Positions 1 through 64,000 of a DNA stretch of 64,000 nucleotides are shown here, piece by piece. The stretch is from Candidatus Poribacteria bacterium (GTDB taxonomy: Bacteria; Poribacteria; WGA-4E; WGA-3G). A model generated the notes under the pieces. The model ran no database searches. It was not told the origin of the DNA and saw only the letters and a list, made by a program, of their open reading frames with translations. Each line of letters starts with the position of its first letter. Position 1 is the first letter of the stretch. The translations under genes were made by a program, and so were the position numbers. Where the stretch lies: positions 405,116-469,115 of the forward strand of contig OZ244563.1 of the NCBI GenBank assembly GCA_965217715.1, written 5' to 3'.

Positions 1-351
1 ATACCCATTCGGTTTCAGCACACGGCACATCTCAGCCACAACGCGGTGCGGGTCTCGGACATGCTCCAGCACCGCCTCAGAGATAACCGCATCAAAAACG
101 TTATCTGCAAACGGCAGAGAGTGTCCATCCGCCACAACATCCACAGCGGGGGTCTCCTCAATCTCAAGGTTAATCACATTCGGGGCACGGCGATGCATTC
201 CCGAACCCAGGTCTAAAACCTGTGCCTCTGGTCCCAGTTCTCGGAGAACTCGTTTAACAGCACGATTCCAACGCGGCGCTGGATACGGGCATCCCATCAG
301 AGGTGCTAACAATCTGTTTTGCCGTAATCGGCGTTTTATCCGTTCAACCAT
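1..351 (-). CDS. class I SAM-dependent methyltransferase (N-terminal part; 3' end runs off the window edge)
   Basis: Minus-strand ATG at 351 translates to MVERIKRRLRQNRLLAPLMG...VLDLGSGMHRRAPNVINLEIEE...ADGHSLPFADNVFDAVISEAVLEHVRDPHRVVAEMCRVLKPNGY. It has the LDLGSG motif I and a Methyltransf_11-like acidic loop plus 'VLEH...RVLKPNG' motifs. It is absent from the ORF track because it is truncated by the window start. Confidence 0.65.
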   Translation of the reverse strand, partial: MVERIKRRLRQNRLLAPLMGCPYPAPRWNRAVKRVLRELGPEAQVLDLGSGMHRRAPNVINLEIEETPAVDVVADGHSLPFADNVFDAVISEAVLEHVRDPHRVVAEMCRVLKPNGY

Positions 352-424
352 TTCTCTTGTTGGAGGGGTTTACAACCCCGATTTCTTGATTTGGCGTTGA
401 TTCGTAAATCCTGGTTCAGACTGC

Positions 425-455
425 AATAAAAAACGGGGTCAGAACTCTGACCCCG
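425..455 (-). terminator. rho-independent terminator downstream of the dsRBD gene
   Basis: On the minus strand a 9-bp GC-rich stem (CGGGGTCAG / CTGACCCCG, 5-nt loop) is followed by TTTTTT. It lies directly after the stop of the 470..1012 gene. Confidence 0.7.
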
Positions 456-469
456 CCATAGCCGATTAT

Positions 470-1012
470 TTAGACATCAGGTATATCAGGAAACTTTATA
501 TTCGCTTCATCCGCTGCCTGCGCTATATCTCTAACAATTAGCATCGTCAACTGCGCCAACTTCCGTGAAAATTCAGCATCAGAAAGCCCGCGGTATCGTG
601 ATGGTTGCGATGTACTGAGCCGTTCATTTGCAATCACCATTGCGCTTGTAACAAGCGGTAACGCAACATCAAGCGGTTCATCGGACGTTAGTATTTCAAC
701 CGGTTCGGGAAATATATCGTCTTCCGTATCAGTTTCACCCACCAACAAACGTTCACGGTTTTCAGAAATTGTATCAAGCACCTGTTTCGCAGCGAATTGG
801 TGAGCCCCTTTCTTCGCACCCGGTATCGGATCAACCGTTTCGTGAACCCGATCACCGTAGTAGACCGTTACCTTCCAACTCGGCGCGTCTGGTGTGCCGA
901 GTTGTATTTCAGTAAACCGTGGTTGGCTCAACCCGCGTTCTTGGCAATATTGAATTAAAAGTCCTTTATAGTTTCCATCAGGTTCGGCAACATCAACATC
1001 CCCAACAAGCAT
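470..1012 (-). CDS. double-stranded RNA-binding domain (dsRBD) protein
   Basis: The N-terminal 70 aa 'GNYKGLLIQYCQERGLSQPRFTEI...GDRVHETVDPIPGAKKGAHQFAAKQVLDTI' match the dsRBM alpha-beta-beta-beta-alpha pattern with its KK-x-A-x-x-AA helix. Start taken at the ATG at 1012; a TTG at 1018 is also possible. It sits immediately downstream of rpsU. Confidence 0.6.
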   Translation of the reverse strand: MLVGDVDVAEPDGNYKGLLIQYCQERGLSQPRFTEIQLGTPDAPSWKVTVYYGDRVHETVDPIPGAKKGAHQFAAKQVLDTISENRERLLVGETDTEDDIFPEPVEILTSDEPLDVALPLVTSAMVIANERLSTSQPSRYRGLSDAEFSRKLAQLTMLIVRDIAQAADEANIKFPDIPDV

Positions 1013-1036
1013 ATACAACTACCTCCCGGAGCAGCA

Positions 1037-1258
1037 CTATCTACCGTTATCGTAGCGTGGGCGATACTCCATCGTGCGCGGTTTCACTTTCCGCTGACGC
1101 TTCAACTCGATTCTGCGGCGTTTTTCGCTCGGTTTTTCATAAAAACTCCGCTTCTTAATTTCGGTGACAACACCCGCCTTACCACACATCTTTTTAAAAC
1201 GAGCGAGCGCCCTATCAAAGGATTCGCCTGAATCAACCGTAACTTCAACTTGAACCAT
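1037..1258 (-). CDS. rpsU: 30S ribosomal protein S21
   Basis: The 73-aa product MVQVEVTVDSGESFDRALARFKKMCGKAGVVTEIKKRSFYEKPSEKRRRIELKRQRK aligns with S21 over its full length (FD-AL-RFK...GV....R-FYEKP-E-RR). Confidence 0.9.
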   Translation of the reverse strand: MVQVEVTVDSGESFDRALARFKKMCGKAGVVTEIKKRSFYEKPSEKRRRIELKRQRKVKPRTMEYRPRYDNGR

Positions 1259-1349
1259 GTTTACAATCCTCCTTAGGTAAAATTACTATAGTAGTATATC
1301 ATATCTCAGCGTAGATGTCAACTTTTTTTGGCTATCAGTTCCCTCTTCC

Positions 1350-1414
1350 TGTAGGAGCGAGCTCCAGCTCGCGACCATGTCAAAATGTTGAGAAAAACAC
1401 GAATACTGAACTAC
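1350..1414. repeat. variant copy of the palindromic repeat arm (GCGAGCT/AGCTCGC hairpin) plus a conserved 40-bp tail; second copy at 22342..22405
   Basis: TGTAGGAGCGAGCTCCAGCTCGCGACCATGTCAAAATGTTGAGAAAAACACGAATACTGAACTAC is about 85% identical to 22342..22405. The hairpin stem differs by compensatory changes (GCGAGCT..AGCTCGC versus GCGACC..GGTCGC). Confidence 0.7.
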
Positions 1415-1436
1415 TTTTGGCTATCAGTTCTATTCT

Positions 1437-1560
1437 TGTGGGAGGGGTTCTCTATTGTGGGAGGGGTTCTCTATTGTGGGAGGGGTTCTCTATTGTGGGA
1501 GGGGTTCTCTATTGTGGGAGGGGTTCTCTATTGTGGGAGGGTTCTCTATTGTGGGAGGGG
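1437..1560. repeat. tandem repeat, 20-bp unit TTGTGGGAGGGGTTCTCTAT in about 6 copies, ending in a GGGGTTTGTAACCCC hairpin
   Basis: Read directly in the sequence. The last unit degenerates into 'gggaggggtttgtaaccccgattt', a motif also present at 359..385 and 62624..62650. The flanking 'ttttggctatcagttc' is duplicated at 1324 and 1418. Confidence 0.85.
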
Positions 1561-1584
1561 TTTGTAACCCCGATTTACCAACAA

Positions 1585-1620
1585 CGTGTTTGTAGTCGCG
1601 CAATTCATTGCGCCTCTTAT
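1585..1620 (+). repeat. family-2 hairpin repeat GTTTGTAGTCGCGCAATTCATTGCGCCTCTTA
   Basis: It has a GCGCAAT-TC-ATTGCGC 7-bp stem. Related copies sit at 11741, 32971, 44115 and 63583, all in the same orientation. Confidence 0.75.
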
Positions 1621-1768
1621 ATTTTCCGGGCGTACTCCATAGGTTGGGTGAGCGAAACCCAACTCTTCTTGCAGTTAACGCATTGTAGTTCCAACAACTG
1701 ATAACCGACTGCCAATTCCACCTTGACAAAACCGACAAATTTCGCTATCATAAACCGCACAATAACCG

Positions 1769-2563
1769 TTGAACCCTATCAGGAGAAACCTTATCTACGA
1801 AATAATTATCTTATGTTTTGGGACATGGTTAACAGGCGTAAGCAAAGCAGGATTCGGTGGCGGCATCGGCATGATAGTTGTTCCTCTCTTCGCCCAGTTC
1901 CGTCCCATCCGATATGTTCTCGGTTTAATGCTTCCGTTACTCTTCTCAACAGATGTTTTTTCATTGGGGCCCTATTGGAAGCAGTGGCACCGCCAAAACA
2001 TCTGGCAACTTGTACCGAGTGCCATCATCGGCATCGCTTTCGGGAGTTTCATCTTAAAAGACATATCAGATGTCCATCTAAAGAAAGTCATTGGAGGTAT
2101 TGTCTGCCTATTTGCCATATTGGAATTTCTTAGACCCCGAATAACGCAGCGCCTAAACCCAGATGCTGCGGACAAAGAACCTGTTATACGTTTCAAAACG
2201 TGGCATGGCGTGCTTGCAGGTACCGTTGCAGGTATATTTTCAACACTTGCGCACATGGCGGGACCGATCATCGTCATGTATCTTTTACCACAGAGGTTAG
2301 GTAACCGAACGTTCGTTGCCACAACAACTGTGCTTTACTTCTTCATCAATATGGTTAAGTTTCCGTTCTATTACCAACTTGGGCTCTTTTCACCCGAAAT
2401 CATCATAGAAGCTTTAGTCCTTCTGCCGTTTATTGGACTCGGCGTACAGGTCGGTGTTCATCTGAACAAACGATTTCCAGAGCGAATCTTTTCCAGAATC
2501 GTGTTAATTATGCTGTTCGCAACCGGTATACATCTATTATTTTTTACTTCAGGAGTGCACTGA
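1769..2563 (+). CDS. TSUP/TauE-SafE family (DUF81) membrane permease
   Basis: Polytopic membrane protein with 'AGFGGGIGMIVVPLF' and a second 'AGTVAGIFSTLAHMAGPIIVMYLL' glycine-rich half-repeat typical of TauE/SafE. The ORF-track start is a TTG, so the true start is uncertain. Confidence 0.7.
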   Translation: MNPIRRNLIYEIIILCFGTWLTGVSKAGFGGGIGMIVVPLFAQFRPIRYVLGLMLPLLFSTDVFSLGPYWKQWHRQNIWQLVPSAIIGIAFGSFILKDISDVHLKKVIGGIVCLFAILEFLRPRITQRLNPDAADKEPVIRFKTWHGVLAGTVAGIFSTLAHMAGPIIVMYLLPQRLGNRTFVATTTVLYFFINMVKFPFYYQLGLFSPEIIIEALVLLPFIGLGVQVGVHLNKRFPERIFSRIVLIMLFATGIHLLFFTSGVH

Positions 2564-2586
2564 ATAGTTTTCAATAGCAAGTTCAA

Positions 2587-3078
2587 TTAATCTATCTCAC
2601 CTGCTTCTTGTAAGACTTTATTGATGAGCGATTCACTCAGACGTATGCCGTTAGCCTGCAACTGAATTAAAAGTGGTTTAATAGCAACAATCAAACCCTC
2701 TTCCTTTGCCTCCAGCAAAACACCTAATGTGCCCTTGACCTTTAATCCAATTTTTGTGGCTTTCTGTCTTCCCTTATTTTCATCAAGAATAACAAGCCGT
2801 GCATCATGTTCAACTGCAAGCGCGAAAACTTCGGCTTCTCCAGCGTCAATACCTTGATAAATTGTAGCACTTTGGGAATTTGTCACATCTACAACTTTAA
2901 TCCACGGTGCTTTATTGAGTACTTCCCGATAGAATGTTTCATCTACTACTAAAAACTCTTTTTCAACTTCTCTTGGAATCCACACCTCGGTGTAGAGATC
3001 TCGTAATAACGGAAGGCAATTGAGCCCCAAAAGTCCAATAAGCGGACTCGTATTGCTAATAACTGGTTGTATCGGCAT
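2587..3078 (-). CDS. PIN-like nuclease domain protein (DUF3368-type), putative toxin
   Basis: The N-terminal 'VISNTSPLIGLLGLNCLPLLRDLYTEVWIPREVEKE' matches the DUF3368/PIN signature (SNTSPLI-L, IP-AV-EE). Its start lies 2 nt after the stop of the upstream UPF0175-like gene. Confidence 0.65.
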   Translation of the reverse strand: MPIQPVISNTSPLIGLLGLNCLPLLRDLYTEVWIPREVEKEFLVVDETFYREVLNKAPWIKVVDVTNSQSATIYQGIDAGEAEVFALAVEHDARLVILDENKGRQKATKIGLKVKGTLGVLLEAKEEGLIVAIKPLLIQLQANGIRLSESLINKVLQEAGEID

Positions 3079-3080
3079 TC

Positions 3081-3998
3081 TTAAAATCTGCTATTGATGA
3101 GCTCTTCTTCATTAACATACAATGGAGAGAGTCCATAATCCCCCATCAGCAATATGAATTCAACGCGTGGCACCCTCGCAAGGCGGGCTGCGAGTCCACT
3201 GCTGAGTACATCTTCTCCGTAGTACTTCATGCCCAATGCTATCCGCGACTCTTTATCAATTTCAAACGGCTCACTTCGTGGTGTCAATAATGCTACAATC
3301 TCTTTTGGCAAACGATCCTTTATTTTCTGTTCAAAGGCATCTATGCTCCCGTAGGTATTGTGAAACACACCTGCGACATCTACGTCTTGTAGGAGTGCAG
3401 CTGTCAGGTCGGTTTTCGCTTCTTCCCAACCTTTCACAAGCAACCACGCTTCACCCCGTGTGTAATAGTATTCGGCAACCTTCGGTCTGAGTTTTAGTAC
3501 TTCAGTATAATCGTTGATGGCTTTTTCAAACTCGCCCTTGGCTGCGTAAGTGGTGCCTCGATTGTAATATGCCTCAACATAATCGGGGTTGAGTTGTATT
3601 GCTTTATCAAAGTTTTCTATGGCGTTATCAAAATCGTCTTTATTGGCGTAAGCAAATCCGAGACCGTTGTAAGCATTGGCATAATCAGGTTTGAGTTGTA
3701 TCGTCTTATTGAAGTTCTTGATAGTGTTGTCGAAATCGCCTTTGCGAGCGTAAGTGATGCCTCGATTGTAATAGGCATTGGTAAACTTTGGAACCAGTGC
3801 GATCGCATTGTTAAACTGTACGATTCCCTCGTCATATTTTCCTTTTTCACAATAAGCAATGCCACGTTTGTAGTACGCAGCCGCTTCATCATTGATGGTA
3901 GTTGCTGTCTTTATATACTCCCCAATGGCCATGTTAGACTTACCTATATGGTTGTATCCAGCACTGGTAGCAGAAAGATCCAAGTTCGGTTGTCGCAT
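3081..3998 (-). CDS. TPR-repeat protein with C-terminal UPF0175-like (antitoxin-type) domain
   Basis: About 7 TPR units (AYYNRGIAYCEKGKYDEGI.., AYYNRGITYARKGDFDN.., AYNGLGFAYANKDDFDNAIENF.. and so on). The last ~55 aa 'ESRIALGMKYYGEDVLSSGLAARLARVPRVEFILLMGDYGLSPLYVNEEELINSRF' follow the UPF0175 pattern (LAL-LY--G-LSLGKAAELAG-S--EF---L---GI-----EEEL). Start taken at ATG 3998; a GTG at 4001 is also possible. Confidence 0.6.
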   Translation of the reverse strand: MRQPNLDLSATSAGYNHIGKSNMAIGEYIKTATTINDEAAAYYKRGIAYCEKGKYDEGIVQFNNAIALVPKFTNAYYNRGITYARKGDFDNTIKNFNKTIQLKPDYANAYNGLGFAYANKDDFDNAIENFDKAIQLNPDYVEAYYNRGTTYAAKGEFEKAINDYTEVLKLRPKVAEYYYTRGEAWLLVKGWEEAKTDLTAALLQDVDVAGVFHNTYGSIDAFEQKIKDRLPKEIVALLTPRSEPFEIDKESRIALGMKYYGEDVLSSGLAARLARVPRVEFILLMGDYGLSPLYVNEEELINSRF

Positions 3999-4106
3999 CA
4001 CTTTTCACCCGCACAATGTGAGTTGTTTGAAGGTAATAATAACATGCAAGATTAGTAGATATCAACCGAAATTCCTATTTCACCCTCAAACTTTCGCCTT
4101 CCGCAA

Positions 4107-4170
4107 CCGCGATTCAGACAAACCCCAAAATCCGCGATTCAGACAACAATCCTGAAAATCCTGGTTCAGA
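4107..4170. repeat. short direct repeats CCGCGATTCAGACAA (x2) plus AATCCTGGTTCAGAC (also at 406..421)
   Basis: Seen directly. They lie in the shared upstream region of the divergent TPR gene and the oxidoreductase gene, so they could be operator sites. Confidence 0.5.
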
Positions 4171-4322
4171 CAGGTAGATATCCACAGTTCCCTTGATTTC
4201 ATTTGAAGAATATGATATGTTATTTATCAATGTGAAAGCTTGCACAATCTATACATGTTGGAGTTGCTGTAAGGTACACAAGAAGAATGAATTGAGCGAT
4301 TAAAACACAAGGAGTAACATAA

Positions 4323-5303
4323 ATGACATTAAAATGGGGTGTCCTCGGAGCAGGCAGCGTCGCGCAACGCCGAGCGATGCCCGCCATCCAAAAAGCAACA
4401 GGGGCAGAACTGCATGCCCTCTTCTCCAGAGACGCAGCACGCGCCAAACGACTCGCAGTAGAACATAATGCTACAACATCATACAGCAGCGTTGACGATC
4501 TACTCACCGATACGGACCTTGATGCTATCTACGTCTCAACACCGGTTAATCTTCACTGTGAGCAGGTTATCGCCGCTGCAGAACAAGGATTACATGTTCT
4601 TTGTGACAAGCCGATGGCACTCACACCGCAGGAATGCGAACAGATGATTGATGCCTGCAATGCAAACAACGTGCATCTGCAGGTCTGCTTCCTCTTCCGA
4701 TTCCACTCCTGCTTTCAACAGATTAGAGCATGGGTCAAAGAAAACCGTCTCGGACAGATAGTACACGGCAGGATGCCGTTCCTAAAAAAATATCTATTGA
4801 CAGCGGACGAATGGCGCGCACAACCCGATAAAGGTGGGGGCGGATGTCTAATGGACTTAGGACCGCATAGTGTTGATCTGCTACGTTATCTCGTCGGTGA
4901 AGTCACGGAAGTATCCGCATTTTGCAACAGCACAATCCACAATTACCAAGTTGAAGAAACTGGTGGTATCCTGATGCGGTTTGAGAACGGTGCACAAGGA
5001 TTCACCGATCTTAGTTTCTCTGTCGCACAATGTGATATTGTCCTTGAACTCTATGGCACAGAAAACACCGTATCTGTTATAAACGATGATGGTTGGAAAA
5101 TCCATACATATTTTGATGGTGAAAAGCGAGTCACCACATCTCAATACGAGGATTTGTATCAACACCAATTTGAACACTTTGCTGAATGCGTAGCAACAAG
5201 TATTGCACCGATTGCCAGCGGCAACGATGGTTTAAAGGCAAATATCATCCTATCCGCAGCATACCAATCTGCCCGAACCGGACAAGTTACCCAATGTGCA
5301 TAA
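4323..5303 (+). CDS. Gfo/Idh/MocA family NAD(P)-dependent oxidoreductase
   Basis: N-terminal Rossmann segment 'LKWGVLGAGSVAQRRAMPAI' and 'IYVSTPVNLHCEQVIAAAEQGLHVLCDKPMAL' are typical of Gfo/Idh/MocA. An AAGGAG RBS sits 8 nt upstream. Confidence 0.8.
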   Translation: MTLKWGVLGAGSVAQRRAMPAIQKATGAELHALFSRDAARAKRLAVEHNATTSYSSVDDLLTDTDLDAIYVSTPVNLHCEQVIAAAEQGLHVLCDKPMALTPQECEQMIDACNANNVHLQVCFLFRFHSCFQQIRAWVKENRLGQIVHGRMPFLKKYLLTADEWRAQPDKGGGGCLMDLGPHSVDLLRYLVGEVTEVSAFCNSTIHNYQVEETGGILMRFENGAQGFTDLSFSVAQCDIVLELYGTENTVSVINDDGWKIHTYFDGEKRVTTSQYEDLYQHQFEHFAECVATSIAPIASGNDGLKANIILSAAYQSARTGQVTQCA

Positions 5304-5458
5304 AGATAGAATACCATAGACACACCTATTTATAACTATGTCAAAATGACACACTTTTCGCGCAACTTTAAAAAATTATGGACAAATTGTCACGATTCTA
5401 TACACGTCAAAACACCACGATACCTCGCCAATAGTGAGTACATCTATATTCCGAGAAT

Positions 5459-5474
5459 TGGCACATATCTTGCT
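5459..5474 (+). promoter_or_regulatory. sigma-54-type (-24/-12) promoter candidate upstream of groES
   Basis: TGGCAC-atatc-TTGCT matches the full RpoN consensus TGGCAC-N5-TTGCW. It lies about 95 nt upstream of the groES ATG. No CIRCE (TTAGCACTC-N9-GAGTGCTAA) element is present. Confidence 0.4.
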
Positions 5475-5567
5475 ATAGTTAATAACGTATATAATTATTT
5501 AGTCGGGTTTACAAAAATCAAACAAAACCCGTAATACGTTAATAACCCATTAGGAGGAATTTTAGAT

Positions 5568-5858
5568 ATGGCACTCGTACCTCTTGGCGATCGAATCCTC
5601 GTCAAACGTTCCGAAGACGATGAACAGAAAACCAGTGGCGGGATTATCATCCCAGACACCGCCAAAGAAAAGCCTCAAGAAGGCGAAGTTGTTGCGGTCG
5701 GCAAAGGCCGTATACTTGATAGCGGCGAACGGCAGGCTGTTGATGTTGAAGTCGGCGACAAAGTCTTGTTCGCAAAATATGGCGGAACAGAAGTAACCTA
5801 CGATAATATTGAATTTCTCATCTTGCGCGAAGATGATATCTTAGCCAAGGTTAACTAA
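5568..5858 (+). CDS. groES: co-chaperonin GroES
   Basis: The 96-aa product [45 protein letters not shown].. matches Cpn10 over its full length. AGGAGG RBS. Confidence 0.95.
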
Positions 5859-5866
5859 ATAAGTAA

Positions 5867-7504
<1,638 letters not shown>

Positions 7505-7589
7505 TCCAATAGATTCTCTCATAAATAGTAAGCAGGTTCAACCTGTGGGTAGGGTTTATGAGAAAAATCTATTTATAGAAAACGGGCGG

Positions 7590-7844
7590 ATGTTCAATCT
7601 GCCCGATTTCTTTTTACTAAGTCCGAAGGAAGTATTTGAAAACTACCAACGAGAAGTGAAACCGCATGTGTCGGATTGTTGGTTAGACAGCAAGAAAAAT
7701 AGGGTAGATTACGAGATCAACTTCAATCGGTATTTCTACCAGTACACGCCGCTGCGCTCACTGAAGGAGATTGCTGATGAAATACTGGCACTGGAACGGA
7801 AAAGTGAAGGCTTGCTGAATCAGGTTTTGGAGAAAGCGATATGA
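7590..7844 (+). pseudogene. hsdM: remnant 3' end of type I restriction-modification methylase gene hsdM
   Basis: '..PHVSDCWLDSKKNRVDYEINFNRYFYQYTPLRSLKEIADEILALERKSEGLLNQVLE' is the conserved HsdM C-terminus (GYEInFnRyFY, P-R-LeEI). No upstream methyltransferase body exists, since groEL ends at 7504. The stop overlaps the hsdS start (ATGA at 7841). Confidence 0.7.
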
Positions 7845-8826
7845 GTTTATGGCGTAACATAACTATCGGTAATTTGGGAGAAATTATCACAGGCTATACT
7901 CCACCAACAAAAAACACAGAGTATTTTGGTGATAAATATCCATTCATTACCCCGACTGACATAAAGTTAGATTCACGAATCGTTCACACAGAACGCTTTT
8001 TGTCTCAGAAAGGTTATGAGTAAAATAAAAATCGCTTACTTCCTTCAAATTCTGTTTGTGTTACTTGTATTGCAAGCATCGGTAAGATTTGCATGACAAC
8101 CGTTCCCAGCGTAACGAATCAACAAATTAACAGCGTTGTAGTGAATCAAGACAAATACGACCCATCCTTTGTCTATTATCTCCTTATAAACCAAACAGAT
8201 GTAATTCAAAGCGTAGCAAATAGTGCAACAACTCCTATTGTAAATAAATCAACCTTCGCGAGTATCAATGTTTGTGTTCCTCCACTTCCCACACAAACCC
8301 AAATCGCCAACTTCCTTGACCGCAAAACAGAACAGATTGACGAACTCATCCGCATCAAAGAAAGACAGATAGAACTGCTGCAGGAACAACGGACCGCACT
8401 GATAAATCAGGCAGTAACAAAGGGGCTTGACCCGAATGTGGAGATGAAACCGTCGGGCGTGGAGTGGATTGGGGAGATACCAAGACATTGGGAAGTCAAT
8501 AGACTCAAATACGTTGCAAAGATACTACCAAGTAATGTTGATAAACACATTTATCCAGATGAGATCCAGGTCAGGTTATGCAATTATACAGATGTTTATT
8601 ACAACGACTATATTACAGTTGATACCGTTTTGGAAAAGGGTAGTTGTAAAGAACGTGAGTTTACGAAATTTGCTTTGAAGAAAGGTGATGTTATAATTAC
8701 CAAAGATTCTGAGACTCCAGATGATATTGGTGTTCCAACATTTGTCAAAGACAATTTGGACAATGTTGTCTGTGGTTATCATTTGACAATGATTAGACCT
8801 TATGCTTGTCGTGGTGAGTTTGTTTT
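7841..8826 (+). pseudogene. hsdS: disrupted type I RM specificity subunit gene hsdS (nonsense/frameshift at 8023 and IS insertion at ~8827)
   Basis: The fragment 7841..8023 'MSLWRNITIGNLGEIITGYTPPTKNTEYFGDKYPFITPTDI' is an HsdS N-terminus (TRD1). The fragment 8093.. carries the central conserved 'PLPTQTQIANFLDRKTEQIDELIRIKERQIELLQEQRTALINQAVTKG' region and TRD2, then reads into the IS. No HsdS C-terminal repeat or hsdR is found downstream. Confidence 0.75.
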
Positions 8827-8844
8827 TATACCAATTCTAATAAA

Positions 8845-9492
8845 TTATATCTCATTTGCGACTTTCGTTAAATAACGATAATTTGTTATACTTTCAATAG
8901 TGGTTTTAGTGTAATTTCTTAATATATCGGTCAGTTTGTCCTGCATCTCTTCTATTGAAGCAAACACATTTTGAAACAACTTTGCTTTGATGTCTTGCCA
9001 TAGTCTTTCAATAGGGTTCAACTCCGGACTATAAGGTGGCAGAAAAAGTAAGACCACATTGTCAGGGATTTGCAGTGATTTCGCTTGATGAAAACGCCCA
9101 TTATCAAGCACAAGGATATTCAGAGACGCAGGATAAACCTTAGCAAACTCATCAAGAAATATTTGGAAACAGGCACTATTGAGCCAGGGCATTTCAAGGA
9201 AAAAACTTTCTCCCGTTATTGGTTCCACAGCACCATATAGATAAAAGTTCTCATAAGTATAACTGATTTTGGCAATCGGTTTGACACCGGGCAAGGTAAT
9301 ACACCGATATGAAAAAGGATGAAGACCAAATCTTGACTCATCTTCGCAAAAAAGGCGGACATTTTCAAACGCACAATCTTTCTCCGAAATCGCTGTCTTG
9401 ACTGTTTCAGGGAAGTCTAACTTGAACGTCTCACACGCTTTTTCGTTTTTTTTATATGGCTCTTGCGGGGCACTTTGAGTTTTGCTTTCCAT
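8845..9492 (-). CDS. IS630-family transposase, DDE catalytic part (orfB)
   Basis: DDE_3-like 'LNILVLDNGRFHQAK...LLFLPPYSPELNPIERLWQDIK' is a DD(34)E signature. It overlaps orfA by 76 nt in another frame, consistent with programmed frameshifting. Confidence 0.8.
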   Translation of the reverse strand: MESKTQSAPQEPYKKNEKACETFKLDFPETVKTAISEKDCAFENVRLFCEDESRFGLHPFSYRCITLPGVKPIAKISYTYENFYLYGAVEPITGESFFLEMPWLNSACFQIFLDEFAKVYPASLNILVLDNGRFHQAKSLQIPDNVVLLFLPPYSPELNPIERLWQDIKAKLFQNVFASIEEMQDKLTDILRNYTKTTIESITNYRYLTKVANEI

Positions 9493-9914
9493 CTATACCG
9501 AACCAACGCGTGAACTGCTTTATAGTTCATTTTGACATCAAAAGTTTCTTCAATATAATCTATTATCTGTTGATAACTGGAAAAACCCTCAGGTTTATTG
9601 AGTTCTGCTCGCAACATTTCTTGTTGTGCTTCGGTAAGCTGAGCTGGACGCCCGGGAGAATATTTCCGTGTCAAAAGCGCATCAAGTCCATCAGAGGCAT
9701 AAGTTTGAAACCAATGACCAATCGTTTTCCGATCAACACCTATCATCGACGCGATTTGCTTGCGAGTTAGAGCCTGACCGCTGCGAAATAGTAAAAGGGC
9801 TGTCAACCTTTGTTTTTGATAACCTATGGATGTTTTTCTCAACATTTTTTTCAACTCGGCAACACTTTCTGTTATCTGTGCGGGTTTTAACTTCATTGAT
9901 ACTAATCCTATCAA
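9417..9914 (-). CDS. IS630-family transposase, N-terminal HTH part (orfA)
   Basis: 'LTRKQIASMIGVDRKTIGHWFQTYASDGLDAL' is a helix-turn-helix, with a second winged-helix segment after it, as in IS630 orfA. Confidence 0.75.
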   Translation of the reverse strand: MIGLVSMKLKPAQITESVAELKKMLRKTSIGYQKQRLTALLLFRSGQALTRKQIASMIGVDRKTIGHWFQTYASDGLDALLTRKYSPGRPAQLTEAQQEMLRAELNKPEGFSSYQQIIDYIEETFDVKMNYKAVHALVRYRWKAKLKVPRKSHIKKTKKRVRRSS

Positions 9915-10085
9915 CTATAAATTTGTGATAAAATATAGCAGAAAAGAAAAAATATTAAAAGCGAAAATATTAAATAGAAATGGTATAACTATAGTTTGGA
10001 CAATTTCTTTCTGTTTCCTGTTGAGTCCTCAAGCATTCTTAATTTTCTTTGAGTTTTGTCCGGCATCGTAACTCGTAGAAAAACA

Positions 10086-10260
10086 TATTGAGCAGCCCCA
10101 GCGGGGCGGAATGTTTATAGCAATGGTGAACAATCCATATTGAGCCCCAGCGGGGCGAAATGTGTCTAAAATAGAGTTTCTTCCAATCACACAACTCGTG
10201 TTCACATACCACCCCTACGGGGTTCAAGAGGGCGTTTCCTCATATCTATAAACATATCGT
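10086..10260. repeat. family-3 composite repeat with ATGTTTATAG / CTATAAACAT inverted termini and GC hairpins (GCCCCAGCGGGGC x2, CCCCTACGGGG, GTCCCTACGGGAC)
   Basis: Direct repeat 'catattgagc(ag)ccccagcggggcg(g)aatgt' x2. A related copy at 36540..36700 has 'ggcggtatgtttatagcaaacggtg' and '...ctataaacatatcgttcctacggaactcaagag'. Confidence 0.65.
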
Positions 10261-10490
10261 CCCTACGGGACTAAAAATGCACTTTTGAATGATCTTGGTT
10301 CTTAATAGTATCAATGTCCTTTGGGAATTCACTATGAACAAGCACTTAAACAAAGTCTAAAACTGTCCAAACTTTAGTATAGTCTTATAAGAACGGGAGT
10401 TTTATTCAGAACGTTGAGATACACTCTTATGAAATTCTTAGGTGATGGCACGAGGAAGATATCTCCTCGCACCCATCCTACTCATGATCC

Positions 10491-11612
10491 TCAACAACCC
10501 TCTTCCATTAAAAGGGCATTAATTTTTTCAAGAACACATCCTTTGAAAAGGCATAGTTTCTCATCAGCACTTTTTTCGCAATGTACAAAATGTATTTCAA
10601 GATAGAACTTCCACAACAAAAGTGTTGTGTCCCGGCTGATATTAACTTCTTCAGATTGGAATTCTGGAGTATTTTCCGCTATAACCTCATAGAACACACG
10701 AATGAGTTCATTTTCGAATGTGCGGGGGTGTCCAGTATAGTACTTCACGATCCTATCGAATTTTGCCTCAAGTCCTGACTGTGGCGTAAAACCTTCTGAG
10801 ACGCTATAGAGAGCACTATCAAATCCGTTTTGCATGTTTTCATGCAACCAAGAAGACATATCAGTCTCTACATTTGTTGACTTTACAACGTTTATTGGCA
10901 ACACACATCTGAAACCGACAGTGCCTATACCATCATCAGCGGGATGTTGGCTTTTCCTTGAAATCTTAAGTTCTTCTGCTGTATTAAACCAAGAACCGCC
11001 GCGCGTTCTATGATATCTTCCATGGATATCGTCAACATCTAACCGATCCAGACACCATTCTGATACGTTCCCTGCCATGTCATATAAACCATATTCGTTG
11101 GGAGGATAACTACCCACGTCTTTTGTCGGAGGTCGGCTGAAACTGACCTTTGGTGTGTAGCGATCAAAGTTTGCTTTACTGGAAGGTGCTGTATCTCCCC
11201 AAGGGTATTTTTTTCCAGTCATAGTGCCACGCGCTGCTTTTTCCCACTGTGCTTGTGTGGGGAGTTCTTTGCCGATCCATTCTGCGTAGGCTTTGGCTGC
11301 AAACCAACTGATGCCCACTATAGGATGGTTAGCTCTTCCCTTTGGGTACATATTACCTTTCCAACCCCATAAATATGTATCACCTACAATTGAAGTTAAA
11401 GCTGTGTCTTTCTGCCACAGCGGATTGACATCAATAAACTTTTTATATTGTGCGTTAGTGACTTCGTATTTGTCCATATAGAATGACGCAACCCCTTCTC
11501 CTTTAGGGATCAACACCATATTTTCTGGCGGATTTGCTTTGCAAGGGTAAATACCAATTAATACCAATATGCAAATGGTTAGCGCGTTGTATATTCTGTT
11601 TCGGTTTTTCAT
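10491..11612 (-). CDS. formylglycine-generating enzyme (FGE/SUMF1) family protein with extra C-terminal domain
   Basis: Signal peptide, then 'FYMDKYEVTNAQYKKF', 'HPIVGISWFAAKAYAEWIGKELPTQAQWEKAARG...KYPWGD' and 'YGLYDMAGNVSEWCLD', all FGE-sulfatase hallmarks. About 100 aa follow that are unrelated. Confidence 0.8.
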   Translation of the reverse strand: MKNRNRIYNALTICILVLIGIYPCKANPPENMVLIPKGEGVASFYMDKYEVTNAQYKKFIDVNPLWQKDTALTSIVGDTYLWGWKGNMYPKGRANHPIVGISWFAAKAYAEWIGKELPTQAQWEKAARGTMTGKKYPWGDTAPSSKANFDRYTPKVSFSRPPTKDVGSYPPNEYGLYDMAGNVSEWCLDRLDVDDIHGRYHRTRGGSWFNTAEELKISRKSQHPADDGIGTVGFRCVLPINVVKSTNVETDMSSWLHENMQNGFDSALYSVSEGFTPQSGLEAKFDRIVKYYTGHPRTFENELIRVFYEVIAENTPEFQSEEVNISRDTTLLLWKFYLEIHFVHCEKSADEKLCLFKGCVLEKINALLMEEGC

Positions 11613-11740
11613 TTTGAAATCTCCATATTTGCCGCTACCATGCTATTTTCAGCATGTGCTGCGATTTGGCTAACTTACGTTCACTGTTTATTTTTTATAG
11701 TAAAATCTAAAAATACCTTTACATTTTCTTAAGGTTAGCG

Positions 11741-11775
11741 GCGTTTGTAGTCGCGCAATTCATTGCGCCTCTTAC
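11741..11775 (+). repeat. family-2 hairpin repeat (GCGTTTGTAGTCGCGCAATTCATTGCGCCTCTTAC)
   Basis: Near-identical to 1585..1620 and 63583..63617. The upstream 'aaatctaaaaataccttta' is also shared with 63548 and 32925. Confidence 0.75.
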
Positions 11776-12273
11776 ATTTTTAGTATGTTTGAAATCCACA
11801 TAAGAACAGAATGTAAATATAATTATGGATTTCACTATAAACAGTGAAAATTAGCCACATGTGTATTTGTTGTGTTTATTTTTCTAATGCTGATATTTTA
11901 ACTTCGGTAATTTACACTCAAATCTATTCATAGCGACACGTTTCGTTAGGACGTTGATGATTTTTTTAAACATATTCAGACAAATTTAGTAGATTACCTT
12001 ACATTATTTGTAAGCAACTATCAACATATTGCAAACGATGTGCAATTATTGTGCCAATTGTGTTCACTTATGGAAGAAAATGGCTCATTATACGTTGAAA
12101 CATTGGGTTTTTAAGGGAAAATATATATTACTTCATATTTTTTGATTGAAGCCGCCAAAAATTACGAGTTTGGGACTGTTTCTCCACTAAATTTAATTTG
12201 GTTTTCATTCTTATATGTGGTATCATTTAAAGAGAAAACATTACTATTCACGAGTCACTATAGGAGGTTTTTA

Positions 12274-12738
12274 ATGGCAGAAATAGGAAAAGCTGCTCCA
12301 GATTTTAGTTTATCAGGGTCTACAGGTCAGGAAGATACAGATGTTAAATTGGCTGATTTTGAAGGGAAAAAGTTGGTAATTCTTTTTTACCCACTTGATT
12401 TTTCACCTGTATGTTCAGAACAAGTTCCGGATTTTAATGAAAACTTAGACACTATTCGCGCTAAAGGTGCGGATGTAATTGCTATCAATCGCGACTCAAC
12501 GTTTGCACACAAAGCTTGGAGTGAAGCACTCGGTGGCATCGGTTTTCCACTCCTCTCAGACATGAACCTTGAAGTCTCAAAACAATATGGCATGGCGCTT
12601 GAAGAAGTTGGTATAACGACCCGCGGTGTTTTTATCGTTGACGAGACAGGTAAAATTACCTTCAAACACGTTGAAGATGCACCACCGGATAATACACTGA
12701 GCGCAGAACAAGTCCTAAACGAACTTGACAAACGATGA
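12274..12738 (+). CDS. peroxiredoxin (AhpC/TSA family)
   Basis: 'KLVILFYPLDFSPVCSEQ' carries the peroxidatic Cys motif on a thioredoxin fold. Start taken at the ATG after an AGGAGG RBS at 12263, not the ORF-track 12142. Confidence 0.85.
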   Translation: MAEIGKAAPDFSLSGSTGQEDTDVKLADFEGKKLVILFYPLDFSPVCSEQVPDFNENLDTIRAKGADVIAINRDSTFAHKAWSEALGGIGFPLLSDMNLEVSKQYGMALEEVGITTRGVFIVDETGKITFKHVEDAPPDNTLSAEQVLNELDKR

Positions 12739-12763
12739 GCAACAATTCTGCATCTAACAACTA

Positions 12764-12794
12764 CGAAGGCGGGTAAATAGGGTGCCCGTCTTCG
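12764..12794 (+). terminator. possible intrinsic terminator after the peroxiredoxin gene
   Basis: CGAAGGCGGG-N11-CCCGTCTTCG imperfect hairpin followed by TT. The T-tract is weak. Confidence 0.35.
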
Positions 12795-12835
12795 TTATCA
12801 TATAGTAGAATATAAAAATAAGTTTACACATCTTT

Positions 12836-12895
12836 TGTAGGAGCGATCTCCGAATCGCGACCTTTTGTGAATGTCGGGAATCGGAGTTCCCTCCC
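12836..12895. repeat. family-1 nested-palindrome element (arm GCGAT type, spacer, arm GGGAA type)
   Basis: TGTAGGAGCGATCTCCGAATCGCGAC-cttttgtgaat-GTCGGGAATCGGAGTTCCCTCC. Each arm folds as a 5-bp stem (GCGAT/ATCGC or GGGAA/TTCCC) around CTCCGA. The upstream 'ataagtttacac' is shared with copy 22949. Confidence 0.85.
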
Positions 12896-12965
12896 GCTGA
12901 ATGCCAAAAGCGCATTTGGCGTTGATTTGGCCAAATGCCAAAAGTGCATTTGGCGTTGATTCACA
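12896..12965. repeat. tandem 35-bp hairpin modules (AATGCCAAAAGCGCATTTGGCGTTGATTTGGC, 2 units) abutting the family-1 element
   Basis: Each unit carries an AATGC-N6-GCATT stem. The same modules occur at 59032..59122 and 63751..63850, with compensatory stem variants (CATGC..GCATG, GAATGC..GCATTC). Confidence 0.8.
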
Positions 12966-13154
12966 GTTCGAAAGTGTGAAAGTAATGCTAAAATCTACTA
13001 TAACATGTTTGTGTCGTCCCTTAAAAAAGTGCCTTAGAAAACATAAATTCTGAGGGGATCGGACACATCGCTAAACATAAATTGTTTGAAGTGGACAATT
13101 TTGTTTCTGTATCTTGACAATCCCTATTAGATATGGTATAATTGTCTAAAGGGC

Positions 13155-13226
13155 GCGGGTGTAGCTCAGCGGTAGAGCATCAGCTTCCCAAGCTGAGGGT
13201 CGCGGGTTCAATTCCCGTCACCCGCT
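13155..13226 (+). tRNA. tRNA-Gly (anticodon CCC)
   Basis: Cloverleaf with acceptor GCGGGTG/CACCCGC, D-arm GCTC-AGCGGTA-GAGC, anticodon arm TCAGC-TTCCCAA-GCTGA and T-arm GCGGG-TTCAATT-CCCGT. CCA is not encoded. Confidence 0.85.
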
Positions 13227-13254
13227 TGTATGTGAACAAATTACCGAGGAAATC

Positions 13255-14400
13255 ATGGCGAAAAATACTCGATTGACCAAAGAAGAAATCCAAGAAGATA
13301 AATTTATTGACTTGGTTCTGAACTGTTATTCTTTTCTGAAGAATAATATTTTGCCTATCAGTATCACGCTTGCAGTTATCATTGTTGGGGTAGTAGGTTA
13401 TTTAGTCTACACCCAAAATCTGGAAAAAAAATATGCTGAAGCTGCTGCGAACTTTTCTAATGCTACCGATACTTATAAAGCAGCTGAAGAAAGTTATTTA
13501 GATGTGTCTGCACCGAACGAAAGTGAAGAGGACGCTGAAGGTGAAGCAGAGGCTGAAAAAGTCACCTTTGAAAATGCTGAGGAAAAATTACAGATAATTT
13601 TTGAGAAATATCCAAATACACCCTTGGCAGACAAAGCACGGTACAATTACGCCAAAAGTCTTTACTATCAAGGCAAATATCCGGAAGCGCGCGAACAATT
13701 TGAGAAGATCGTTGAAACACATAAACCTGAAAATCAGATTTACGCATTGTACGCACAAAAGGCAGTAGGCAACTGCTTTGAACAAGAGGAAGACTACGCA
13801 AACGCGATTTCAGCTTATGAGGTAATAGCTTTTCCAAACACACCCCAACTTGCGCCTGAAATTCGTCAGTTTGTTCTAACGAGTGCAAAATATAATCAAG
13901 CACTTTGTCATGAAAAATTGAATGCATTAGAGGATGCAAAGGTATCTTATCAGGAAATTATTGAGGAATTCCAGAGAACACTAAAGGCAGGTATTGAGCA
14001 GAAAAGTATTGAACTGATTAAAGAGGCAAAAGAAGTGCTTACGGTGATTGAAGAACCTTTGGAAATCACAAAAGCAGAACATAAGGAAATGGAAGTACTT
14101 TATTTTGAATCGCTTGTCGCATATACTGACACAATTCGAGCATATAAGGTTGAAAAAGATACTGGCGGTGGGTTGTTGTCGGATGTGCGAAAACGCATAC
14201 GGAACTTTGAGGAAGTCGCAACTACATTCATTAGTGGTGTCGAATCGGCACGTAAATCTGAAAAATCTGGATATCAAAGTGCTGCACTAAATACCTATAA
14301 ACGAACTGTGGAATTCGATGCCTACGGCTTAAATTCTGAACTGTATGAACGTGCCCTCCTCAATTATCAACGTCTCACGATTGCAGGAAAAGAGGAGTAA
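13255..14400 (+). CDS. membrane-anchored TPR-like protein (YbgF/CpoB-like architecture; function unknown)
   Basis: Single N-terminal TM segment (ISITLAVIIVGVVGYLVY), an acidic linker, then TPR-like helical repeats (ARYNYAKSLYYQGKYPEAREQFEKI.., ALYAQKAVGNCFEQEEDYANAISAYE..). Confidence 0.5.
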   Translation: MAKNTRLTKEEIQEDKFIDLVLNCYSFLKNNILPISITLAVIIVGVVGYLVYTQNLEKKYAEAAANFSNATDTYKAAEESYLDVSAPNESEEDAEGEAEAEKVTFENAEEKLQIIFEKYPNTPLADKARYNYAKSLYYQGKYPEAREQFEKIVETHKPENQIYALYAQKAVGNCFEQEEDYANAISAYEVIAFPNTPQLAPEIRQFVLTSAKYNQALCHEKLNALEDAKVSYQEIIEEFQRTLKAGIEQKSIELIKEAKEVLTVIEEPLEITKAEHKEMEVLYFESLVAYTDTIRAYKVEKDTGGGLLSDVRKRIRNFEEVATTFISGVESARKSEKSGYQSAALNTYKRTVEFDAYGLNSELYERALLNYQRLTIAGKEE

Positions 14401-14443
14401 AATGAAAGATAGAAAACGTCATTTGCTTGTTTGGACAATTGAA

Positions 14444-15418
14444 ATGGGAAAACGGTTAAGTTTTGGACTAATTTTAGTGTCTTTGTGTCTTCCCCTTATC
14501 GTAGATGCAGCACCCTCGGGGCGTATTGCTTATGCTGTTTCAGGGTTTAATGACAAACTTGGAAGATTAGATTTCAATCTTCACATGACGACCTTCACCG
14601 AAAATGGTGACTTCAAGACAACCCCTTTAAATCAATCTGGAATGTATCCAGCATGGGGACCAAAAGGTGACACGCTCTATTTTATCCAACGTGCCAACAC
14701 ACAATCACATATCTTTTCAATTAATATCAATAACCCAAAAAATAAAACACTACTGACGCAAATTAGCGGTACTTACCGATTTTTAGCTGTTTCACCGAAT
14801 GGAAAGAAACTCGCTTTTAACGGATGGACAAATGAACAACAGCAACAAGAAAATCAGGTATGGGTACTTGATATTGAGACAGGTGAAATGGAGGCAGTGA
14901 CTGCAATACCGCATTTTGGAAGAACCTTCTTTTTCTGGGGAATCTCTTGGGCACCGAACAGTAAACAACTTGCGTTTTCACTTGAAAGACCCGGTGGATT
15001 AGAACAACTCTACTTGTTAGACCTTGAAACAAAAGAAATAGAAATATTAACTGAATTAAATATTGATTTCTATCCTGTGTGGTCACCTGATGGTCAGAAT
15101 ATTTTGTTCCGTAGATGGAACAGAGAATTTGACACAATGTCTACAATTGATGTTGAAACGCGGGCTGTAAAACCGCTCTTTGATGTTGATAAGCAGACCG
15201 GCATGTGGACAGATTGGTCATTTGATGGTCAATCAATTATCTATTCTCGGTGGGGAGCGTTCTTTTTACACGATCTCCTAACCAGAAAAACAGAACAATT
15301 GTTTGAAGTGGAGGGCAGCATTTTTGTAATTTCCTGGTGGAAACATGAAGTGCTTCCCGTTGTACCTAAACAAAAATTAACTACAACTTGGGGGGATGTC
15401 AAACGTACTTTGAGATAA
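14444..15418 (+). CDS. PD40/TolB-like beta-propeller repeat protein, secreted
   Basis: Signal peptide MGKRLSFGLILVSLCLPLIVDA, then PD40 blades 'PAWGPKGDTLYF', 'AVSPNGKKLAFNG', 'ISWAPNSKQLAFS', 'PVWSPDGQNILF' and 'WSFDGQSIIYS'. Start chosen at the signal-peptide Met; the ORF track extends upstream into the neighbouring gene. Confidence 0.75.
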   Translation: MGKRLSFGLILVSLCLPLIVDAAPSGRIAYAVSGFNDKLGRLDFNLHMTTFTENGDFKTTPLNQSGMYPAWGPKGDTLYFIQRANTQSHIFSININNPKNKTLLTQISGTYRFLAVSPNGKKLAFNGWTNEQQQQENQVWVLDIETGEMEAVTAIPHFGRTFFFWGISWAPNSKQLAFSLERPGGLEQLYLLDLETKEIEILTELNIDFYPVWSPDGQNILFRRWNREFDTMSTIDVETRAVKPLFDVDKQTGMWTDWSFDGQSIIYSRWGAFFLHDLLTRKTEQLFEVEGSIFVISWWKHEVLPVVPKQKLTTTWGDVKRTLR

Positions 15419-15602
15419 CATATTTGTGCGGTACTTCTGAAGCCGTAGGATCTTTATATTCTCCTTTCTATTCTTAATTCCATCTCATATTCATTTGACA
15501 GAACTCCTGATATATTGAAGCAGGGTTTGCAAGCCTCGCAGCTTCACTTATGAGATAACTTTTATTTAGACGTATCATAGCAAGAGAAAGAGGGTTAGAG
15601 CA

Positions 15603-18041
15603 ATGTTGCCCAACGTGGAAACAGCCTTAGAATTTGATAAACTCAAAAAGCTGTTAAAAAGATATACGGCTTCTGAGTTAGGAAATGCGCGGATAGATAA
15701 ACTTGCTCCCTCTGATTCACTGGACACAGTACATAATTTATTGAAATTGTGTACCGAAGCGAAAACCTATCAGCAGCAGTCTGGTGAAATACCTTTGAAT
15801 GGATTAACAGATATTGGTCAGACGCTTCGACACGCCGCAATTACCGGGACTATCTTAGAACCGGAGGCGTTCTTAAATCTTGCAAAGGTAGCACAAATCC
15901 CATCCACAATAAAAAAGAAATTTAATAATCAGGACCGTGAAAACTTTCCACGACTATCATATATTGTAGATTCACTGCCTGTTTTTGACGAAATCGTTGA
16001 AGTTATTTCATATTGTATTAGCCCTGAAGGAACTATTTTAGACCAGGCGAGTTCTGAGTTACGTGCAATCCGACGTAAACTTATCAAATTCCGTGAAAAC
16101 ATACATCAAAAATTAGAAGCGATCCTCCGTTCCCCTGACCATCAAAAATCAATTCAGGAATCGGTCATTACCTTTAGAAATAATCGTTATGTAATACCTA
16201 TCAAACAGGATGCCAAATCTTTTTTTAGCGGCGTTGTTCAAGGTCAATCTACCAGTGGTGCGACCTATTTTATGGAACCGTTGTCAATAGTTGAAATGAA
16301 CAACGCTCTTCATGAGGCAGTTGAAGCTGAAAAAAGGGAGATGCGTAAGATTCTGTTAGAGTTAACAGACCGAGTACGAGAACGGATAGATGATTTTGAA
16401 TCTGCGCTTAATCTACTCGCTGAACTTGACTTCCTAAATGCCAAAGCCCGATTTAGCCATGAATTAAATGCCGTTGAACCAAAATTGAATACGAACGGTG
16501 TTGTCAACATGTCTGAAGCGCGACATCCTCTCTTGGAATTCCAAGTCCGAGCGAATTCTCAATCCCAAAAACAAAAAACATCAAAACCTGACAAACCAAA
16601 ACATAGACAACCTACACATGTTGTTCCTACAGATATACGCGTTGGCAAAAGTTTCAAGACGCTTGTGATCACTGGACCGAATACTGGCGGAAAAACTGTT
16701 GTGCTTAAAACGTTAGGACTATTGTGTTTGATGGCACAATCTGGGTTACATATTCCGGCAGCAAATGGTAGCAAACTCCCGATTTTTAACCACATTTTTG
16801 CCGATATTGGTGACGATCAAAACATAGAACAGAGTCTCAGCACCTTTTCCTCACATATCACGAAAATTGCTGAAATGCTGAACGCAATTGAGGACTCTGA
16901 ATCCGCACATTTTCTTGTCTTATTGGACGAGATCGGTGCGGGCACCGACCCGACTGAAGGAACGGCACTCGGTATGGCAATCTTGGCTTGGTTGAGTGAA
17001 CGAAATGCCAGTACGATCGTTACTACCCATTATGGTGCGCTTAAGGCTTATACCCATACACAAAAAAACATGGAAAACGCTTCAATGGAATTTGATTGGA
17101 GCACATTGAAACCGACTTATCGTTTGAAGATAGGTGTTCCTGGAAGTAGTAATGCACTAAAAATCGCACAACAATTGGGACTTCCTTCCTGTATACTTGC
17201 TGAGGCAGAAAGCAATTTGGGAAATAATAACATCGCTGTGGAAGACCTACTCATCCAACTACAACAAACACAACAGGAATTGGATACTGAACGTAAACAA
17301 CTGCATGAAAAGATCCACCACGCTGAAACAGAATATCAGAAACATAAAACACTTATTGAAACATTTGACACAGAACAACAAACACGCCTACAAGAAGCTG
17401 AAAAAGAAGCACTGGAAATCATATCTACAGCTCGTCGAACGGTAGACAACATAGTTGCAGACATCCGTCGTGAACAAGCCTCCAAAGCCAGTATCCACGA
17501 AGCATTCTCAAAAATTGAAATTGCCAAAAAACAACTTAAACCTGACCCACCCGAAAAACTACCTAAGAAGAAAAAACTCACAGTCAATGTTGGCGACAAA
17601 GTTCGAATTATACAGTTAAATCGATTCGGAGAGGTTACCGCAATTGACAAACATGGCAGTATGCCTTTACAGATTCGGGTTGGGAGTATGCAGATGCAGC
17701 TTTCTTATAACGATATTAACAATGTTGTGCCAAAAAAAGAGTCGCAACATCTCACTCCATCCGTGCTGGACATGCAATATAGCAAGGCAAATTCAGTTAA
17801 AGAAGAACTCTGTATTCACGGGATGCTTGTTAGTGAAGGGTTAGACGTTACCGATAAATATCTGGATGATGCATACCTTGCCGGATTATTAAGCGTGAGA
17901 ATTCTACACGGAAAAGGGACTGGTGCGCTACGAAGTGCGGTTCACGAAACATTAGATGCAAACCCGCACGTCGCTAATTATCAATACGCTCCACAGAGTG
18001 AAGGTGGAGAGGGTGTTACTGTCGTTAAATTCAAAGAATAA
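15603..18041 (+). CDS. mutS2: endonuclease MutS2 (MutS-family ATPase with C-terminal Smr domain)
   Basis: Walker A 'TGPNTGGKTVVLKTLG', the MutS 'STFSSH' motif, a long coiled-coil, and a C-terminal Smr domain 'LHGKGTGALRSAVHETL'. Confidence 0.9.
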   Translation: MLPNVETALEFDKLKKLLKRYTASELGNARIDKLAPSDSLDTVHNLLKLCTEAKTYQQQSGEIPLNGLTDIGQTLRHAAITGTILEPEAFLNLAKVAQIPSTIKKKFNNQDRENFPRLSYIVDSLPVFDEIVEVISYCISPEGTILDQASSELRAIRRKLIKFRENIHQKLEAILRSPDHQKSIQESVITFRNNRYVIPIKQDAKSFFSGVVQGQSTSGATYFMEPLSIVEMNNALHEAVEAEKREMRKILLELTDRVRERIDDFESALNLLAELDFLNAKARFSHELNAVEPKLNTNGVVNMSEARHPLLEFQVRANSQSQKQKTSKPDKPKHRQPTHVVPTDIRVGKSFKTLVITGPNTGGKTVVLKTLGLLCLMAQSGLHIPAANGSKLPIFNHIFADIGDDQNIEQSLSTFSSHITKIAEMLNAIEDSESAHFLVLLDEIGAGTDPTEGTALGMAILAWLSERNASTIVTTHYGALKAYTHTQKNMENASMEFDWSTLKPTYRLKIGVPGSSNALKIAQQLGLPSCILAEAESNLGNNNIAVEDLLIQLQQTQQELDTERKQLHEKIHHAETEYQKHKTLIETFDTEQQTRLQEAEKEALEIISTARRTVDNIVADIRREQASKASIHEAFSKIEIAKKQLKPDPPEKLPKKKKLTVNVGDKVRIIQLNRFGEVTAIDKHGSMPLQIRVGSMQMQLSYNDINNVVPKKESQHLTPSVLDMQYSKANSVKEELCIHGMLVSEGLDVTDKYLDDAYLAGLLSVRILHGKGTGALRSAVHETLDANPHVANYQYAPQSEGGEGVTVVKFKE

Positions 18042-18094
18042 CTTGATAGTCTTTCTACTGAAAATAGTCTACATGTTGGTTTAGAGGTCATCTC

Positions 18095-19963
18095 ATGGCA
18101 ACAAAAAACTATATACCACCCGAAACTATTGAGGAAATTCGGACACAGAATAATATCGTAGACGTGATTTCTGAATCTGGTGTTGCACTCAAACAAGCTG
18201 GGAGGAATTACCAGGCACTCTGTCCATTTCACGAAGAAAAGACACCTTCTTTTTCTGTGTCACCCGAAAAACAGATATTCTACTGTTTTGGATGCCAAAC
18301 AGGTGGTAATGTCATTCATTTCCTGCAAAAACATGAAGGGAAAACTTTTATTGAGGCTATTGAATGGCTGGCAGAACGGGCGAATATTGCGTTGCCGACG
18401 CGAGATGCAAAATCCAGCGCCCGACAAAAACTGATCAATGATTTGAGTGAACTTAACAGGTTCGCTGTGAAATATTACCACGAATTACTTCGCACTGGAC
18501 AACATAGTCAGCATGCACGGGAATATCTCAAAAACCGCGGTATCCTCTCACAAACCAATCAAATGTTCCAACTCGGTTACGCAAAACAACAGAGGCGGGA
18601 TTTGGTAAAAGCAGCGACACATGAAGGTTGGACTGTGCAGCAATTGGTTGATGCAGGATTGATAAAGAACGAAGAAAAGGGTCCTCAAGACCGTTTTTGG
18701 AATCGGATACTATTTCCGATTCACAATGCCCAAGGTGTACCAGTAGGATTTGGAGGACGTGCGTTATCTGATGAACATCAACCGAAATATCTAAACTCAC
18801 CCACAACGGTTCTATACGACAAAAGCAGAATCCTATTCAATCTTGACAAGGCAAGACAATCAATATCAAGAAAACAGTCTGCCATTCTCGTAGAAGGGTA
18901 TATGGATGTGCTGATGCTATATCAACACGGGATTGAAAACGTAATAGCCTCGTCAGGAACATCTTTAACCGATGAACATGCAGCGTTATTGAAACGGTAT
19001 ACGCCAGAAGTTGTCATTGTGTTTGATGGTGATGCTTCAGGGTTACAAGCAGCGCAGCGTGGGTTGCATAGGCTCATCGGTGAAGAGATTCGTGTGCGTA
19101 TTGCCCTCATGCCGAAAGGTGATGATCCAGATTCATTTGTCAAGCAAAACGGCGCGGATGCTTTCAGTGAACTAATCGATAAAGCGATTAACCTAATTGA
19201 GTTCCAAATTCAATCCGCAATCCAAGAAAAAAATATCCGACGTCCTGATGTAAAAACCCAAGTTGTCAAAGACATCAGCGCAATCCTTGTGAATATCAAA
19301 AACCGAGTTGAACGAACAGAATACGTAAAATACGCAGTAAAGGAACTTGAAATTGATGAAGGATTACTTTGGCGGGAATTGCGAGATTTAGGGTTGAAAG
19401 AAAACACAACGCATCGCAACGCACCCAGCCAAAAGACAACTTCAAAAAAGTTGTCACCACGCGAACAAATTGAATGGCAACTCGTCCAAGTTTTAATCCA
19501 AGTTCCTGAACTTATTCCCGAAGTTAAAACCCTACTACACTACCAAGAAATAACAAATCCTCGTCTCGAAAATATTGTTCAGCTGCTTTGGGATGCCTGT
19601 GAGAATGAAGAAAACATCGATATACAACACATCCTTAACACCTGTGAGGACGAAACTCTTAAAAGCATTATTACCAACGCACTTATAAGCAAAAAGAGCA
19701 TACCTAATCCCCATGCCAGAATTGAGGGGTGTCTCAGGAAACTGAAAAGTTTCATATTACAAGAAGTTGAACAACGTATCCGATCAAATGCCCTTGCAGA
19801 TGGGGACGATAATCTTGAAACACTTAAAGAACTGGTAGAGTTATCAAACCAAAGGCGTGCCTTCGTACAAAAAGACCTTCTTGAAAAGACAGGAAATTCT
19901 CCACAGTCTGACGAAGAAACGGATAACCCTCAAATTACTGATAATATTGAGAAGGAGAACTAA
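18095..19963 (+). CDS. dnaG: DNA primase
   Basis: Zinc-finger 'CPFHEEKTPSFSVSPEKQIFYCFGCQTGGNVIHFL', an RNA-polymerase core, and TOPRIM 'ILVEGYMDVLMLYQHGIENVIASSGTSLT...VVIVFDGDASG'. Confidence 0.95.
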   Translation: MATKNYIPPETIEEIRTQNNIVDVISESGVALKQAGRNYQALCPFHEEKTPSFSVSPEKQIFYCFGCQTGGNVIHFLQKHEGKTFIEAIEWLAERANIALPTRDAKSSARQKLINDLSELNRFAVKYYHELLRTGQHSQHAREYLKNRGILSQTNQMFQLGYAKQQRRDLVKAATHEGWTVQQLVDAGLIKNEEKGPQDRFWNRILFPIHNAQGVPVGFGGRALSDEHQPKYLNSPTTVLYDKSRILFNLDKARQSISRKQSAILVEGYMDVLMLYQHGIENVIASSGTSLTDEHAALLKRYTPEVVIVFDGDASGLQAAQRGLHRLIGEEIRVRIALMPKGDDPDSFVKQNGADAFSELIDKAINLIEFQIQSAIQEKNIRRPDVKTQVVKDISAILVNIKNRVERTEYVKYAVKELEIDEGLLWRELRDLGLKENTTHRNAPSQKTTSKKLSPREQIEWQLVQVLIQVPELIPEVKTLLHYQEITNPRLENIVQLLWDACENEENIDIQHILNTCEDETLKSIITNALISKKSIPNPHARIEGCLRKLKSFILQEVEQRIRSNALADGDDNLETLKELVELSNQRRAFVQKDLLEKTGNSPQSDEETDNPQITDNIEKEN

Positions 19964-20521
19964 ATGGCGAATTTAGAAAATGCACACTCACTCGATTTTC
20001 AGTTTAAAGAAGTTGAACAAAATATCAATGAACGCGAACAGGAAATTTCGCGCCTCGTGAAGCAACACAATATCCCCGCAGAATGGTTTGATAGAGAATT
20101 CAACGCTGAAACCCATAATTTTGAAACAGACGCTGTTAAGGAAGCGTATCTTAAAATTGCTCGTTATCAGCACGAAATTAAACAATACATTAATACTTTC
20201 TGCATTTCTCGCGAGAAGTTACAAGATATTACGAAACAGATTGATTCCGGCATAATTAATAATGCCCAAGATGCCAAAATGGCGATTGTAAAAGCAAATC
20301 TGAGGCTGGTCGTTAGCATCGTTAAGAAATATGGGCAAGAAGCTCAAGGTCGTGAATTTTTCGATCTGATTCAAGAAGCCAACATCGGTTTAATGAAAGC
20401 TATTGATAACTATGATTATCAAGGCGGTTTTCAGTTTAACACTTACGTTACTTGGTGGGTACGTCAAAGTATTTCCCGTGCTATTGCTTCAGCAGAAGGA
20501 AACGATGATCTTGATACTTAA
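19964..20521 (+). CDS. truncated sigma-70 paralog covering regions 1.2 to 2.4 only (no region 1.1, 3 or 4)
   Basis: The 185-aa product aligns at about 65% identity to RpoD residues ~180-345 of the gene downstream (KEVE-NI--REQEI-RL--QHN-P-EWF...[22 protein letters not shown]...DLIQE-NIGLM-A-D--DYQ-GF-F-TY-TWW-RQSI-RAIA). It ends 'SAEGNDDLDT*' at the point where RpoD continues '[12 protein letters not shown]'. Its ATG overlaps the dnaG stop (TAAATG) and a GAAGGAGAA RBS precedes it. Confidence 0.7.
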   Translation: MANLENAHSLDFQFKEVEQNINEREQEISRLVKQHNIPAEWFDREFNAETHNFETDAVKEAYLKIARYQHEIKQYINTFCISREKLQDITKQIDSGIINNAQDAKMAIVKANLRLVVSIVKKYGQEAQGREFFDLIQEANIGLMKAIDNYDYQGGFQFNTYVTWWVRQSISRAIASAEGNDDLDT

Positions 20522-20642
20522 GAAACTCGTAAAACTGTCAATTATAGGCGGGTTTTGTTCAGAAAATTTTCGCACAGACACTAAAATCTAACGAACAACA
20601 GAAAGTCCGAAAACGAACGAAATTCAAAAGGAGAACGAACCG

Positions 20643-22250
20643 GTGGATTTAGGTAATACACACCTACTTGATTTTAATGAATCTGATAACACGGATCAGG
20701 CTGAATTTGATGACTTAATGGAATTCACTCCAGGGGAAATCAGTGAACGTGAAGATCTGATTAAAGTTTATCTACGCGACATGGGGAAAGTTCCGTTGAT
20801 AGATAAAGAAAAGGAGATTCAATTATCTCAGCAAATTGAGATGGGACTCCGCCAGGCACAAGCTGCAACATTTACTACTCGACTTGCGGTAGCAGAGGTG
20901 CGAAAACTTCTCTATAAAATCATCATTGCTAAAAAACGGGCATCTGATATAGTTGATATGCAAATTTCGAGTAACTCAACCCGTGATAAGGAACGTAAGC
21001 TGCGCGAAAAAGTAGAAAAGATGATGCGAGTCATTGAAACTTTAGAATTGGAATATCTTCTTGCTGCGAAGAAAGCGGCTAAGAATAATGCAGTCGTAGA
21101 ATTTGAAACAGTTGGAAGTTATACAAACTTCGTCAAACATCTTGAGCAACTGAGGATTGACCGAGAAGAGATTAGCAAAATATCAGGACAGATTAAAGAA
21201 GTTGAACGGAATATTACTGACCGTGAACAAGAAATCGCACGACTCCAAAATCAACATAATCTTCCGCAAGAGTGGTTCAATGGAAGGCTAAACTCTAAAA
21301 CTCATAATTTTAAAACGGTTGCTGCAAAAGAAGCATATATTAACATCGTCCGCTATCAACGCGAGATTCAACAATATCTAAATACAATCGGTAGCTCTCG
21401 CGACTCCCTCCAAGCTATTACCAAACAGATTTGTGTTGGCGAAACCAACGCACAAGACGCAAAAATGGCTATTGTTGAAGCAAATCTCAGGTTAGTTGTT
21501 AGTATCGCAAAGAAATACAGACACCAAGCACCTGGACTTGAATTCCTCGATCTGATTCAGGAAGGCAATATAGGTTTAATGCGAGCAGTAGACAAGTTTG
21601 ATTATCAACGCGGTTTCAAGTTTAGCACTTACGCCACCTGGTGGATACGTCAAAGTATTACCCGCGCAATCGCGGACCAAGGTCGCACTATCCGTATTCC
21701 GGTCCACATGCATGAAAGAATCAATAAACTCAGGCGAGCAGAGCGTTCACTTATCCAAGATTTAGGTCGACGACCTACACCAGAAGAGATCGCTGCAGAT
21801 ATGGGAATTCCAGCTGAAAAAGTCAGAGAAGTTTTAAGGATTGTTCCGGAAACTGTCTCATTGGAAACACCTATCGGAGACGATGATGATGACAGCCAAT
21901 TAGGGGATTTCATTGAAGATGCAAGTGTGCTGTCACCAGCCACAGAAGCTGAGCTTAGCATTCTCAAAGAACGTATTCAGGAAGCACTCGCCGATCTGTC
22001 TGAACGGGAACGAGAGGTGATTGTCCTTCGCTTCGGAATTGAAGATGATACCATTGACCCATTGTTGTCTGAAACAACACGCAAACGGATTGCGGAACTT
22101 TGCATTACTACCGGTTACCCAAAAACACTTGAAGAGGTCGGTGTCGTTTTTGGTGTCACTCGAGAACGGATCCGCCAAATTGAAGCGAAAGCCCTCCGTA
22201 AACTTCGCCATCCAGTCCGAAGCCATCGCCTACGTGGCTTCATAGAATAA
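20643..22250 (+). CDS. rpoD: RNA polymerase sigma factor RpoD (sigma-70)
   Basis: GTG start after an AAAGGAGA RBS. Region 1.2 '[15 protein letters not shown]', regions 2.1-2.4 '...[44 protein letters not shown]', region 3, and region 4.2 '[30 protein letters not shown]'. Confidence 0.95.
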
Positions 22251-22341
22251 CAGCGATTACCACATATAAATACCTGCCACTCAGCAATGCAGAATAATCC
22301 AATTCTCCAGTCATTTTTTCTTTTTCACAAAAACATCTTTT

Positions 22342-22405
22342 TGTAGGAGCGACCTCCTGGTCGCGATATGACCAAAATGCTGAGAAAAACTGAAAACTGA
22401 ATTAC
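22342..22405. repeat. variant family-1 arm plus conserved tail (paralog of 1350..1414)
   Basis: TGTAGGAGCGACCTCCTGGTCGCGATATGACCAAAATGCTGAGAAAAACTGAAAACTGAATTAC. The stem GCGACC/GGTCGC is a compensatory variant of GCGAGCT/AGCTCGC. Confidence 0.7.
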
Positions 22406-22427
22406 GCTTCAAGAATTGCATAAATTC

Positions 22428-22456
22428 TTGATTTTTCGTTAGAAACAAGGTATAAT
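22428..22456 (+). promoter_or_regulatory. sigma-70 promoter of the tRNA-Met/tRNA-Val operon
   Basis: TTGATT-N17-TATAAT, with the -10 element ending 14 nt before the tRNA-Met 5' end. Confidence 0.6.
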
Positions 22457-22469
22457 TAAAAAACAATAT

Positions 22470-22542
22470 GGGTCCATAGCTCAGTGGTCAGAGCCGCCGG
22501 CTCATAACCGGCTGGTCCTAGGTTCGAGTCCTAGTGGGCCCA
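22470..22542 (+). tRNA. tRNA-Met (anticodon CAT; elongator type by the paired 1:72 G-C, though lysidine tRNA-Ile2 is not excluded)
   Basis: Acceptor GGGTCCA/TGGGCCC, D-arm GCTC-AGTGGTCA-GAGC, anticodon arm GCCGG-CTCATAA-CCGGC and T-arm CTAGG-TTCGAGT-CCTAG. Confidence 0.85.
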
Positions 22543-22553
22543 TCTCCTCTCAT

Positions 22554-22626
22554 GGGGCGTTAGCTCAGGGGTACGAGCGCTACCTTCACACGGTAGAAGT
22601 CACTGGTTCAAATCCAGTACGCCCCA
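22554..22626 (+). tRNA. tRNA-Val (anticodon CAC)
   Basis: Acceptor GGGGCGT/ACGCCCC, anticodon arm CTACC-TTCACAC-GGTAG and T-arm ACTGG-TTCAAAT-CCAGT. It lies 11 nt after tRNA-Met. Confidence 0.85.
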
Positions 22627-22948
22627 TCGCTTAGGGAAACGCCCAACCTACCGCGTGAAGGTATCTGTGATTACGTTCTGACAAAATTAGGTAAACCATT
22701 AAATCTGACTTTTGGAGGAATAAAATAAACAGTGTATCTTACTTCAACTATCCTATCTCCATTATCCTTTTGCAAACATGATTTTGCCATGAATTGATGC
22801 TTTTACAAAAAAAGCTAAACTTTTTCTGGTGAAACGTATATATTAAGTATAACAGGTGATCACCATGTTATTTTATAGTTTGAAACGATTAACTTTTCTC
22901 GTTATCTTGCTTATATAGTGAAATATACAAATAAGTTTACACTCCTTC

Positions 22949-23014
22949 TGTAGGAGCGATCTCCGAATCGCGACTGCACGCCTTGATAGTCGGGAATCGG
23001 AGTTCCCTCCTACA
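22949..23014. repeat. family-1 nested-palindrome element (GCGAT arm first)
   Basis: TGTAGGAGCGATCTCCGAATCGCGAC-tgcacgccttgata-GTCGGGAATCGGAGTTCCCTCCTACA. Confidence 0.85.
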
Positions 23015-23065
23015 CCTACAAAGTGTCCAAGTAATTCTAAAATCCACTATAAAAGGAAGTAACCG

Positions 23066-23704
23066 ATGACATATCAACGCGGTCCACATTACTCAGGTAA
23101 GTGTCCATTCAAGATTGTCCCAGAAGATCCGCTCTCTGCTGATCAGTCAATACGTCATTGTGTTGCTTGTGCGACAGAGTACAACACGCGGTTGGAAAGT
23201 CTTAAAGAAGATTTCCATCAAATCGCTATGTTGACGGTTCTGGAAGCGATGCCGAAGTATGACCCGAACCATCCGAGCGGTGCCAGTTTGACTACGTTTA
23301 TTAAGTTAAGCGTGTGTAAACGCCTCTGGGCAGAGCGGCGGAAGGAACTAACACATATTCCATTTCCGCTTGATGAGCAACCCACGGATGATGACAACTG
23401 GACGCCAAATCCGTTAGTTGATGGTTTGAATGCTGAAGCATGTGCGCATGAAGCATTAGAAGACGAAGTGATTCGACAGCTTGAGGTGGAACAATTCTGT
23501 GAACACTTACCTCAATTTTTGGCAAAACTTACCGAAAAACAACGCCGCGTCCTTGAAATGAAGTATTTTGAGGAGCGCAGCGGTGTTGAGATAGCCAAAG
23601 CACTCGGTATCTCTAAAGGTAGGGTGAGCCAAATTATGAAAACCGCTTTGGAAAAGGTGAAAAAGGCATACCTCCTTGCATTAGAGAAAGGTTTTAAATT
23701 TTAA
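23066..23704 (+). CDS. alternative sigma-70-family sigma factor (group 3/4-like) with Cys/His-rich N-terminal extension
   Basis: Region 2-like 'PKYDPNHPSGASLTTFIKLSVCKRLW' (FDP--G--F-TYA--RIR pattern) and region 4 HTH 'LTEKQRRVLEMKYFEERSGVEIAKALGISKGRVSQIMKTALEKV'. The first ~45 aa carry C13, H31, C32 and C35 (GKCPFK...RHCVAC). Confidence 0.7.
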   Translation: MTYQRGPHYSGKCPFKIVPEDPLSADQSIRHCVACATEYNTRLESLKEDFHQIAMLTVLEAMPKYDPNHPSGASLTTFIKLSVCKRLWAERRKELTHIPFPLDEQPTDDDNWTPNPLVDGLNAEACAHEALEDEVIRQLEVEQFCEHLPQFLAKLTEKQRRVLEMKYFEERSGVEIAKALGISKGRVSQIMKTALEKVKKAYLLALEKGFKF

Positions 23705-23768
23705 AACCAACGTCCTTGACGTTGATTTTAAATACCGACACCTGTGTGGGTGTAAAAGGAGAATTATC

Positions 23769-24572
23769 ATGTTTTTTAAGTTGAAGTTCAAGACAATCGC
23801 GATTGCAGCGGTAATCGCTTCTCTATTGCTTATAGGTTTAAATTATAGTGAGGCTGCTTCTATAACGTATCTATCTGTTGATTCGAATACGGATTACGGC
23901 GGCGGCTCGGACTTCTATGCGTCTCTGTCAGCAGATGAAAACATCAGTTATATCGACTGGTATGTCAAACAGACGTATCCGACATCTGACGCAGATAGTG
24001 ACTATGAACATGTCCATACCAGTATGCATAGTAGTGGCACGACAAGCGTCTCTGTGCGCCTTGGTTTGTTCGATGGTCACATAAAGATCGCCGAGTATGA
24101 TATAAAGGCAGAGGTTACGTTTTCGGATGGTTCTGACTCCAGCACGACCACGACATCTGTCTATAAACCTGTTTTTGATGATAGTGGATACCAAAGAACA
24201 GGTGTCTATGGCTATTCAGAATTGACCGCTCACTACTTTGATGGCTCCTCTATCGTCATGGACGGGTATGTCTCGGCATATAACGGCACCGGTGATAATG
24301 CGAGAGGGTTCGGAAGGTTCAGACATACAGCCACCAACAAACCGCTGGATGAGTTAGAAGAGCCTTTGCCCAACGAAATCTTTGAACAGGGTGAAACTTA
24401 CGGTTATAGCACCAGTGATCTTATGACTAACTTCAATTTTGACACCGGCGGAGAACTCCAGGGAAATGACACGTGGGTGTGTAATGCGTATCTTCGGCTC
24501 AAAGTGCATCAAGGAGTGACAGATGACTGGTTGGCGGAAGATACGAATACGTTTACTCATTTAGACAATTGA
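23769..24572 (+). CDS. secreted Ser/Thr/Asp/Tyr-rich hypothetical protein
   Basis: Signal peptide MFFKLKFKTIAIAAVIASLLLIGLNYSEA and an AAAAGGAGAA RBS. No recognisable domain. Confidence 0.55.
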   Translation: MFFKLKFKTIAIAAVIASLLLIGLNYSEAASITYLSVDSNTDYGGGSDFYASLSADENISYIDWYVKQTYPTSDADSDYEHVHTSMHSSGTTSVSVRLGLFDGHIKIAEYDIKAEVTFSDGSDSSTTTTSVYKPVFDDSGYQRTGVYGYSELTAHYFDGSSIVMDGYVSAYNGTGDNARGFGRFRHTATNKPLDELEEPLPNEIFEQGETYGYSTSDLMTNFNFDTGGELQGNDTWVCNAYLRLKVHQGVTDDWLAEDTNTFTHLDN

Positions 24573-24637
24573 TAAACCAATTCATAAGGCAGGGGACATG
24601 TGCCCCTGCCACACCTTTTCTTTTAAGGAGAGTAGTC

Positions 24638-25723
24638 ATGTTCCTACAAAAAGTCAGTTTGCTTTGTTTGCTGCTACTGCTTTTCGGTGTGGTGGCAGAT
24701 GCTAAAATCGTTTTTGGGTCCAGGCGCGACGGTGTGCAAGGTGTTTACGTGATGGACGATGATGGTAGCAACCAGACACTTCTCATTGAAGATGGGGAAA
24801 AGTGGTTACCATTCCCTGATTGCTGGTCGCCCGATGGTCAACAGATTGTATTTGAGAGACGTGGTAGTCAAAACATCATGCATTTAGATGGCACAAACAT
24901 CCAAAAACTCATAATCCCTACAGTGTATGTCGGTAGAATGTCATTTTCCCCGGATGGCAAAGCTCTCGTTTTTAATATGAGAGTAGAAATAGATGGCAAA
25001 GAGATAAAGAGCGTCAACGTGCTGAATATAGAAACGGGGGAGATAAAAGAAATAGCGGATGTCAGTGCAACCTTTTGTGATTGGTCGCCTGATGGCAAGT
25101 CTATTGTGTTCTCAAAGCCGGGTGTGGTTGGAGAGGATGCAGGTGGGACGCTTTGGATAATGGGATCAGATGGTCATAATCCACGCAAACTCTTGCTCCC
25201 ACCCATACAGGGAGCATTCAAAGCGCCGCGCTGGTCGCCCGATGGCAAACAGATCGTCTATCTCCATGACCAGTATGTGTGGGAGCCACGCCCGGGAGTT
25301 GCGCTTGCGCTCATCTACAAGGCGCATCGGTATCTGATTTGTGATCGCACCGGAGAAAACATCAAACAACTCCGGATACCGAAGGACTGGCGCCCCTTAC
25401 AAATTGACTGGATGGATGATGGCAAATCTGTTGTTTTCAGCGCGTATGTCGGGATACCTCTAAACGAAATGGTATTTCCCGATCAGTTACCTCCTTGCAA
25501 TATCTATAAATATCATATACCAACGGGAGAGATTACGCGCCTCACAGACCATCTGGGAAAGGATGACTCGCTGGATTGGATCAGCGATGATGTGCTTTCT
25601 GTTTCACCCGAAGGTAAGATGCAAACGCAATGGGGTAAACTAAAAAAGCTTCTTCAGAGTCGTAGTGAAACGTTCAAGTCGTTATCACAAAACGTGTTAT
25701 TTCTCCTGCAGAAGCAACGTTGA
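24638..25723 (+). CDS. PD40/TolB-like beta-propeller repeat protein, secreted
   Basis: Signal peptide MFLQKVSLLCLLLLLFGVVADA, then blades 'CWSPDGQQIVF', 'SFSPDGKALVF', 'DWSPDGKSIVF' and 'RWSPDGKQIVY'. Start at the ATG after an AAGGAGA RBS. Confidence 0.75.
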   Translation: MFLQKVSLLCLLLLLFGVVADAKIVFGSRRDGVQGVYVMDDDGSNQTLLIEDGEKWLPFPDCWSPDGQQIVFERRGSQNIMHLDGTNIQKLIIPTVYVGRMSFSPDGKALVFNMRVEIDGKEIKSVNVLNIETGEIKEIADVSATFCDWSPDGKSIVFSKPGVVGEDAGGTLWIMGSDGHNPRKLLLPPIQGAFKAPRWSPDGKQIVYLHDQYVWEPRPGVALALIYKAHRYLICDRTGENIKQLRIPKDWRPLQIDWMDDGKSVVFSAYVGIPLNEMVFPDQLPPCNIYKYHIPTGEITRLTDHLGKDDSLDWISDDVLSVSPEGKMQTQWGKLKKLLQSRSETFKSLSQNVLFLLQKQR

Positions 25724-25772
25724 ATGCACATACGGCATTTAGCGGTTTGTCAAAAGTTCAGGATTAAATTAA

Positions 25773-25824
25773 CACCTTTGTGTTGAAGGGTATCTCTTCT
25801 GGGATACCCTTCAACACAAAGGTG
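25773..25824 (+). terminator. perfect 22-bp inverted repeat (8-nt loop): strong hairpin, terminator-like or operator-like
   Basis: CACCTTTGTGTTGAAGGGTATC-tcttctgg-GATACCCTTCAACACAAAGGTG lies between the stop at 25723 and the start at 25832. There is no clear T-tract, and GGGATAC recurs once more just before the ATG. Confidence 0.5.
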
Positions 25825-25831
25825 GGATACA

Positions 25832-26311
25832 ATGCCAAAACATAAACCTGTTCATCCCATCTTCAACAATCGGTGGCAACCTGTTATTGCATTCATAGCA
25901 GGCATACTGATTTCTCATCTTTGGGGAGCAGGAGCAGATGTATGGCGCGGATTCTTTGAAGGAACAATATACGGAAAAGTATTTATAGAAAATGGGAATA
26001 CTTCTCAGCAGAATCTTGAAGGAATTGAGATTTCATTGGATATAATTGGTAGTAACAAGAAATGTAAACCTGTTTTGACAAATGATATGGGGGAATACCG
26101 TTTTGATCATAATGTTCCAGTTGGATGCTATCTATGGATTAATGTGAAATATGGAAAGAACCAAAGACACAGAGAATATATAGATACAATTGAAGGTGTG
26201 AAGTGGTTACTTGGAAGTAGACGTTTGGCTCTCCCTATTTCGTCAGGTATCCCAAAACGGGTAGATTTAGGAATTCATCCTATTATATCTCAGTATGCTG
26301 GCAATCCATAG
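25832..26311 (+). CDS. membrane-anchored carboxypeptidase-regulatory-like (CarboxypepD_reg) domain protein
   Basis: TM segment WQPVIAFIAGILISHLW, then 'GTIYGKVFIENGN..LEGIEISL...TNDMGEYRFDHNVPVGCYLWINV', the G-I-G-V / TD-G-Y-F / G-Y-L beta-sandwich pattern. Confidence 0.55.
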   Translation: MPKHKPVHPIFNNRWQPVIAFIAGILISHLWGAGADVWRGFFEGTIYGKVFIENGNTSQQNLEGIEISLDIIGSNKKCKPVLTNDMGEYRFDHNVPVGCYLWINVKYGKNQRHREYIDTIEGVKWLLGSRRLALPISSGIPKRVDLGIHPIISQYAGNP

Positions 26312-26313
26312 CA

Positions 26314-29300
26314 TTATTCAAATTGACCTCTTACCGTAAGTGCGCTTGCGACTGAGAGGTAATCCCTTCCCTCTTCAACCCTATCGTGGTTGTAGCTAAG
26401 TCCCAAATGTAGATTCGCTGTTAGATGGTCACTGAGTTTGTAGCCTGCACGTAAAGTTGTCTCGTATCGTTCAGACCGTTCCTCTTTGTTGGCACCGTAG
26501 TTTTCTCTGCGAATTGCCAATGATAAGGTATTTGTCAGGTCAATGTCGTGCTTAAGTTGTATTCTGCCGAAAAATGGCACGCGTATGCCACCTTCGGTCC
26601 GGTAACGGTAGTCAATACTAAAGTTAGGTGTGACGATGAAAGCTTTGCTCTCAATTCCACTTCGCAGATGATCGCGAAGAGTCGTGCGAATACCTAATGA
26701 AGTCCTGGTTTCTTCGCTCCATTTATGTAGCCAACTCAGCGATGGGGTGTGTGCAGCACTGTCGCTTAGCGTAACTACAAGATTACCACTTTTCCGTATC
26801 GTATAACTATACCGAAGTTGAAAACTTGTGGCTTGTTGTGCATTTAGCTTAACATCCCCTTCGTAGGTTTCTGCGTGTGATGTATATGTGCTACCGTAAC
26901 TTTTCCGAAAGCTATCAGATGTACTGATATTTGTTCCGAAGGAAAACCATTTCCATGGATCCACTGAAGTACGGACTGTGTAGCGATTACTGTTACGCGA
27001 ATTAGTACGTTCCTCTGCTTCTCTATCAAGTTCCCAGATGTCTATCAGCGACTGACCAGATTCAAGTTGGCGAAAGGATTCAGAAGCAGTGAATGTCGCA
27101 TTGGTGTTTATCGTAAATGTATTGATTATTCGCTGTAAAAAACCTTCCGGTTTAGGTTGTTGCGTGGCAAGAGAACCTGTTGCTGCAGGACTGGGACGCT
27201 GTTTTTGTTCCATCTCCGCTTTATCACGGTTAATCCAGTCATTTTGATCTTCAACTATTTTTTGGATTTGCGTTTCATCAACACCCTTATCACGTAACTT
27301 TTCAAGCCGCTGTTCAATCGGGGTCTGTTGATCTGACTTTTCGATCATTCCATCCTGACTCTCTTCTAAGGCTACAGTTTCCGGTTTTTCCTTATTAAAC
27401 AGCCACCCAAACCATTTTTGAATACGAAGATTCAGACCCAGATTTACGTTTCCGTTAAGTGAAGCGTCTTTCTTTACATTAAACCAATTTTCTCTGAAAC
27501 TCACACGGCTTGTGACTGTGGGACGCAAACCAATAAGATCGCGATTGAGGCGTGGTGTAAGTGAAAGTCGGTGTTCACGTTCAGCAATTGAGAAATATAG
27601 CGGAATTTCTTCATTAGAATCCTCTTCCACAGAAAAATTGGTGTTCGTTACGCCATCCCCCAAAAATGATGTTCTATATCGATTCGGATCACGTTTCTCA
27701 AGTGTTCGCCGCACATCATAACTCGGACTGAGACTGAAAACAGTAATTGGACTAATATTAAGCGTTATAGAGCCACTATCTGTTTTTTCATCTCGATTCC
27801 TACCATAGCCGTAACTGTAATAGGATGTTGATGTTGTAGCCGTATCTGTTGCCGTTTCAGGTTTTGCAAGAATATCCTCATGCCGATACTGCACATTGAA
27901 CCCAAGTTTTGAACCGAGATTATATCGAAAAGTACCTGTGTATAGATGGCTAATTTGTGTGCCTTGTCGTTCGTTCCAAAAGTCTTGATAATTGTAGGAG
28001 AATCCGAGGTTGGGAAAAGGATTTCGGTTAAACTGCACCGAAACATCTCGGTTTAATGTTTCGCTCTTTCCACTAACAAAAGAGCTGTAACTTCCTCGTA
28101 GCGCTTCAGTTTCAGATTCCTGTTCTCGGATAGAGTACCGTATTGGAAGCCATGTAAAAATCGTGACATCAGCATCAATATTGTAGTCGTTGTTTGTAGT
28201 ACTATAGCCACGGGATGATAAACGTTGCCGTCCGATTTCCCCAGCCCCGCTCTCAAAATCTTTGTCTTGGCTTGCATAACCGCCACGGAGTTGGATAACA
28301 CTACCAAGTGAAACAGCCATATTTCCACGTCGTGCCCATCCAGAGCGGACGAGTGGATCACCGAGATGTATCTCGTTTACCCATACCTCACCACTAATTT
28401 CTCTGTCCGTGTCGTTTCGGATACCGAGCAATATACCTCCAATATTCTTGATGGATAGTTGCGTTCTGCTTACCCCTGTTTCTGACCCCCTGACACTAAA
28501 GCCGTCAGGATGCCCGTCAGGTGCATTTTCGATGGGAGATGATTGTAATTGATTTGGTGTCTCTGTATCAACATTCTGATCTGCAACCCGATCCGGATAT
28601 TCGTTCCTAACGTTGTCTTGCAAGTCAATCTCAATCAGTTTCCAGCCTTCAAAGTCTATCGGTACAGTATATTCATAATAGTCCGTTAGGTTTTCAAAGA
28701 TATTAACATCTTGTTCCTGTTGTGGTCGGTTGAGGAATGGGTCGGAACTATAAAAGGAACTTCGGTAACCGGTGCGTACACTGGGTGCAAGTTGTAGTAC
28801 AAAAGTAGTATGGCTTTTATCACCATACAACCATAATCGGAGTGTATCGTGCCTACTAAAATCTTGTCCTTCGCTCTGGCTAAAACCTCTTAGTTGCTTG
28901 GAGGTAATACCGTAAGAATCAGGGTATAGATAATATTCAAGGCTCAGCGTCTGTTCGCGTTGTTGCTGTGTTTGGAAGCCGAGCGAAGTCGCCGTAAATG
29001 GGTGTAGTTTTCTGAAAAGTTCGTCATCTTCAATTTCTATATAGGCACTCTGATAGTCGTCAAAACTGAAGTTATCTTTTGTGCCAACGATGAACTTTTC
29101 GAGCGTATCTTGAACAACTTGACGATCGGAAAGTCCGGTGGTTGTTTCTGCAAAAGATTTTGTGACGATACCTTGTTCCCACTTATTCCCAACAATTTCA
29201 ATAGATGCCCATTGAAATGTGCCCTTAACGCTGCCGGGCCGGTTCTTCATGAGCCAAAAACGGAAGTGCTGAACAAACACGAGACTGGGGACACGAGAGC

Positions 29301-32300
29301 CTTCCGGTAAAAATTTAGAGAGCGGGATACTAAGGAACGTCCACCCGTTTTGGTTTTTACCTTTAACCCATTCGTTTGGAATCTCATTAAGTGGGATAGC
29401 AACCTGAAAATATGCATCAACGCTATCAAGCACGCCATCGCCATTTAAATCCTCGCTATCCAAAATTTGATTATTTCCTCCAAAAGACTTTGGTTCAAAT
29501 GGTCCGTCATAACTCCAACCAACGTCCTCACCCGTATCAAGTGCTCCGTTCCCACGATATCGATGCGCATCCGGTAGATTTTCAAGGTCAAGATCAAGCG
29601 CGTCAACAATACCGTCTCCGTTGGTATCTTCTAATGTTTGTGGAAGGTCTTCACTATCAAGGTGTCCATCAGCATCCGCATCTTCATTTACAGCACCAAG
29701 ATTGAGATAGAGCGTTACATCGTCGTCACCTTGCACGCGCAACCACATCTCAACAAACCCACGCTCGGAGTAGTCAACGCCAGATTTTGAGACACCGTTG
29801 GAGAAACCGCCCCATTCTTCAACGACATCCGTAAAATCGTATCCAATTTCCATAATCAACCGTTCTTCTGTAGAAAGAGAGAGCGGCTGAATTGACGAGG
29901 CAGGTACATCTCGGTTACGCATATAGTTGCCAACTGCCTCCGCTTCTTCCCTATCTTTCAGAACGACATCAAAAAGTGCTCTATTTTCCTGTGTGGGTAG
30001 CACGGTATAATTGTGTATCGGTGTACCTGTTTGAGTCGATTCCCGGATGTATGGCACACTACTCGGTTTCCAGCTGTATTTGATCGTTGGGATGGTGGTG
30101 GTTTCTTTTACTCCTTCCATGCTATCAATTAGGGCAACCCCGACACTATTCGGGTTATTATGTGAGTAAGCCGACTCCCCACTAAAGTCAATAGAGAGTG
30201 GAAAATATTGGACATTCACGAAAGGCAGTGGGTTTATTAACCACGCCATGTTGAACTCCCTCCCAAAACTGGTGTTGATATTAAATGCTTGCAAGCGGTT
30301 GGGAACTTCGTTAACATTCGGTATCTGAGCAGGTTTCTGACCAGTCGTTAAGATATAGCCTGTTGATACATTAAAACCTTTTTGGAAAACAGGATTGAAA
30401 TAATTCATACCTGTTCCGTAACCGCCTGAATAACTGGGTCCGATTCGCGAACGACCTCCGAAACTACCAAAACTACTGTATCCACCACCACCAAAACCAC
30501 TTCCGAAACTGCTACGACCAATGCCGGAATTATTCATTCCCCTACCAGAAAACGTCCCGCTCCGAGAAAACCCGCCCGAAAAGGGGTCATTCGTAAGATT
30601 ACTGTCCAAACCTGTTTGGGAGATTTGCATGCCACCCAGACGATTAAACCTATCTTCAAGATTTTGCTCTCGCTCTGATTTCGGTTTCGGTTTATGTGTA
30701 TATTCTAACCATACACCAGCAACTGCTTGCTGTGAACCACCGAACGGTGTCTTTTCAAATTCCACTACGATTTCATCAAATTCATCAAGTTCTGTAAAAA
30801 ACCTGATGGACCCAACTTCATAAACCATCATGTAGTCCGTGTCGCGCGTGAGAACTCTCCCGTTTAACCGAACGGTTTCGCTATTTGGAATCACAAATAA
30901 TCCGACCTGATAGGTTTCAGATTGATACGAATAGTCAGCTACAATCGTGTAGACATGGTCAGTACTACGGAGGGATTCGAGATAAATCGCTTCGTTATTC
31001 AAAGAATCTCGGTATCGGTAGTAAGGATGTTGCGGATCGCTGATTTGAAAGGGGTGTAAATTTGGGAAACGCAGTAATCCTCTGTCATAGTCTATGTACT
31101 CAGGATCCACAATACCGTCGCCGTTCTGATCTAATCCAAATATTTCTATGTATGGTACAAGTCCTGCATCAGTTTGAAATGTTTCGCTTTCTCCCTGTCG
31201 GATGATTGTCAATTGAAAATCACGAGGATTGATGTTTCGGTTGCTAAGGAAGTAGACGTTATCTGCCACTGTTCCACGAAATCCTTTTGCTTTTAACACA
31301 ACATAGCCAACCTCTTCCCCCTCTTCATCAATAGATCCATCTCCGTTTTCATCAGCAAAAACATTCCCAGGATTTCCAACGCTGCCACCACCGTCTCCCA
31401 GATATTCGTAAGCGACAACAATCGTATAACTTGGGGAGATAGAAGATAAGAACTCAATCTCACCTGTTTCATAGTTAATGTTATAGTCCTGACCTGGAAA
31501 CTGTTGATTGAAGTATCCTTGACTCGTCCGTTGACCTCCTTGGTTATTGCCTACAACGCTATCATCTATATAGATTTCCACACTCCCCTGTTTTATGGGA
31601 AGATATGCGTCATGGAGCAAACCATCTTCGCCTTGGTGGATTAAATAGTACCTATTTTTAACATAATTTGCATCTACAATCTGAATACCGCGCGGCCCGT
31701 AACCGAAACTCGCTCTCCGAGACTGTCCACGGAACGTTCGCACTTCACGAACACCTTTACTTCGCGATCCGAAAAGAGTCATACGAGTGTTTTTATATTC
31801 AAACACGCCTTCCAGCCCAAACAAATTACGGTTGATATTCAAGAATCGTGTGTTCGGCAGGCTAAGTGTAATGTCACCAAAAGAGATAGTTTTAATGAAA
31901 CTTTCAGGTTTACCTTCATACCAGATTTTAATCTTCTGTTCTTTGGCACCTCCAAGTCCATACCCGCCGTAGCTACTACCATATCCACCACCATAGGTAT
32001 CACCTGCGTTGTAATCAACCGCAATATGTGTGCGTTCCCCAACACGACCATGTAATCCAATTGTTTGACTTTGCCGTATATTAATACCGGTAGAACGGGG
32101 AATACCGCTTCTGCCATAGCTGCTGTAACCACCATAACTACTGTAGCCACTCCCATAGCTCGAACCGAAACTGTCGTATCCGCCGCCAAACCCGCTGCTG
32201 TAACCGAAATCTTCATAACTATAGGAAGAAGTTAGTCCAAGGTCAAGTCCTGAACCGTAGTCACCATAACTCCCATAACTATAACCACCGTAACGGTTCA

Positions 32301-32793
32301 AATCCCCTTCTCCAAAATAGTGTGTTTTGTTGACCTCAATTGTCACGGATTGGTCAATTTTTACTTGTAGGTTTGAATCCATAGGCAGATCGATACCTTT
32401 GGTTTCCGTTTTGGGACGCGGTTTCCAATCGTAAAGTTCGGAGAGGTTACCGAGATCGGGTGGATATTTCCAGCGACGTAGTGTCTCTAAGTATGGCATC
32501 AGTATCTGATGACGCAAAGATATACCTGAATCTATATCTTCAGCTGTTGATGGGTCGTCTGTTGTTTTCGTTTTTGATTCGCTCTGAGACCACGTATTTT
32601 CTACTTTTTTGGGTTTCTTGCTAAAGGGATTCTCAACTGGAGTCGGAGTGGGTGTTTCCTCTTGAATAGGTGGAGTAGGTTCGTCTTTTTCCGCAGTGAA
32701 GGCAGGTTGTACAAAAACAAGAAAACTGAACGCAAGGAGAATCAGGAATCTATATCTATGTGAGGGCTTTGGCTTCAAAAGAATATGCTCCAT
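26314..32793 (-). CDS. giant (~2160 aa) secreted outer-membrane protein; possible SprA-like T9SS translocon or surface beta-barrel
   Basis: Signal peptide. Two Gly/Ser/Tyr-rich low-complexity blocks (GGYSYGSYGDYGSG..., GFGGGGYSSFGSFGG...). Calcium-binding Asp repeats (DADADGHLDSEDL..DTNGDGIVDALDLDLE..DSEDLNGDGVLD). Repeated 'DY-INYETGEIEFL' / 'TDYMMVYEVGSIRFF' segments reminiscent of SprA N-region repeats. A long C-terminal amphipathic beta-rich region ends in ...TVRGQFE. The SprA assignment is recalled from motif patterns and has not been searched. Confidence 0.45.
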   Translation of the reverse strand: MEHILLKPKPSHRYRFLILLAFSFLVFVQPAFTAEKDEPTPPIQEETPTPTPVENPFSKKPKKVENTWSQSESKTKTTDDPSTAEDIDSGISLRHQILMPYLETLRRWKYPPDLGNLSELYDWKPRPKTETKGIDLPMDSNLQVKIDQSVTIEVNKTHYFGEGDLNRYGGYSYGSYGDYGSGLDLGLTSSYSYEDFGYSSGFGGGYDSFGSSYGSGYSSYGGYSSYGRSGIPRSTGINIRQSQTIGLHGRVGERTHIAVDYNAGDTYGGGYGSSYGGYGLGGAKEQKIKIWYEGKPESFIKTISFGDITLSLPNTRFLNINRNLFGLEGVFEYKNTRMTLFGSRSKGVREVRTFRGQSRRASFGYGPRGIQIVDANYVKNRYYLIHQGEDGLLHDAYLPIKQGSVEIYIDDSVVGNNQGGQRTSQGYFNQQFPGQDYNINYETGEIEFLSSISPSYTIVVAYEYLGDGGGSVGNPGNVFADENGDGSIDEEGEEVGYVVLKAKGFRGTVADNVYFLSNRNINPRDFQLTIIRQGESETFQTDAGLVPYIEIFGLDQNGDGIVDPEYIDYDRGLLRFPNLHPFQISDPQHPYYRYRDSLNNEAIYLESLRSTDHVYTIVADYSYQSETYQVGLFVIPNSETVRLNGRVLTRDTDYMMVYEVGSIRFFTELDEFDEIVVEFEKTPFGGSQQAVAGVWLEYTHKPKPKSEREQNLEDRFNRLGGMQISQTGLDSNLTNDPFSGGFSRSGTFSGRGMNNSGIGRSSFGSGFGGGGYSSFGSFGGRSRIGPSYSGGYGTGMNYFNPVFQKGFNVSTGYILTTGQKPAQIPNVNEVPNRLQAFNINTSFGREFNMAWLINPLPFVNVQYFPLSIDFSGESAYSHNNPNSVGVALIDSMEGVKETTTIPTIKYSWKPSSVPYIRESTQTGTPIHNYTVLPTQENRALFDVVLKDREEAEAVGNYMRNRDVPASSIQPLSLSTEERLIMEIGYDFTDVVEEWGGFSNGVSKSGVDYSERGFVEMWLRVQGDDDVTLYLNLGAVNEDADADGHLDSEDLPQTLEDTNGDGIVDALDLDLENLPDAHRYRGNGALDTGEDVGWSYDGPFEPKSFGGNNQILDSEDLNGDGVLDSVDAYFQVAIPLNEIPNEWVKGKNQNGWTFLSIPLSKFLPEGSRVPSLVFVQHFRFWLMKNRPGSVKGTFQWASIEIVGNKWEQGIVTKSFAETTTGLSDRQVVQDTLEKFIVGTKDNFSFDDYQSAYIEIEDDELFRKLHPFTATSLGFQTQQQREQTLSLEYYLYPDSYGITSKQLRGFSQSEGQDFSRHDTLRLWLYGDKSHTTFVLQLAPSVRTGYRSSFYSSDPFLNRPQQEQDVNIFENLTDYYEYTVPIDFEGWKLIEIDLQDNVRNEYPDRVADQNVDTETPNQLQSSPIENAPDGHPDGFSVRGSETGVSRTQLSIKNIGGILLGIRNDTDREISGEVWVNEIHLGDPLVRSGWARRGNMAVSLGSVIQLRGGYASQDKDFESGAGEIGRQRLSSRGYSTTNNDYNIDADVTIFTWLPIRYSIREQESETEALRGSYSSFVSGKSETLNRDVSVQFNRNPFPNLGFSYNYQDFWNERQGTQISHLYTGTFRYNLGSKLGFNVQYRHEDILAKPETATDTATTSTSYYSYGYGRNRDEKTDSGSITLNISPITVFSLSPSYDVRRTLEKRDPNRYRTSFLGDGVTNTNFSVEEDSNEEIPLYFSIAEREHRLSLTPRLNRDLIGLRPTVTSRVSFRENWFNVKKDASLNGNVNLGLNLRIQKWFGWLFNKEKPETVALEESQDGMIEKSDQQTPIEQRLEKLRDKGVDETQIQKIVEDQNDWINRDKAEMEQKQRPSPAATGSLATQQPKPEGFLQRIINTFTINTNATFTASESFRQLESGQSLIDIWELDREAEERTNSRNSNRYTVRTSVDPWKWFSFGTNISTSDSFRKSYGSTYTSHAETYEGDVKLNAQQATSFQLRYSYTIRKSGNLVVTLSDSAAHTPSLSWLHKWSEETRTSLGIRTTLRDHLRSGIESKAFIVTPNFSIDYRYRTEGGIRVPFFGRIQLKHDIDLTNTLSLAIRRENYGANKEERSERYETTLRAGYKLSDHLTANLHLGLSYNHDRVEEGRDYLSVASALTVRGQFE

Positions 32794-32970
32794 CAATGTT
32801 TATTGTTATATGATAGTATTGTAACGGAGAAGCAAAAAGTAGGTTTACGTTTAGACAGAAAAACATTTGACATCCAAAAGAAAACCTGTTATAATTATTA
32901 TTTCTTTTTTTACTGGGAAATCTAAATTATACCGTTTCTAATTGATCGCTTTTCATTAACAACAAAAAAC

Positions 32971-33005
32971 GCGTTTAATCGCAATTCATTGCGCCTCGGA
33001 CATTC
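32971..33005 (+). repeat. family-2 hairpin repeat, variant (GCGTTTAATCGCAATTCATTGCGCCTCGGACATT)
   Basis: Shares GCAATTCATTGCGCCTC with the other copies and CTCGGACATT with copy 44115. Confidence 0.6.
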
Positions 33006-33097
33006 TTCAGCTCTGCTTGAACCGATAATTTCACAATGAAGTCTCATCTTTTAGAAATGGTATTAGAATCAGCGGATATGGGTACTCGGAGGCAATT

Positions 33098-34033
33098 ATG
33101 CACCTAATTACACTAAAAGACTGGTCAGAATCGGATATCCTTGAAACTATAGAAAACTGCCTGGAGATCAAAAATTATCCTGAGAAATATAGACACGCTG
33201 CTGGTGGGTTGAGTCTTGCATTACTCTTCCAAAAGACCTCTACCCGTACACGATGTGCCGGAGAAATTGGCATCGTGCAGCTTGGTGGACACGCGCACTA
33301 TTTAGACTGGCGAACAACCAACTTTGGCTTGGCAGACCTCAGCGATGAAATTCGCGTCCTTTCAGCGTACGTTGATATAACTTTAGCGCGATTTCTCAAA
33401 CATGATGATATCTGTGAGGCAGCAGCAGCATCTGTTCCAATGATTAACGGTTGTTGCGATAGATACCATCCATCACAAGCACTCGGTGATCTCATGTCAA
33501 TAAAAGAACACCTTGGTAAGTTAGAAGGGATAAAAGTTTGCTTTATCGGTGTTCATAACAACGTTTGTAATTCACTGATTGCCGCGGGAATGAAGGTTGG
33601 GTTAGAAGTGACTGTCATTGCACCAGAGGTAAACCCTGCCGCAGTTGATAAGGAATTATGGTCCGAAGCGGCACAAAAAGGTTGCTATAAACCGGTTTCA
33701 ACAGATTCAATTGATAGTGCCATAGAACTGCAAGAAGTCATCGCGCAAAATGATGTTGTCTACACAGATACGTGGATAGATATGGAATTCTTCACGGATC
33801 CGGATTTTGCTGAGGAGCGGGAACGACGCATGAAAATGATGATGCCTTATCAATTGAATTCTGCACTTCTTAAGGGACTTGATTGTAAGATAATGCACTG
33901 TCTTCCTGCACATCGCGGGTATGAAATTGCTGGTGAACTCCTTGACGATCCACGAGCAATTATCTTTGAACAATCCGAAAACCGCCTGCACAGCATGAAA
34001 GCCATTATCCTTAAGTTGCTTGGACGTTCATAA
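33098..34033 (+). CDS. ornithine-carbamoyltransferase-like transcarbamylase with atypical second-substrate motif
   Basis: Carbamoyl-phosphate motifs STRTR (SxRTR), HPSQAL (HPxQ) and HCLPAHRG (HCLP, OTCase-type rather than the ATCase HPLP) are all present. The ornithine-binding DxxxSMG is replaced by 'YTDTWIDMEF'. GGAGG RBS. Confidence 0.7.
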   Translation: MHLITLKDWSESDILETIENCLEIKNYPEKYRHAAGGLSLALLFQKTSTRTRCAGEIGIVQLGGHAHYLDWRTTNFGLADLSDEIRVLSAYVDITLARFLKHDDICEAAAASVPMINGCCDRYHPSQALGDLMSIKEHLGKLEGIKVCFIGVHNNVCNSLIAAGMKVGLEVTVIAPEVNPAAVDKELWSEAAQKGCYKPVSTDSIDSAIELQEVIAQNDVVYTDTWIDMEFFTDPDFAEERERRMKMMMPYQLNSALLKGLDCKIMHCLPAHRGYEIAGELLDDPRAIIFEQSENRLHSMKAIILKLLGRS

Positions 34034-34042
34034 AATTAAAGC

Positions 34043-35194
34043 ATGAAAACGTATTTAAGAAATCTTGAGTGCAGCAGCTGCGGTGAAATCTATCCCCACG
34101 AAATACCTCAGAATGTATGTCAATCGTGTGGGAAACCGTTGTTTGCGCGCTACGCGCTTGAACAATTAGTTAATACTTGGAAACCTGAACACCTTCTGTC
34201 AAGACCTCCATCGTTATGGCGATATAGAGAACTTCTGCCCATCTGCGCTGATGAACATATTGTCTCACTTGGAGAGACAATGACTCCACTTATTCATGCC
34301 AAAAGACTTGGCAGTCAACTTGGTTTGCCAGAACTCTGGATAAAGGATGAGTCTCGCTTACCGACTGGAAGTTTCAAGGCGCGCGGTTTAGCGATGGCTG
34401 TTTCCAAAGCGAAAGAACTCGGCATCAGCAAATTGGCTATACCGTCTGCGGGAAATGCAGCAACAGCGTTGTCGGTATATGCTGCGTGTGCTGGTATCCC
34501 TGCTCACATTTTTATGCCGAAAGATACCCCTATCTTTAATCAAGAAACTTGTCGACTTGCAGGGTCAAACGTCACACTGATTGATGGCTTGATTACAGAT
34601 GCAGGCAAAATAGTTGCTGATAGAAAAAAAGATGCAGGATGGTTTGATGTCTCAACCCTCAAAGAGCCTTATCGTGTTGAAGGAAAAAAGACGATGGGCT
34701 TTGAACTTGCGGAGCAGTTCGGTTGGAAACTGCCAGATGTAGTAATCTATCCTACAGGCGGTGGTACAGGTATTGTAGGGATGTGGAAAGCGTTTGCTGA
34801 ATTGGAGGCAATCGGTTGGATTGGTGAGAAAAGACCTCGGTTTATCTCGGTTCAGGCGGCGGGTTGCGCTCCAATTGTCAAGGCGTGGGAGGAAAGGAAA
34901 ACTGCTGCTGAACCGTGGCAAGATGCACACACAGTTGCCAGCGGATTGCGGGTGCCACAAGCAATTGGTGATTTTCTGATTTTAGAAGCCATTTACAAAA
35001 GTGAAGGAGCTGCAGTTGCTGTTACTGATGACGCAATTGGTGAGGCGATGCACTTGTTACCAACGACTGAAGGCATTTTGACCTGTCCTGAAGGCGCTGC
35101 AACAGTCGCTGCATTAAAACCGCTCAAAGCGAACGGAATTATTAAGTCAACTGAACAGATTGTGCTTTTTAACACTGGCGGCTATCAGGCATAG
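34043..35194 (+). CDS. thrC: threonine synthase (short archaeal/thermophile-type, PLP fold II)
   Basis: N-terminal Zn-ribbon-like 'CSSCGEIYPHEIPQNVCQSCGKP' and the PLP lysine motif 'TGSFKARGLAMAVS', plus glycine-rich 'PTGGGTGIVGMW'. It starts 9 nt after the transcarbamylase stop. Confidence 0.75.
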   Translation: MKTYLRNLECSSCGEIYPHEIPQNVCQSCGKPLFARYALEQLVNTWKPEHLLSRPPSLWRYRELLPICADEHIVSLGETMTPLIHAKRLGSQLGLPELWIKDESRLPTGSFKARGLAMAVSKAKELGISKLAIPSAGNAATALSVYAACAGIPAHIFMPKDTPIFNQETCRLAGSNVTLIDGLITDAGKIVADRKKDAGWFDVSTLKEPYRVEGKKTMGFELAEQFGWKLPDVVIYPTGGGTGIVGMWKAFAELEAIGWIGEKRPRFISVQAAGCAPIVKAWEERKTAAEPWQDAHTVASGLRVPQAIGDFLILEAIYKSEGAAVAVTDDAIGEAMHLLPTTEGILTCPEGAATVAALKPLKANGIIKSTEQIVLFNTGGYQA

Positions 35195-35245
35195 GAGAGA
35201 TTGAAACTATGGTAGAGATTAGAATTAACTCTACATTCTTGAACT

Positions 35246-35310
35246 GTAGGAGGGAACTCCGATTCCCGACTGCTCCTAAGTTCGGTCGCGATTCGGAGAT
35301 CGCTCCTACA
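35246..35310. repeat. family-1 nested-palindrome element (GGGAA arm first) just downstream of thrC
   Basis: TGTAGGAGGGAACTCCGATTCCCGAC-tgctcctaagttcg-GTCGCGATTCGGAGATCGCTCCTACA. Confidence 0.85.
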
Positions 35311-35398
35311 GAGGAAATGTAGAATTATTTCTATAATCCACTATAAGTAGTGTCTCCATGGGTGCGTCAAACAAACGCACCCATGGAAATCGGTAATT

Positions 35399-36166
35399 TT
35401 ATCGATCGCGTTCAATGTAATCGTATCTTGGATTCTCTTTCTGATTAGGATTTTCACCTTCCATCAGTTCTGTTGGTTGAGGCGCGTTTCTTCGGTTGAT
35501 ACGAGGTCCGAATTTATAACTGTGAACTTTTACTATCGGATATGGCCCGTCAAATCCGACGATCTTACCCTGCACTTCGACCTCATTATTGTTTCTTGTA
35601 GCATCAATTCGCAGATCATCGAATTCTGGAGATGCTTTGAAAACAAACTTCTGACCACCGTTGCCTGCGTCGAGTGCCTGACGGACCTCAGAAGTTTGAG
35701 GTCTCCACCGTGCCCATCCAGGAATATCGCGGATACTACTTCGTGTGAAGCCGGGGTGTGAAAACATTCTACCTGTAATTGTGGCTTCAGTTTTAAGGAG
35801 GCGGACCTGTCCGAGTCCATGTCGTCCGCGATAACGCGTATCCTTCAACTGTCGCATAATGTTGTAGACATCAAAGGTATGTGTTCGGTTGTACTTTGTA
35901 TCACCTTGTCGCGGTTTTACTTCCACAACAGTTGTGAAATGTCTTGTTCTGCCGTTCTTATCTACGGGTGTATGGAATGTAATTTCTTTTGCGTCTGCCC
36001 ATGGCGACAACAACCTGCGGATTTTGATGGCATCCGCATTACTAACAACATCGGAAATTTCTATCTTCAGGGTTTGTAATTCTGCTACACTTTGCGTGCT
36101 AATGCCACTAAGCAGAAACAGAAACATTGTTACACAGATGATACTGCTGAAATATGCGCGTCTCAT
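35399..36166 (-). CDS. secreted hypothetical protein (no recognisable domain)
   Basis: Signal peptide MRRAYFSSIICVTMFLFLLSGIST, basic, 255 aa. It lies immediately outside the czc operon boundary repeats. Confidence 0.5.
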   Translation of the reverse strand: MRRAYFSSIICVTMFLFLLSGISTQSVAELQTLKIEISDVVSNADAIKIRRLLSPWADAKEITFHTPVDKNGRTRHFTTVVEVKPRQGDTKYNRTHTFDVYNIMRQLKDTRYRGRHGLGQVRLLKTEATITGRMFSHPGFTRSSIRDIPGWARWRPQTSEVRQALDAGNGGQKFVFKASPEFDDLRIDATRNNNEVEVQGKIVGFDGPYPIVKVHSYKFGPRINRRNAPQPTELMEGENPNQKENPRYDYIERDR

Positions 36167-36193
36167 AATGCGTTCTCCCTTGAATTTTTAATT

Positions 36194-36330
36194 TATGGTA
36201 GATTATTGAATTAATTAGACGTATTTATTTGTAGGAGGGAACTCCGATTCCCGACTATCAGTGAGTTTCGTCGCGATTCGGAGATCGCTCCTACAAGTGA
36301 AGTGTATAATTATTTCCATATTTCACCATA
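36194..36330. mobile_element. MITE-like element (~137 bp) carrying a family-1 palindrome core between imperfect TATGGTA... terminal inverted repeats
   Basis: TATGGTAGATTATTGAATTAATTAGACGTATTTAT-[core 36230..36295]-GTGAAGTGTATAATTATTTCCATATTTCACCATA. The left and right flanks are imperfect inverted repeats (TATGGTAGATTATTGAATTAATTA versus TATGGTGAAATATGGAAATAATTA). Near-identical copies at 36846..36982 and 42294..42430, and a half copy at 63851..63891. Confidence 0.75.
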
Positions 36331-36539
36331 ACAACCGTTATTTAGATTATACACTATTTCACAGAAAAGTTGCAAGGAATAATTATTGTAAGGTGATTTC
36401 AACCATAACAGAGAGAATTCATACCTGTAACGACTCCAATCTTATGCAAATTAACATGCTTCCAATTTATAGGTGTGGTTAGAAACCGTATCTATAAGCG
36501 TCAATTTAAGGATTTTAATTCTACTTTTTGGATATATGT

Positions 36540-36700
36540 ATAGCCTCGTAGAGGCGGTATGTTTATAGCAAACGGTGTCAGTCCTTCTTGAGCTCCGTAG
36601 GAGCGGTATGTGTATCCAATTGCGTCTCTATAAACATATCGTTCCTACGGAACTCAAGAGAAAGGTTAACGTTTTTTATAAACATATCGTTTCCGTCAAA
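36540..36700. repeat. family-3 repeat copy (ATGTTTATAG ... CTATAAACATATCGTTCCTACGGAAC), duplicated tail
   Basis: Related to 10086..10260. It also contains 'tggtgtggttagaaaccg(c/t)atcta' at 36473 and 36788, the inverse complement of 'ggtagatgcggtttcctaaccgcatc' at 43896. Confidence 0.6.
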
Positions 36701-36845
36701 TGCCTGATGTGCATTCGACGTTGATTCACGGAACTCAAGATGTAAAAATCGGGCTTAGAAAGCCCCCTACAAGAAAGACTATATGCCTATGGTGTGGTTA
36801 GAAACCGCATCTACCGTCTGGTAAATAGGATGAATACCGTTAATT

Positions 36846-36982
36846 TATGGTACGTTATTGAATTAATTAGACGTATTTATTTGTAGGAGGGAACTCCGAT
36901 TCCCGACTAAGATTGGCATTAGTCGCGATTCGGAGATCGCTCCTACAGGTGAAGTGTATAATTATTTCCATATTTCACCATA
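36846..36982. mobile_element. MITE-like element, copy 2 (family-1 core 36882..36947)
   Basis: Same termini and core as 36194..36330. The ~500 bp between the two copies is filled with other repeat families and no credible ORF. Confidence 0.75.
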
Positions 36983-37049
36983 GTATTACATTTTGTATAG
37001 ATATGTCACTGAAGTATAACGTCTTCAACAACCGTTTGTTGACAGGTAT

Positions 37050-40000
37050 CTATTCTTCAGCATTCCGTTTTTCAACAAGATAATACAACGCTGGTAAAAC
37101 AAGCAGCGTCAGAAAGGTCGCGGTAATCATGCCGCCGCTGATGACAATGGCAAGCGGCTTCTGGAGTTCTGCACCTGAACCGTGTGCAAGCGCAAGGGGC
37201 AGCATCCCTAACCCTGTTGTCAAGGCTGTCATTAGGACTGGACTAATTCGTTCGGATGCTCCCTTCATCACAGCGTCAAATAGCGACATGCCTTCCTTGC
37301 GTAGTGCATTGATATGTGAAACCAAGATGATGCCGTTACGCACTGCGATGCCGAACAAAAGAATAAAACCTACCATAGACGGAATACTCAGCACTCCGCC
37401 AGTGAGGAAAACACTGACAACACCACCGATTAACGCCAACGGTAGGTTCAGTATCACTAATATTGAAAGCCGCATTGAACCCATCGCAAGATACAGTAAA
37501 ATAAAGATACCGATAAAAACAAAACCTGTTTGAATTAGGATACGTCTTTGCGCTCTCTGTTGACTTTCAAACTGTCCACCATAGGTGAGAAAATATTCAT
37601 CAGGTATATCAACATGCGCCTCAATTTCTTTTTGAACTTCAGCAATAAAGTTACCAAGGTCCCTATTTTGCACATTACATTGGATCACGATACGACGAGA
37701 GACGTTCTCGCGATTGATGGTATTCGGTCCGAAGCCAAAACCGACATCAGCAACCTGTTTCAATGGGATGAATGCGCCTGAAGACGTTCGTAGTTTCAGA
37801 TTGCCAAATGATTCAACGGTTTTGACAAGTGTTGGGTCAATCCGAACAACAAGGTCATACTGCCGTTGTCCTTGTATAATTTGACTGACTGTCTCGCCTT
37901 TGAAAGCCGCTTCAGCAAAGTGTGTTATGTCTTGAACGCTTAAGCCGTAACGTGCTGCTTCAAGACGTTTAACTTTGATTTGCAATTGTTCAACCTGCAC
38001 TTGTTGTTCAACCTGTAAATCTGCAACACCATCAATCCCGGACATGACTGCTTCGATTTCCTCGGCTTTCTGTCTTAGCGTATCAAGGTCAGGTCCGAAA
38101 AGTTTCAGTGCCACTTGCGCGCTAACACCCGACAACAAATGGTCAAGACGGTGTTGAATCGGTTGACCAACGGATACTTGGACACCCGGAAAGTTTTCTG
38201 TTGAGAGCAGCTCCCGCACTTCAGTAAGAAGTTCTTCACGTGTTTTTTCACGTTCATCGGGTGGAATGAAGTTAACCACAATTTCATGCGTATTCACATC
38301 GTGTGCATGTTCGTCCGCTTCGGCGCGTCCTGTTCGACTACTGACACTTGTCACCTCCGAAATATCCCTCAACCTTGTTTCCATCTCACGACCAATACGT
38401 GTAGATTCATTCAACGAAGTTCCAGGTGGTGAAAACACGCTGATAGTAAACGTAGCTTCATCCATCACAGGCAAAAACTCTCTTCCTAAACGAGGAATCG
38501 CCATTAAAGTCAGTATTACCAGTACCGATGCAACTGCCACTACAAGCCAACGTAAACGTATAACCAATGAGAGAATAGGACGATACGCGCGTTTGATCCA
38601 CATCACAACAGGCTGGAGCGTTAAGGCAGTCTCAACATCTGAATCAGGTGCCAATGCGACAACAAACAACCGCCATCGTACTAAAAGGTTGCGAAAAACG
38701 TTAGAAGCCCGTTTGCCTGAAGAATCAGCTCCTGGAATGGGTTCATGCAAAGGTATATCTCTGACGCGTCCTAAAAGTAGATCACTTAAAACTGGAACCA
38801 CTGTTAAAGCAACGAGCAACGATGCTGCCATTGAAATCACAACAGCCCAACCGAGCGGACGAAACATTCTGCCCTCAATGCCGCTCAGACTGAACAGTGG
38901 TAAAAACACGAGGATAATAATCAACGTTGCAAAAACGATGGATACACGCATCTCATCGCTTGCGCGTGTCACAACTTGTGTCGGTGTTTCGTCTGTCTCA
39001 TTCCCTAAATCACGTAGATGAAAATACTCCTGCAAGCGCCGAAAGATATTTTCTACGTAGACAATTGCATCGTCAACCACCATACCAACAGCAATTGCTA
39101 AGCCTGCAAGCGTCATAATGTTGAGAGTGCTTCCCTGTAAACGCAGCACAATGATAGCGATAATCAGCGATAACGGAATAGCAGTCAGTGTAATCAGTGC
39201 GGTGCGGATATTGAAGAGGAAGATAATTAGGACAACAACAACAAGAATTGCACCATCCCGCAGCGCTTCTTTGACGGTATCCACAGCGCGGCGAATTAAA
39301 TCAGCTTGTGCGTACTCAACTTCTATCTTTACATTCTCTGGTAGCGACTTCTCCAACGATTTCAGTTCTGATTTAACTTCGTCGCTGAGGGTAAGCGTAT
39401 TGATACCGGGTTGCTTCACGACCTTACCTAAAACGGTTTCTTCACCGTTGCGGCTTCCAGCGCCACGACGGATTTCTGGAAGCGATCCAATTTTGACTGT
39501 TGCGATATCTTTGACGAGGATAGGTGTGTTGTGTTTCCGTACATCAATTACAACATTTTCAATGTCGGCAACCGAGGAAATCCGTCCTAATCCTCTGATC
39601 ATCAGCTCACGCGCGTCTTTGATGAGAAATCCGCCTGCTGCATTATCGTTGCTCTTTTCAAGTGCGTGTGCAACATCTTCAAGTGAAATGCCGTAGCTTA
39701 CCAACCGTTCAGGATTAACGAAAACTTGAAATTGTTTGATATAACCTCCAATGTTAATTACATTGGCGATCCCACCCTGTGATTGGAGTCGGTACCGTAT
39801 CACCCAGTCTGCTATGTCGCGCATTTCCATCGGATCCAGTTTGTCTTTTTCATCTGATTCATCAATGAGCGCGTATTCCATAATCTCTCCCAAGAGGGAA
39901 GAGGTGGGTAAAATAATTGGAGCATCAACGCCTTCTGGTAAATTCGGTGCAACGAGTTGCAGTCGTTCAGAAACCATCTGCCGCGCCAGAAAAATATCCA

Positions 40001-40301
40001 TCCCCCATTCAAATTCAACGAAAACGAGGGATAAACCGATCGCTGATGATGAGCGAACCCGTGTAACATCTGGCGCGCCGTTCATTGAACTTTCTATCGG
40101 TAACGTCACAAGGGTTTCCATCTCCTCAGGAGACCATCCATGTGCTTCTGTTAGGACAGTAATCCGAGGTGGATTGATGTCGGGGTAAACGTCAATTGGC
40201 GCCGTTTGGAACATCCTAAAGCCGATTATGACTACAGCGATGAGTCCACAAATAACAAGTAGTCTATTCCTAAGCGACGCTTCGGTGATTTTTGACCACA
40301 T
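37050..40301 (-). CDS. heavy-metal efflux RND transporter, CzcA/CusA (HME) family
   Basis: 1083 aa with 12 TM segments and two large periplasmic loops, characteristic HME-RND length, N-terminal 'RNRLLVICGLIAVVIIG' and a conserved TM4 region 'AIAVGMVVDDAIVYVENIFRRL'. Strong GGAGGA RBS. Confidence 0.9.
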   Translation of the reverse strand: MWSKITEASLRNRLLVICGLIAVVIIGFRMFQTAPIDVYPDINPPRITVLTEAHGWSPEEMETLVTLPIESSMNGAPDVTRVRSSSAIGLSLVFVEFEWGMDIFLARQMVSERLQLVAPNLPEGVDAPIILPTSSLLGEIMEYALIDESDEKDKLDPMEMRDIADWVIRYRLQSQGGIANVINIGGYIKQFQVFVNPERLVSYGISLEDVAHALEKSNDNAAGGFLIKDARELMIRGLGRISSVADIENVVIDVRKHNTPILVKDIATVKIGSLPEIRRGAGSRNGEETVLGKVVKQPGINTLTLSDEVKSELKSLEKSLPENVKIEVEYAQADLIRRAVDTVKEALRDGAILVVVVLIIFLFNIRTALITLTAIPLSLIIAIIVLRLQGSTLNIMTLAGLAIAVGMVVDDAIVYVENIFRRLQEYFHLRDLGNETDETPTQVVTRASDEMRVSIVFATLIIILVFLPLFSLSGIEGRMFRPLGWAVVISMAASLLVALTVVPVLSDLLLGRVRDIPLHEPIPGADSSGKRASNVFRNLLVRWRLFVVALAPDSDVETALTLQPVVMWIKRAYRPILSLVIRLRWLVVAVASVLVILTLMAIPRLGREFLPVMDEATFTISVFSPPGTSLNESTRIGREMETRLRDISEVTSVSSRTGRAEADEHAHDVNTHEIVVNFIPPDEREKTREELLTEVRELLSTENFPGVQVSVGQPIQHRLDHLLSGVSAQVALKLFGPDLDTLRQKAEEIEAVMSGIDGVADLQVEQQVQVEQLQIKVKRLEAARYGLSVQDITHFAEAAFKGETVSQIIQGQRQYDLVVRIDPTLVKTVESFGNLKLRTSSGAFIPLKQVADVGFGFGPNTINRENVSRRIVIQCNVQNRDLGNFIAEVQKEIEAHVDIPDEYFLTYGGQFESQQRAQRRILIQTGFVFIGIFILLYLAMGSMRLSILVILNLPLALIGGVVSVFLTGGVLSIPSMVGFILLFGIAVRNGIILVSHINALRKEGMSLFDAVMKGASERISPVLMTALTTGLGMLPLALAHGSGAELQKPLAIVISGGMITATFLTLLVLPALYYLVEKRNAEE

Positions 40302-40324
40302 TGATTTTCCTCCTTAGAACTAAA

Positions 40325-42259
40325 CTAATGCGAGTGTCCTGCGTGCGCGTCAACTACATCAGTGGAACCTGCTGAAGCTCTTTTGAGTTGATGAGTTCCT
40401 TGGACAACTACAAATTCACCTATGAATAAACCATCTTTGATTTCAATATACTGGTCATCTTTTGCACCAACTTCAACTTCATGTTTGACGTAAGTATTAC
40501 CCGATTCAACAAAGACAAACTTTGTAGCACCATCTTCCAGTACAGCACTCAACGGCACACTCAAGACATCATCCAATTTTTCAATGACGAGTGTTTGTTC
40601 AGCAAACATTCCCGGTTTCAATTGATAACTGGAATTGTCTACCTCTGTCCAAAAATGGACGGTGCGTTTATCCGGATTCATAACGGCAGAGATTTGAGAA
40701 ATCTTCCCTGTGAAAACTTTTCCGGGATAAGCAGGAACCCGAATTCGCACATCGCTTCCTATTTGCCACTTGTCCTGTAAAAGTGCAAGCGTGTCTTCGT
40801 AAGCCTCACCCTCAATCCATACGACATCAGTATCAAGTATTGAGTATAGAGAATCACTTTTGTCAACGGTTGCACCGAGTGTTACATCTTGTTTGACGAT
40901 CTGTCCAACAGATGGTGCTTTGACGTAAAATCGTGCCTGAGATTTTCCTGTTTCAATGACTTTTTCTATCTCATTTGCGGTCATACCGAACACTTCAAGT
41001 TTCTGATGAACTTTGGCTAACACAATAGCAGCATTGCGCTGTGCTTCTTCCGTTTGGAGCAGTGCTTCTAATGCCTCTGAACTCGTCATGAAAGGCGCGA
41101 AATTTTCAATGAGTTCCTCAGCGGATAAATTTTTGAACGAGATAATTGAAGTAGTTTTAGCAAGGTTTTCAATATGGGTTTCAGTTAAACCCCCGGCTAA
41201 TGCCCGTAGTTTGTTAGCTTCAACTTTGACAACAGCAGATTTGTACACTGTTTCTGCGTCAACCAATCCAGACGCTTCTTCAATTAAAGTAACATATTTC
41301 AAGGCATCAACACTATCAGTCGTTTGTGTTGATGTTGACTGTGATTTGCTGTCCGCATTCAGCAGAACGAGAATTAGCGTTGTTCCGTCATCACTTAGTA
41401 TTTTTTTAAGTGTTTCTTCATTGATACCGAGGATCTGAAATTGTCGCTTTGCCCCAGCGAATGCGTTGGTTGCTTTTGTGTATGCTGCTTTTTGCGCGAT
41501 AAGTTCCTTATGTGCAGATATACGTTTTTCTGTGAGCATCTCAATACGCGCAAGCGTGTTTTCAAGTAATTTGCGTTCAACATCAGTTTTCACAAGATCA
41601 ACACGCATCTGTTCTAAAGCTGAAATGGTCTTTGCAATAGCTAATGTTCTATGTTTCAGAAAAGCTGCTTTTTGCTCTTGCATCTCAGCAAGTGATTGTA
41701 AATAGTCAATTTGTAGCGTTTGCAATTCCAGTCGTATCTGCTTAGCAAAAACTGATTTCTGTTTTGCTAATTTAACGTCTAAAGACTTCTGTTGATGGAC
41801 TGCTTCAATCAGGTCAATCTCAGCCAATTGTAAGTCAAGACTCTCCAATTCAAGTAGGACATCACCTTTTTTTACCGAGTCACCAAGATTAGAGTGGATG
41901 TGTTTTACGATACCACCAATTCTTGGTGTAACGACTGCCTGTTTTCCAGGATGGGCAATGACGTTACCCGTAACTTGAACAACCTTTTCTATAGTGTGAA
42001 TGTCAGTTTCAGCAGTCTTTAAACCAATATTCGCTTTTGCTTTATCGGTGAGACTCACCTCGTTTTCCGCTGTGTGAGCATGACCGTTCTCTCCAGCAGG
42101 GTTATGTGGCGCGTCCTCTTTTTGTTCTCTATTTTCGCTGATAACCTGTTCTTCGTCCGCCCAAGCTAATGTGAGATAGGGATTTGATGAAAGCAAACCG
42201 CCTATTGCTATTACAAAAATTACTAAAAATAGTTGTATGAAATGAAAGTTGCGTTGCAT
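40325..42259 (-). CDS. RND efflux periplasmic adaptor (membrane fusion protein, CzcB/CusB-like) with His-rich termini
   Basis: N-terminal TM, an unusually long coiled-coil hairpin, then beta-barrel and MP domains '...VIEKLDDVLSVPLSAVLEDGATKFVFVE'. His-rich N-terminal (PHNPAGENGHAHTAENE) and C-terminal (VDAHAGHSH) tails suggest metal binding. Confidence 0.85.
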   Translation of the reverse strand: MQRNFHFIQLFLVIFVIAIGGLLSSNPYLTLAWADEEQVISENREQKEDAPHNPAGENGHAHTAENEVSLTDKAKANIGLKTAETDIHTIEKVVQVTGNVIAHPGKQAVVTPRIGGIVKHIHSNLGDSVKKGDVLLELESLDLQLAEIDLIEAVHQQKSLDVKLAKQKSVFAKQIRLELQTLQIDYLQSLAEMQEQKAAFLKHRTLAIAKTISALEQMRVDLVKTDVERKLLENTLARIEMLTEKRISAHKELIAQKAAYTKATNAFAGAKRQFQILGINEETLKKILSDDGTTLILVLLNADSKSQSTSTQTTDSVDALKYVTLIEEASGLVDAETVYKSAVVKVEANKLRALAGGLTETHIENLAKTTSIISFKNLSAEELIENFAPFMTSSEALEALLQTEEAQRNAAIVLAKVHQKLEVFGMTANEIEKVIETGKSQARFYVKAPSVGQIVKQDVTLGATVDKSDSLYSILDTDVVWIEGEAYEDTLALLQDKWQIGSDVRIRVPAYPGKVFTGKISQISAVMNPDKRTVHFWTEVDNSSYQLKPGMFAEQTLVIEKLDDVLSVPLSAVLEDGATKFVFVESGNTYVKHEVEVGAKDDQYIEIKDGLFIGEFVVVQGTHQLKRASAGSTDVVDAHAGHSH

Positions 42260-42293
42260 TTTTTGCCTCCTTATAGATAATATGCGTTATAGA

Positions 42294-42430
42294 TATGGTA
42301 GATTATTGATTTAATTAGACGTATTTATCTGTAGGAGGGAACTCCGATTCCCGACTATCAGTGAAGTTCGTCGCGATTCGGAGATCGCTCCTACAGGTGA
42401 GGTGTATAATAATTTCCATATTTCACCATA
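42294..42430. mobile_element. MITE-like element, copy 3, inserted in the 180-bp spacer between czcC-like and czcB-like genes
   Basis: TATGGTAGATTATTGATTTAATTAGACGTATTTAT-[core 42330..42395]-GTGAGGTGTATAATAATTTCCATATTTCACCATA. Confidence 0.75.
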
Positions 42431-42441
42431 ATACGCGTTAA

Positions 42442-43686
42442 CTATTGAACTAATTCAATTGGTGTGCCGATTGCAGCTTCAAGTTCTACGAATGCTTTTT
42501 GATAGGCTGCGAGTGCATCAAGATAAGCAAACCGCGTTTTGACAAATTCATTCTGCATTAAAATCACTTCCAAGAGTTCTGCCTCGCCCAATTCATAGGA
42601 AGAGCGGGTGAGGGTTAGGTTTTCATTGAGCAACTTCAGTAAATTGCCATCATAAAATTTCAGATTTTTTTCGGTAGCATTCAAGGAAAGAAATGCTGCT
42701 ATCACTTCACGGATGATCTGTCTCTCTGAATTGGTAATTTCTACTGTATAAACCTGTTTTTGTGCCTTTGCAGCATTAATTTCAGCACGATTCCAATCGA
42801 ACAGTGGCAAAGGTATTGAGAACTTCACCCCGAATCCTGCCGACCCGAAACTACGTTCTGCAATGCCGCCGATACTCAGGTCAGGAATGTTTGCCGCTTT
42901 TGCAAGCCTGTAGGTGCTTTCGGTCTGTTTCACGCTTAATCTCAGCGACTTTAGGTCAGCACGATGTGCAAGTGCATGCGCCTTTAAAGTATCAAGTTTC
43001 AATTTTTTAGGTGTTTTTTCGGTCAGACTTCCGGTTGCGGTAGGTATTGCATCAAGTGGAGTCCCCATCAAACCGTTGAGTTCAAGTTGTGCTAACTGTA
43101 AATCACTCTCTAACGTAGCAGATTCGCGCAGTGCTGACTGCAGCTGAATGTTCGCGAGACCTACTTGTGTGACAGAAATATCACCTGCTTCAAACTGAAT
43201 GCTTGCCATCTCAAACATCTGTTGATTGTGTTTGGTAATTTCTCTTGCTAACTTAAGTTTTTCTTGCACAAGAACAAGTTGATAAAAAGCGAGTTTCACA
43301 GACTTAGTAAGTTTCTGAGATTCTTCTGTGAGTTTAAGATTTACTTTTTCAAGGTTTATCTTTGCTATCTGTTTCCGATGACCCCGTTGCCCGCCAAGTT
43401 CAAAGGTCTTCGTTAATTCAAGTATCTGTTTCGCATCAGAACCACCGATAAATTCGGATTCCAATTCGGGATTGCTCAGCAAAGCGATACCATCAAGTTG
43501 GGCTTGTGCGACCTTAGTTTTTTCGCGAATCGCTTTGAGTGAAGGGTTTTCACGCAACGCAGTCTGAATTGCTGTTTCAAGATTTAATTCTTCATTTTGG
43601 ACAGCAAAAGTGGTTATTGGCAAAATAATGAAACTTAAAATGTACATTCCTATGATTGTGATGGTAAAGCTTAATCTGGTGTTCAT
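42442..43686 (-). CDS. TolC-like outer-membrane efflux protein (OEP family, CzcC-like)
   Basis: Signal or TM N-terminus, then two OEP repeats with long alpha-helical coiled coils, 'LETAIQTALRENPSLKA' at the start of the first. Start at ATG 43686, which has a GAGGTG SD; the ORF-track GTG at 43704 is possible. Confidence 0.85.
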   Translation of the reverse strand: MNTRLSFTITIIGMYILSFIILPITTFAVQNEELNLETAIQTALRENPSLKAIREKTKVAQAQLDGIALLSNPELESEFIGGSDAKQILELTKTFELGGQRGHRKQIAKINLEKVNLKLTEESQKLTKSVKLAFYQLVLVQEKLKLAREITKHNQQMFEMASIQFEAGDISVTQVGLANIQLQSALRESATLESDLQLAQLELNGLMGTPLDAIPTATGSLTEKTPKKLKLDTLKAHALAHRADLKSLRLSVKQTESTYRLAKAANIPDLSIGGIAERSFGSAGFGVKFSIPLPLFDWNRAEINAAKAQKQVYTVEITNSERQIIREVIAAFLSLNATEKNLKFYDGNLLKLLNENLTLTRSSYELGEAELLEVILMQNEFVKTRFAYLDALAAYQKAFVELEAAIGTPIELVQ

Positions 43687-43847
43687 TCGTTTTTTGCACC
43701 TCACAAGTTAGATTACATAAAAGTGGTTGGCAATGTTTAAAATGCATAAATAGTGTATAGGATTACCCGCGAAAATCACACTATACGGGTTACATAATAC
43801 CATTTCAAAAAAATAACTACTCTTAACCTAAGTTGCCACCTATGTAG

Positions 43848-44095
43848 CACAAACTTTATGAAGATTAAGAAAATATTTCGGTAATTCTAATTCTTCCCAA
43901 ACCCGGTAGATGCGGTTTCCTAACCGCATCGGAGTTTCTCCAAAATTACCGAATTAATAAATTAATCTTCATTTAGTTTGTGCATATTAGTCCGCAAACT
44001 GAAAGTTTGCGCTACAATATTTCACCATTAACGAACTGTTCTCTATTAAAAATGGTGTCTGTGTGCCTAAAATCTTATAGGTAGCAACTTGGGTT
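43848..44095. repeat. pair of ~21-bp inverted repeats (AACCTAAGTTGCCACCTAT / ATAGGTAGCAACTTGGGTT) flanking a ~200-bp repeat-rich segment
   Basis: 19 of 21 complementarity. The interior carries GGTAGATGCGGTTTCCTAACCGCATC (family shared with 36473 and 36788). Confidence 0.4.
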
Positions 44096-44114
44096 ACTCT
44101 TAAAGAAATAGACC

Positions 44115-44150
44115 GTTCGTAGTCGCGCAATTCATTGTGCCTCGGACATT
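44115..44150 (+). repeat. family-2 hairpin repeat, variant (CGTTCGTAGTCGCGCAATTCATTGTGCCTCGGACATT)
   Basis: One stem mismatch (ATTGTGC). It carries the CTCGGACATT tail shared with 32971. Confidence 0.65.
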
Positions 44151-44296
44151 TCTTTTCAAAAGAGAAAATAATTTATAGAATTGGTATAACAGTATTTTAA
44201 GGTATGGATTTAAGATAATACAAAGCCATCTTAAAATCGCTGTAAATTTATGCAGAATTCAAGATAACAGGAGTACTTATAATAGCGGGGGAAGGA

Positions 44297-44764
44297 TTAA
44301 ATGCGGAGGGCAACAGTACGAAGTGAAACGAGCGTATGGTTAATTAAAGGTGGAACGAGCAAAAGATGGGATGGAGTAAAAACATTTGATAAATGAGTCT
44401 CAAGTGTAATTAGAGAGGCTGCGTGAATGGATTTGTCTGTTGACAAATTTTCTTCAACAGCAACAATGTATAATTCACTGTTTAGTGAAGCAAAAATGGG
44501 TAGGTCAACACATTCGCCGCAGTGGTCATCATGCGCAGCAGGTATCTCTGGGTAAGCCAAATCAGGGGAAGGTACGTCTGCACAACAACCGTTGACAGAA
44601 AATTCAAATTCAACGTGCCCATCTTCACCAATGCACAGAACATACTGAGACAGCTGCATCGGAACTATGGCAAAATAGATAAATAGCCAAATTATAGGTG
44701 TAACAGTTCTGTTTTTTTGGGAGAAAAGAAAAACCATGTGTTGTATGCCTAATTTGCCGAACAT
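44297..44764 (-). CDS. hypothetical Cys-rich protein with N-terminal hydrophobic segment
   Basis: ORF-track 44297..44875 trimmed to the first Met downstream of the family-1 repeat. The upstream 37 codons are a read-through of the palindromic element, giving the same 'SDLRIATS..DSRESEFPPT' pseudo-peptide as ORF 48745..48951. It contains CC-x-D...HC-x-EC motifs. Confidence 0.4.
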   Translation of the reverse strand: MFGKLGIQHMVFLFSQKNRTVTPIIWLFIYFAIVPMQLSQYVLCIGEDGHVEFEFSVNGCCADVPSPDLAYPEIPAAHDDHCGECVDLPIFASLNSELYIVAVEENLSTDKSIHAASLITLETHLSNVFTPSHLLLVPPLINHTLVSLRTVALRI

Positions 44765-44785
44765 TTTGAGTTGTAGGTTTTGAGT

Positions 44786-44852
44786 TGTAGGAGGGAACTC
44801 CGATTCCCGACTATCAGTGAGGCTCGTCGCGATTCGGAGATCGCTCTTACAG
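44786..44852. repeat. family-1 nested-palindrome element plus conserved flank GAAAATGTTCTTCTTTAATTTCAAAG
   Basis: TGTAGGAGGGAACTCCGATTCCCGAC-tatcagtgaggctc-GTCGCGATTCGGAGATCGCTCTTACA. The same flank occurs at 59189 and, inverted, at 48745..48768. Confidence 0.85.
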
Positions 44853-45270
44853 AAAATGTTCTTCTTTAATTTCAAAGTTTACCATATTATGAAGTATACA
44901 CAATTTTCTAACACAATGTCAAGAAGAAAATTTAAAAGTAATCGTTACGTGTGATTCTTCCAAAACAATGCAATTGTTTTGAATAATTAGGTTAAATGTT
45001 CAAATTATAGACAGCAATGTCCATATTATAACTACATTTTCCATTATTGTGGCATAAATCGCTATGATTCCAAGCTCAACCGTTTATTACAATTGGCATC
45101 GTATTTGCTCATATTTCATTATGAGGAAAATCAGTAACGAAATCACTACCTTTGCTTGCACACAAATTCCTTGAAAATTGCATTAAAAAATGCTAAAATC
45201 TAAATGATACGTTCTATCTATTATGTGTAAGTTTTAGTCAAACCTATATGAAGGTAAAGAGGATATACAA

Positions 45271-46242
45271 GTGAAGAAAAAAATGATATGGGTAGCAATG
45301 TTGTTTTTGATGTGTGTTGCTACCGGTCACGGTGAGTACAATGGAGAAGTTTGGGTTGTTAGTGGTGGAGATACCGTTTATAAATTACATGCAAATGGTG
45401 CTGCTGATCCTTCTGCTATCCAAGGATTAAAAAATGCAAGCACTGTGCAAGTCAATCCTGTTACGGGAATTGTTTGGATTGCAGTTCCTGCAAATAGTGC
45501 TGTTTTCAGATACGATCCCGCTGCAGGTGATGCAGGTGAATTCACTCAAACGCCGCCGATTAATGCGCCTACAGGAATCTCTGTTAATCCCACTGATGGA
45601 ACCGTTTGGATTGCTGGGCTTGACGGTGTCCGAAAAATCTCTGCAGATGGAAAAAATATTCTTGCACAAGTAATTCCCCCCGACGGACCTGCGAATGAAG
45701 ACAGCGGTAGGTTCAACGTGGCTGTCAACCCAAAGGATGGCAGCTGCTGGATAACGGATGGAAAGGGTCCAATTGCACGTTATGATGCAAATGGGAATCT
45801 GCTTGCAAATGCACCACCGCTGAACGAACCGAAAGGTGGTTTGTCAGTAGACTACCAAGGGAATGTCTGGGTAGCAGATACGCAGGGGGACATCGTTGTC
45901 CGTTACTCTCCTAATGGCGAAGAATTGGTAAAGATAACCGATATTCCTAATCCTGTTTCACCGAGTGTAAATCCAAAAGATGGAAGTGTGTGGCTTGCAG
46001 GAAATAACAGTATGTTGATCAATTTATCACCCACAGGCACAAAACTCAAAGAATTTATGGTTGGTGGGGCACTTGTTGCGGTTACCTATTCACCTGCAGA
46101 CGGAGAGATTTGGGTTGCAGACATGTTTAGTGAAACGTTTCAGGGACAGGTCAGCAAATGGACGGCAAATGGTGTAAAGCGTTTTGGAAACGCTATTCCG
46201 AATCCCTCGACCGTTTCAATCGGATTTTGGGAAGGGAATTGA
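45271..46242 (+). CDS. secreted six-bladed beta-propeller protein (NHL/YVTN-like repeats)
   Basis: Signal peptide, then six repeats of the V-NP-DG-VWIA type (VNPVTGIVWIA, VNPTDGTVWIA, VNPKDGSCWIT, VDYQGNVWVA, VNPKDGSVWLA, YSPADGEIWVA). GTG start after an AAAGAGGA RBS. Confidence 0.6.
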   Translation: MKKKMIWVAMLFLMCVATGHGEYNGEVWVVSGGDTVYKLHANGAADPSAIQGLKNASTVQVNPVTGIVWIAVPANSAVFRYDPAAGDAGEFTQTPPINAPTGISVNPTDGTVWIAGLDGVRKISADGKNILAQVIPPDGPANEDSGRFNVAVNPKDGSCWITDGKGPIARYDANGNLLANAPPLNEPKGGLSVDYQGNVWVADTQGDIVVRYSPNGEELVKITDIPNPVSPSVNPKDGSVWLAGNNSMLINLSPTGTKLKEFMVGGALVAVTYSPADGEIWVADMFSETFQGQVSKWTANGVKRFGNAIPNPSTVSIGFWEGN

Positions 46243-46339
46243 TTTGGTGTTTGCGATGGTTGGAAACGAAAAGACGTAGTAAATCGGGCGGACAAAGCCA
46301 GTCCACAAGAGTGCTTGTTGATAGTATGGGAGGTGTGTT

Positions 46340-48748
46340 ATGAAAAGATTTTTGGCTTTTGCAATCGGAATGTTTTTTGTGGCTGCTATTCTCGGAAATG
46401 CAGACGCACAACTCCCAGATTTTCAGATTGATTCTGAAAGTATTATCTTCTCTAATCCGAATCCTGTTGAAGGCGAGGAGATTACGATTTGGGTTGAGAT
46501 AAAAAACGTTGGAACTGAGACTCCCACGAGGAACGAAGACTTGGTCGTTGATCTTTTTGAAGGTGATCCAACGACAAAGCCACTTCAGATTTTATGCAAT
46601 GATGTCATTTTGGATTTGAAACCCGGAAAAACTGACCGTGTGGAGATACAGTGGCAGCCCCCTGCCGGTAGAACTGAGATTTATGCTATCGTCAACCCAA
46701 CAGGTGATAAACATATTGTAGAATCTAACAATGTGAATAACGAAGCATCTGCTGTGATAGTCGCTACCCAGATAACTTTTCCTGAAGTAACGCCAGAACA
46801 AATTCAAGCGTCAATAGATCAGGGTATTGCGTGGATAGAAGCACAACAAGGAAAAAGTAGTCGCACTTGTTTACAATGTGGAGTAGAAAACCAAATGATT
46901 TTAACCTGTGTTATCTGCGGCGCGAGTCTGAAAGGTTTAGCAGAAAATTTTATACCAGGTTCCGTCTGGAATTTTGGTGAAGACCCACTACAGGAAACAT
47001 CATTGGCATTACAGGCGTTGCTTGCCGCAGGACGCACCCCATCTGACCTTTCTGTGCAGAAAGGGCTTGCGGACCTTCTTGAACAGGATTGGAATACGCT
47101 TGATGTTTACCAATATGCTGTACTCATTCCGGTCTTGGTTGTAATACGGAACCCGGAAAATCGGGAACGCGCCCAATTCGCTGTGAATCAGCTCGTAAAA
47201 AAGCAACTTCCTATCCCCGGTAGTGAATTCGCTGATGTGAGGGATGATGGTGGTTGGGGTTATGGTTACTCAGCGGATGGTGCACACATGAACATGGTTA
47301 TCTACGCGCTTTATGCTGCAAAGCAGTGGGGTCTTGAAATTCCACAAGATACATGGACACGTGCAGAGAGGTGGATTCGTGGAAATCAGACTGACACGGG
47401 CGGATGGCTCTATAATTTGGTTGAAGAAGGGTCACTGTGGGGAATTGGCGTTTACGGCAGCATGACCGCTACTGGTTTGTGGGCACTTCGTGCATGTGGT
47501 GTTTCCATTGATGATCCTCAGGTACGAAAAGGTATTCGCTGGCTAACAAAGCACTGGTCACTTACACGAAATCCAGGATCGACTTCTTGGCTTTATTATT
47601 ATCTTCTTTCCCTGCAACGTTTTAGTGATATTCCGCCAAAGGAAGAGACATTGGCTGGTCATGACTGGTACAATGAAATTGCAAGCATGATGGTCTCAGA
47701 ACAAAAAGCGGACGGTAGTTGGGATAGTCCTGGGGCGGCGACAGATTTTATGTCTACTTGTTTTGCAGTCATGTTTTTGAGTCGCGCACTTGTTCGTCCG
47801 ACAGCACCAAATATTGGTGTGGTACCACAAAGCTTACGTTTTTCACCGCCATCTCCACGCGTTGGCGAAGCAGTGAAACTGAGTGCGACACTTAGAAATA
47901 CTGGCACTCCTTTTGATAAAACGCTGGAAGCCAAGTTTTTTGCTAATAACACTGAAGTCCAAACAGCGGAGGTATTCTGGACATCCACCCTCAATGAGTC
48001 TGTTGTTTCAGTTGACTGGGTACCAAAACAAGAAGGTGAAACAGAAATTTCTATTCATGTGGACTTTGATGATTTTGATAAAAGTGACAATTCAGATTCA
48101 GTACTTCTCAATGTTTATCCAAAATCTACGTCCGCAACAGACACACAGTTGGCAAAGATCAAGAAAATATCGGAAAATGTCTTTCAGATGGGTGTTGTTG
48201 TAGTTGATATAGAAAAAAAGGAAATTATTGTTCCAGGCGAAGTTAACATTGCAAGTGATGATGCAATAATCGAATTCTTTGCATGTGGGACACTCGGGCC
48301 ATCCCATGAGAGCATCTTGATGCTTGAGGCGGAACCAATTCATCTTTTTACTGCCCTCGGTTTACTGGACCTTGAATACGGCATGAATCTTGAAGTCCAA
48401 GGTGATCCACGCGATCCTGAGGGTTCTCACGTACAAATATGGGTTGAATGGAAACAGGGTAAAAAAGTTATCTCACATCCAGCACGCGAGTTGGTGTGGA
48501 ATACAATGTCTGGGCAACCGATGCAAAAAACACATTGGGTTTTTACCGGCGGACGACTCAGGAAAAACCAATTAACCTCACAACTCACGCATAATATCAT
48601 TGCAGTATACCGTGATCCTGATTCACTAATCAACAACCCATTATCCGGTGCCACTGATGATCGCACTTATCTTGTCAATACCGATGTAGTCCCACCTAAA
48701 GGCACAAAAGTTAAGGTTATTATTCGTCCCATATATGGTGAACTTTGA
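46340..48748 (+). CDS. secreted multidomain protein: CARDB, prenyltransferase/terpenoid-cyclase-like alpha-alpha toroid repeats, CARDB, C-terminal unknown domain
   Basis: Signal peptide. CARDB-like 'ESIIFSNPNPVEGEEITIWVEIKNVGT' and 'SPPSPRVGEAVKLSATLRNTGTP'. Toroid repeats 'DDGGWGYGYSADGAHMNMVIYALYA', 'DTGGWLY' and 'QKADGSWDSPG'. An internal 'CLQCGVENQMILTCVICG' CxxC...CxxC knuckle. Confidence 0.6.
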   Translation: MKRFLAFAIGMFFVAAILGNADAQLPDFQIDSESIIFSNPNPVEGEEITIWVEIKNVGTETPTRNEDLVVDLFEGDPTTKPLQILCNDVILDLKPGKTDRVEIQWQPPAGRTEIYAIVNPTGDKHIVESNNVNNEASAVIVATQITFPEVTPEQIQASIDQGIAWIEAQQGKSSRTCLQCGVENQMILTCVICGASLKGLAENFIPGSVWNFGEDPLQETSLALQALLAAGRTPSDLSVQKGLADLLEQDWNTLDVYQYAVLIPVLVVIRNPENRERAQFAVNQLVKKQLPIPGSEFADVRDDGGWGYGYSADGAHMNMVIYALYAAKQWGLEIPQDTWTRAERWIRGNQTDTGGWLYNLVEEGSLWGIGVYGSMTATGLWALRACGVSIDDPQVRKGIRWLTKHWSLTRNPGSTSWLYYYLLSLQRFSDIPPKEETLAGHDWYNEIASMMVSEQKADGSWDSPGAATDFMSTCFAVMFLSRALVRPTAPNIGVVPQSLRFSPPSPRVGEAVKLSATLRNTGTPFDKTLEAKFFANNTEVQTAEVFWTSTLNESVVSVDWVPKQEGETEISIHVDFDDFDKSDNSDSVLLNVYPKSTSATDTQLAKIKKISENVFQMGVVVVDIEKKEIIVPGEVNIASDDAIIEFFACGTLGPSHESILMLEAEPIHLFTALGLLDLEYGMNLEVQGDPRDPEGSHVQIWVEWKQGKKVISHPARELVWNTMSGQPMQKTHWVFTGGRLRKNQLTSQLTHNIIAVYRDPDSLINNPLSGATDDRTYLVNTDVVPPKGTKVKVIIRPIYGEL

Positions 48749-48768
48749 AATTAAAGAGACACTTTTTC

Positions 48769-48834
48769 TGTAGGAGCGATCTCCGAATCGCGACGAAACG
48801 CATTGATAGTCGGGAATCGGAGTTCCCTCCTACA
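48769..48834. repeat. family-1 nested-palindrome element beginning at the stop codon of the upstream gene
   Basis: TGTAGGAGCGATCTCCGAATCGCGAC-gaaacgcattgata-GTCGGGAATCGGAGTTCCCTCCTACA. The inverted flank 'tgaaattaaagagacacttttt' overlaps the TGA at 48746..48748. Confidence 0.85.
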
Positions 48835-48937
48835 GTTCAGGACTGTAGCGTTAATTGTAATCTTTACCATAAATCTTCAGCCACAATTTATGTGGTAGGT
48901 CAACCACACCTGAATTTCAACTCATGGAAAGAAAACA

Positions 48938-49120
48938 ATGCCTATTTTTGAATACCATTGTAACGCTTGTAAAACCAATTTCGAGGTGTTACAACGCACA
49001 AAGGATACAAAGAAAGTTCTGAAATGTCCTAACTGTGGCACACAAGATACGAAAAAACGTTTTTCAGCATTTGCAGCTATGGCAACCCAAAAGGAAACTG
49101 CTAAGGATAGTGCTACATGA
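48938..49120 (+). CDS. FmdB-family zinc-ribbon protein
   Basis: MPIFEYHCNACKTNFEVLQRTKDTKKVLKCPNCGTQDTKKRFS is the classic FmdB 'MPIYEY-C--C...CP-CG' pattern. Confidence 0.8.
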   Translation: MPIFEYHCNACKTNFEVLQRTKDTKKVLKCPNCGTQDTKKRFSAFAAMATQKETAKDSAT

Positions 49121-49150
49121 GCACTTCCCAATTAGTGACAGTTTGTCCAC

Positions 49151-50563
49151 ATGAAACAAAATCCTGAAACTAAACCGATAAATGTCCTTCGTGAAATTGA
49201 AGGAAACAAGATTGCGCCAGTTTATCTACTCTGTGGTAAAGAAACCTTTCTTATAGAAGGCACACTCAAACAGATGCTGGATAAACTCTTGCCTTCCGAT
49301 ACCCGAGATTTTAACCTAACGATTTTAGACGGTAACACCGTAACTGTCAGAGAGATTCTCAGTAACGCTGAGACCTACCCGATGATGTCAAAATGGCGGG
49401 TTATCGTAGTAGACAATTTTCCCGCATTTAAGGCGCAAAAACGCAGCACTTCACCGCTAAATACTATTCGAAATGCAATGCAGATTGAAACCGAGAATGT
49501 ACAAAAATGTGTTACAGATATTGCTAAACTTCTTGGCGTTTCTACACAGCAAATAACCGATCAGCATGCAGGTTTCCACAGTGCTATTGAAGAAATGAGT
49601 GAAACATTGCGGAGCGGATTAACCGAAGATGTAAAAGCATTTTTCGCACGTATGCCTGAACTTGCCGCGCAACTTGAAGTCCATTCGGAGAATAGTAGTA
49701 GTAGTGATAACGATACGGATATGTTGTTGGAATGGCTTCAAGGTGATTTACCTAAAACGAGTGTGCTAATTTTTACGGTAAAGGATGAGGTAAGTGAGAG
49801 AAACCGATTTGCTAAAGCGATTCAAGAAGTGGGTAGATATGTCTCTTTTGATCCTTTGGAGAAAGGACCATCGCTCAACCGGGATCCGCTTTACAAAAAA
49901 GTTGTGGAAAAGTTCGCAACACATAATAAGAAAATTACACCGCGCGCTTTTGAACAACTCCGTAGCCGAACGGGCGGCGACATGCACACAATCGCTGAAG
50001 CAATTGACAAAATAATCAACTTTGTTGATGATAAACAGCAAATAGATGAATTTGATATCCGTAATTTAGTAACACAGAGTGCTTTTGACAGAATTTTTGA
50101 TCTGACCGATGCAATCGGAAAACGTTCAACCCGACAGGCATTGAAAAGCCTGCGCGAAGTATTAGCAAGTGGTCAGGAACCAATCCCACTTACCGCCTCA
50201 ATTGCAAGCCACCTTCGTTTAACTCTCCAAGCAAAATTGATCGTTCGCCAAAAGGGTATCAAACCGATAAGTAACCAGATGCGCTATCCTGATTTTACTA
50301 AAAAAATTTTTCAACCGCTTGCTGATGAAATAGGAGATATTTTACCTAATTCAGTATCGTATAACATCATGAAACGTAATCCTTATATCGCATTTAAGGT
50401 TTTTCAGACGTTACACGCTTTCACAGTAGAAGAATTGATGACTGCCTTGGAAAAAACATTGGAAGTGGAAATTCAATTGAAAACGACTCAATTTGATGGG
50501 GAAGTGCTTCTGGAACAGTTAATATATGATATATGCAACAGTTCAAAGCACCAATGGAATTAA
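49151..50563 (+). CDS. holA: DNA polymerase III delta subunit (HolA), unusually long (470 aa)
   Basis: N-terminal 'KIAPVYLLCGKETFLIEGTLKQM...DFNLTILDGNTVTVREILSNAETYPMMSKWRVIVVDNFP' matches the HolA clamp-loader delta N-domain. An inserted ~120-aa segment follows, then the C-terminal helical domain. Confidence 0.7.
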   Translation: MKQNPETKPINVLREIEGNKIAPVYLLCGKETFLIEGTLKQMLDKLLPSDTRDFNLTILDGNTVTVREILSNAETYPMMSKWRVIVVDNFPAFKAQKRSTSPLNTIRNAMQIETENVQKCVTDIAKLLGVSTQQITDQHAGFHSAIEEMSETLRSGLTEDVKAFFARMPELAAQLEVHSENSSSSDNDTDMLLEWLQGDLPKTSVLIFTVKDEVSERNRFAKAIQEVGRYVSFDPLEKGPSLNRDPLYKKVVEKFATHNKKITPRAFEQLRSRTGGDMHTIAEAIDKIINFVDDKQQIDEFDIRNLVTQSAFDRIFDLTDAIGKRSTRQALKSLREVLASGQEPIPLTASIASHLRLTLQAKLIVRQKGIKPISNQMRYPDFTKKIFQPLADEIGDILPNSVSYNIMKRNPYIAFKVFQTLHAFTVEELMTALEKTLEVEIQLKTTQFDGEVLLEQLIYDICNSSKHQWN

Positions 50564-50593
50564 AGTGTAAATTTGTTCTTAAAGGACATAAAA

Positions 50594-51385
50594 ATGATAT
50601 TCTGTCAACTCATCACAGGTTTTCTTTTGTTATCATTGGTTTCGCTCAGTGTCCAAGCCTTGCCACCACCTTCTCCACAGGATGGGAGGATGTTGCAGCT
50701 GGATGAAACTCACGATTATGTTGGAACCGTCGATTCGTGGTTTCCTGATGAGGGGTTTGAACAGTTGACTGTTGAAGCCTGGGTCTACTTTGAAGAACCT
50801 CCAGGACAATCGAAATTTTGGTCAATTATTGGTCAGGAGGGACGATTCAATTTGGTTATTGCTGGAAGTAAAGGTGTCTTAGGATCATGGGCAGCTCACA
50901 ATGACACAGCACAAGACATCACAATAACTATTCAAACAAAACCACTACCCATAAAGCAATGGGTGCATGTCGTTGGTATGTACTATGCCAGAGCAGGAAT
51001 GGGAATTAACGGCAATGGGGGCATAAAGTGTTGTCCAGGTGGACATCTCGTTAAATCAAATAAACCCTTTCGTATTGGCGGAATTGTTGTCCCTCAAAAT
51101 CAGGAACCGCCACGTTTCGTTGGAGAAAATGTGAAGTTTCGAGGGTATATTGATGAAGTGCGAATTTCGAATATTCTACGATATCCGGATAGAAATTGGA
51201 AAATTCCAGAAAGAAAATTCAAGATAGATGAACATACTATTTCACTATGGCATTTTGACGAAGCACCTTGGTCAGGTCGTTTTAAAGATGAATCTGGAAA
51301 CGGTCATGACCTTTGGAGAAGTGATGCATTGGCGGTCAAAGCACAAGGAAAACTAACTACTAAATGGGGAGAACTGAAGCAGTAA
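50594..51385 (+). CDS. secreted concanavalin-A-like lectin/LamG-like domain protein
   Basis: Signal peptide MIFCQLITGFLLLSLVSLSVQALP, then a LamG-like pattern ('FEQLTVEAWVYFEEPPGQ...WSIIGQEG..FNLVI', 'WVHVVGMYYA', 'FRGYIDEVRISN'). The ORF track starts at an upstream TTG. Confidence 0.55.
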   Translation: MIFCQLITGFLLLSLVSLSVQALPPPSPQDGRMLQLDETHDYVGTVDSWFPDEGFEQLTVEAWVYFEEPPGQSKFWSIIGQEGRFNLVIAGSKGVLGSWAAHNDTAQDITITIQTKPLPIKQWVHVVGMYYARAGMGINGNGGIKCCPGGHLVKSNKPFRIGGIVVPQNQEPPRFVGENVKFRGYIDEVRISNILRYPDRNWKIPERKFKIDEHTISLWHFDEAPWSGRFKDESGNGHDLWRSDALAVKAQGKLTTKWGELKQ

Positions 51386-51409
51386 ATTCTTTAGAAGACA
51401 GACCAACCT

Positions 51410-52141
51410 TTAATGCGTAAGTGAATAGATAACAGCGTTGATACCTATTTTCAGTGCTATGTTGGAATACTCTCGTGGGTAAAAATCCTCTGCAGCGTGT
51501 TCCCATGCATCGCCGAGGTCGGAATTAAAGCATATCAACATCATGAGTCGTCCTTTGTCATCAAACACTCCCAGATAACGTGCAGGATGTCCATCATAGC
51601 GTTCATAAGTTTGTCCACTGAACAGCGCGCGGAGGCCGGGAATCTGTATCAGTTTTTCGATTTTAAAGAAACATCGGAAAATCGGATGTGATACGAGAAT
51701 ATCCACCGGCTCACGGTTCGGAAATATTTTTTTGAATTCAGTATAAAACCTCTTCCATTCCAACCCACCGTGAAAATCATCAACAAAGATAAACCCACCA
51801 CGTAAGAGATATTCACGCAAGTTTTTAGCATCTGTTTTGCTAAGCCTCATACTCCCCACCTCTAATAGGTAAGCAAAAGGATAATCAAATAGTTCCTCTG
51901 ACCAAACTGGAATAATCTTCCCATCGGGTGCAGCATCAATACTTGTTTGTTTTCGGAGTTGATAGATAAAATTGCGGTCAGAAGCAGGGAAATCCACTTC
52001 CCAATTGCTCAACTGGGTGAGTTTGCCCCGATATTGCAGACGAACAAAGGTGAATTCAGGCTCTCGGTTTGCCTGCGAATCCCGAAGCGTGTTAGGCAAG
52101 AGAGTTGTAATGAGAAAGGTTAATGAGATTATAATTCGCAT
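51410..52141 (-). CDS. DUF4159-like secreted protein
   Basis: Signal peptide, then 'FTFVRLQYRG...WEVDFPASDRNF...YPFAYLLEVGSMRLSKTDAKNLREYLLRGGFIFVDDFHGGLEWKRF...FPNREPVDILVSHPIF' follows the DUF4159 pattern as recalled. The family name has not been verified by search. It starts 6 nt after the Omp85 gene. Confidence 0.5.
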   Translation of the reverse strand: MRIIISLTFLITTLLPNTLRDSQANREPEFTFVRLQYRGKLTQLSNWEVDFPASDRNFIYQLRKQTSIDAAPDGKIIPVWSEELFDYPFAYLLEVGSMRLSKTDAKNLREYLLRGGFIFVDDFHGGLEWKRFYTEFKKIFPNREPVDILVSHPIFRCFFKIEKLIQIPGLRALFSGQTYERYDGHPARYLGVFDDKGRLMMLICFNSDLGDAWEHAAEDFYPREYSNIALKIGINAVIYSLTH

Positions 52142-52147
52142 ATTTCT

Positions 52148-54544
52148 TTAAAAACCGTGATACCATGCAAAAGAAGTTTGGAAATCTACCCATGAATCTA
52201 ATGTTTTTGCTATATTAATTCTGAATGAACCTGCTTCTTGAAACTGTAAACCGATACCCACATCTGCTTTCGGATTGAATGTGAACTCTCCATCTGATAC
52301 ATTCCAAACTTGTCCTTCGTCAAGGAATAAGACAAGAAAAGCGTTTTGGAAAATCCTCCATTTTGTTAGGTTTGCTAAAAGGTAATGATATTCAACGTTC
52401 AGTAAAAATCCACGATCCCCCATAAACGCATGTTGTGAGTAACCATACCATGACTGCGTAGATGCACCTTTCTCAACATTATTGGCGGAAACATAAAATG
52501 GGTAACCTCTCAAGCCACCAAGACCGCTAATAACAAACTTCCTTTGAATCGGTAAGGATGTATCAGCGAAACCGAAAAACAATCGCGTGCGGATACGGTT
52601 GTTATCTAAAGGGAAGGCATAGCGAAAGTGCAATTGAACCCGTGTAAAATCGAAATCAGAACCGACAACAGCGTTGCTATGCTCAACGAGCAGTGTATTA
52701 TGCCATCCGAGGAAATCTATACGTGTATCAAAATCGTATTGAAAAGTGAGGCTTCGCATTTGACCGGAGTCTACTGAAGGATTCTCTCTGGCTTCTAACT
52801 CTTTTACTACCCAATTCAATGTGTTCCAGTCAGTGCTTTTTTTAAGGCTGCTGTGTGATTCTGCGTGTATTCCCAATTTGAAGGAATGAGTAGGCATTTT
52901 TGGACTCCACCGTAGGGCAACCTCTGTCCCCTGTCTCAAATAGTAATTTTGAAGATCGGGATATCCTAACACCCGTTGAAAAACAGATAGGTTATTGTTG
53001 TAGTTTGGAAAAAGTTCAGGTGCCATCGCACTCGTTTGTCTGTGGAGTTGCGCAGACAAGCCGAAATTCCAGAGATAAGGTTTCCCCCAGTTTGCTCTTG
53101 CCCCAAAACGATAATGAAAATGCGGATTTCCAAAGGTGTAGCTGACTTTCCCAAACAGGTTATAGGTTTGCGTGTTCAACGAATCCTGCACATTCCACAT
53201 CCACAAAGGACCGACATCGGTTGGTTTTCCAACCTGAAAACCTGTACCAATTTCCCAATTGGTCACACGGTTGAACCTCAAAAACAGCGGCGGACGGAGT
53301 CCAAGATAGGCATTTGAGGAGAGGCGTTTTTCATCAACGGTAATCGTTGCTACACGAGTGAAGTTCTCTTCAGTGACTTTTAGATTTATCTGTTTAAAAT
53401 AAGGCATCACTTTAAACAGCGTTTTCAGTGCCTGTTCAATATTTTCAGAACCGTTATTAAGTGTCTGACGGATATGTTCCTCAGAAATTTGCTGATTTCC
53501 TTGTATACGTATTTCATGAATGGGTGCGTCTCCTGCTCTGAATCTTGTTGCTGCATGGGAGAATAACTCATCGGTCTCAAGGCGGGAAGAGGTCGTTTTT
53601 ACATTACGATTCGCACCCAATTCTGTTATTGTTAGAGATTTAAGCATTGATAGAGACTTTGATCTCCGACGGTTCTCAACAGTAAAAATTGCAATGCTTT
53701 TTCCTTTCTCCTCTGTGATCCGAATAGATATTTTTCGGTGATTACCCAGTGATTTGATAATCATAGGCAGCACATTTTCCAAGCTACCTGATCCGTTTTC
53801 AAGAAACTTTAAAATATTGGTTCTTTCTGGACTTTTCGTGTTCTGAATTATGAAATGATGAACCTGAATGCCATTAAATACCCAAGATGAAGTAACTAAA
53901 GGTTTTTGTAAATCCACATCCAAAATATTAAGACTTCTCTTCCCTTGGACAGGTCTATTTGGTCCTGTCATCTCTATAGTTGATGGATTGCGGACTGGCA
54001 CAGCAGTTTCAGATGATGACTTTGGAGGTGCAACAATTGAGTCCGGGAACCTCCCAAGTTTTTTCAATTCCGGTATATCAATACCGAGTTGGTTTAAATG
54101 TCGTAATAAATCTCCAACCTGCAGCGGTGGAATCTCACCTGTTATGTTTATAAGATACACACCCTTTCCGCTGTGGACGATAATAAAGATACCAACAACA
54201 AATTCCCCTTGTCTAAACGTGTAAAGAAAAAATCTCTCACTGTTCTGATATGCGTTCCATCCGCGTGCTGTTAGTCTTTCTGTATAATACTGCAGCATTT
54301 GCGAATAATTTAAACCTTTTCTATGATAATTGCGTAGATATAAGTTGTCCACTGTCTTATACAATGAAGCAATTTCGGCATTCGGATTTTCCATTATCTG
54401 CGTGATGATGCGGCGATCCAAATCAAATTTAAATTGGGCAGAAGGGGCATTGTCCCAATTGAAAGATACTTTACCTCTACCCTTTTGCGCGCTTGCTGTC
54501 CCGCAGAGAAGCAGCAAACAGATTACAAAGACAACGTTTTTCAT
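52148..54544 (-). CDS. Omp85/BamA-family outer-membrane protein (paralog 1) with N-terminal extra domain
   Basis: Signal peptide MKNVVFVICLLLLCGTASAQ. A ~190-aa N-domain conserved with paralog 2. POTRA-like 'IHEIRIQGNQQISEEHIRQTL'. A C-terminal 16-strand-type barrel with an 'ISGLGGLRGYPFY' (VRGF/Y-type) loop-6 motif, ending in aromatic ...AWYHGF. Confidence 0.75.
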   Translation of the reverse strand: MKNVVFVICLLLLCGTASAQKGRGKVSFNWDNAPSAQFKFDLDRRIITQIMENPNAEIASLYKTVDNLYLRNYHRKGLNYSQMLQYYTERLTARGWNAYQNSERFFLYTFRQGEFVVGIFIIVHSGKGVYLINITGEIPPLQVGDLLRHLNQLGIDIPELKKLGRFPDSIVAPPKSSSETAVPVRNPSTIEMTGPNRPVQGKRSLNILDVDLQKPLVTSSWVFNGIQVHHFIIQNTKSPERTNILKFLENGSGSLENVLPMIIKSLGNHRKISIRITEEKGKSIAIFTVENRRRSKSLSMLKSLTITELGANRNVKTTSSRLETDELFSHAATRFRAGDAPIHEIRIQGNQQISEEHIRQTLNNGSENIEQALKTLFKVMPYFKQINLKVTEENFTRVATITVDEKRLSSNAYLGLRPPLFLRFNRVTNWEIGTGFQVGKPTDVGPLWMWNVQDSLNTQTYNLFGKVSYTFGNPHFHYRFGARANWGKPYLWNFGLSAQLHRQTSAMAPELFPNYNNNLSVFQRVLGYPDLQNYYLRQGTEVALRWSPKMPTHSFKLGIHAESHSSLKKSTDWNTLNWVVKELEARENPSVDSGQMRSLTFQYDFDTRIDFLGWHNTLLVEHSNAVVGSDFDFTRVQLHFRYAFPLDNNRIRTRLFFGFADTSLPIQRKFVISGLGGLRGYPFYVSANNVEKGASTQSWYGYSQHAFMGDRGFLLNVEYHYLLANLTKWRIFQNAFLVLFLDEGQVWNVSDGEFTFNPKADVGIGLQFQEAGSFRINIAKTLDSWVDFQTSFAWYHGF

Positions 54545-54563
54545 CAGAGTTCCTTACGGCTTT

Positions 54564-55670
54564 TCATTTTTCTATCTTCTTCAACTGTTGTTTTAAGTTT
54601 TTCAAAGCATCTGGAACATCGGGTTTCCCAGGATGAAAAATAACCTCAGGTGGGACTATCTGTCGCGGACGGTTTGGCGGTTTGTAAAACCATTGCAGAG
54701 CAATCATAACTCGAGGTCCTTGGAAATAGTGTACCTCAACAAGGTGAAAACCAGCTGGAAGTGCTACGTATGATTGTCTGCTTTGTGGTTCGTGAAGCCC
54801 ATCATTATCAACAACTAATTTTTCATTAATGTATAACTTCGACCCATCATCTGAGAGCAGTTCAAACATATATGTTCCAGGTGTATCAATCGCTAATTTA
54901 CCACGGAAACGTATTGCAAAATCCTCAACTACAGTCTGTTTCTGAGGTGTAGGGAATCCTTCTGTATAACTTCTGGTAGGCACATCCAAATTGGCTGCTG
55001 CAAAAGTATAAAGGGGAGCCATCCGTTTAAAATCAGGCATAACATAAATTGGACCACCGGGAATGTAGACCTGACCAATTAATCCGTGTCCAGGCTTTAC
55101 ATCAGAGTCAAAGATACCAAGCCCCATAATACCTTCATCCAAAACTATTGAACCGAGATCCTCCACACCCGTTATGTTTGACAACCTTTCTCCCATACCG
55201 CTGCCACGTCCAGTGCCCGAGCCGCCACGTCCAGGTCCACGGACGTTACCTCCAGCTCCACGGTATTCTGGAACGACAACAGGTCCCGCTGCTTCAGCAT
55301 CTTTTCCGAAACTCGCGTTTGGTAGTGAGGCAGCATCCGTTTGTGGTATATCAGCGAAAGTAACAATTTCGGGTGCGACATCATCAAAAATCGGTGCTTT
55401 GGGAGGGTTCATCTCAGGGTCATACTTCGGGGCTGCGCGCGAAAGGGCAGGAGACCCGCTATCGTTACTCCGTTTCGGTTGCACCGCTTTGTGTTGACGC
55501 ATGACACGTCGTTCCACCCGCTCAGGAGTACTCGCCTTAAAAAACACAAGCGAGATCTTATTATCTGCTTCATTGAAATGTTTTACCAAAAACGGTGATA
55601 TAATTAACAGCAAAACGAAATGTATCCCTAAAGAAATTAGAAGTGAGATTCTGTTTCTGTGTTTTTTCAT
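54564..55670 (-). CDS. membrane-anchored protein with Gly-rich linker and C-terminal PA14 domain
   Basis: N-terminal TM (ISLLISLGIHFVLLLIISPFLV), a Gly/Arg-rich segment, then PA14 'GKLAIDTPGTYMFELLSDDGSKLYINEKLVVDNDGLHEPQSRQSYVALPAGFHLVEVHYFQGP'. Its stop is 20 nt before the Omp85 paralog-1 start. Confidence 0.7.
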   Translation of the reverse strand: MKKHRNRISLLISLGIHFVLLLIISPFLVKHFNEADNKISLVFFKASTPERVERRVMRQHKAVQPKRSNDSGSPALSRAAPKYDPEMNPPKAPIFDDVAPEIVTFADIPQTDAASLPNASFGKDAEAAGPVVVPEYRGAGGNVRGPGRGGSGTGRGSGMGERLSNITGVEDLGSIVLDEGIMGLGIFDSDVKPGHGLIGQVYIPGGPIYVMPDFKRMAPLYTFAAANLDVPTRSYTEGFPTPQKQTVVEDFAIRFRGKLAIDTPGTYMFELLSDDGSKLYINEKLVVDNDGLHEPQSRQSYVALPAGFHLVEVHYFQGPRVMIALQWFYKPPNRPRQIVPPEVIFHPGKPDVPDALKNLKQQLKKIEK

Positions 55671-56129
55671 TTACATTTCGGGCAGGAAACTCCATACTTT
55701 AGTGTGGAGAGGAATGCCCGCTCCTTTTTTTGTAGCATAAACGACTGATTTATGCTACACTCTTGTTCGGAAAGTTCGATCACACAGCAGTTGTGTGAGG
55801 TTGTCCGCAGTCTATTGGTGTCCTATATGTTGCGGAGCGTAAAACTGAAAAGCATATACTCTCTCACCACCATAGACAACTCTTGAGTGTAATGGATGTG
55901 AGGAAGTAAAACACCCGATCCGACAAAATGCACTCTTCAAAATAAATAGTTGCCTTCGGGCAAATGGGTTGCTTAGACCCCATTGTGGAGCAGACGTAAG
56001 ACGCTTCTTCGGAAACGCTAACTTGCTATGAAGCACAAGCCCCACGCTTTAGCGTGTGGGTGCTATGACAGCACAATGTACCTCATTATTTGCTTTGTGT
56101 TGCAGATACAACTGGATTTAGAACAAATC

Positions 56130-58478
56130 CTAAAAACTGTAGAAAAACATTAGATTGAATTGAATACCTTGCTCAGATTCGAATGCCTTTGCAACATTGA
56201 ATCTTAAAATATCAACCTCTGATGCAATCTGTAAACCGATACCGGCACTTGCTTTCGGTTTAAACTTCCAACCACTTTCCAATTCATTCCATACCTGTGC
56301 CTGATCATAGAGGAGTACCAAGTGCCAATTTTCCAGAACATTCATGTTGTAAATATCAATACTGGGCAAACCAAAAAGTAATTCGATATTAAATAGATAA
56401 CCCTCATCTCCGGCAAACGTATATAACGGATAACCGTTCAGTGTGCCGATCCCACCAATAATAAACTGGCGCTGGATTGGTAGGAGCGCTGTACCGATAT
56501 GATCTTCAGCAGGTTTGCCAACAACTGAACTCAACACCAATCGGGTGCGGAGTTGATTATTACCGAAGGGATAAGCATTGCGGAGATGTGTTTGAAAACG
56601 AGTCCAGTCAAAATCAGAACCGATGACACGGTTGGTATGTTCAAGGAGAAAAGTGTTGTGCCAACCGAGGTAATTGTTTCGGTTGTTTGAATCAAATTTA
56701 AAATTGATGCTCCGGATGTCACAAGGTGTTATCACAAGATTTTCTCGTACTTTTGTTGATGACCGCCAGTTGAGAAGATGCCAATCAGTAGTTTTTTGGA
56801 GGGTGTCGTGTGTTTCCCAAACAAGTGAGACAGTTGAATAAATTGATCTATTCAGTTGCCCATGCAACGCTATCTCTGCGCCCTTTCTCAAATAGTAGTC
56901 TTGATGATCTGGTACTCCAAATAGGCGTAGGAAAAATGTCCCTGTCTCATTATAGCCAGCGTAAATATCCGGTGCAATTGTGGCTGTTGCACGCTGGAAC
57001 TGCGCGGTTAATCCTAAATTCCATTTATAACTTTTTCCCCAAATTCTGTTGCCTCCAACACGGTAATAGAGTTGTTTATTCCCGAATCCGTAGCCAAACT
57101 GGGCAAAGAATTTTGAGGTGTCTTTTTCAATCGGGATGTTAGAATACCAGTCGAATTCAAATGGGGTTCTATTTTTCCTAATTTGCAAGCGCGACCCAGT
57201 TTCAACACGCGCGCCAAACTCCCAACCGGTGACGCGGTTAAACCCGATTCGTGGAATTGCAGTTGTATAACCCCTAAAGGATAGCGGTTTCTCAGCAACA
57301 GAAATTACCGCAATCCGTTGTTGACCTGATTTCTTAATTCTAACTTCAACGTCTTCAAATTCCGGGATAGACTTAGACAGTTTCTGTGTAGCATCTTCAA
57401 TTTCTACAGGTCCATTTTCAAGTGCCATAATAATCTGATCCGTTTCAATGGACTGATTCCCCTCAACCTGTATCTCGTCAATAACGTTACCGTTGTGGGT
57501 TTGATACCTCTTTGAAAGCGGTATTAGACCGTCTTCATCTGGTGTATCCTCAATATGTATTTTTACCCACTTTTCGCCCGTATTCACGGTAACTTTTTGC
57601 ACAAATTTCGATACATCTGAATTCGATAATTTTTTCAACAATACTGTCAAGTCTTCTGGGTCTTCTTTGGGTGCGATATTTCCGAAAAAAACGTCTTTTA
57701 CCGCATTCACTCTCTCTTTATGGTTGATGCCCTCAGTTTGCGTCCGTGATTGTATCTGAATCTCTTGAATTGGTTGTCCATGGTAAGTCCAATTTGCAAA
57801 ATGCGTTTCTTGCATTGACCCTGAAAACTGGAAAAACGGGTTTGGTGAATCTTCTGAAATACGAAACATTGTTACCGGCTTTTTATCCAGTAATATCTCT
57901 TCTGTCTCTGAAGTTACCGGCTTTTTATCCAATAATATCTCTTCTGACTCTGAAATCACTGTTTCCATTTCAGCACTTGGTAACGCAATGGTTTCACCGA
58001 GCGATCTCAATTCAGGTATCCAAATACCGATTGCATTTAGGTTTGCTAAAAGTTTACCAATTTGTTCTTTTGGAATCTGTCCAACGATGTTGAGCAGATG
58101 CACCTCTGATCTACCCTTGATAACTGCAAATATACCTATGAATATATCTTTTGATACTGTATCATTTAGCACAGAAATTTGCCAGTTTTCATCTTCAGCG
58201 AAACTTGCCCATCCACCCTGCTTTAACTTCTCACCATAATATTCAACCAATTTACGAAAAAGACCTTCTTCAGCATCGTACGTGTGGAGATTTAGATTTT
58301 CCACAGCATCAAAAGGTTCAGCAGTTGAGAGAAGCACGATCAGTTCAAGGTTGAGGTTGAACTGAAACGTGACGGATGGCACATCAGGGCAATCAAAAGG
58401 AATTGTGCCACCAGGTGATTGTGCATATAATAGCACTGTTCCTGTAAGTAGTAGGAAAACAAAAATAGATTTTTTCAT
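56130..58478 (-). CDS. Omp85/BamA-family outer-membrane protein (paralog 2) with N-terminal extra domain and internal 14-aa tandem duplication
   Basis: Start at the signal-peptide Met (MKKSIFVFLLLTGTVLLYAQ); the ORF track starts 21 codons upstream. POTRA-like 'IDEIQVEGNQSIETDQIIMAL', barrel loop 'IIGGIGTLNGYPLY', C-terminal ...MFFYSF. The 42-bp tandem duplication at 57871..57954 encodes ETEEILLDKKPVTS twice. Confidence 0.75.
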   Translation of the reverse strand: MKKSIFVFLLLTGTVLLYAQSPGGTIPFDCPDVPSVTFQFNLNLELIVLLSTAEPFDAVENLNLHTYDAEEGLFRKLVEYYGEKLKQGGWASFAEDENWQISVLNDTVSKDIFIGIFAVIKGRSEVHLLNIVGQIPKEQIGKLLANLNAIGIWIPELRSLGETIALPSAEMETVISESEEILLDKKPVTSETEEILLDKKPVTMFRISEDSPNPFFQFSGSMQETHFANWTYHGQPIQEIQIQSRTQTEGINHKERVNAVKDVFFGNIAPKEDPEDLTVLLKKLSNSDVSKFVQKVTVNTGEKWVKIHIEDTPDEDGLIPLSKRYQTHNGNVIDEIQVEGNQSIETDQIIMALENGPVEIEDATQKLSKSIPEFEDVEVRIKKSGQQRIAVISVAEKPLSFRGYTTAIPRIGFNRVTGWEFGARVETGSRLQIRKNRTPFEFDWYSNIPIEKDTSKFFAQFGYGFGNKQLYYRVGGNRIWGKSYKWNLGLTAQFQRATATIAPDIYAGYNETGTFFLRLFGVPDHQDYYLRKGAEIALHGQLNRSIYSTVSLVWETHDTLQKTTDWHLLNWRSSTKVRENLVITPCDIRSINFKFDSNNRNNYLGWHNTFLLEHTNRVIGSDFDWTRFQTHLRNAYPFGNNQLRTRLVLSSVVGKPAEDHIGTALLPIQRQFIIGGIGTLNGYPLYTFAGDEGYLFNIELLFGLPSIDIYNMNVLENWHLVLLYDQAQVWNELESGWKFKPKASAGIGLQIASEVDILRFNVAKAFESEQGIQFNLMFFYSF

Positions 58479-58713
58479 GGTGGATACTGACAGTAACTCA
58501 TCCACTCCTGCATTGATTTTTGTGTTATCAAGCAGTTCCAATGGTTTGATGTTGAGGGGATTAATTGTTAATACAAAAGTATTAAGAAAAAGTCACAATA
58601 TTAAACGGATGTTTTTTCTATAGTGTTTACAATTTTAACAGATTATGGGTGTTGTTGTCAAATTTGGCTGATAAGTTATAACTGTGTAGTGCTTTGTCAA
58701 CATATTATTGTCC

Positions 58714-58789
58714 GTCGCGATTCGGAGATCGCTCCTACTTCTGGAACGTTTTTGGTAGGAGGGAACTCCGATTCCCGACTACTTTCAAG
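58714..58789. repeat. family-1 arms in inverted (inside-out) order: arm GCGAT type, 14-nt spacer, arm GGGAA type
   Basis: GTCGCGATTCGGAGATCGCTCCTAC-ttctggaacgtttt-TGGTAGGAGGGAACTCCGATTCCCGAC. The upstream flank 'caacatattattgtcc' is repeated at 58994. Confidence 0.75.
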
Positions 58790-58867
58790 CCCCATCAATT
58801 ATTACTTGACGAGGCAGTAGGTGTTTAAGTTAGAGGTAGGGTTAAAATTTATTTGGAAGGATTTCAT

Positions 58868-58897
58868 TAAAAAGAAAGGCGCGCCGTGAAGCGCGCC
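58868..58897 (-). terminator. intrinsic terminator (minus strand) with GGCGCGC/GCGCGCC stem
   Basis: On the minus strand GGCGCGC-ttcacg-GCGCGCC is followed by TTTCTTTTT. Confidence 0.55.
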
Positions 58898-59009
58898 AAA
58901 ATACTTCAGTCGAGTTAATGTTGTTATTTTCCGCCAGATGTTCAGAGGGCCCATAGAAACAATCAATCTTAAAAACGAGGATTAGTGCTTCGTCAACATA
59001 TTATTGTCC

Positions 59010-59188
59010 GTCGCGATTCGGAGATCGCTCCCGCTGAATGCGCGTATGGCATTCAGCCAAATCAACGCAGCATGCGCTTTTGGCATGCTGCCAAATCAAC
59101 GCCAAATGCGCGCATGGCATTTGTCGGGAGGGAACTTCGATTCCCGACTATCAGTCAGGTTCGTCGCGATTCGGAGATCGCTCTTACA
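59010..59188. repeat. composite: family-1 arm, 2.5 tandem 35-bp hairpin modules (inverted orientation), arm variant, spacer, arm
   Basis: GTCGCGATTCGGAGATCGCTCC / cgctgaatgcgcgtatggcattcagccaaatcaacgc agcatgcgcttttggcatgctgccaaatcaacgc caaatgcgcgcatggcatttg / TCGGGAGGGAACTTCGATTCCCGAC-tatcagtcaggttc-GTCGCGATTCGGAGATCGCTCTTACA, then the GAAAATGTGCCTCTTTAATTTCAAAG flank. Confidence 0.8.
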
Positions 59189-59294
59189 GAAAATGTGCCT
59201 CTTTAATTTCAAAGCTCACCAATGCTGAATTGTAGTGCGTAGCAGCTTATGTGATAGCGGAAATACTGTTCCACTTTTCACTTTGTATGTGCTG

Positions 59295-59570
59295 CTATGT
59301 ACTACTGACATTAGGTATAGTTTCAGAATCATCACTACTTTTTTCAGATGCGTCCGGTTGTTCTGTGTCCGTAAGGTCTATTTGGGGCGTTTCTACTTGT
59401 TCTGTTTCTAAAGGCTTTTCCATGTGCTGTATTTCCACGCCGGGGCCAGTATCCACGGATTCGAGGTAAGCCATTTGGTTTTGGTACCACAAAAAGCATC
59501 CAAGTGTAAAAATTAGTATGAAACAAGTTCCACCGAGAATCCAATTTTCTATGGAAAATTCTTTTAACAT
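59295..59570 (-). CDS. small single-pass membrane protein with acidic C-terminal tail (paralog A)
   Basis: 91 aa, MLKEFSIENWILGGTCFILIFTLGCFLWYQNQMAYLES.., a good GGAGAAAAAG RBS. About 60% identical to 62764..63093 over the N-terminal 60 aa. Confidence 0.55.
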   Translation of the reverse strand: MLKEFSIENWILGGTCFILIFTLGCFLWYQNQMAYLESVDTGPGVEIQHMEKPLETEQVETPQIDLTDTEQPDASEKSSDDSETIPNVSST

Positions 59571-59956
59571 CTTTTTCTCCTATTCTATTCATATCTTCAG
59601 GTGGTATCCACTGGGTTATAATATCTTTGTTTAGTAATCTCGGTTAATCATTAGACAAGTGAGGAAACATTGTGTTCATGAAAACTGAATTACCTGATTA
59701 TTGGAATTTCCAGCCGATTCCTCTCCCATTTGAACCTTCTGTTATTAAAGACGCATATGCAAGCAAAAAGATTGCACTTTTTCATAAAAAAATGCATTTT
59801 TTCGGTAAAAAGTGATTTTTTATGCGGTTTTTTCAAGAAATATGTGGAAAGTAGGTTTCCGAAAAATAAAAAGACACGCATTAAAGCGCGCCTAAATGAT
59901 CATGAGATTTTATTTGCCTTTTATAGTGGATTTTACAATTAACTGGACATCTGATA

Positions 59957-60021
59957 TGTAGGAGGGAACTCCGATTCCCGACTATTAGTGGTTTCGTCGC
60001 GATTCGGAGATCGCTCCTACA
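59957..60021. repeat. family-1 nested-palindrome element
   Basis: TGTAGGAGGGAACTCCGATTCCCGAC-tattagtggtttc-GTCGCGATTCGGAGATCGCTCCTACA. Confidence 0.85.
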
Positions 60022-60102
60022 GAATATATGTGAACTTATTTACATAATTTACTATAAAAGCCATGGTGTTCAGGAACTTCAGCTAATAGAGGCGAATATA
60101 CG

Positions 60103-62322
60103 TTAGAATGACTTATTTTCAACATCAGGGTCTAATTCCATAGCCTTTGCGAGATCTGATTTTGCTTCTTCATGCTTGCCGAGTGCTTGCTTCGCCTGTC
60201 CCCGCTCGTAATAATAAAGTGCGTCGTCAGGCTTAATCCGAATCGCCTCATCAAAATCTTTAATTGCGCCAGCATACTCACCAAGAGCAGCCTTTGCAAC
60301 AGCACGGGTATGGTGCTCAGCGTTGGCACTCGAATTATCTGAATTTAGACGAATAGCCTCGTCACTGTCAGCTATCGCTGCTTGAAAAAGATTTTTGGCT
60401 TCTTCTATATTTCCCTGATCGGTTTCTAATTGTCCAAGGACATACTTCGACCACCCCCTGCCGTTGAAGGCTGAGGTGTACTCTGGGTCAAGTTTAAGGG
60501 TTTTGGTATAATCCTCAATAGACTGTTGATATAGGACTCTGGCTTCATCCATGTTCCCTTGATCCGCTTTTAATTTACCAAGACGGTAATCCGCTAAACC
60601 ACGATTGTAGTAAGCAATGGCATACTCTGGGTCAAGTTTGATGGATTCAGTATAATCGTCAATCGCTCCTTGAAAGTACCCATCAGCACCAGCTACATCT
60701 CCATCATCTGCTTTGGAAATACCAAGTCGTTGTTTTGCATACGCGCGTTGGAAGTAGGCAGCATCGCTCTTGGGATTCAATTGGATTACTTTATCGTAAT
60801 CCGTAATCGCTTCTTCATAGTCGCCAAGTTGGCGTTTTGCAAGACCACGATTAAAGTAACAACTTCTATTTTCAGGGTCTAACGTGATGGCTTCAGAATA
60901 GTCATCAATCGCTTCTTGATAGTATTTACGTGCACCTGTTTTATCATTTGTGTCCGCCTTAGATTTACCGAGGTCATACTTCGCACGCCCGCGACTGTTG
61001 TAAGCTTCGTCGTCTTGCGGGTTGGATTGTATAACTTTATCGTAGTCCTCAATTGCGCCTTCATAGTCGCGCTTGAAGCGTTTTACATCTCCTCGATGTC
61101 CATAAACATTTAACAATGGGTTGGGGTCAGGATTTAGGCTGATCATTTTGTCATAGTCTTCAATTGCACCAGCATAGTCCTCCAATACAGCCCTCACATT
61201 TGCGCGAACGAAATAGATTTCTGCTGCATTTGGATTGAGTTTTAAGGCAATATCATAATCCACAAGTGCCTCTTTATGTTGCTCAGAATCAAATTTAGCA
61301 GCAAATTTAGCGGTCGCTCTGATGACATAGGCCTGAACAAAATCAGGATTAAGTTTGAGAGCAGCATCACAGTCAGCAATTGCCTCATTGTGATGATCTA
61401 ACGATAAGTTCGCGGAAGCTCGGTTGATATATGCCTCTACAAAATCGGGGTTAAGTTTGATGGCGGAATCACAGTCGATAATTGCATCTTCTGCCTCCCC
61501 CATCAAAATCTTTAAACCTGCACGATTGACGTATATTTCCACTAAATCAGGATTAAGTTCAAGAGCAGCATCAAAGCATGCCATTGCTTCTTCGTGTTTC
61601 TGCTGCATCATTTTTGCCTGTCCTTCCAGCCCTTTAGCATAACTCTGTATAAGTGGATCTCTTTGCCATTTTACTAACGGTTCTGCTTTACCTATACTCG
61701 CGAGCATGGCGTTCAAAATGTTTGCAGGAATTGCGTGGCTAAGAGATGACTTCGCTCCGCCGCTAAAAACCGATATCTCAATGGCAGCACCGACAGCAAC
61801 ACCTATGACCTCTCCCATACTATTTAACAGGGCACTGCCACTATGTCCGGGATCAAATGCTTCTTTTATTTGGAAACGTTTGTTACTTTTTCGAATACCG
61901 TGAATAGTGACATGTATGGCTTCACCTTTTCCTCCACGCGGGTGGCCTACTGCACAAACAGTATCGCCAATCTGAACCGTATCACTATCGCCGAAGGGCA
62001 GCGGTGTACCTTCTCCAGCAACTTTTAAAATAACAAGGTCGTTCTCAATATCAAACGCAACTGCACCTTCAATATGGAATTCCGTTTTTGTACTAACGAG
62101 CTCAGCAAAAACGGACGGTGCATCTACAATACAATGAATATTTGTCACTACAAGATTTGTGTCAATAAAAAACCCACTTGCACGCGGCCAGATAAGACTC
62201 TTACCAGATTCCTCGTCAGTTTTTTGCCATACCACACGGACAACAGATTCTGTTAGTGCTTTTTCTGCGATTTGCTGTAGTTTTTCATCTCTTGTTTCTT
62301 CCATAATAGTATTCCCTTTCAT
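60103..62322 (-). CDS. trypsin-like (S1/Do-type fold) serine peptidase domain fused to ~12 TPR repeats; no signal peptide
   Basis: N-terminal 'ASGFFIDTNLVVTNIHCI' (His), 'NDLVILKV' (Asp) and 'FDPGHSGSALLN' (Ser), a catalytic-triad arrangement with GHSGS in place of GDSGGP. Canonical TPRs follow (AYINRASANLSLDHHNEAIADCDAALKLNPDFVQAY..). An alternative start at 62304 has the better SD. Confidence 0.7.
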   Translation of the reverse strand: MKGNTIMEETRDEKLQQIAEKALTESVVRVVWQKTDEESGKSLIWPRASGFFIDTNLVVTNIHCIVDAPSVFAELVSTKTEFHIEGAVAFDIENDLVILKVAGEGTPLPFGDSDTVQIGDTVCAVGHPRGGKGEAIHVTIHGIRKSNKRFQIKEAFDPGHSGSALLNSMGEVIGVAVGAAIEISVFSGGAKSSLSHAIPANILNAMLASIGKAEPLVKWQRDPLIQSYAKGLEGQAKMMQQKHEEAMACFDAALELNPDLVEIYVNRAGLKILMGEAEDAIIDCDSAIKLNPDFVEAYINRASANLSLDHHNEAIADCDAALKLNPDFVQAYVIRATAKFAAKFDSEQHKEALVDYDIALKLNPNAAEIYFVRANVRAVLEDYAGAIEDYDKMISLNPDPNPLLNVYGHRGDVKRFKRDYEGAIEDYDKVIQSNPQDDEAYNSRGRAKYDLGKSKADTNDKTGARKYYQEAIDDYSEAITLDPENRSCYFNRGLAKRQLGDYEEAITDYDKVIQLNPKSDAAYFQRAYAKQRLGISKADDGDVAGADGYFQGAIDDYTESIKLDPEYAIAYYNRGLADYRLGKLKADQGNMDEARVLYQQSIEDYTKTLKLDPEYTSAFNGRGWSKYVLGQLETDQGNIEEAKNLFQAAIADSDEAIRLNSDNSSANAEHHTRAVAKAALGEYAGAIKDFDEAIRIKPDDALYYYERGQAKQALGKHEEAKSDLAKAMELDPDVENKSF

Positions 62323-62763
62323 CTGCCTGCGGGTATGCCGAATTATACCTTTTTATAGTAAAGTTGTAATTATTGAAATACGTCTTATAGCACACTTACA
62401 AAACGCTAAATCAATACCGAGTGCCATACGGTATTACGGCGCCTATTGACAATGGAAAGTGCACCTCCATAGGCAAATATCCATATATTCGCAGATTGTA
62501 ATTAAGTGATAATATAATTTTTGGGGAGGATTTTGCTAATAGAATAGCATAAAAATGCTTATCTGTCAATGAAAATACCAGAAATTTCAGAGCCATTCAA
62601 TTGTCGAGAAGCACTCTTATAGGAGGGGTTTGTAAACCCGATTTAAAAACAAAAGCGTTAAATGTGAATGTCGGACGCACATTCACCAAGCGCAATTTAT
62701 TGCGCTTCTTTCTACCTTGCAAATATTCTGACTTTTTTCAGCGGCTGCAATTTCATTGGAACG

Positions 62764-63093
62764 CTATTTTATGACTGCTAATGGAACAGTCACTAAAACG
62801 TTTACAGTGTTCTGCTGTGCGCTACTGTCACTGACACCAGGGTTCCTGTCAACTTTGTTTCTCACATCAGAACTATTTTTTTCAGATGCATCCGGTAACT
62901 CTATTTGTGGCGTTTCTATCTGCCTAATATCTGAAGGCTTCTCCAAGTGCTGTCTTTCCAGTTCGGTGTCAGTATTGTGTGGTTGAAGATATTCCATCTC
63001 ATTTTGGAACCACAAAAAGCATCCAAGTGTGAAAATTAGGAGGAAGACGGTGCCACCGAGAATCCAGTTGTCTATGGAAATTTCTTTATACAT
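62764..63093 (-). CDS. small single-pass membrane protein with acidic C-terminal tail (paralog B)
   Basis: 109 aa, MYKEISIDNWILGGTVFLLIFTLGCFLWFQNEMEYLQP.., AGGAGAAAAAATG RBS. The upstream ~450 bp is also duplicated with the paralog-A upstream region. Confidence 0.55.
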   Translation of the reverse strand: MYKEISIDNWILGGTVFLLIFTLGCFLWFQNEMEYLQPHNTDTELERQHLEKPSDIRQIETPQIELPDASEKNSSDVRNKVDRNPGVSDSSAQQNTVNVLVTVPLAVIK

Positions 63094-63582
63094 TTTTTCT
63101 CCTATCCAATTTCATCTACATGCGCGGCATTCATTGGATAATGAACCCAGTATTTTAATTGCTTTAGTTAACGGTTAGATGCGTGAACAAACTTTATTTT
63201 CAGGTAAACTAAATCTTTTCGAATTTTTAGATACTTCAGTCGGTTTTCTACTTTGAAGAACTCCTTATGATTATAGACGCGTTTTTGAGGGCAAAAGGGT
63301 GCATTTTTTGAAAAAATATACATTTATTGGATGAACAGAAGGTTTTTTGTGTAATTTTCCCTGAGATGATCAAGGTGAGGGTTATAGCGGTTGTTGAAAA
63401 CGGTTTGCGAAGGATAGGGAGACATGCAGCGAAAGATTACCTCATGTGTGTTTGCAAAACTTATAGCAAAGTCCAAATATGTTGAGACTATATTTATTGA
63501 AACCAGACTCTGTTCTTACGAGTCATTCCAGTGTTTTTATAGTGAAATCTAAATTATCTTTACAGTTCTCTATAGATTTAAT

Positions 63583-63617
63583 GCGTTTGTAGTCGCGCAA
63601 TTCATTGCGCCTCTTCC
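63583..63617 (+). repeat. family-2 hairpin repeat (GCGTTTGTAGTCGCGCAATTCATTGCGCCTCTTCC)
   Basis: Near-identical to 1585 and 11741. It is preceded by 'gaaatctaaattatctttac', which is shared with those copies. Confidence 0.75.
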
Positions 63618-63728
63618 ATTACCGGTAGGCGAGGTTTCCTAACCTCGCTGGTGCAGAGTGTCCAATTAATTCCAAAATCTACTATAACACGCTAAATCCC
63701 TTATTAGGGACTTTTGAACCCATTGTTA

Positions 63729-63850
63729 GTCGGGAATCGGAGTTCCCTCCCGCCAAATGCCATGCGCGCATTTGGCGTTGATTTGGCTGAATGCCAAAAG
63801 CGCATTCAGCGTTGATTTGGCTGAATGCCAAAAGCACATTTGGCGTTGAT
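63729..63850. repeat. single family-1 arm (GGGAA type) followed by three tandem 35-bp hairpin modules
   Basis: GTCGGGAATCGGAGTTCCCTCC / cgccaaatgccatgcgcgcatttggcgttgatttggc tgaatgccaaaagcgcattcagcgttgatttggc tgaatgccaaaagcacatttggcgttgattcat. Confidence 0.8.
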
Positions 63851-63891
63851 TCATAAATAAATACGTCTAATTAATTCAATAATCTACCATA
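63851..63891. mobile_element. half MITE terminus (inverse complement of the TATGGTAGATTATTGAATTAATTAGACGTATTTAT end)
   Basis: AAATAAATACGTCTAATTAATTCAATAATCTACCATA directly abuts the tandem modules, which places the modules where the palindrome core sits in full copies. Confidence 0.6.
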
Positions 63892-64000
63892 AGTAGGAGT
63901 CGGTTGCAAAAAAGTTTTCAAAATCTGCACACTTAATATTATAGAGACGTATCTCTGTGTCTGTTCTATGTTATACTGTTTCTAATTGACAAATTGCCAT

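Follow-up and report, generated by a model that had tools for sequence, protein, structure and literature searches.

The intergenic repeats of the window, by which we mean the whole 64,000-nt stretch of a Candidatus Poribacteria chromosome (an uncultivated sponge symbiont) analyzed here, belong as modules to a single mosaic, of the BIME/REP-plus-MITE type, that is organized in two layers. The reading that we favor, with a probability of roughly 60%, is that one layer consists of MITEs moved into TA dinucleotides by a DDE transposase and the other of REP-like hairpins moved by a RAYT-type enzyme. REP-type hairpins and TA-inserting MITEs are both known kinds of element, and we found no description of them from this phylum.

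The 25-nt family-1 core, GTAGGAGSGAWCTCCGAWTCSCGAC, is matched 23 times in the window at three mismatches or fewer, where none is expected, and none of 100 dinucleotide-shuffled controls contained any match. Across genomes, 52 assemblies contain the core, in 111 stretches altogether, and all but one of these assemblies carry the label Poribacteria; the AcrB protein of the window is 93–95% identical to annotated Poribacteria proteins and has a 100% identical counterpart on a contig of 5.5 Mb. Self-BLAST and repeat finding returned 39 repeated stretches in the window, some of them genic TPR paralogues, and 27 intergenic blocks (2.8 kb) recur in at least two of the 111 unrelated Poribacteria loci. 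A preliminary description of this DNA had reported a segment crowded with structured repeats, at more than 25 sites between genes, and both statements are borne out far above chance by a curated list of 29 blocks, which covers 3,287 nt (only 19 of them overlapping genes) and accounts for 29% of the intergenic DNA (11.3 kb) and 5.1% of the window. The likening of this density to the palindromic-element loads of Neisseria or Rickettsia would apply to the window, at that 5.1%. The syntenic stretches of three sister genomes hold four to seven units each against 23 here, indicating a higher load in the window's genome, or in this part of it, than in the related genomes. The spacer downstream of AcrB measures 883, 738, 198 and 585 nt in four genomes, with different repeat content in each. 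The features of the window are as follows.

354..420, + strand: family-4 hairpin at 362-382, then a remnant of the 34-nt module
1344..1414, + strand: ~70-nt element with hairpin GTAGGAGCGAGCTCCAGCTCGCGAC and a conserved tail; paralogue of 22336-22405, with a compensatory stem change
1436..1562, + strand: tandem array of 6.7 copies of the 19-nt TTGTGGGAGGGGTTCTCTA, the 5' half of the adjoining family-4 hairpin
1546..1625, + strand: family-4 hairpin GTGGGAGGGGTTTGTAACCCCGAT, then family-2 hairpin at 1592-1616
8827..9987, - strand: TA-flanked IS630-family insertion sequence interrupting an hsdS fragment; transposase split into two overlapping ORFs (9417-9914 and 8845-9492)
10094..10272, + strand: family-3 composite of small hairpins and GGWATGTTTATAG; two copies in direct orientation, 49 nt apart, and a third inverted
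11696..11839, + strand: MITE, main shell, with one family-2 hairpin GTAGTCGCGCAATTCATTGCGCCTC at 11747-11771
12801..13002, + strand: MITE, main shell; family-1 doublet at 12837-12861 (+) and 12873-12897 (-), and two 34-nt hairpin modules (12896-12962) at CTCC^TAC
22336..22405, + strand: ~70-nt element between rpoD and tRNA-Met, paralogue of 1344..1414
22914..23051, + strand: MITE, main shell, family-1 doublet, ending 14 nt 5' of a sigma-factor ATG; missing in L126
32928..33064, + strand: MITE with IS630-type terminal repeats TACCGTTTCTAATTGA ... TTTTAGAAATGGTA and a decayed family-2 hairpin
35208..35345, + strand: MITE, family-1 doublet, between convergent genes; present in L119, missing in L118 and L120
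36194..36330, + strand: MITE, family-1 doublet, of one subfamily with 36846 and 42294
36470..36815, + strand: mosaic with two GGTAGATGCGG-type hairpins on the minus strand (~36470 and ~36790), a family-3 composite (36542-36690), a 34-nt module in a family-3 hairpin (36700-36740) and, at 36748-36770 on the - strand, hairpin GTAGGGGGCTTTCTAAGCCCGAT
36846..36982, + strand: MITE, subfamily of 36194
42294..42430, + strand: MITE in an RND efflux operon, between its OEP and HlyD genes; missing in L118, L119 and L120
43847..43983, + strand: MITE of another type, 137 nt long; hairpin GGTAGATGCGGTTTCCTAACCGCATC enclosed by 40-nt terminal inverted repeats (83% complementary)
44095..44190, + strand: half element with family-2 hairpin at 44119-44143; its right end matches the window's IS630 terminal repeat
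44764..44886, + strand: MITE without left terminal repeat, after a 14-nt x2 duplication (ORF 44297-44875 runs spuriously into it)
48734..48871, + strand: MITE inside the TAA stop of a CARDB-domain gene; empty site in L120
58687..58783, + strand: family-1 doublet with GTAG heads inward, 58714-58738 (-) and 58755-58779 (+), part of a ~139-nt element that recurs in L054 and L087
58983..59229, + strand: mosaic of a family-1 unit, three reversed 34-nt modules (59032-59133), a degenerate doublet and a decayed terminal repeat
59922..60056, + strand: MITE, main shell, family-1 doublet in reversed order
62614..62652, + strand: family-4 hairpin GGAGGGGTTTGTAAACCCGAT
63538..63686, + strand: MITE, main shell, with family-2 hairpin at 63589-63613 and GGTAGGCGAGGTTTCCTAACCTCGC hairpin at 63623-63650
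63715..63891, + strand: truncated MITE with family-1 unit 63729-63753 (-), three 34-nt modules (63752-63852) and the right terminal repeat

All hairpin units fold alike, comprising 24–28 nt with a GTAG head, zero to two free bases, a 5–9-bp stem and a 3-nt tail. GTAG or GTGG heads are present in families 1, 2, 4 and 5; neither family 3 nor the 34-nt module has a GTAG head. The earlier proposal was of four or more distinct families; the structured repeats are real, but families 1, 2, 4 and 5 (the GGTAGATGCGG unit) have one common architecture and are therefore not independent. Of the hairpins with a GTAG head, 31 lie between genes (11.3 kb) and seven within genes (52.7 kb), and the hairpin units occur as MITE cargo, free singletons, inverted doublets and tandem arrays. 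Inverted pairs (n=32) have a spacer of mostly 14 nt with heads out or 16 nt with heads in, and all but two join two different stem variants. Arrays are often head-to-tail, with a period of 34 nt or 38–40 nt. The 38–40-nt direct arrays of L002, L043 and L071 were considered as CRISPR and rejected, as their spacers are 13–15 nt long and themselves repeated, versus unique spacers of ~26 nt or more.

Other elements of the preliminary description fared variously. Family 1 with its MITE and tandem-module derivatives was recovered as described, and the ATGTTTATAG/CTATAAACAT composites were located at 10094-10272 and 36542-36690. Hairpins of the GGGGTTTGTAACCCC type do lie at 362-382, 1554-1574 and 62622-62642, but only the one at 1557 is an exact match; similarly, the GGTAGATGCGGTTTCC unit is exact at 43905 only, with variants at 63623 and, on the opposite strand, at ~36470 and ~36790. 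The tandem array given as six copies of 20 bp has a period of 19 nt and 6.7 copies (1436-1562), and two spacers said to be nothing but repeats contain 65% (36167-37049) and 51% (58542-59294) recognizable repeat. Some predicted proteins are indeed translations of repeats, including ORF 1315-1701, which has no Pfam hit, and several ORFs of 40–75 aa at 58985-59235 and 63682-63854. Neither the TA insertion mechanism nor the REP-like nature of the hairpins had been mentioned.

The MITE shell is a non-coding sequence of 135–150 bp with terminal inverted repeats of ~27 nt that begin, after the TA, with TRGTGAAATAT. Ten window copies of the main shell (TATAGT...ACTATA) align over common terminal repeats, the single-strand fold has a z of -4.95, and all complete copies are bounded by TA. 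The MITEs insert at TA with duplication of the TA. Four copies (48734, 35208, 42294 and 22914) are absent from the orthologous sites of relatives, and for the first of these the empty site in L120 is exact, reading CCCATA-TA-AATCTTCAG versus TA-element-TA in the window. This insertion lies in a TAA stop codon and lengthens the CARDB-domain ORF by four codons, from 798 aa in L120 to 802 aa here. At the empty sites corresponding to 35208, 42294 and 22914 the surrounding sequence has diverged, and these sites agree with a TA duplication in length only. The copies at 36194, 36846 and 42294, a subfamily seen within our sample in this window only, are 90–95% identical to one another (92.7% for 36194 versus 36846), and this similarity suggests recent MITE activity.

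The terminal repeats of the window's IS630 (8827-9987) are matched by both termini of the 32928-33064 MITE and by the half element ending at 44190, defining a second MITE type; they do not match the main shell. No other IS630 was found in the 111 loci. A Y1 transposase or RAYT gene is absent from the window and from 110 of the 111 family-1 loci. RAYT genes are present in Poribacteria (NCBIfam NF047646, 175.6 bits; Pfam Y1_Tnp), with ~60% identity to cyanobacterial RAYTs, and occupy a conserved chromosomal position with GTAG hairpins on their flanks. The hairpin flanking the RAYTs of loci L057, L112-L117, L124 and L125 is GTAGGGYGSGCANNGCSCRCC, unlike the window units, and it is absent from all 55 low-GC loci, the window and L118-L120. 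Since the Poribacteria RAYTs inspected are flanked by this other hairpin, which the low-GC loci lack, a cognate RAYT for the window's hairpin units may not exist in the low-GC clade.

The hairpin units resemble the "GTAG-1" format of Pseudomonas REPs (Di Nocera et al. 2013, PMC3733652) and their REPIN arrangements (Bertels and Rainey 2011, PMC3116915). They are extragenic hairpins of comparable length with a 5' GTAG (sometimes GTGG) and an unpaired GA before the stem; compensatory stem sub-families, inverted doublets, singletons and clusters, several families per genome and a CT by the head are likewise shared, whereas the 3-nt tail is GAC or GAT here and GAA in Pseudomonas. Head and tail, TGTAGGAGCG...CGCGA, have nearly the same letters as the Pseudomonas putida REP. 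In contrast to REPIN/RAYT systems, neither the window nor the 111 loci yielded a RAYT with these units on its flanks; in addition, doublets almost always combine different stem variants rather than like copies, and most doublets in this genome are enclosed by a TA-inserting MITE shell. As in the BIMEs of E. coli, a few hairpin types and linker motifs form a mosaic with fixed relative positions and variable copy number, although the sequences differ, arrays often run head-to-tail rather than in alternating orientation, and the blocks here include transposon terminal repeats.

The shells, in turn, share with IS630/Tc1-mariner MITEs their length, terminal inverted repeats, TA duplication, non-coding nature and filled and empty sites, as well as a TA-flanked IS630 nearby with ends matching one MITE type. 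They differ in that a search of ~1 Mb of Poribacteria DNA gave no autonomous partner of the main shell, meaning a full-length insertion sequence with main-shell terminal repeats. The Correia elements of Neisseria, of about 100–155 bp, also have terminal inverted repeats and a TA duplication; they are similar in size range and in their abundance between genes, and can be co-transcribed with genes, but they show no sequence similarity, have promoter and IHF sites where the Poribacteria MITEs have GTAG hairpin cargo, and belong to a different phylum. Small dispersed repeats (SDRs) are hairpin units of about 21–27 nt. Those that Elhai et al. in 2008 are said to have found nested in Nostocaceae MITEs provide a parallel for very small hairpin units lying inside MITEs and elsewhere, in a host lineage with closely related RAYTs. 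The Poribacteria units carry GTAG, whereas SDRs are described as having no conserved terminal tag (PMC3733652). Nezha of Anabaena/Nostoc is a comparable bacterial MITE (Zhou et al. 2008, via PMC3184786), summarized there without its IS family or target.

Several other explanations can be weighed against two-layer mobility. The hairpins could be no more than internal MITE sequence, with free singletons, doublets and arrays left behind by deletion or recombination and no tyrosine transposase involved. Such a history, which we consider unlikely, agrees with the location of eight of the 13 window family-1 clusters inside complete shells, with whole-MITE insertion at TA as the sole mobility directly shown and with the lack of any RAYT linked to family 1. 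Outside the window's genome, however, 71 of 139 family-1 clusters are lone units without a shell, a count that may include missed shells because detection used window-derived terminal repeats, and their sharp 25-nt borders fall at the same nucleotides; such uniformity argues against random deletion, which would give ragged ends. The flanks of lone units, moreover, show no relationship to one another beyond a pyrimidine-rich CT immediately before GTAG (of 79 isolated units, 51 have the C and 63 the T), the main shell encloses varying hairpin cargo, and the same hairpin types are found in three different shells. Insertion of hairpins by means other than a RAYT, either an IS200/IS605-type TnpA acting on palindrome-associated elements or template switching as proposed for Nostocaceae repeats, appears very improbable. 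It draws on the 34-nt module, at least seven copies of which, in five genomes, sit at one and the same junction of the family-1 head, CTCC^TAC. The module also lies inside a family-3 hairpin, and it ends in GTTGATT, which contains TTGAT, the target of ISDra2. The nesting of small units in MITEs also matches what Elhai et al. 2008 are reported to have found (cited in PMC3733652). Against it, a search that covered Y1 only showed no IS200/IS605 TnpA or TnpB in either the window or the loci, and the GTAG head with its adjacent CT fits RAYT rules specifically.

A different possibility, and one we judge quite doubtful, is that the hairpins are host-selected motifs, such as mRNA stabilizers, attenuators or sites for nucleoid or topology proteins, maintained by selection and gene conversion with mobility being secondary. 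Such roles are known for REPs (PMC3479197), and stem covariation is strong: 169 of 174 exact cores are complementary (the search pattern permitted 16 stem combinations), and the paralogous units at 1351 and 22343 differ by compensatory changes, as do the window's unit and its ortholog in L126, where two tandem units occupy the 22336 site with a stem that, despite a double change, stays paired. The unit is kept across genomes with G+C from 0.37 to 0.56, MITE copies in other species are 93–95% identical whereas the coding DNA of the closest relatives is 83–90% identical, and the hairpins near 36470 and 36790 pair only when G-T pairs are permitted, hinting at RNA. Yet close relatives differ freely in whether a given site is occupied, copies lie in divergent, tandem and convergent intergenic contexts alike, no T-run follows the hairpins and no Rfam family matches the repeats, and the spread of the units would be left unexplained.

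Under the favored reading, in which both layers are small mobile non-coding DNA characteristic of the phylum, an IS630/Tc1-mariner-type DDE transposase would act in trans on the MITEs, most likely by cut-and-paste into TA with duplication of the TA; for the main shell the insertion behavior is seen directly, and we infer the identity of the enzyme. The hairpins would be recognized on single-stranded DNA by a RAYT-type HUH tyrosine transposase, which, for the window units, would need the GTAG head and cut at the adjacent CT, as in E. coli, where the RAYT requires GTAG and cleaves at CT (PMC3479197). This proposal draws on the common fold and covarying stems of the units, their concentration between genes, the sharp borders and 5' CT of lone units, the resemblance to the "GTAG-1" format and the occurrence of RAYT genes in Poribacteria. 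Tandem arrays would have arisen afterwards by replication slippage. A hairpin doublet once inside a MITE shell would then be carried along by the DDE transposase, which would explain why most copies here are found in MITE form.

The gene content of the window (G+C ~0.42) is that of an ordinary chromosome, including groEL, mutS2, dnaG-rpoD, an RND efflux operon, three tRNA genes, and genes for proteins of the Omp85, TPR and PD40 types. The co-occurrence of repeats and TPR/WD40 genes had suggested a cyanobacterial origin, which was ruled out because the HIP1 octamer GCGATCGC occurs only once in the window and both the repeat core and the proteins map to Poribacteria. The window AcrB is 93-95% identical to annotated Poribacteria proteins, and when one genome per species was searched for exact occurrences of the degenerate 25-nt family-1 core, GTAGGAGSGAWCTCCGAWTCSCGAC, at least 111 stretches were found in at least 52 assemblies, 51 of them, among the matches listed, from Candidatus Poribacteria and one from an 'uncultured bacterium'. 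Poribacteria are uncultivated sponge symbionts, and to our knowledge their genomes come from single-cell and metagenome sources only.

With up to three mismatches allowed, the core has 23 matches in the window and none in 100 shuffles. Twenty-seven intergenic blocks (2.8 kb) are shared with at least two foreign loci among the 111 matches listed, and the curated list comprises 29 blocks totaling 3,287 nt (5.1% of all window DNA, or 29% of the intergenic part), of which 19 nt overlap a gene. The repeat saturation reported in the preliminary description is thus borne out, and all the families named there were found both in the window and, on comparison with relatives, in other Poribacteria species. 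Two spacers said to be nothing but repeats fall short of that, with repeat shares of 65% and 51%, and the tandem array placed near 1437 as six 20-bp copies is real (1436-1562) but has a period of 19 nt and 6.7 copies. The suggestion that several ORFs are mere repeat translations holds for ORF 1315-1701 and for several short ORFs near 59000 and 63750, all of which are read-throughs; the long form of ORF 44297-44875 likewise extends into a MITE, its homologues in relatives being 146-147 aa long. As for the division into four distinct families, the repeats are real but not independent, forming instead a two-layer mosaic of TA-inserting MITEs and REP-like hairpin units. No Rfam family was matched by the repeats, the only hits at the gathering threshold being the three tRNAs, and none appeared at E <= 1 over 35150-37100; a MITE search against plasmid and phage collections also gave no match. 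Two IMG/VR contigs with G+C ~0.50 (L121 1659-1683 and L122 1105-1129) each carry one family-1 unit without a MITE shell, and these 'viral' contigs are probably prophage or misclassified Poribacteria DNA.

Support for the MITE layer is strong. Ten window copies can be aligned over one shell, TRGTGAAATATA...ACAC-cargo-GT..AATTAATTCTAAAATCTACYA, bounded on each side by TA, with sizes clustering at 135-138 nt and larger where extra modules are present; as single-stranded DNA, a copy folds much better than its shuffles do (z = -4.95). Filled and empty sites were compared using syntenic loci from sister species (L118, L119 and L120, with 83-90% coding identity to the window) and a TARA scaffold (L126):

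22914, MITE copy, missing in L126
35208, MITE copy, present in L119 and missing in L118 and L120
42294, MITE copy, missing in L118, L119 and L120
48734, MITE copy, missing in L120, with an exact junction

At the last of these sites L120 reads CCCATA-TA-AATCTTCAG and the window CCCATA-TA-(element)-TA-AATCTTCAG. Here the element entered the TA of a TAA stop, that of a CARDB-domain gene (window 48728-48748), which now ends at a TGA inside the MITE after four additional residues (YGEL), giving 802 aa versus 798 aa in L120. An apparent 10-nt target duplication at 42294 was resolved as a 16-nt tandem duplication of the OEP-HlyD spacer (42259-42293 and 42431-42445; TAACGCRTATTATCTA, minus strand), the first copy of which holds the MITE at an internal TA; in L119 the 16-mer is single. 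IS630/Tc1-mariner transposases characteristically insert at TA and duplicate it.

Downstream of AcrB, the spacer is 883, 738, 198 and 585 nt long in the four genomes compared, each with its own repeat set. The 32-50 kb part of the window contains 23 units or terminal repeats; in three relatives, the syntenic stretches of 23 kb have 4-7. The MITEs at 36194, 36846 and 42294 are 90-95% identical to one another and share no more than 80% identity with foreign copies, values that point to a recent burst in the window genome. The nearest relatives of the MITEs at 22914, 35208 and 59922 lie at non-orthologous sites in other species and are 93-95% identical, more than the 83-90% at which coding DNA of the closest relatives matches, a pattern that suggests one of three causes: master copies that are conserved, selection, or exchange among symbionts living side by side.

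Elements carrying other terminal repeats are also present in the window:

8827-9987, the one IS630-family element, with TA on both sides and its transposase split into two overlapping ORFs
32928-33064, second MITE type
44190, end of a half element of the second type
43847-43983, third MITE type, with 40-nt terminal repeats

The IS630 element was considered as the partner of the main shell, the one shared by the ten aligned copies, and ruled out, its terminal repeats matching only the minor second type and its half element. No other IS630 was found by tblastn of 111 loci among the matches listed, nor was an autonomous partner or full-length element with main-shell ends found in the loci searched; wide terminal-repeat pairs look like neighboring MITEs rather than one long element. 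The same IS630 copy lies at the end of an hsdS (type I restriction specificity) fragment at 8093-8875 that retains half a Methylase_S domain, and probably interrupted it, since the hsdS ORF extends 48 nt into the IS.

The second layer consists of small hairpins. In families 1, 2, 4 and 5 alike, a GTAG (or GTGG) head is followed by 0-2 free bases, a stem of 5-9 bp closing a loop of 2-6 nt, and a tail of 3 nt, as in these examples:

GTAG-GA-GGGAA-CTCCGA-TTCCC-GAC
GTAG-GA-GCGAT-CTCCGA-ATCGC-GAC
GTGG-GA-GGGGTT-TGT-AACCCC-GAT
GTAG-TC-GCGCAAT-TC-ATTGCGC-CTC
GTAG-ATGCGGTT-TCCT-AACCGCAT

A generic scan for GTAG/GTGG followed by a perfect hairpin located 31 instances in 11.3 kb of intergenic DNA versus 7 in 52.7 kb of genes. 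The core pattern permits 16 combinations at four stem positions; among the matches listed, 169 of 174 exact cores have complementary stems, dominated by CGAT/ATCG (80), GGAA/TTCC (68) and GGAT/ATCC (20). Compensatory changes separate the paralogues at 1351 and 22343, and also the unit at 22343 from its L126 orthologue, which is tandemly duplicated. Inverted doublets nearly always combine unlike stem variants (30 of 32 among the matches listed), with a spacer of mostly 14 nt when the heads face outward and mostly 16 nt when they face inward, and direct arrays, with a 38-40-nt period, carry a single variant each. In other genomes, the 139 clusters among the matches listed include 71 lone units and 23 doublets without a shell, counts that are upper bounds because shell detection relied on window-derived repeats, together with 19 doublets in a full shell and 13 arrays. 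The borders of lone units are sharp; outside them, the only shared feature is CT before GTAG, C being found at -2 in 51 and T at -1 in 63 of 79 cases among the matches listed. The hairpin layer is supported by the shared architecture, the co-varying stems, the sharply defined borders and the CT that precedes GTAG; its enzyme was not found in the loci searched.

The two layers interlock. One and the same shell encloses different cargo: in some copies a family-1 doublet, in others a family-2 hairpin, either alone or together with family 5. In five genomes, at least seven copies of a separate small hairpin, the 34-nt module (approximately CCGMCAAATGCC-AWACGC-GCATTTGG-CGTTGATT), lie at CTCC^TAC of the family-1 head; the module is also found inside the family-3 hairpin and adjoins family-2 and family-4 units. 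The 19-nt array at 1436 is the repeated 5' half of the neighboring family-4 hairpin. Head-to-tail family-1 arrays of 5-10 units occur elsewhere in Poribacteria (L002 2698-2877, L043 4080-4430 and L071 3230-3490), where the 38-40-nt period leaves spacers of 13-15 nt that resemble one another. Such minisatellites could pass for CRISPR arrays, a reading ruled out here by the short, self-similar spacers.

Several further features of the window were recorded alongside the repeats:

19964-20521, 185-aa ORF right after dnaG, with sigma-70 region 2 only
21189-21673, matching part of rpoD, 1.2 kb downstream, 72-78% identical in DNA to the 185-aa ORF (repeats D5 and D6)
25718-25751, hairpin like the 34-nt module, spanning the final codons of PD40-repeat gene 24569-25723; the L126 counterpart is in the same place with different loop and stem letters
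25773-25824, perfect inverted repeat between two genes (22-bp arms, 8-nt loop), not dispersed, kept at the corresponding position in L126, where most differences fall in the loop
26314-32796, 2,160-aa ORF whose only Pfam-type match is a sub-threshold SprA_N, conserved in L119 (2,154 aa) and L126 (2,149 aa)
57871-57954, in-frame tandem duplication (42 nt x 2, 95% matches) within the Omp85-family gene 56130-58541
59295-59570 and 62764-63093, paralogous small ORFs of 91 and 109 aa (~75% DNA identity over 208 nt), each with a hydrophobic N-terminal stretch and no Pfam match, and each adjoining repeat-rich spacers

The 185-aa ORF, conserved in that the same gene is called in L126, is on its sequence a truncated paralogue of rpoD lying between that gene and dnaG, and the inverted repeat at 25773-25824 may be a terminator or regulatory hairpin.

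The format of the window units is that of GTAG-tagged REPs and in particular of the 'GTAG-1' type, in which a free dinucleotide follows GTAG and the 3-nt tail is conserved (PMC3733652). The E. coli RAYT (REP-associated tyrosine transposase) needs GTAG beside the hairpin and cleaves at CT (PMC3479197). Poribacteria do encode RAYTs: following an initial lead from an E. coli sequence, the gene at L057:5565-6140 was found to score 175.6 bits against NCBIfam REP_Tyr_transpos (cut-off 80) and to pass Pfam Y1_Tnp. Its homologues share a conserved neighborhood (TPR, HD, RAYT, a 166-aa gene and a methyltransferase), and L117 (1057-3082) holds three tandem 193-aa RAYT genes and a partial fourth, with the same REP pair between each. 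The hairpins flanking the Poribacteria RAYTs are of the GTAGGGYGSGCANNGCSCRCC type, with co-varying stems, a type absent from 55 of 55 low-GC loci among the matches listed, from the window and from L118-L120. No Y1 gene was found in the window or in 110 of 111 loci among the matches listed, L057 being the sole exception, and three further RAYT look-ups led again to the GTAGGGYGSGCANNGCSCRCC-type REP or to L123, a likely non-Poribacteria locus. Because the RAYT flanks differ, the low-GC loci lack that type and these loci have no Y1 gene, a RAYT flanked by the same units, the hallmark of a REP-RAYT system, is not seen in the data reached, and we class the units as REP-like in mechanism and not as a proven REPIN-RAYT system.

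One reading, to which we give a probability of roughly one in five, is that family 1 is an orphan REP lineage with a new vehicle, now riding a DDE transposase inside a TA-inserting MITE. Conservation of the 25-nt GTAG hairpin extends over Poribacteria with G+C of 0.37-0.56, and the low-GC clade showed no sign of a cognate RAYT system in the loci searched. Under an orphan origin, a fixed pair of GGAA/TTCC with CGAT/ATCG would have been captured in a TA-inserting MITE, and this capture, together with the DDE transposase, would have let the hairpin persist and multiply in the low-GC clade. In that case, joining unlike variants almost without exception would serve a function, and might either prevent a perfect palindrome or form a two-part binding site.

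Element kinds of this sort are already known; a literature search found no work on REP, REPIN or MITE systems in Poribacteria, and thus no earlier description in this group. Dense palindromes are a practical hazard for short-read assembly of Poribacteria genomes, and a catalogue of the elements would clear spurious ORFs and account for altered gene ends, such as the stop codon replaced at 48746. The insertions provide fine-scale markers for tracing symbiont strains between sponge hosts, and Poribacteria offer a natural test, of interest for REPIN-RAYT systems, of how REP-like hairpins persist with or without their tyrosine transposase.

Follow-up and report, generated by a model that had tools for sequence, protein, structure and literature searches.

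The BIMEs of Escherichia coli are mosaics of Y and Z palindromic units whose protein partners include IHF, gyrase and Pol I, and bacterial MITEs (Correia elements, Nezha, the cyanobacterial small dispersed repeats) are non-coding, intergenic, high-copy elements of about 100-150 nt with inverted ends. A closer comparison is offered by REPs with a terminal GTAG tag. Di Nocera et al. (2013, PMC3733652) describe GTAG-1 and GTAG-2 REPs in which this tag precedes an unpaired GA dinucleotide, a stem-loop and, last, a tail of 3 nt. The same authors reported obligate "HH heterodimers", built from two stem variants with their heads outward, as well as REP dimers nested in a longer AT-rich TATAG...CTATA palindrome, such as the GTAG-15 dimers of Anabaena variabilis, which lie within the long palindrome TATAGGAnTnnnATTTGATTnnTGAAA--TTTCAnnAATCAAATnnnAnTCCTATA. 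Eight phyla are listed there for GTAG-tagged REPs, and Poribacteria is not among them. REPs with cognate RAYTs have been described in the Pseudomonas fluorescens complex, e.g., GTAGGAGCGAGCyyGCTCGCGA (Nunvar et al. 2013, Table 1, PMC3686654). REP doublets that form hairpins, termed REPINs, were proposed to be the replicative unit that exploits a single-copy RAYT (Bertels & Rainey 2011, PMC3116915).

We analyzed a 64,000-nt stretch of a Candidatus Poribacteria contig (hereafter, the window; GC 0.42). It carries a new family of this well-described class of genome parasites or passengers. The elements are probably GTAG-tagged REPs, paired into REPIN-like A/B doublets within a unit of about 137 nt, with mobilization of the RAYT type. 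The first-pass annotation had rightly seen REP/BIME-like behavior but did not match the architecture to the described REP, ERIC, Correia or RUP families; the same layout is in fact found in the GTAG-1/-2 REPs (PMC3733652), the Pseudomonas REPs (PMC3686654) and REPINs (PMC3116915).

Arms, doublets and mosaics in the window

Each arm consists of a GTAG head, an unpaired GA, a 5-bp stem, the loop CTCCGA and a GAC tail, and the stem is of variant A (GGGAA/TTCCC) or B (GCGAT/ATCGC). As previously suspected, the family is present in high copy: the window holds 26 arms of the form TGTAGGAG-[GGGAA or GCGAT]-CTCCGA-[TTCCC or ATCGC]-GAC, with 0 expected. A degenerate 26-mer search allowing up to 3 mismatches retrieved 23 arms, compared to 0 in 100 dinucleotide-preserving shuffles of the window. 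A looser pattern added the divergent arms at 1350 and 22342, bringing the count to 25, and the 26th, found by direct reading of the sequence, is a degraded arm at 59123-59148. Ten doublets have their heads outward and one is tail-to-tail; three copies are rearranged mosaics, and two are divergent arms that stand alone. Every copy lies outside large ORFs. The arms of the head-outward doublets are inverted and separated by spacers of 11-14 nt (9-15 nt in relatives). The family extends beyond the originally proposed range of 12836-60021, to 1350 and 63729, and the element is not limited to the 66-nt core: the full repeated unit spans about 137 nt, in which the core is flanked by conserved AT-rich outer arms, or shells.

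Several doublets are complete, with or close to this length. The element at 22914..23051 (minus strand, about 137 nt; B arm 22949-22974, 14-nt spacer, A arm 22989-23014, shell on both sides) sits between tRNA-Val and a sigma-factor gene, and that at 35208..35345 (plus; A arm 35245-35270, B arm 35285-35310) separates two convergent genes. Three 137-nt elements on the plus strand follow, at 36194..36330 (A arm 36230-36255, B arm 36270-36295), 36846..36982 and 42294..42430. The second of these, 68 nt downstream of an acrB-like gene, shares the shell subfamily of the first and has an unrelated spacer; the third lies in an efflux operon, with the OEP gene on one side and the HlyD gene on the other. 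At 48734..48871 (minus; B arm 48769-48794, A arm 48809-48834), the shell overlaps the stop codon of the ORF at 46340-48748, and the element at 59921..60057 (plus; A arm 59957-59982, 13-nt spacer, B arm 59996-60021) is 46 nt downstream of the TPR/trypsin-like gene at 60103-62322. Two further doublets are altered. The first, at 12801..13002 (minus), is enlarged to 202 nt from shell to shell; it comprises a B arm (12836-12861, plus), an 11-nt spacer and an A arm (12873-12898, minus) whose head reads GCGG, and two 34-nt hairpin units (12899-12962) separate the A arm from the outer shell. The second, at 44786..44886 (plus; A arm 44786-44811, B arm 44826-44851 with head GTAA), has the right shell only, with a 14-nt tandem duplication, TTTTGAGTTGTAGG, in place of the left one.

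The "both arm orders" noted at first comprise two phenomena rather than one. The asymmetric unit occurs in either orientation, and a separate tail-to-tail arrangement occupies 58714-58779. In this heterodimer (58687..58819, no strand assigned), the heads point inward, the B arm (58714-58739, minus) and A arm (58754-58779, plus) are separated by a 14-nt spacer, and the flanks form their own inverted pair, TAGTGCTTTGTCAACATATTATTG / CAATTATTACTTGACGAGGCAGTA. A mosaic at 58975..59222 (likewise unstranded) combines a left flank of the tail-to-tail type with a right head-outward shell; it contains a B arm (59010-59035, minus, head GCGG), 34-nt hairpin units at 59036-59122, the degraded A arm (plus) and another B arm (59163-59188, minus). 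The mosaic at 63729..63892 (minus) has no B arm; its A arm (63729-63754, minus) bears a GCGG head and is followed by three 34-nt hairpin units (63755-63856), with a left shell at 63857-63892. The single arms are TGTAGGAGCGAGCTCCAGCTCGCGAC (1350..1375, plus), with a conserved tail CAAAATGtTGAGAAAAAC..GAAtACTGAAcTAC that runs on to about 1425, and TGTAGGAGCGACCTCCTGGTCGCGAT (22342..22367, plus), with a tail of the same kind and a tRNA-Met about 100 nt downstream.

The pairing rules were examined in a census of the window and 110 Poribacteria blocks. All 50 head-to-head (HH) dimers and 20 of the 21 tail-to-tail (TT) dimers were A/B heterodimers, whereas 26 of the 30 tandem (HT) pairs were homodimers; 80 of 255 arms were single.

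With the GTAG-1/GTAG-2 and Pseudomonas REPs, the Poribacteria family shares the terminal GTAG (GTRG) tag, an unpaired dinucleotide (GA) that separates it from the stem, a short stem, rich in G+C, that admits alternative complementary residues, a high copy number, an extragenic location, and single, HH, TT and HT arrangements and clusters. The 3-nt tail is likewise conserved, as GAC rather than GAA/GAT, but the loop is longer and invariant (CTCCGA versus 2-3 nt) and the stem is limited to 5 bp. The 1350 copy has its head, stem and tail in common with the RAYT-cognate REPs of Pseudomonas (PMC3686654): GTAGGAGCGAGC-TCCA-GCTCGCGAC differs from PF18, GTAGGAGCGAGC-yy-GCTCGCGA, solely in the loop. 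As in REPINs, two inverted REPs with a short spacer are predicted to form a single long hairpin in ssDNA or RNA; unlike in REPINs, the two REPs are obligately different stem variants, and the doublet lies within further conserved arms. The Nostoc punctiforme REP GTTGGGTT...AACCCAAC (PMC3116915) is unrelated. Similarly to GTAG-15, the REP dimer occupies the center of an AT-rich palindrome, which has arms of about 27 nt each, starts with TATAG and ends with CTATA, and no empty palindrome was found in the genome; the REP class and shell sequence are different, and one shell family carries several REP classes and arrays of 34-nt hairpins. Conserved linkers that join the variants, and amplification into mosaics and tandem clusters, recall E. 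coli BIMEs. The sequences are unrelated to those of BIMEs or P. aeruginosa GTAG-24, and the variants are told apart by compensatory pairs in the stem and not by the length of the loop, although two REP variants in alternating orientation are also found in GTAG-24 and other heterodimeric REP dimers (PMC3733652).

Covariation of the local stem

The two arms of each doublet differ at exactly positions 9, 12, 19 and 22, in agreement with the first-pass annotation. Going from A to B, G9-C22 becomes C9-G22 and A12-T19 becomes T12-A19, i.e., the difference amounts to two compensatory base pairs. The divergent copies at 1350 (GCGAG/CTCGC) and 22342 (GCGAC/GTCGC), also proposed to be compensatory, supply G-C and C-G at pair 12-19, so that all four Watson-Crick types are represented there. 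We then considered 224 arms captured without constraint on the stem letters, of which 202 have GTA immediately 5' of GGAG. The stem was fully Watson-Crick in 199 arms (89%), with nine different stems, and pairs 9-22 and 12-19 varied on both sides. Stem pairing reached 85%, compared to 73.5% in shuffles and only 21-45% in slid controls, and none of 500 shuffles matched either the observed pairing or the covariation score. These results support selection on the local stem and not on its sequence, as had been suggested. The element can also be folded as one long hairpin with four mismatches, again as anticipated: for the copy at 36194..36330, the predicted energy was -28 kcal/mol as DNA (z = -6.7) and -57 kcal/mol as RNA (z = -8.3). 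Single-arm hairpins were predicted at -3 to -4 kcal/mol, no better than shuffles.

The predicted stability of the long RNA hairpin raises the question of whether the elements exist mainly through host use, with any spread secondary. They could serve as RNA hairpins within 3' UTRs or intercistronic regions (mRNA stabilizers, RNase III sites, attenuators), or as DNA sites where nucleoid proteins or gyrase would act, as has been suggested for REP/BIME in E. coli. Copies located 25-110 nt past stop codons and within the efflux operon are consistent with such roles, and all eight window doublets between co-directional genes share one orientation relative to transcription; in other genomes, however, orientation splits 5 versus 9. 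G-U pairs are frequent in the shell helix, but on the A-to-B strand, whereas window transcripts would carry the B-to-A strand. Moreover, some copies are upstream of genes or beside tRNAs. The elements lack a T-tract and are not singled out by terminator or promoter scans, and a search of Rfam with the repeat gave no match. Finally, covariation backs the small local stems, while the long hairpin keeps four conserved mismatches, which is not as predicted under selection for one long RNA helix. We thus regard a primarily host-serving origin as unlikely.

The 137-nt unit and its possible mobilization

Under the preferred reading of REPIN-like doublets, the moving entity would be the whole unit of about 137 nt and not just its 66-nt core. 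This non-autonomous element would be copied or maintained via single-stranded DNA by an HUH tyrosine transposase of the RAYT type. The enzyme would recognize the GTAG head together with the shape of the individual small hairpins, which would explain why stems change only by compensatory pairs and why heads, loops and tails are near-invariant across species. The A/B difference, which leaves four mismatches in the long palindrome, would limit cruciform or hairpin processing and would mark the two ends of the unit as different.

Poribacteria do carry a RAYT, as the first-pass annotation had suggested looking for. It is a 191-aa Y1_Tnp (PF01797) protein with HLH and YNPVKHG motifs, encoded in a conserved locus (HD protein, RAYT, 166-aa ORF, methyltransferase, ferrochelatase) and bracketed by GTAG REPs with heads outward. 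In 13 of 13 loci whose flanks were read, all of GC 0.52-0.54, these REPs belong to a sibling class, TTGTAGGGTGSGCACTGCSCACCA. None of the 13 was flanked by the REP class of the window, which, where present, lay 1.3-3 kb off, and no Y1 transposase was found in the window itself. The repeat falls within a known, named superfamily, whereas a transposase for this class, and the RAYT adjacency that defines REPINs, were not found at these loci; the RAYT is an unproven candidate for its mobilizer.

The shells raise the possibility of a different carrier, namely a MITE moved by a DDE transposase, e.g., of the TA-targeting IS630/Tc1-mariner type, with the outer arms as terminal inverted repeats and the REP doublet as internal cargo or a later insertion. 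The unit shares the size, inverted ends, non-coding nature, intergenic location and high copy number of MITEs. Its outer arms, though imperfectly complementary, are conserved as an inverted pair of about 35 nt, TTATAGTGGATTTTACAATTAAC... / ...TTATTTnnATAATTTCACTATAA, with TA at the start and end of every unit; the same shell holds other REP classes and larger mosaics, as a carrier might; and an IS630-family gene pair (HTH + DDE_3) is present in the window at 8845-9914. That copy, however, has no shell-like ends, and an autonomous element with such ends was absent from about 1 Mb of Poribacteria DNA. Neither a target-site duplication nor a parent IS with matching ends could be shown; TA...TA is itself palindromic and unreadable as a target duplication. 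In addition, the most conserved part of the unit is the internal GTAG hairpin pair rather than the termini: shell arms are far more variable than REP arms and pair only slightly better with their own partners than with others (mean score 12.3 versus 10.6, permutation p about 0.002). In 40 of 40 doublets, the core keeps one orientation with respect to the two distinct shell arms, which fits one co-evolving unit. A MITE is accordingly a rather improbable description.

Spread and turnover among Poribacteria

Candidatus Poribacteria are sponge symbionts. In a scan of species-representative genomes, whose figures are lower bounds, the matches listed all fell in at least 49 Poribacteria MAG assemblies or in one unclassified MAG. 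Exact 22-mers are common to at least 49 Poribacteria species representatives with GC of 0.38-0.55. A filled-versus-empty site pair for the 137-nt unit was not recovered among the Poribacteria sequences compared.

It is very unlikely that the family dates from a burst now extinct, with gene conversion or recombination keeping its copies alike in the absence of an active transposase: although the lack of a cognate RAYT at the 13 loci and in the window, the many rearranged mosaics, degraded arms and single arms, and an indel bounded by direct REP copies would suit this explanation, the sharing of exact 22-mers across so many species, the strict heterodimery of HH dimers and the differences seen at an orthologous site (below) speak against it, and decay without a recognizing enzyme should erode heads and stems equally.

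The indel distinguishes two genomes that are 97% identical (loci L052 and L098). Its ends coincide precisely with ...CTCCTACA heads, in keeping with the RAYT-type reading, but recombination between direct copies of the REP would account for it just as well. Arms are near-identical between genomes whose adjacent genes share only 81% identity. At the site orthologous to the 36846..36982 element in another Poribacteria MAG (locus L012), the element is reversed and belongs to another shell subfamily, which points to turnover and not to inheritance by vertical descent alone.

Arm structure and class membership

The repeats of the window are built from a 26-nt arm with a GTAG head, an unpaired GA, a 5-bp stem (positions 8-12 with 19-23), the 6-nt loop CTCCGA and a GAC tail. 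Searching with the degenerate 26-mer TGTAGGAGSGAWCTCCGAWTCSCGAC, allowing up to three mismatches, returned 23 matches, compared with none in 100 dinucleotide-preserving shuffles. A looser pattern added the divergent arms at 1350 and 22342, for 25 arms, and a degraded arm at 59123-59148, read directly from the sequence, brought the total to 26 arms in 64 kb. The repeat observation of the first-pass annotation is thus confirmed, and its structural inference is sound. Two exact arm types were found, A (TGTAGGAG-GGAA-CTCCGA-TTCC-CGAC) and B (TGTAGGAG-CGAT-CTCCGA-ATCG-CGAC). Ten pairs form inverted doublets whose GTAG ends face outward and whose arms are separated by 11-14 nt, one pair is arranged tail-to-tail (58714/58754), and rearranged sites are located at 12873, 59010 and 63729. 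The doublet arms are nearly all exact, with the changes residing in rearranged copies, a hint that the doublet rather than the single REP may be what replicates. All 26 arms lie outside large ORFs, in an ordinary chromosomal region that includes groES/groEL, mutS2, dnaG, rpoD, an acrB-type efflux operon, Omp85 genes and three tRNAs. At about one arm per 2.5 kb in the window, such dense repeats will break up Poribacteria MAGs assembled from short reads and mislead the calling of ORFs in them; examples of spurious ORFs that cross the repeats here are 36261-36482 and 44297-44875.

Arms were captured from the window and all fetched loci with the pattern GGAG-N4-CTCC-N2-N4-CGA, which leaves the four variable stem positions free. 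All four were Watson-Crick paired in 199 of 224 arms (89%), and nine distinct fully paired stems were recovered, including CGAT/ATCG, GGAA/TTCC, GGAT/ATCC, CGAC/GTCG, CGAG/CTCG, CGAA/TTCG and GAAA/TTTC. Both-sided changes occurred at pairs 9-22, 10-21 and 12-19; among the 26 distinct variants, pair 12-19 was seen as U-A, A-U, G-C and C-G. Across these variants, pairing of the 8-12/19-23 stem amounted to 85% of cells, compared with 73.5% in shuffles, and none of 500 shuffles reached this level. The observed covariation was likewise attained by none of 500 shuffles, a result to be read with copies of one repeat family being non-independent observations. Slid-stem controls gave 21-45% pairing, and the alternative GGAG/CTCC stem had no room to vary in this sample, since the pattern held GGAG/CTCC constant. 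The 8-12/19-23 stem was the minimum-energy fold in all five variants tested; a lone arm folds weakly (-3 to -4 kcal/mol), not beyond shuffles. Because pairing and compensatory variation exceed those of shuffles, the earlier proposal of selection on the local stem rather than on sequence stands. GTA directly preceded GGAG in 202 of the 224 arms, and the other 22 heads were mostly GCGG beside arrays of a 34-nt unit. The GTAG-GA-stem...stem-GAC layout was invariant in the alignment (A3).

This anatomy closely follows that of the GTAG-tagged REPs, whose families GTAG-1 and GTAG-2 combine a GTAG at one end, a dinucleotide left unpaired, a stem in which complementary residues have alternatives, and a tail of 3 conserved nt (Di Nocera et al., PMC3733652), all of which the Poribacteria arm shares. 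As in that superfamily, the arms are short palindromic stem-loops (26 nt, within the 20-40 nt range) with an unpaired GTAG (GTRG) end, they form sub-families that differ by alternative complementary stem residues, and they are high-copy and mainly extragenic. Pseudomonas REPs with cognate RAYTs (REP-associated Y1/HUH transposases) include GTAGGAGCGAGCyyGCTCGCGA and GTGGGAGCGAGCTTGCTCGCGAT (Nunvar et al., PMC3686654), to which the window copy at 1350, GTAGGAGCGAGC-TCCA-GCTCGCGAC, may be compared. The N. punctiforme REP of Bertels & Rainey differs in sequence from the Poribacteria arms. A literature search for the arm sequences themselves found no paper, nor did one for a description of Poribacteria repeats. 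In Rfam, the window gave three tRNAs alone at the gathering score, and nothing at E <= 1 across 35100-37100, which holds two elements.

Heterodimers and the ~137-nt unit

REP dimers have been described as HH (here, GTAG heads outward), TT (tail-to-tail, heads inward) and HT (tandem) arrangements, and in some families they are exclusively heterodimers of two stem or loop variants, a make-up that may protect against hairpin-processing nucleases according to the authors (PMC3733652). In the window and among the matches listed from other genomes, 50 of 50 HH dimers were A/B heterodimers, with a modal spacer of 14 nt. The same was true of 20 of 21 TT dimers, and 26 of 30 tandem pairs were homodimers.

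Alignment of copies with their flanks revealed conserved AT-rich outer arms of about 35 nt per side, which we term the shell; the consensus reads TTATAGTGGATTTTACAATTAAC..ACA.. beside the A arm and ..TGT..CTTATTTnnATAATTTCACTATAA beside the B arm. Since both flanks carry these outer arms, the complete unit measures 135-138 nt; the element as delimited by the first-pass annotation was too small in its extent. The outer arms are imperfect, distinguishable inverted repeats (approximately 65-75% complementarity), and the same outer arm adjoined the A arm in 40 of 40 complete doublets; the unit is therefore asymmetric and coherent. RNAalifold folded the whole unit into a single long hairpin, in which the REP region contains four symmetric mismatches and the shell shows modest covariation. 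The copy at 36194-36330 has a predicted folding energy of -28.1 kcal/mol in its DNA form (z = -6.7) and of -57 kcal/mol in its RNA form (z = -8.3).

REPINs are REP doublets that fold into hairpins (Bertels & Rainey, PMC3116915), and the 50 HH dimers, as inverted pairs with short spacers and a stable predicted DNA hairpin, conform to this organization. In A. variabilis, REP dimers are nested in a long TATAG...CTATA palindrome that was never found empty (PMC3733652). An empty shell was likewise absent from the ~1 Mb that we searched, in which the closest shell pair was at least 103 nt apart. With GTAG-REP anatomy, heterodimers, nested palindromes and REPINs all in the literature (PMC3733652, PMC3116915), the architecture is already described, although the first-pass annotation did not recognize it from the described families. 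The repeat belongs to the known GTAG-REP superfamily and has a known style of organization. It is a new member from a host phylum not surveyed before, and shows an obligate heterodimer pattern of unusual clarity as well as a modular shell; the established picture of REPs is unchanged by the Poribacteria family.

Distribution in Poribacteria and the RAYT transposase

We scanned one genome per GTDB species with GGAGSGAWCTCCGAWTCSCGAC, yielding at least 110 eight-kb blocks from at least 50 assemblies. Among the matches listed, the phyletic spread that the first-pass annotation had left to a genome search came out as 49 assemblies that bear the label Candidatus or uncultured Poribacteria, plus a single one named "uncultured bacterium". 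GTAG-tagged REP/REPIN elements thereby extend to Candidatus Poribacteria, uncultivated sponge symbionts missing from published surveys. A cyanobacterial small dispersed repeat, a Nezha MITE or a HIP1-related sequence had been suggested by the GC content of 42% and by GCGATC-like strings, and was rejected when the matches listed from the scan came out as Poribacteria MAGs. Arm-bearing blocks among these matches span a GC content of 0.38-0.55, with the hybrid stem GGAT/ATCC concentrated in the higher-GC blocks; the window, at 0.42, most probably stems from a chromosome of the low-GC Poribacteria group. It was matched by a Poribacteria MAG block (L012, CAXXUA010000005.1) with 81% identity to 37066-38481, and by two ENA contigs that encode an identical GroES protein and whose DNA is ~91% identical over the aligned stretch; no relatives' contigs were found that encode two other window proteins. 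Recurring composites in the sampled blocks were the shell with its A/B doublet, the separately flanked tail-to-tail arrangement, arrays in tandem and the 34-nt units. Exclusive heterodimers among the HH pairs, arms that differ by compensatory pairs alone and exact 22-mers conserved in at least 49 species-level genomes together form a clean natural data set, which bears on the recognition of REP hairpins by RAYT-type enzymes and on the reason for the high frequency of heterodimers among REP dimers.

The movement of REPs and REPINs is attributed to RAYTs, single-copy HUH/Y1 transposases that are typically bracketed by their own REPs (PMC3116915, PMC3733652). We probed the window and all loci by phmmer and tblastn with E. 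coli RayT, used only as a probe, and with the RAYT of locus L061, the sole locus to match these probes. No RAYT gene was found in the window or in the other sampled blocks, 110 blocks having low power for a single-copy gene. The L061 protein is 191 aa long with HLH and YNPVKHG motifs, and its homologues carry PF01797. Its closest homologues define a conserved Poribacteria locus comprising an HD-domain protein, the RAYT, a 166-aa ORF, an O-methyltransferase and ferrochelatase, with the RAYT gene sometimes tandemly duplicated.

The RAYT, sought elsewhere as the possible partner of the repeat, is thus present in Poribacteria, at 13 loci (L061, L113-117, L119, L122-123, L204-207); the REPs that bracket it, heads outward at 13 of 13, belong to a sibling GTAG-REP class (GGTGSGCACTGCSCACC / TTGTAGGGTGSGCACTGCSCACCA), and all these loci fall in a clade with a GC content of 0.52-0.54. 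Where the A/B arm class occurs near them, it lies 1.3-3 kb off. Eight RAYT homologues could be traced to contigs: seven belong to this clade and carry the sibling class, and one (P0026) is cyanobacterial. When metagenomes were scanned with RAYT P0003, identity reached 63% at best, and the 80 loci contained neither a Poribacteria-type RAYT nor the arm. An AT-rich homologue of the syntenic HD protein came from a marine-water metagenome lineage with other synteny, and had neither RAYT nor arms. Where an ORF of the sampled loci lay between arms or between whole elements, it was a housekeeping gene or encoded an unknown secreted protein, and none was a transposase. Possible explanations are that the syntenic RAYT serves several GTAG classes, that low-GC genomes flank it with the A/B arm class, or that a second enzyme exists for the A/B arm class.

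Several local rearrangements were observed at the RAYT loci. L114:1557-3582 holds three tandem copies of the RAYT gene with REPs between them, and at L061:6286-6555 the 3' third of the gene is duplicated. The spacer between the methyltransferase and ferrochelatase genes is empty in L205 (3540-3700) and L206, and contains REP clusters in L061:3480-3745, L117:6100-6310 and L204:6810-7500. These clusters are flanked by a diverged ~20-nt duplicate of the methyltransferase 3' end (TGGTCTGCCTTATCCTGTAA).

Possible turnover, candidate origins and neighboring features

In both the window (36846-36982) and L012, an element lies downstream of the orthologous acrB-like gene, and the two differ in orientation and shell subfamily, a pattern that favors turnover or re-insertion over simple vertical inheritance. 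In addition, L052:1978-2229 and L098:3853-3878 share 97% identity in their flanks and are distinguished by a mosaic block of 226 nt, whose exact boundaries are two direct copies of ...GGGATTCGGAGATCCCTCCTACA; this indel would fit cleavage and joining next to the heads as well as recombination between REPs. When all loci were compared flank to flank, no filled/empty site emerged for the ~137-nt unit; this indel and the polymorphic methyltransferase-ferrochelatase spacer were all that turned up. The terminal TA of the unit is palindromic, and is thus uninformative on target-site duplication.

The 34-nt units occur in tandem at 12899-12962, 59036-59122 and 63755-63856, and in six other blocks (L024, L026, L049, L073, L088 and L096). 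Each comprises a small hairpin with a covarying stem (CCAAATGC/GCATTTGG, CTGAATGC/GCATTCAG, AGCATGC/GCATGCT) followed by the linker CGTTGATTTGGC. They always lie between the outer shell and a REP arm, in place of the TA of the GTAG head, such that CTG-TA-GGAG becomes CTGTGAATCAACGCC...GGCG-GGAG and the head reads GCGG. The unit could be a secondary element targeting the GTAG site, or a by-product of processing there. A separate change at a head is seen at 44764-44791, the left edge of the sole doublet without a left shell, where a 14-nt stretch including the GTAG head is exactly duplicated in tandem (TTTTGAGTTGTAGG).

We tentatively consider, as an unlikely reading, that the ~137-nt unit is a modular composite of a kind not previously described. 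The conserved asymmetric AT-rich shell would act as the carrier of interchangeable cores, namely the A/B heterodimer, at least four other REP classes, and the 34-nt arrays that interrupt the GTAG head. Through the obligate A/B heterodimer, an HUH enzyme would tell the left end from the right; this enzyme in low-GC sponge Poribacteria would differ from the canonical syntenic RAYT. If true, such a system could serve to dissect how REPIN ends are recognized and how REP classes are swapped.

That the unit primarily serves the host, as a functional RNA or DNA element, is unlikely; such a function may be an added role. In all eight window doublets between co-directional genes (12836, 22949, 36230, 36882, 42330, 48769, 59123 and 59957), the B arm precedes the A arm when read in the direction of the flanking genes; however, this uniformity may be local or due to chance, and is not taken as a property of the family because other Poribacteria genomes split 5 versus 9. 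A promoter and terminator scan found no consistent signal at the elements, and a host function is further disfavored by the missing terminator-like tail and by covariation that backs the small stems, not the long helix. That the unit is a DDE-type MITE, which would target TA and use the shell for its terminal inverted repeats, is improbable: it has no parent element, the IS630-like candidate at 8845-9914 being rejected for ends unlike the shell, the sampled loci contain no ORF for a transposase between shells or arms, and conservation is far lower in the shells than in the internal hairpins.

Other repeats accompany the A/B class. At least four further GTAG-tagged REP classes occur in the window (1592, 11747 and 63589; 63625; 36770 on the reverse strand; 43906; 44015 on the reverse strand), exemplified by TTGTAGTCGCGCAATTCATTGCGCC (three copies) and GGTAGGCGAGGTTTCCTAACCTCGC; two of them lie within a similar AT-rich shell at 63540-63690. 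A 19-nt tandem repeat at 1436-1577 comprises 6.7 copies of TTGTGGGAGGGGTTCTCTA; this unit corresponds to the 5' half of a GTGG-tagged REP, and at the last copy the palindrome is complete (TTGTGGGAGGGGTTTGTAACCCC). A conserved A-rich tail of ~45 nt (..AAAATGnnGAnAAAAnC..GAAAACTrAAtA..) follows single REP arms, at 1376-1425 and 22368-22410 and in seven other blocks (L006, L014, L016, L052, L074, L098 and L104), one of them ~100 nt upstream of tRNA-Met.

The window also differs from related contigs in gene content. Synteny with L120 ends at 7612, just past groEL, where L120 has a shell-bounded repeat mosaic of ~460 nt; the window, over 7612-10100, carries a truncated type I R-M specificity gene (8093-8875) and then a frameshifted IS630-family transposase (HTH 9417-9914, DDE_3 8845-9492). 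The DUF3368 and TPR/UPF0175 genes at 2587-4001 are absent from the otherwise collinear L120 and L121, a 1.7-kb indel. Finally, between dnaG and the full-length rpoD-like gene (20643-22250), a 185-aa ORF at 19964-20521 matches sigma-70 region 2 only; it may represent the N-terminal part of rpoD, split off or extended, or else a small gene of its own.

What the first reader, a model, noticed from the sequence alone, without database searches (positions are those of the whole stretch)
19964..20521. Truncated sigma-70 paralog (regions 1.2 to 2.4 only) inserted and translationally coupled between dnaG and rpoD
The 185-aa ORF starts at the dnaG stop (TAAATG) behind a strong GGAG RBS. It is about 65% identical to the RpoD segment from the non-conserved coiled-coil through region 2.4, and it stops exactly before region 3. 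It keeps the core-binding helix (region 2.1-2.2: LRLVVSIVKKY, IQEANIGLMKA) and the -10 recognition and melting aromatic residues (TYVTWWVRQ). It lacks regions 1.1, 3 and 4. That makes it a potential sigma decoy competing for the beta' clamp helices, or a minimal -10-only sigma. At 65% identity with an intact frame, good RBS and conserved functional residues, it looks maintained rather than freshly decaying. I am not aware of a described bacterial protein of this kind encoded inside the macromolecular-synthesis operon.
Basis: partly seen in the sequence, partly recalled or inferred. Interest (0 to 1): 0.65.

Follow-up and report, generated by a model that had tools for sequence, protein, structure and literature searches.

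The report
Conserved sigma region-2-only paralog in Poribacteria
A clade of sponge-associated Poribacteria keeps, between the primase gene and the main sigma-factor gene, a short extra gene that encodes only the polymerase-binding and DNA-melting domain of that sigma factor; selection has preserved it, so it is probably an undescribed transcription regulator.

Summary
The ORF is real (19964-20521, 185 aa). It abuts the dnaG stop behind an AAGGAG site and is 64% identical to RpoD residues 175-344. The title is wrong on one point: region 1.2 is absent. The protein holds RpoD's first 12 residues, the end of the non-conserved region, regions 2.1-2.4 and about 10 residues from a dnaG-tail copy.

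It arose by tandem duplication of [dnaG 3' end + rpoD 5' part], plus an in-frame internal deletion. It was not inserted.

All 19 Poribacteria loci that carry it have it intact (183-191 aa), always between dnaG and rpoD, down to about 54% identity with synonymous sites saturated. Five outgroup loci have dnaG next to rpoD and no copy. Median dN/dS is 0.24 among orthologs and about 0.1 against rpoD. The co-duplicated dnaG-tail copy has decayed with frame-breaking gaps.

Core-binding and -10-melting residues are retained. The non-conserved-region arm has switched from basic to acidic.

Best reading: an expressed sigma-domain-2-only protein that binds the beta' clamp helices in trans, as competitor or modulator. 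That mechanism is inferred, not shown.

Unexplained: synonymous sites are unusually conserved. I found no published description.

The parts
18095..19963 (+). dnaG (primase, 622 aa). Its last ~158 nt (19806-19963) are the left copy of the duplicated dnaG tail.
   Evidence: Pfam hits Zn_ribbon_DnaG, DNAG_N, Toprim and DnaB_bind. The tail aligns to 20502-20642.
19952..19957 (+). AAGGAG ribosome-binding site of the short ORF, lying inside the last codons of dnaG
   Evidence: Read from the sequence. An AAGGAG-type site precedes the short ORF in all loci and matches the one before rpoD.
19964..19999 (+). Codons 1-12 of the short ORF, derived from the N-terminus of RpoD (MANLENAHSLDF against [11 protein letters not shown])
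   Evidence: The in-frame junction LDF|QFKEVE is shared by all 19 orthologs.
20000..20263 (+). Codons 13-100: helical arm derived from the C-terminal part of the RpoD non-conserved region (RpoD ~183-270), now acidic
   Evidence: BLASTP. AF2 helices 10-35, 56-78 and 83-111. Net charge -4 to -9 in most loci against +1 to +9 in RpoD. dN/dS 0.20.
20264..20488 (+). Codons 101-175: sigma regions 2.1-2.4 (core-binding helix, -10 recognition and melting residues)
   Evidence: Pfam Sigma70_r2. Aligns to E. coli sigma70 ~375-445. F158, Y161, W164, W165, R167 and Q168 are invariant in 25 family members.
20489..20521 (+). Codons 176-185 plus stop: short acidic tail read from the copied dnaG tail. The stop is created by a frame shift relative to dnaG.
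   Evidence: Variants ending ...GNDDHETLEES match DnaG ...AIAEGDDEIETLKAL.
20522..20642 (+). Spacer: decayed right-hand copy of the dnaG tail, plus the duplicated AAGGAG site (20628-20633) that serves rpoD
   Evidence: 62% identity to the dnaG tail, with gaps of 2, 1, 1, 3, 9, 1, 1 and 2 nt. It is the least conserved stretch of the locus: 0.59-0.65 identity with 16-18% gaps.
20643..22250 (+). rpoD (primary sigma factor, 535 aa, GTG start). The segment 21165-21674 (residues 175-344) is the paralogous source of the short ORF.
   Evidence: Pfam r1_2, r2, r3 and r4; BLASTP.

Best explanation
Shown:
- The ORF is a real protein-coding paralog of the primary sigma factor.
- It was born in an ancestor of one Poribacteria clade by tandem duplication of the stretch running from about 50 codons before the dnaG stop to the end of rpoD region 2.4. 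An in-frame deletion of RpoD residues 12 to about 178 came with it or followed it.
- It has been kept under purifying selection ever since.
- It encodes sigma domain 2 only (regions 2.1-2.4), preceded by a helical arm from the non-conserved region. It has no region 1.2, 3 or 4.

Inferred:
- It is translated from the dnaG-rpoD transcript using the ribosome-binding site that originally served rpoD.
- It docks through its region 2.2 helix on the beta' clamp helices of RNA polymerase, the main sigma-core interface.
- Without the region 3.2 finger and region 4 it cannot build a normal initiation complex.
- It therefore most likely acts in trans as a competitor or modulator at that site. Its rivals there would be full-length sigma factors on free core, and NusG-type factors or re-binding sigma on elongating polymerase. 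On elongating polymerase its intact -10-binding pocket could hold -10-like non-template sequences.
- The arm has switched from basic to acidic, so the protein has taken on a role different from simply repeating RpoD's DNA contacts.
For: Origin:
- The ORF start and its ribosome-binding site match the rpoD start. The ORF's 3' end plus the spacer align to the dnaG tail.
- The junction is readable in family members as RAIANQG|AIGNDDHETLEES, which is RpoD ..AIADQG joined to DnaG AIAEGDDEIETL...
- Outgroup loci L021, L022 and L025-L027 have mutS2-dnaG-rpoD with no copy.

Selection:
- 19 of 19 loci carrying the duplication have an intact ORF of 183-191 aa in the same position. Fourteen of these were found by methods blind to ORF integrity.
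- Median ortholog dN/dS is 0.244, interval 0.19-0.31.
- Paralog dN/dS is about 0.1, with pS 0.68-0.79.
- The neighbouring dnaG-tail copy is 60-69% identical to its source in most loci (78% over 89 columns in L013; barely alignable in L020 and L024), with up to nine gaps, mostly not multiples of three.
- The short ORFs form one clan in a neighbour-joining tree, 179/200 bootstraps.

Fold and function:
- Pfam Sigma70_r2 hit.
- AF2 model with pLDDT 85, all-helical. The best PDB matches are E. coli sigma70 chains, probability 1.0.
- Region 2.2 residues equivalent to E. coli L402/D403/Q406/E407/N409/M413 are kept. F427/Y430/W433/W434/R436/Q437 equivalents are invariant.
- The arm's charge is inverted.
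- From established knowledge: sigma region 2 is the principal contact with the beta' clamp helices and recognises the -10 element (stated in PMC7892883). Free primary sigma can re-bind elongation complexes and cause pausing at promoter-like motifs (abstract of PMC5389655).
Against: - There is no expression, binding or structural-complex evidence. The RNA-polymerase contact is inferred from residue conservation alone.
- Region 1.2, which packs against domain 2 in primary sigmas and, to my recollection (not checked here), contributes to the -7 base pocket, is missing. Folding stability and DNA binding may therefore differ.
- dN/dS is four times that of the homologous RpoD segment (0.24 against 0.06). 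Several DNA-backbone-contacting basic residues (E. coli K418, R423, K426 equivalents) vary.
- rpoD-to-ORF gene conversion occurs and could contribute to keeping the frame open.
- Synonymous sites are unusually conserved. Some of the constraint therefore acts on the nucleotide sequence and is not explained by this model.
Confidence: 0.5

Rival explanations
1. Minimal '-10-only' sigma factor. Like phage T4 gp55, the protein binds the clamp helices and directs initiation from promoters that have only a -10-like element, with help from an unidentified co-factor that replaces region 4.
For: - It has the same size class and domain content as gp55, whose sigma-region-2 homology domain binds the clamp helices and reads a -10-like element (PMC7892883).
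- The melting and -11A-pocket residues are invariant.
- Split or two-subunit sigmas exist: SigO-RsoA and the proposed MtvS1/MtvS2 pair.
Against: - The protein ends about 10 residues after region 2.4. It has no helix-loop-helix extension or clamp-binding motif like gp55's.
- No region-4-only partner is adjacent. Its neighbours are dnaG and a complete rpoD in all 19 loci.
- The nearby 212-aa sigma is a complete ECF-type protein (TIGR02937 positions 14-164 of 165).
- Region 1.2 and the 3.2 finger are missing.
- The arm became acidic and the -12-reading T440 position varies among S, A, T and V.
Confidence: 0.15
2. The protein acts away from the polymerase clamp helices. It might be a sponge for a factor that binds sigma domain 2 or the non-conserved region (an anti-sigma, a Crl/RbpA/GrgA-type regulator or a phage inhibitor). 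Alternatively it might bind single-stranded DNA in connection with primase.
For: - It keeps about 90 residues of the non-conserved-region arm under constraint as strong as on region 2 (dN/dS 0.20 against 0.24-0.26).
- It shows a directional charge change, which fits a new binding partner.
- It is always co-located with dnaG.
Against: - No candidate partner was identified.
- The core-binding residues of region 2.2 stay conserved. A pure sponge would not need them, unless the partner binds that same surface.
- The linkage to dnaG is fully explained by how the gene arose.
Confidence: 0.15
3. What is conserved is mainly a nucleotide-level element, such as rpoD promoters, a leader, or an upstream ORF whose translation (not its product) tunes rpoD. 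The protein itself would be incidental.
For: - Third-codon-position identity in the ORF is 0.806. The 302 windows of 185 codons in mutS2, dnaG and rpoD give 0.696 +/- 0.018, maximum 0.745.
- Four-fold-site identity is 0.765, against 0.54-0.65 in those genes.
- The effect is strongest in the 3' half.
Against: - Third positions are still the most variable, at 0.81 against 0.90-0.93 for positions 1 and 2.
- dN/dS is 0.24 and functional residues are invariant.
- All indels are in frame.
- RNA folding energy is not unusual, z = -0.41. There is no Rfam hit.
- Promoter-like sites are no more frequent than in shuffled sequence.
- No other reading frame is conserved.
Confidence: 0.1
4. Non-functional remnant of a duplication whose reading frame is kept open only by repeated gene conversion from the selected rpoD copy.
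For: - Conversion is demonstrated. In L017, 55 of the 61 differences from the near-identical genome L013 match L017's own rpoD, in a tract of about 250 nt.
- In L013 and L017 the 60 nt upstream of the ORF and of rpoD are almost identical.
Against: - Outside that lineage, each ORF is only 52-71% identical to its own RpoD segment and paralog synonymous sites are saturated.
- ORF-specific residues (D43, F46, E49, K145, I147, the NTFC motif, the acidic arm) are shared across lineages that are themselves at synonymous saturation.
- The ORFs cluster together, not with their own rpoD (179/200).
- Conversion cannot repair the two junctions, which are also intact everywhere.
- The ORF's synonymous sites are more conserved than rpoD's.
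Confidence: 0.05

Closest known systems
Sigma domain 2 of primary sigma factors (for example the protease-resistant E. coli sigma70 fragment 114-448, PDB 1SIG)
   Same: It is directly homologous: 64% identical to its own RpoD, and aligned to E. coli sigma70 337-445. It ends at the same domain boundary. The core-binding region 2.2 and the -10 recognition and melting residues of regions 2.3-2.4 are kept.
   Different: Here the fragment is a separate, naturally conserved gene next to an intact rpoD. It lacks region 1.2 and the first half of the non-conserved region, both of which the laboratory fragment contains. Its remaining non-conserved-region arm has become acidic.
Bacteriophage T4 gp55 (late-gene sigma)
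   Same: Both are small stand-alone proteins built around a sigma-region-2 fold. gp55 binds the beta' clamp helices and reads only a -10-like element (PMC7892883).
   Different: gp55 is highly diverged and viral. It has an extra helix-loop-helix motif and a sliding-clamp-binding tail, and it works with gp33 and gp45. The Poribacteria protein is a recent, recognisable RpoD copy with none of these. Its two PHROG matches are both annotated simply as RNA polymerase sigma factor, and its viral structure matches are generic sigma factors.
Two-subunit or split sigma factors (Bacillus subtilis SigO-RsoA; proposed Francisella MtvS1/MtvS2)
   Same: In these systems sigma functions are divided between polypeptides. 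One small protein supplies a domain-2-like contact with the beta' coiled-coil.
   Different: Those systems have a dedicated partner that supplies region-4 function. No such partner is linked here; the neighbour is a complete primary sigma. MtvS1 was likened to sigma70 domains 2-3 by structure prediction of its complex with RNA polymerase, not by sequence homology; this ORF is a recognisable RpoD copy.
Sigma-dependent pausing by sigma region 2 re-binding to elongation complexes
   Same: This is a functional analogue. Region 2 bound to the clamp helices recognises -10-like non-template sequences during elongation (abstract of PMC5389655).
   Different: In known cases the actor is the full-length sigma factor. 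A dedicated domain-2-only protein for this role has not been described, and the role is not demonstrated here.

Membership tests
Sigma-70 family (superfamily level) | Region 2 (Pfam PF04542 / NCBIfam TIGR02937) present above the curated cut-off | tested here: met
   PF04542 scores 62.5 bits against a cut-off of 24. TIGR02937 scores 54.8 against 42.9, but covers only model positions 5-71 of 165.
Sigma-70 family (superfamily level) | Region 4 helix-turn-helix (-35 recognition, beta-flap contact) | tested here: not met
   There is no PF04545 or PF08281 hit. The protein ends about 10 residues after region 2.4.
Sigma-70 family (superfamily level) | Binds core RNA polymerase and confers promoter-specific initiation | not testable with these tools
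   Only residue conservation in regions 2.2-2.4 is available.
Primary (group 1) sigma factor RpoD | Regions 1.2, 2, 3 and 4 all present, with a score above the RpoD equivalog cut-off | tested here: not met
   NF004208 RpoD scores 144 bits against a cut-off of 555, over model positions 297-462 only. Region 1.2 of the parental RpoD (residues 38-69) lies in the deleted part.
T4 gp55-type minimal sigma | Region-2-like domain as the only sigma domain | tested here: met
T4 gp55-type minimal sigma | C-terminal helix-loop-helix motif and sliding-clamp-binding motif; partner co-activator that binds the beta flap | tested here: not met
   There is no sequence beyond region 2.4 apart from a variable acidic tail of about 10 residues. 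No partner gene lies in the conserved neighbourhood. Both PHROG matches are annotated simply as RNA polymerase sigma factor. Feature definitions are taken from PMC7892883.
Two-subunit sigma (SigO-RsoA type) | Adjacent, co-conserved gene supplying the missing sigma regions (region 4) | tested here: not met
   The flanks are dnaG and a complete rpoD in all 19 loci. The 212-aa sigma 2.5 kb downstream is a complete ECF-type protein and is not consistently linked.
Pseudogene or decaying duplicate | Stops or frameshifts in orthologs, dN/dS near 1, decay similar to neighbouring neutral DNA | tested here: not met
   None of 19 loci is disrupted. dN/dS is 0.24. The adjacent dnaG-tail copy shows the decay expected of neutral DNA.

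The most novel reading that the evidence does not exclude
A bacterial clade has evolved a dedicated, stand-alone sigma domain 2 protein, with an acidic arm that may hinder DNA contact. It is made from the same operon as the primary sigma factor and acts in trans on the beta' clamp helices of RNA polymerase. It would be a natural sigma mimic that tunes sigma competition and/or pausing and NusG access during elongation. No such cellular regulator class has been described.
Probability: 0.4. Interest if true: 0.75.

Novelty: new variant of a known kind. Interest (0 to 1): 0.6.

Why it matters
Isolated sigma domain 2 fragments have been laboratory tools for decades. They were used to show that region 2 binds the clamp helices, recognises the non-template -10 strand and can cause pausing. 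A naturally conserved gene that encodes essentially this fragment next to an intact rpoD would show that bacteria use such a fragment themselves. It would add a new type of polymerase-binding regulator: a sigma mimic rather than an anti-sigma.

It is also an unusually clean example of gene birth. Both duplication junctions, an internal neutral control, a directional charge shift and ongoing gene conversion are all readable in the sequence.

The protein is small and its predicted target is conserved. Binding to E. coli core polymerase or to a beta' clamp-helix fragment can therefore be tested directly, even though Poribacteria are uncultured.

Tried and rejected
- Rfam scan of 19500-21000 at E <= 1: only two chance snoRNA-like hits.
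- RNA folding of the ORF with its flanks: z = -0.41. The homologous rpoD stretch gives z = +0.50. There is no special structure.
- Promoter and terminator consensus scans: counts are no higher than in shuffled sequence. The weak hairpin after the stop is not conserved in the orthologous spacers.
- Overlapping gene in another frame or on the other strand: no frame is consistently open.
- Strong codon bias as the cause of low synonymous divergence: the effective number of codons is 56-58, similar to the flanks. There is a shift toward CGT, GGT, GCT, ACT and GAA codons. The window holds no obvious highly expressed reference genes to test this against.
- Similar region-2-only ORFs elsewhere: P0055 and P0083 are pieces of frameshift-split rpoD genes in noisy contigs, not extra copies.
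- Viral origin: only generic sigma-factor matches.
- The downstream 212-aa sigma as a region-4-only partner: it is a complete ECF-type sigma.
- Read-through or frameshift fusion with dnaG or rpoD: the gaps and frames vary among loci.
- Foldseek against afdb50, to look for other stand-alone domain-2 proteins: the library was unavailable.
- Literature searches for a description of such a protein found none.

Full report
**1. The observation**

The window contains mutS2 (15603-18041), dnaG (18095-19963), a 185-codon ORF (19964-20521) and rpoD (20643-22250), all on the + strand.
- The dnaG stop TAA is followed at once by the ORF's ATG. An AAGGAG site lies 6 nt upstream of that ATG.
- BLASTP of the ORF against the window's RpoD gives 110/171 identities (64%), E = 3e-77. 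ORF residues 5-175 align to RpoD 175-344.
- Pfam finds only Sigma70_r2 in the ORF. RpoD has r1_2 (residues 38-69), r2, r3 and r4.
- Against solved structures, ORF residues 65-176 align to E. coli sigma70 337-445. That is the end of the non-conserved region plus regions 2.1-2.4.

The title is not: region 1.2 is absent.

**2. How the gene arose**

A local DNA alignment shows that 19806-19999 matches 20502-20675. The first stretch is the dnaG tail, the ribosome-binding site and the first 12 ORF codons. The second is the ORF's last codons, the spacer, the second ribosome-binding site and the first rpoD codons.

The ORF is therefore the left copy of a tandem duplication. The duplicated unit ran from about 50 codons before the dnaG stop to the end of rpoD region 2.4.
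- The ORF's first 12 residues (MANLENAHSLDF) come from the RpoD N-terminus ([11 protein letters not shown]). An in-frame deletion of RpoD residues 12 to about 178 then joins them to ...QFKEVE.
- The 3' junction is clearest in family members that end RAIANQG-AIGNDDHETLEES. This is RpoD ...RAIADQG fused to DnaG ...AIAEGDDEIETLKAL, the DnaG sequence seen in outgroups.
- The ORF's stop codon arises because the copied dnaG tail is read out of frame.
- The 121-nt spacer is the rest of that dnaG-tail copy.

**3. Distribution**

A protein search found about 25 clusters of 183-199 aa. They are 59-100% identical to the ORF, carry Sigma70_r2 only, and are labelled Candidatus Poribacteria where a name exists. 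They share the same architecture.

Nineteen loci carry the ORF: the window, L002-L012, L013, L015, L016, L017, L020, L023 and L024. In every one the order is mutS2-dnaG-ORF-rpoD and the ORF is intact at 183-191 aa. Fourteen of these were retrieved by methods blind to ORF integrity. Eleven came from a tblastn-confirmed genome scan, and three were anchored on RpoD.

Five more distant loci lack the ORF: L021, L022 and L025-L027, whose RpoD is 56-73% identical to the window's. There dnaG abuts or overlaps rpoD, and tblastn finds no remnant. The duplication and the internal deletion therefore predate the diversification of one Poribacteria clade and have been retained since. The isolate names (IRC, RHO, PCPOR) suggest sponge-derived genomes; this is my inference from the names only.

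Two other short region-2-only ORFs in the database (P0055, P0083) are pieces of frameshift-split rpoD genes. They are not equivalents.

**4. Selection**

| Comparison | dN/dS (Nei-Gojobori) |
|---|---|
| ORF orthologs, median over 19 loci | 0.244 (codon-bootstrap interval 0.19-0.31) |
| Homologous RpoD segment | 0.06 |
| DnaG | 0.09 |
| MutS2 | 0.10 |

- In the paralog comparison synonymous sites are saturated (pS 0.68-0.79) in most genomes.
- The deepest ortholog pairs are also at synonymous saturation (dS 1.3 to above 2), yet the frame is intact.
- The co-duplicated dnaG-tail remnant is a built-in neutral control. In most loci it is only 60-69% identical to its source, with up to nine gaps, mostly not multiples of three, over about 130-180 aligned columns. 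In L020 and L024 it is barely alignable. Across species it is the least conserved part of the locus (0.59-0.65).
- The ORFs form one clan in a neighbour-joining tree that includes the RpoD segments (179/200 bootstraps). This fits a single origin.

**5. Gene conversion**

L013 and L017 are nearly identical genomes: flanking-gene dS is 0.01-0.02 and their aligned rpoD stretches (about 1.2 kb) differ at one position. Their short ORFs nevertheless differ at 61 positions. At 55 of those, L017 matches its own rpoD, in a tract of about 250 nt.

So rpoD occasionally overwrites part of the ORF. This cannot explain maintenance in general:
- Elsewhere, identity to the genome's own RpoD segment is 52-71%.
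- ORF-specific residues are shared across the clade.
- The two junctions, which have no template in rpoD, are intact everywhere.

**6. What the protein looks like**

- AlphaFold2 on a 59-sequence alignment gives a confident all-helical model with pLDDT 85. Its best PDB matches are E. coli sigma70 chains in holoenzyme, open-complex and sigma-dependent paused complexes, at probability 1.0.
- In region 2.2, the residues equivalent to E. coli L402, D403, Q406, E407, N409 and M413 are kept in nearly all members. I recall these as the positions where substitutions impair core binding.
- The region 2.3-2.4 residues equivalent to F427, Y430, W433, W434, R436 and Q437 are invariant in 25 family members.
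- Constraint is looser at some basic residues that I recall contacting the DNA backbone (K418, R423 and K426 equivalents) and at the T440 equivalent.
- The clearest directional change is electrostatic. The arm derived from the non-conserved region carries a net charge of -4 to -9 in 16 of 18 loci, and -1 and -2 in the other two. The homologous RpoD arm is +1 to +9 in every locus. The region 2 parts are broadly similar, with no consistent shift.
- That arm is under as much constraint as region 2 (dN/dS 0.20 against 0.24-0.26).

**7. Mechanism (inference)**

A protein made of region 2 alone should still dock there. Without the 3.2 finger and region 4 it cannot form a normal initiation complex.

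I therefore favour a trans-acting competitor or modulator at the clamp helices (confidence about 0.5). It would act either on free core, against sigma factors, or on elongating polymerase. On elongating polymerase, sigma region 2 is known to re-bind and cause pausing at promoter-like motifs (abstract of PMC5389655). NusG uses the same site (PMC7892883 discussion).

The acidic arm argues against simple duplication of RpoD's DNA contacts. I note a loose analogy to the acidic region 1.1 of primary sigmas; this is speculation.

The minimal-sigma reading (gp55-like) is weaker. There is no C-terminal extension, no linked region-4 partner, and the nearby 212-aa sigma is complete.

The other rivals considered are these:
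- a role away from the polymerase;
- a nucleotide-level element;
- a relic preserved by gene conversion.

All three are scored in the rival-explanations section.

**8. An unexplained feature**

Synonymous sites of the ORF are more conserved than anywhere in the three flanking genes.
- Third-position identity is 0.806. The 302 windows of 185 codons give 0.696 +/- 0.018 with a maximum of 0.745.
- Four-fold-site identity is 0.765, against 0.54-0.65.
- The effect is spread along the gene and is stronger in the 3' half.

None of the following explains it:
- RNA structure (z = -0.41);
- an Rfam family;
- a conserved alternative frame;
- strong codon bias (effective number of codons 56-58);
- recombination limited to the ORF, because the adjoining spacer is at neutral divergence.

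A shift toward CGT, GGT, GCT, ACT and GAA codons hints at selection for efficient translation. The window has no reference set of highly expressed genes to test this.

**9. Novelty**

Databases label the protein only 'hypothetical protein', 'sigma-70 family RNA polymerase sigma factor' or 'RNA polymerase primary sigma factor'. Four full-text searches found no description of such a gene.

The closest known things are laboratory sigma domain-2 fragments, phage T4 gp55, the split sigma SigO-RsoA and the proposed MtvS1/MtvS2 pair. It fails the defining features of each as a family. I class it as a new variant of a known kind: a stand-alone, clade-conserved domain-2-only derivative of the primary sigma factor. 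Interest is 0.6.

Noticed in passing
window 19964-20521 and orthologs in L002-L024: Synonymous sites of the short ORF are about 6 SD more conserved than any same-sized window in mutS2, dnaG or rpoD (third-position identity 0.806 against 0.696 +/- 0.018). RNA structure, alternative frames and strong codon bias do not explain it.
   Followed up: partly
L017:5001-5564 compared with L013:5001-5564: There is a recent rpoD-to-ORF gene-conversion tract of about 250 nt in L017: 55 of 61 differences from L013 match L017's own rpoD. In both loci the 60 nt upstream of the ORF and of rpoD are almost identical.
   Followed up: yes
window 20000-20263 against 21189-21452: The helical arm derived from the non-conserved region is acidic in the short ORF (net -4 to -9 in most loci). 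The homologous RpoD arm is basic (+1 to +9) in every locus examined.
   Followed up: partly
window about 22050-22135 (RpoD residues about 470-497): The Poribacteria RpoD carries an insertion of about 22 residues inside region 4, between 4.1 and 4.2 (...[36 protein letters not shown]...). The Pfam r4 match spans 76 residues for a 50-position model. The insertion is conserved in all RpoD orthologs examined.
   Followed up: no
window 23066-23704: This is a 212-aa ECF-type sigma factor (TIGR02937, full length) with a Cys-rich N-terminal extension (CPF...HCVAC). Pfam detects only its region 4. It lies near rpoD in some relatives (L002-L004) but not all.
   Followed up: partly
L003:5669-7277: rpoD is split into two overlapping ORFs (124 and 432 aa) by a frameshift near codon 119, in an otherwise conserved locus. 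This is probably an assembly or sequencing error.
   Followed up: no
window 19843-19857 and spacers of L007, L009 and L016: The dnaG tail contains a short palindrome (AAGGCGTGCCTT). In some orthologous spacers its copy has become a GC-rich hairpin followed by Ts (for example AAAGGCGCGCCTTTATT in L007). That could act as a terminator between the short ORF and rpoD in those lineages only.
   Followed up: no
window 26314-32796 (- strand): A very large ORF of 2160 aa that I did not examine.
   Followed up: no
L013:7738-10564 and L017:8116-10564: Downstream of rpoD there is a type ISP-like restriction-modification gene (N6_Mtase, Eco57I, Type_ISP_C). It is intact in L013 and fragmented into several ORFs in the near-identical genome L017.
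   Followed up: no
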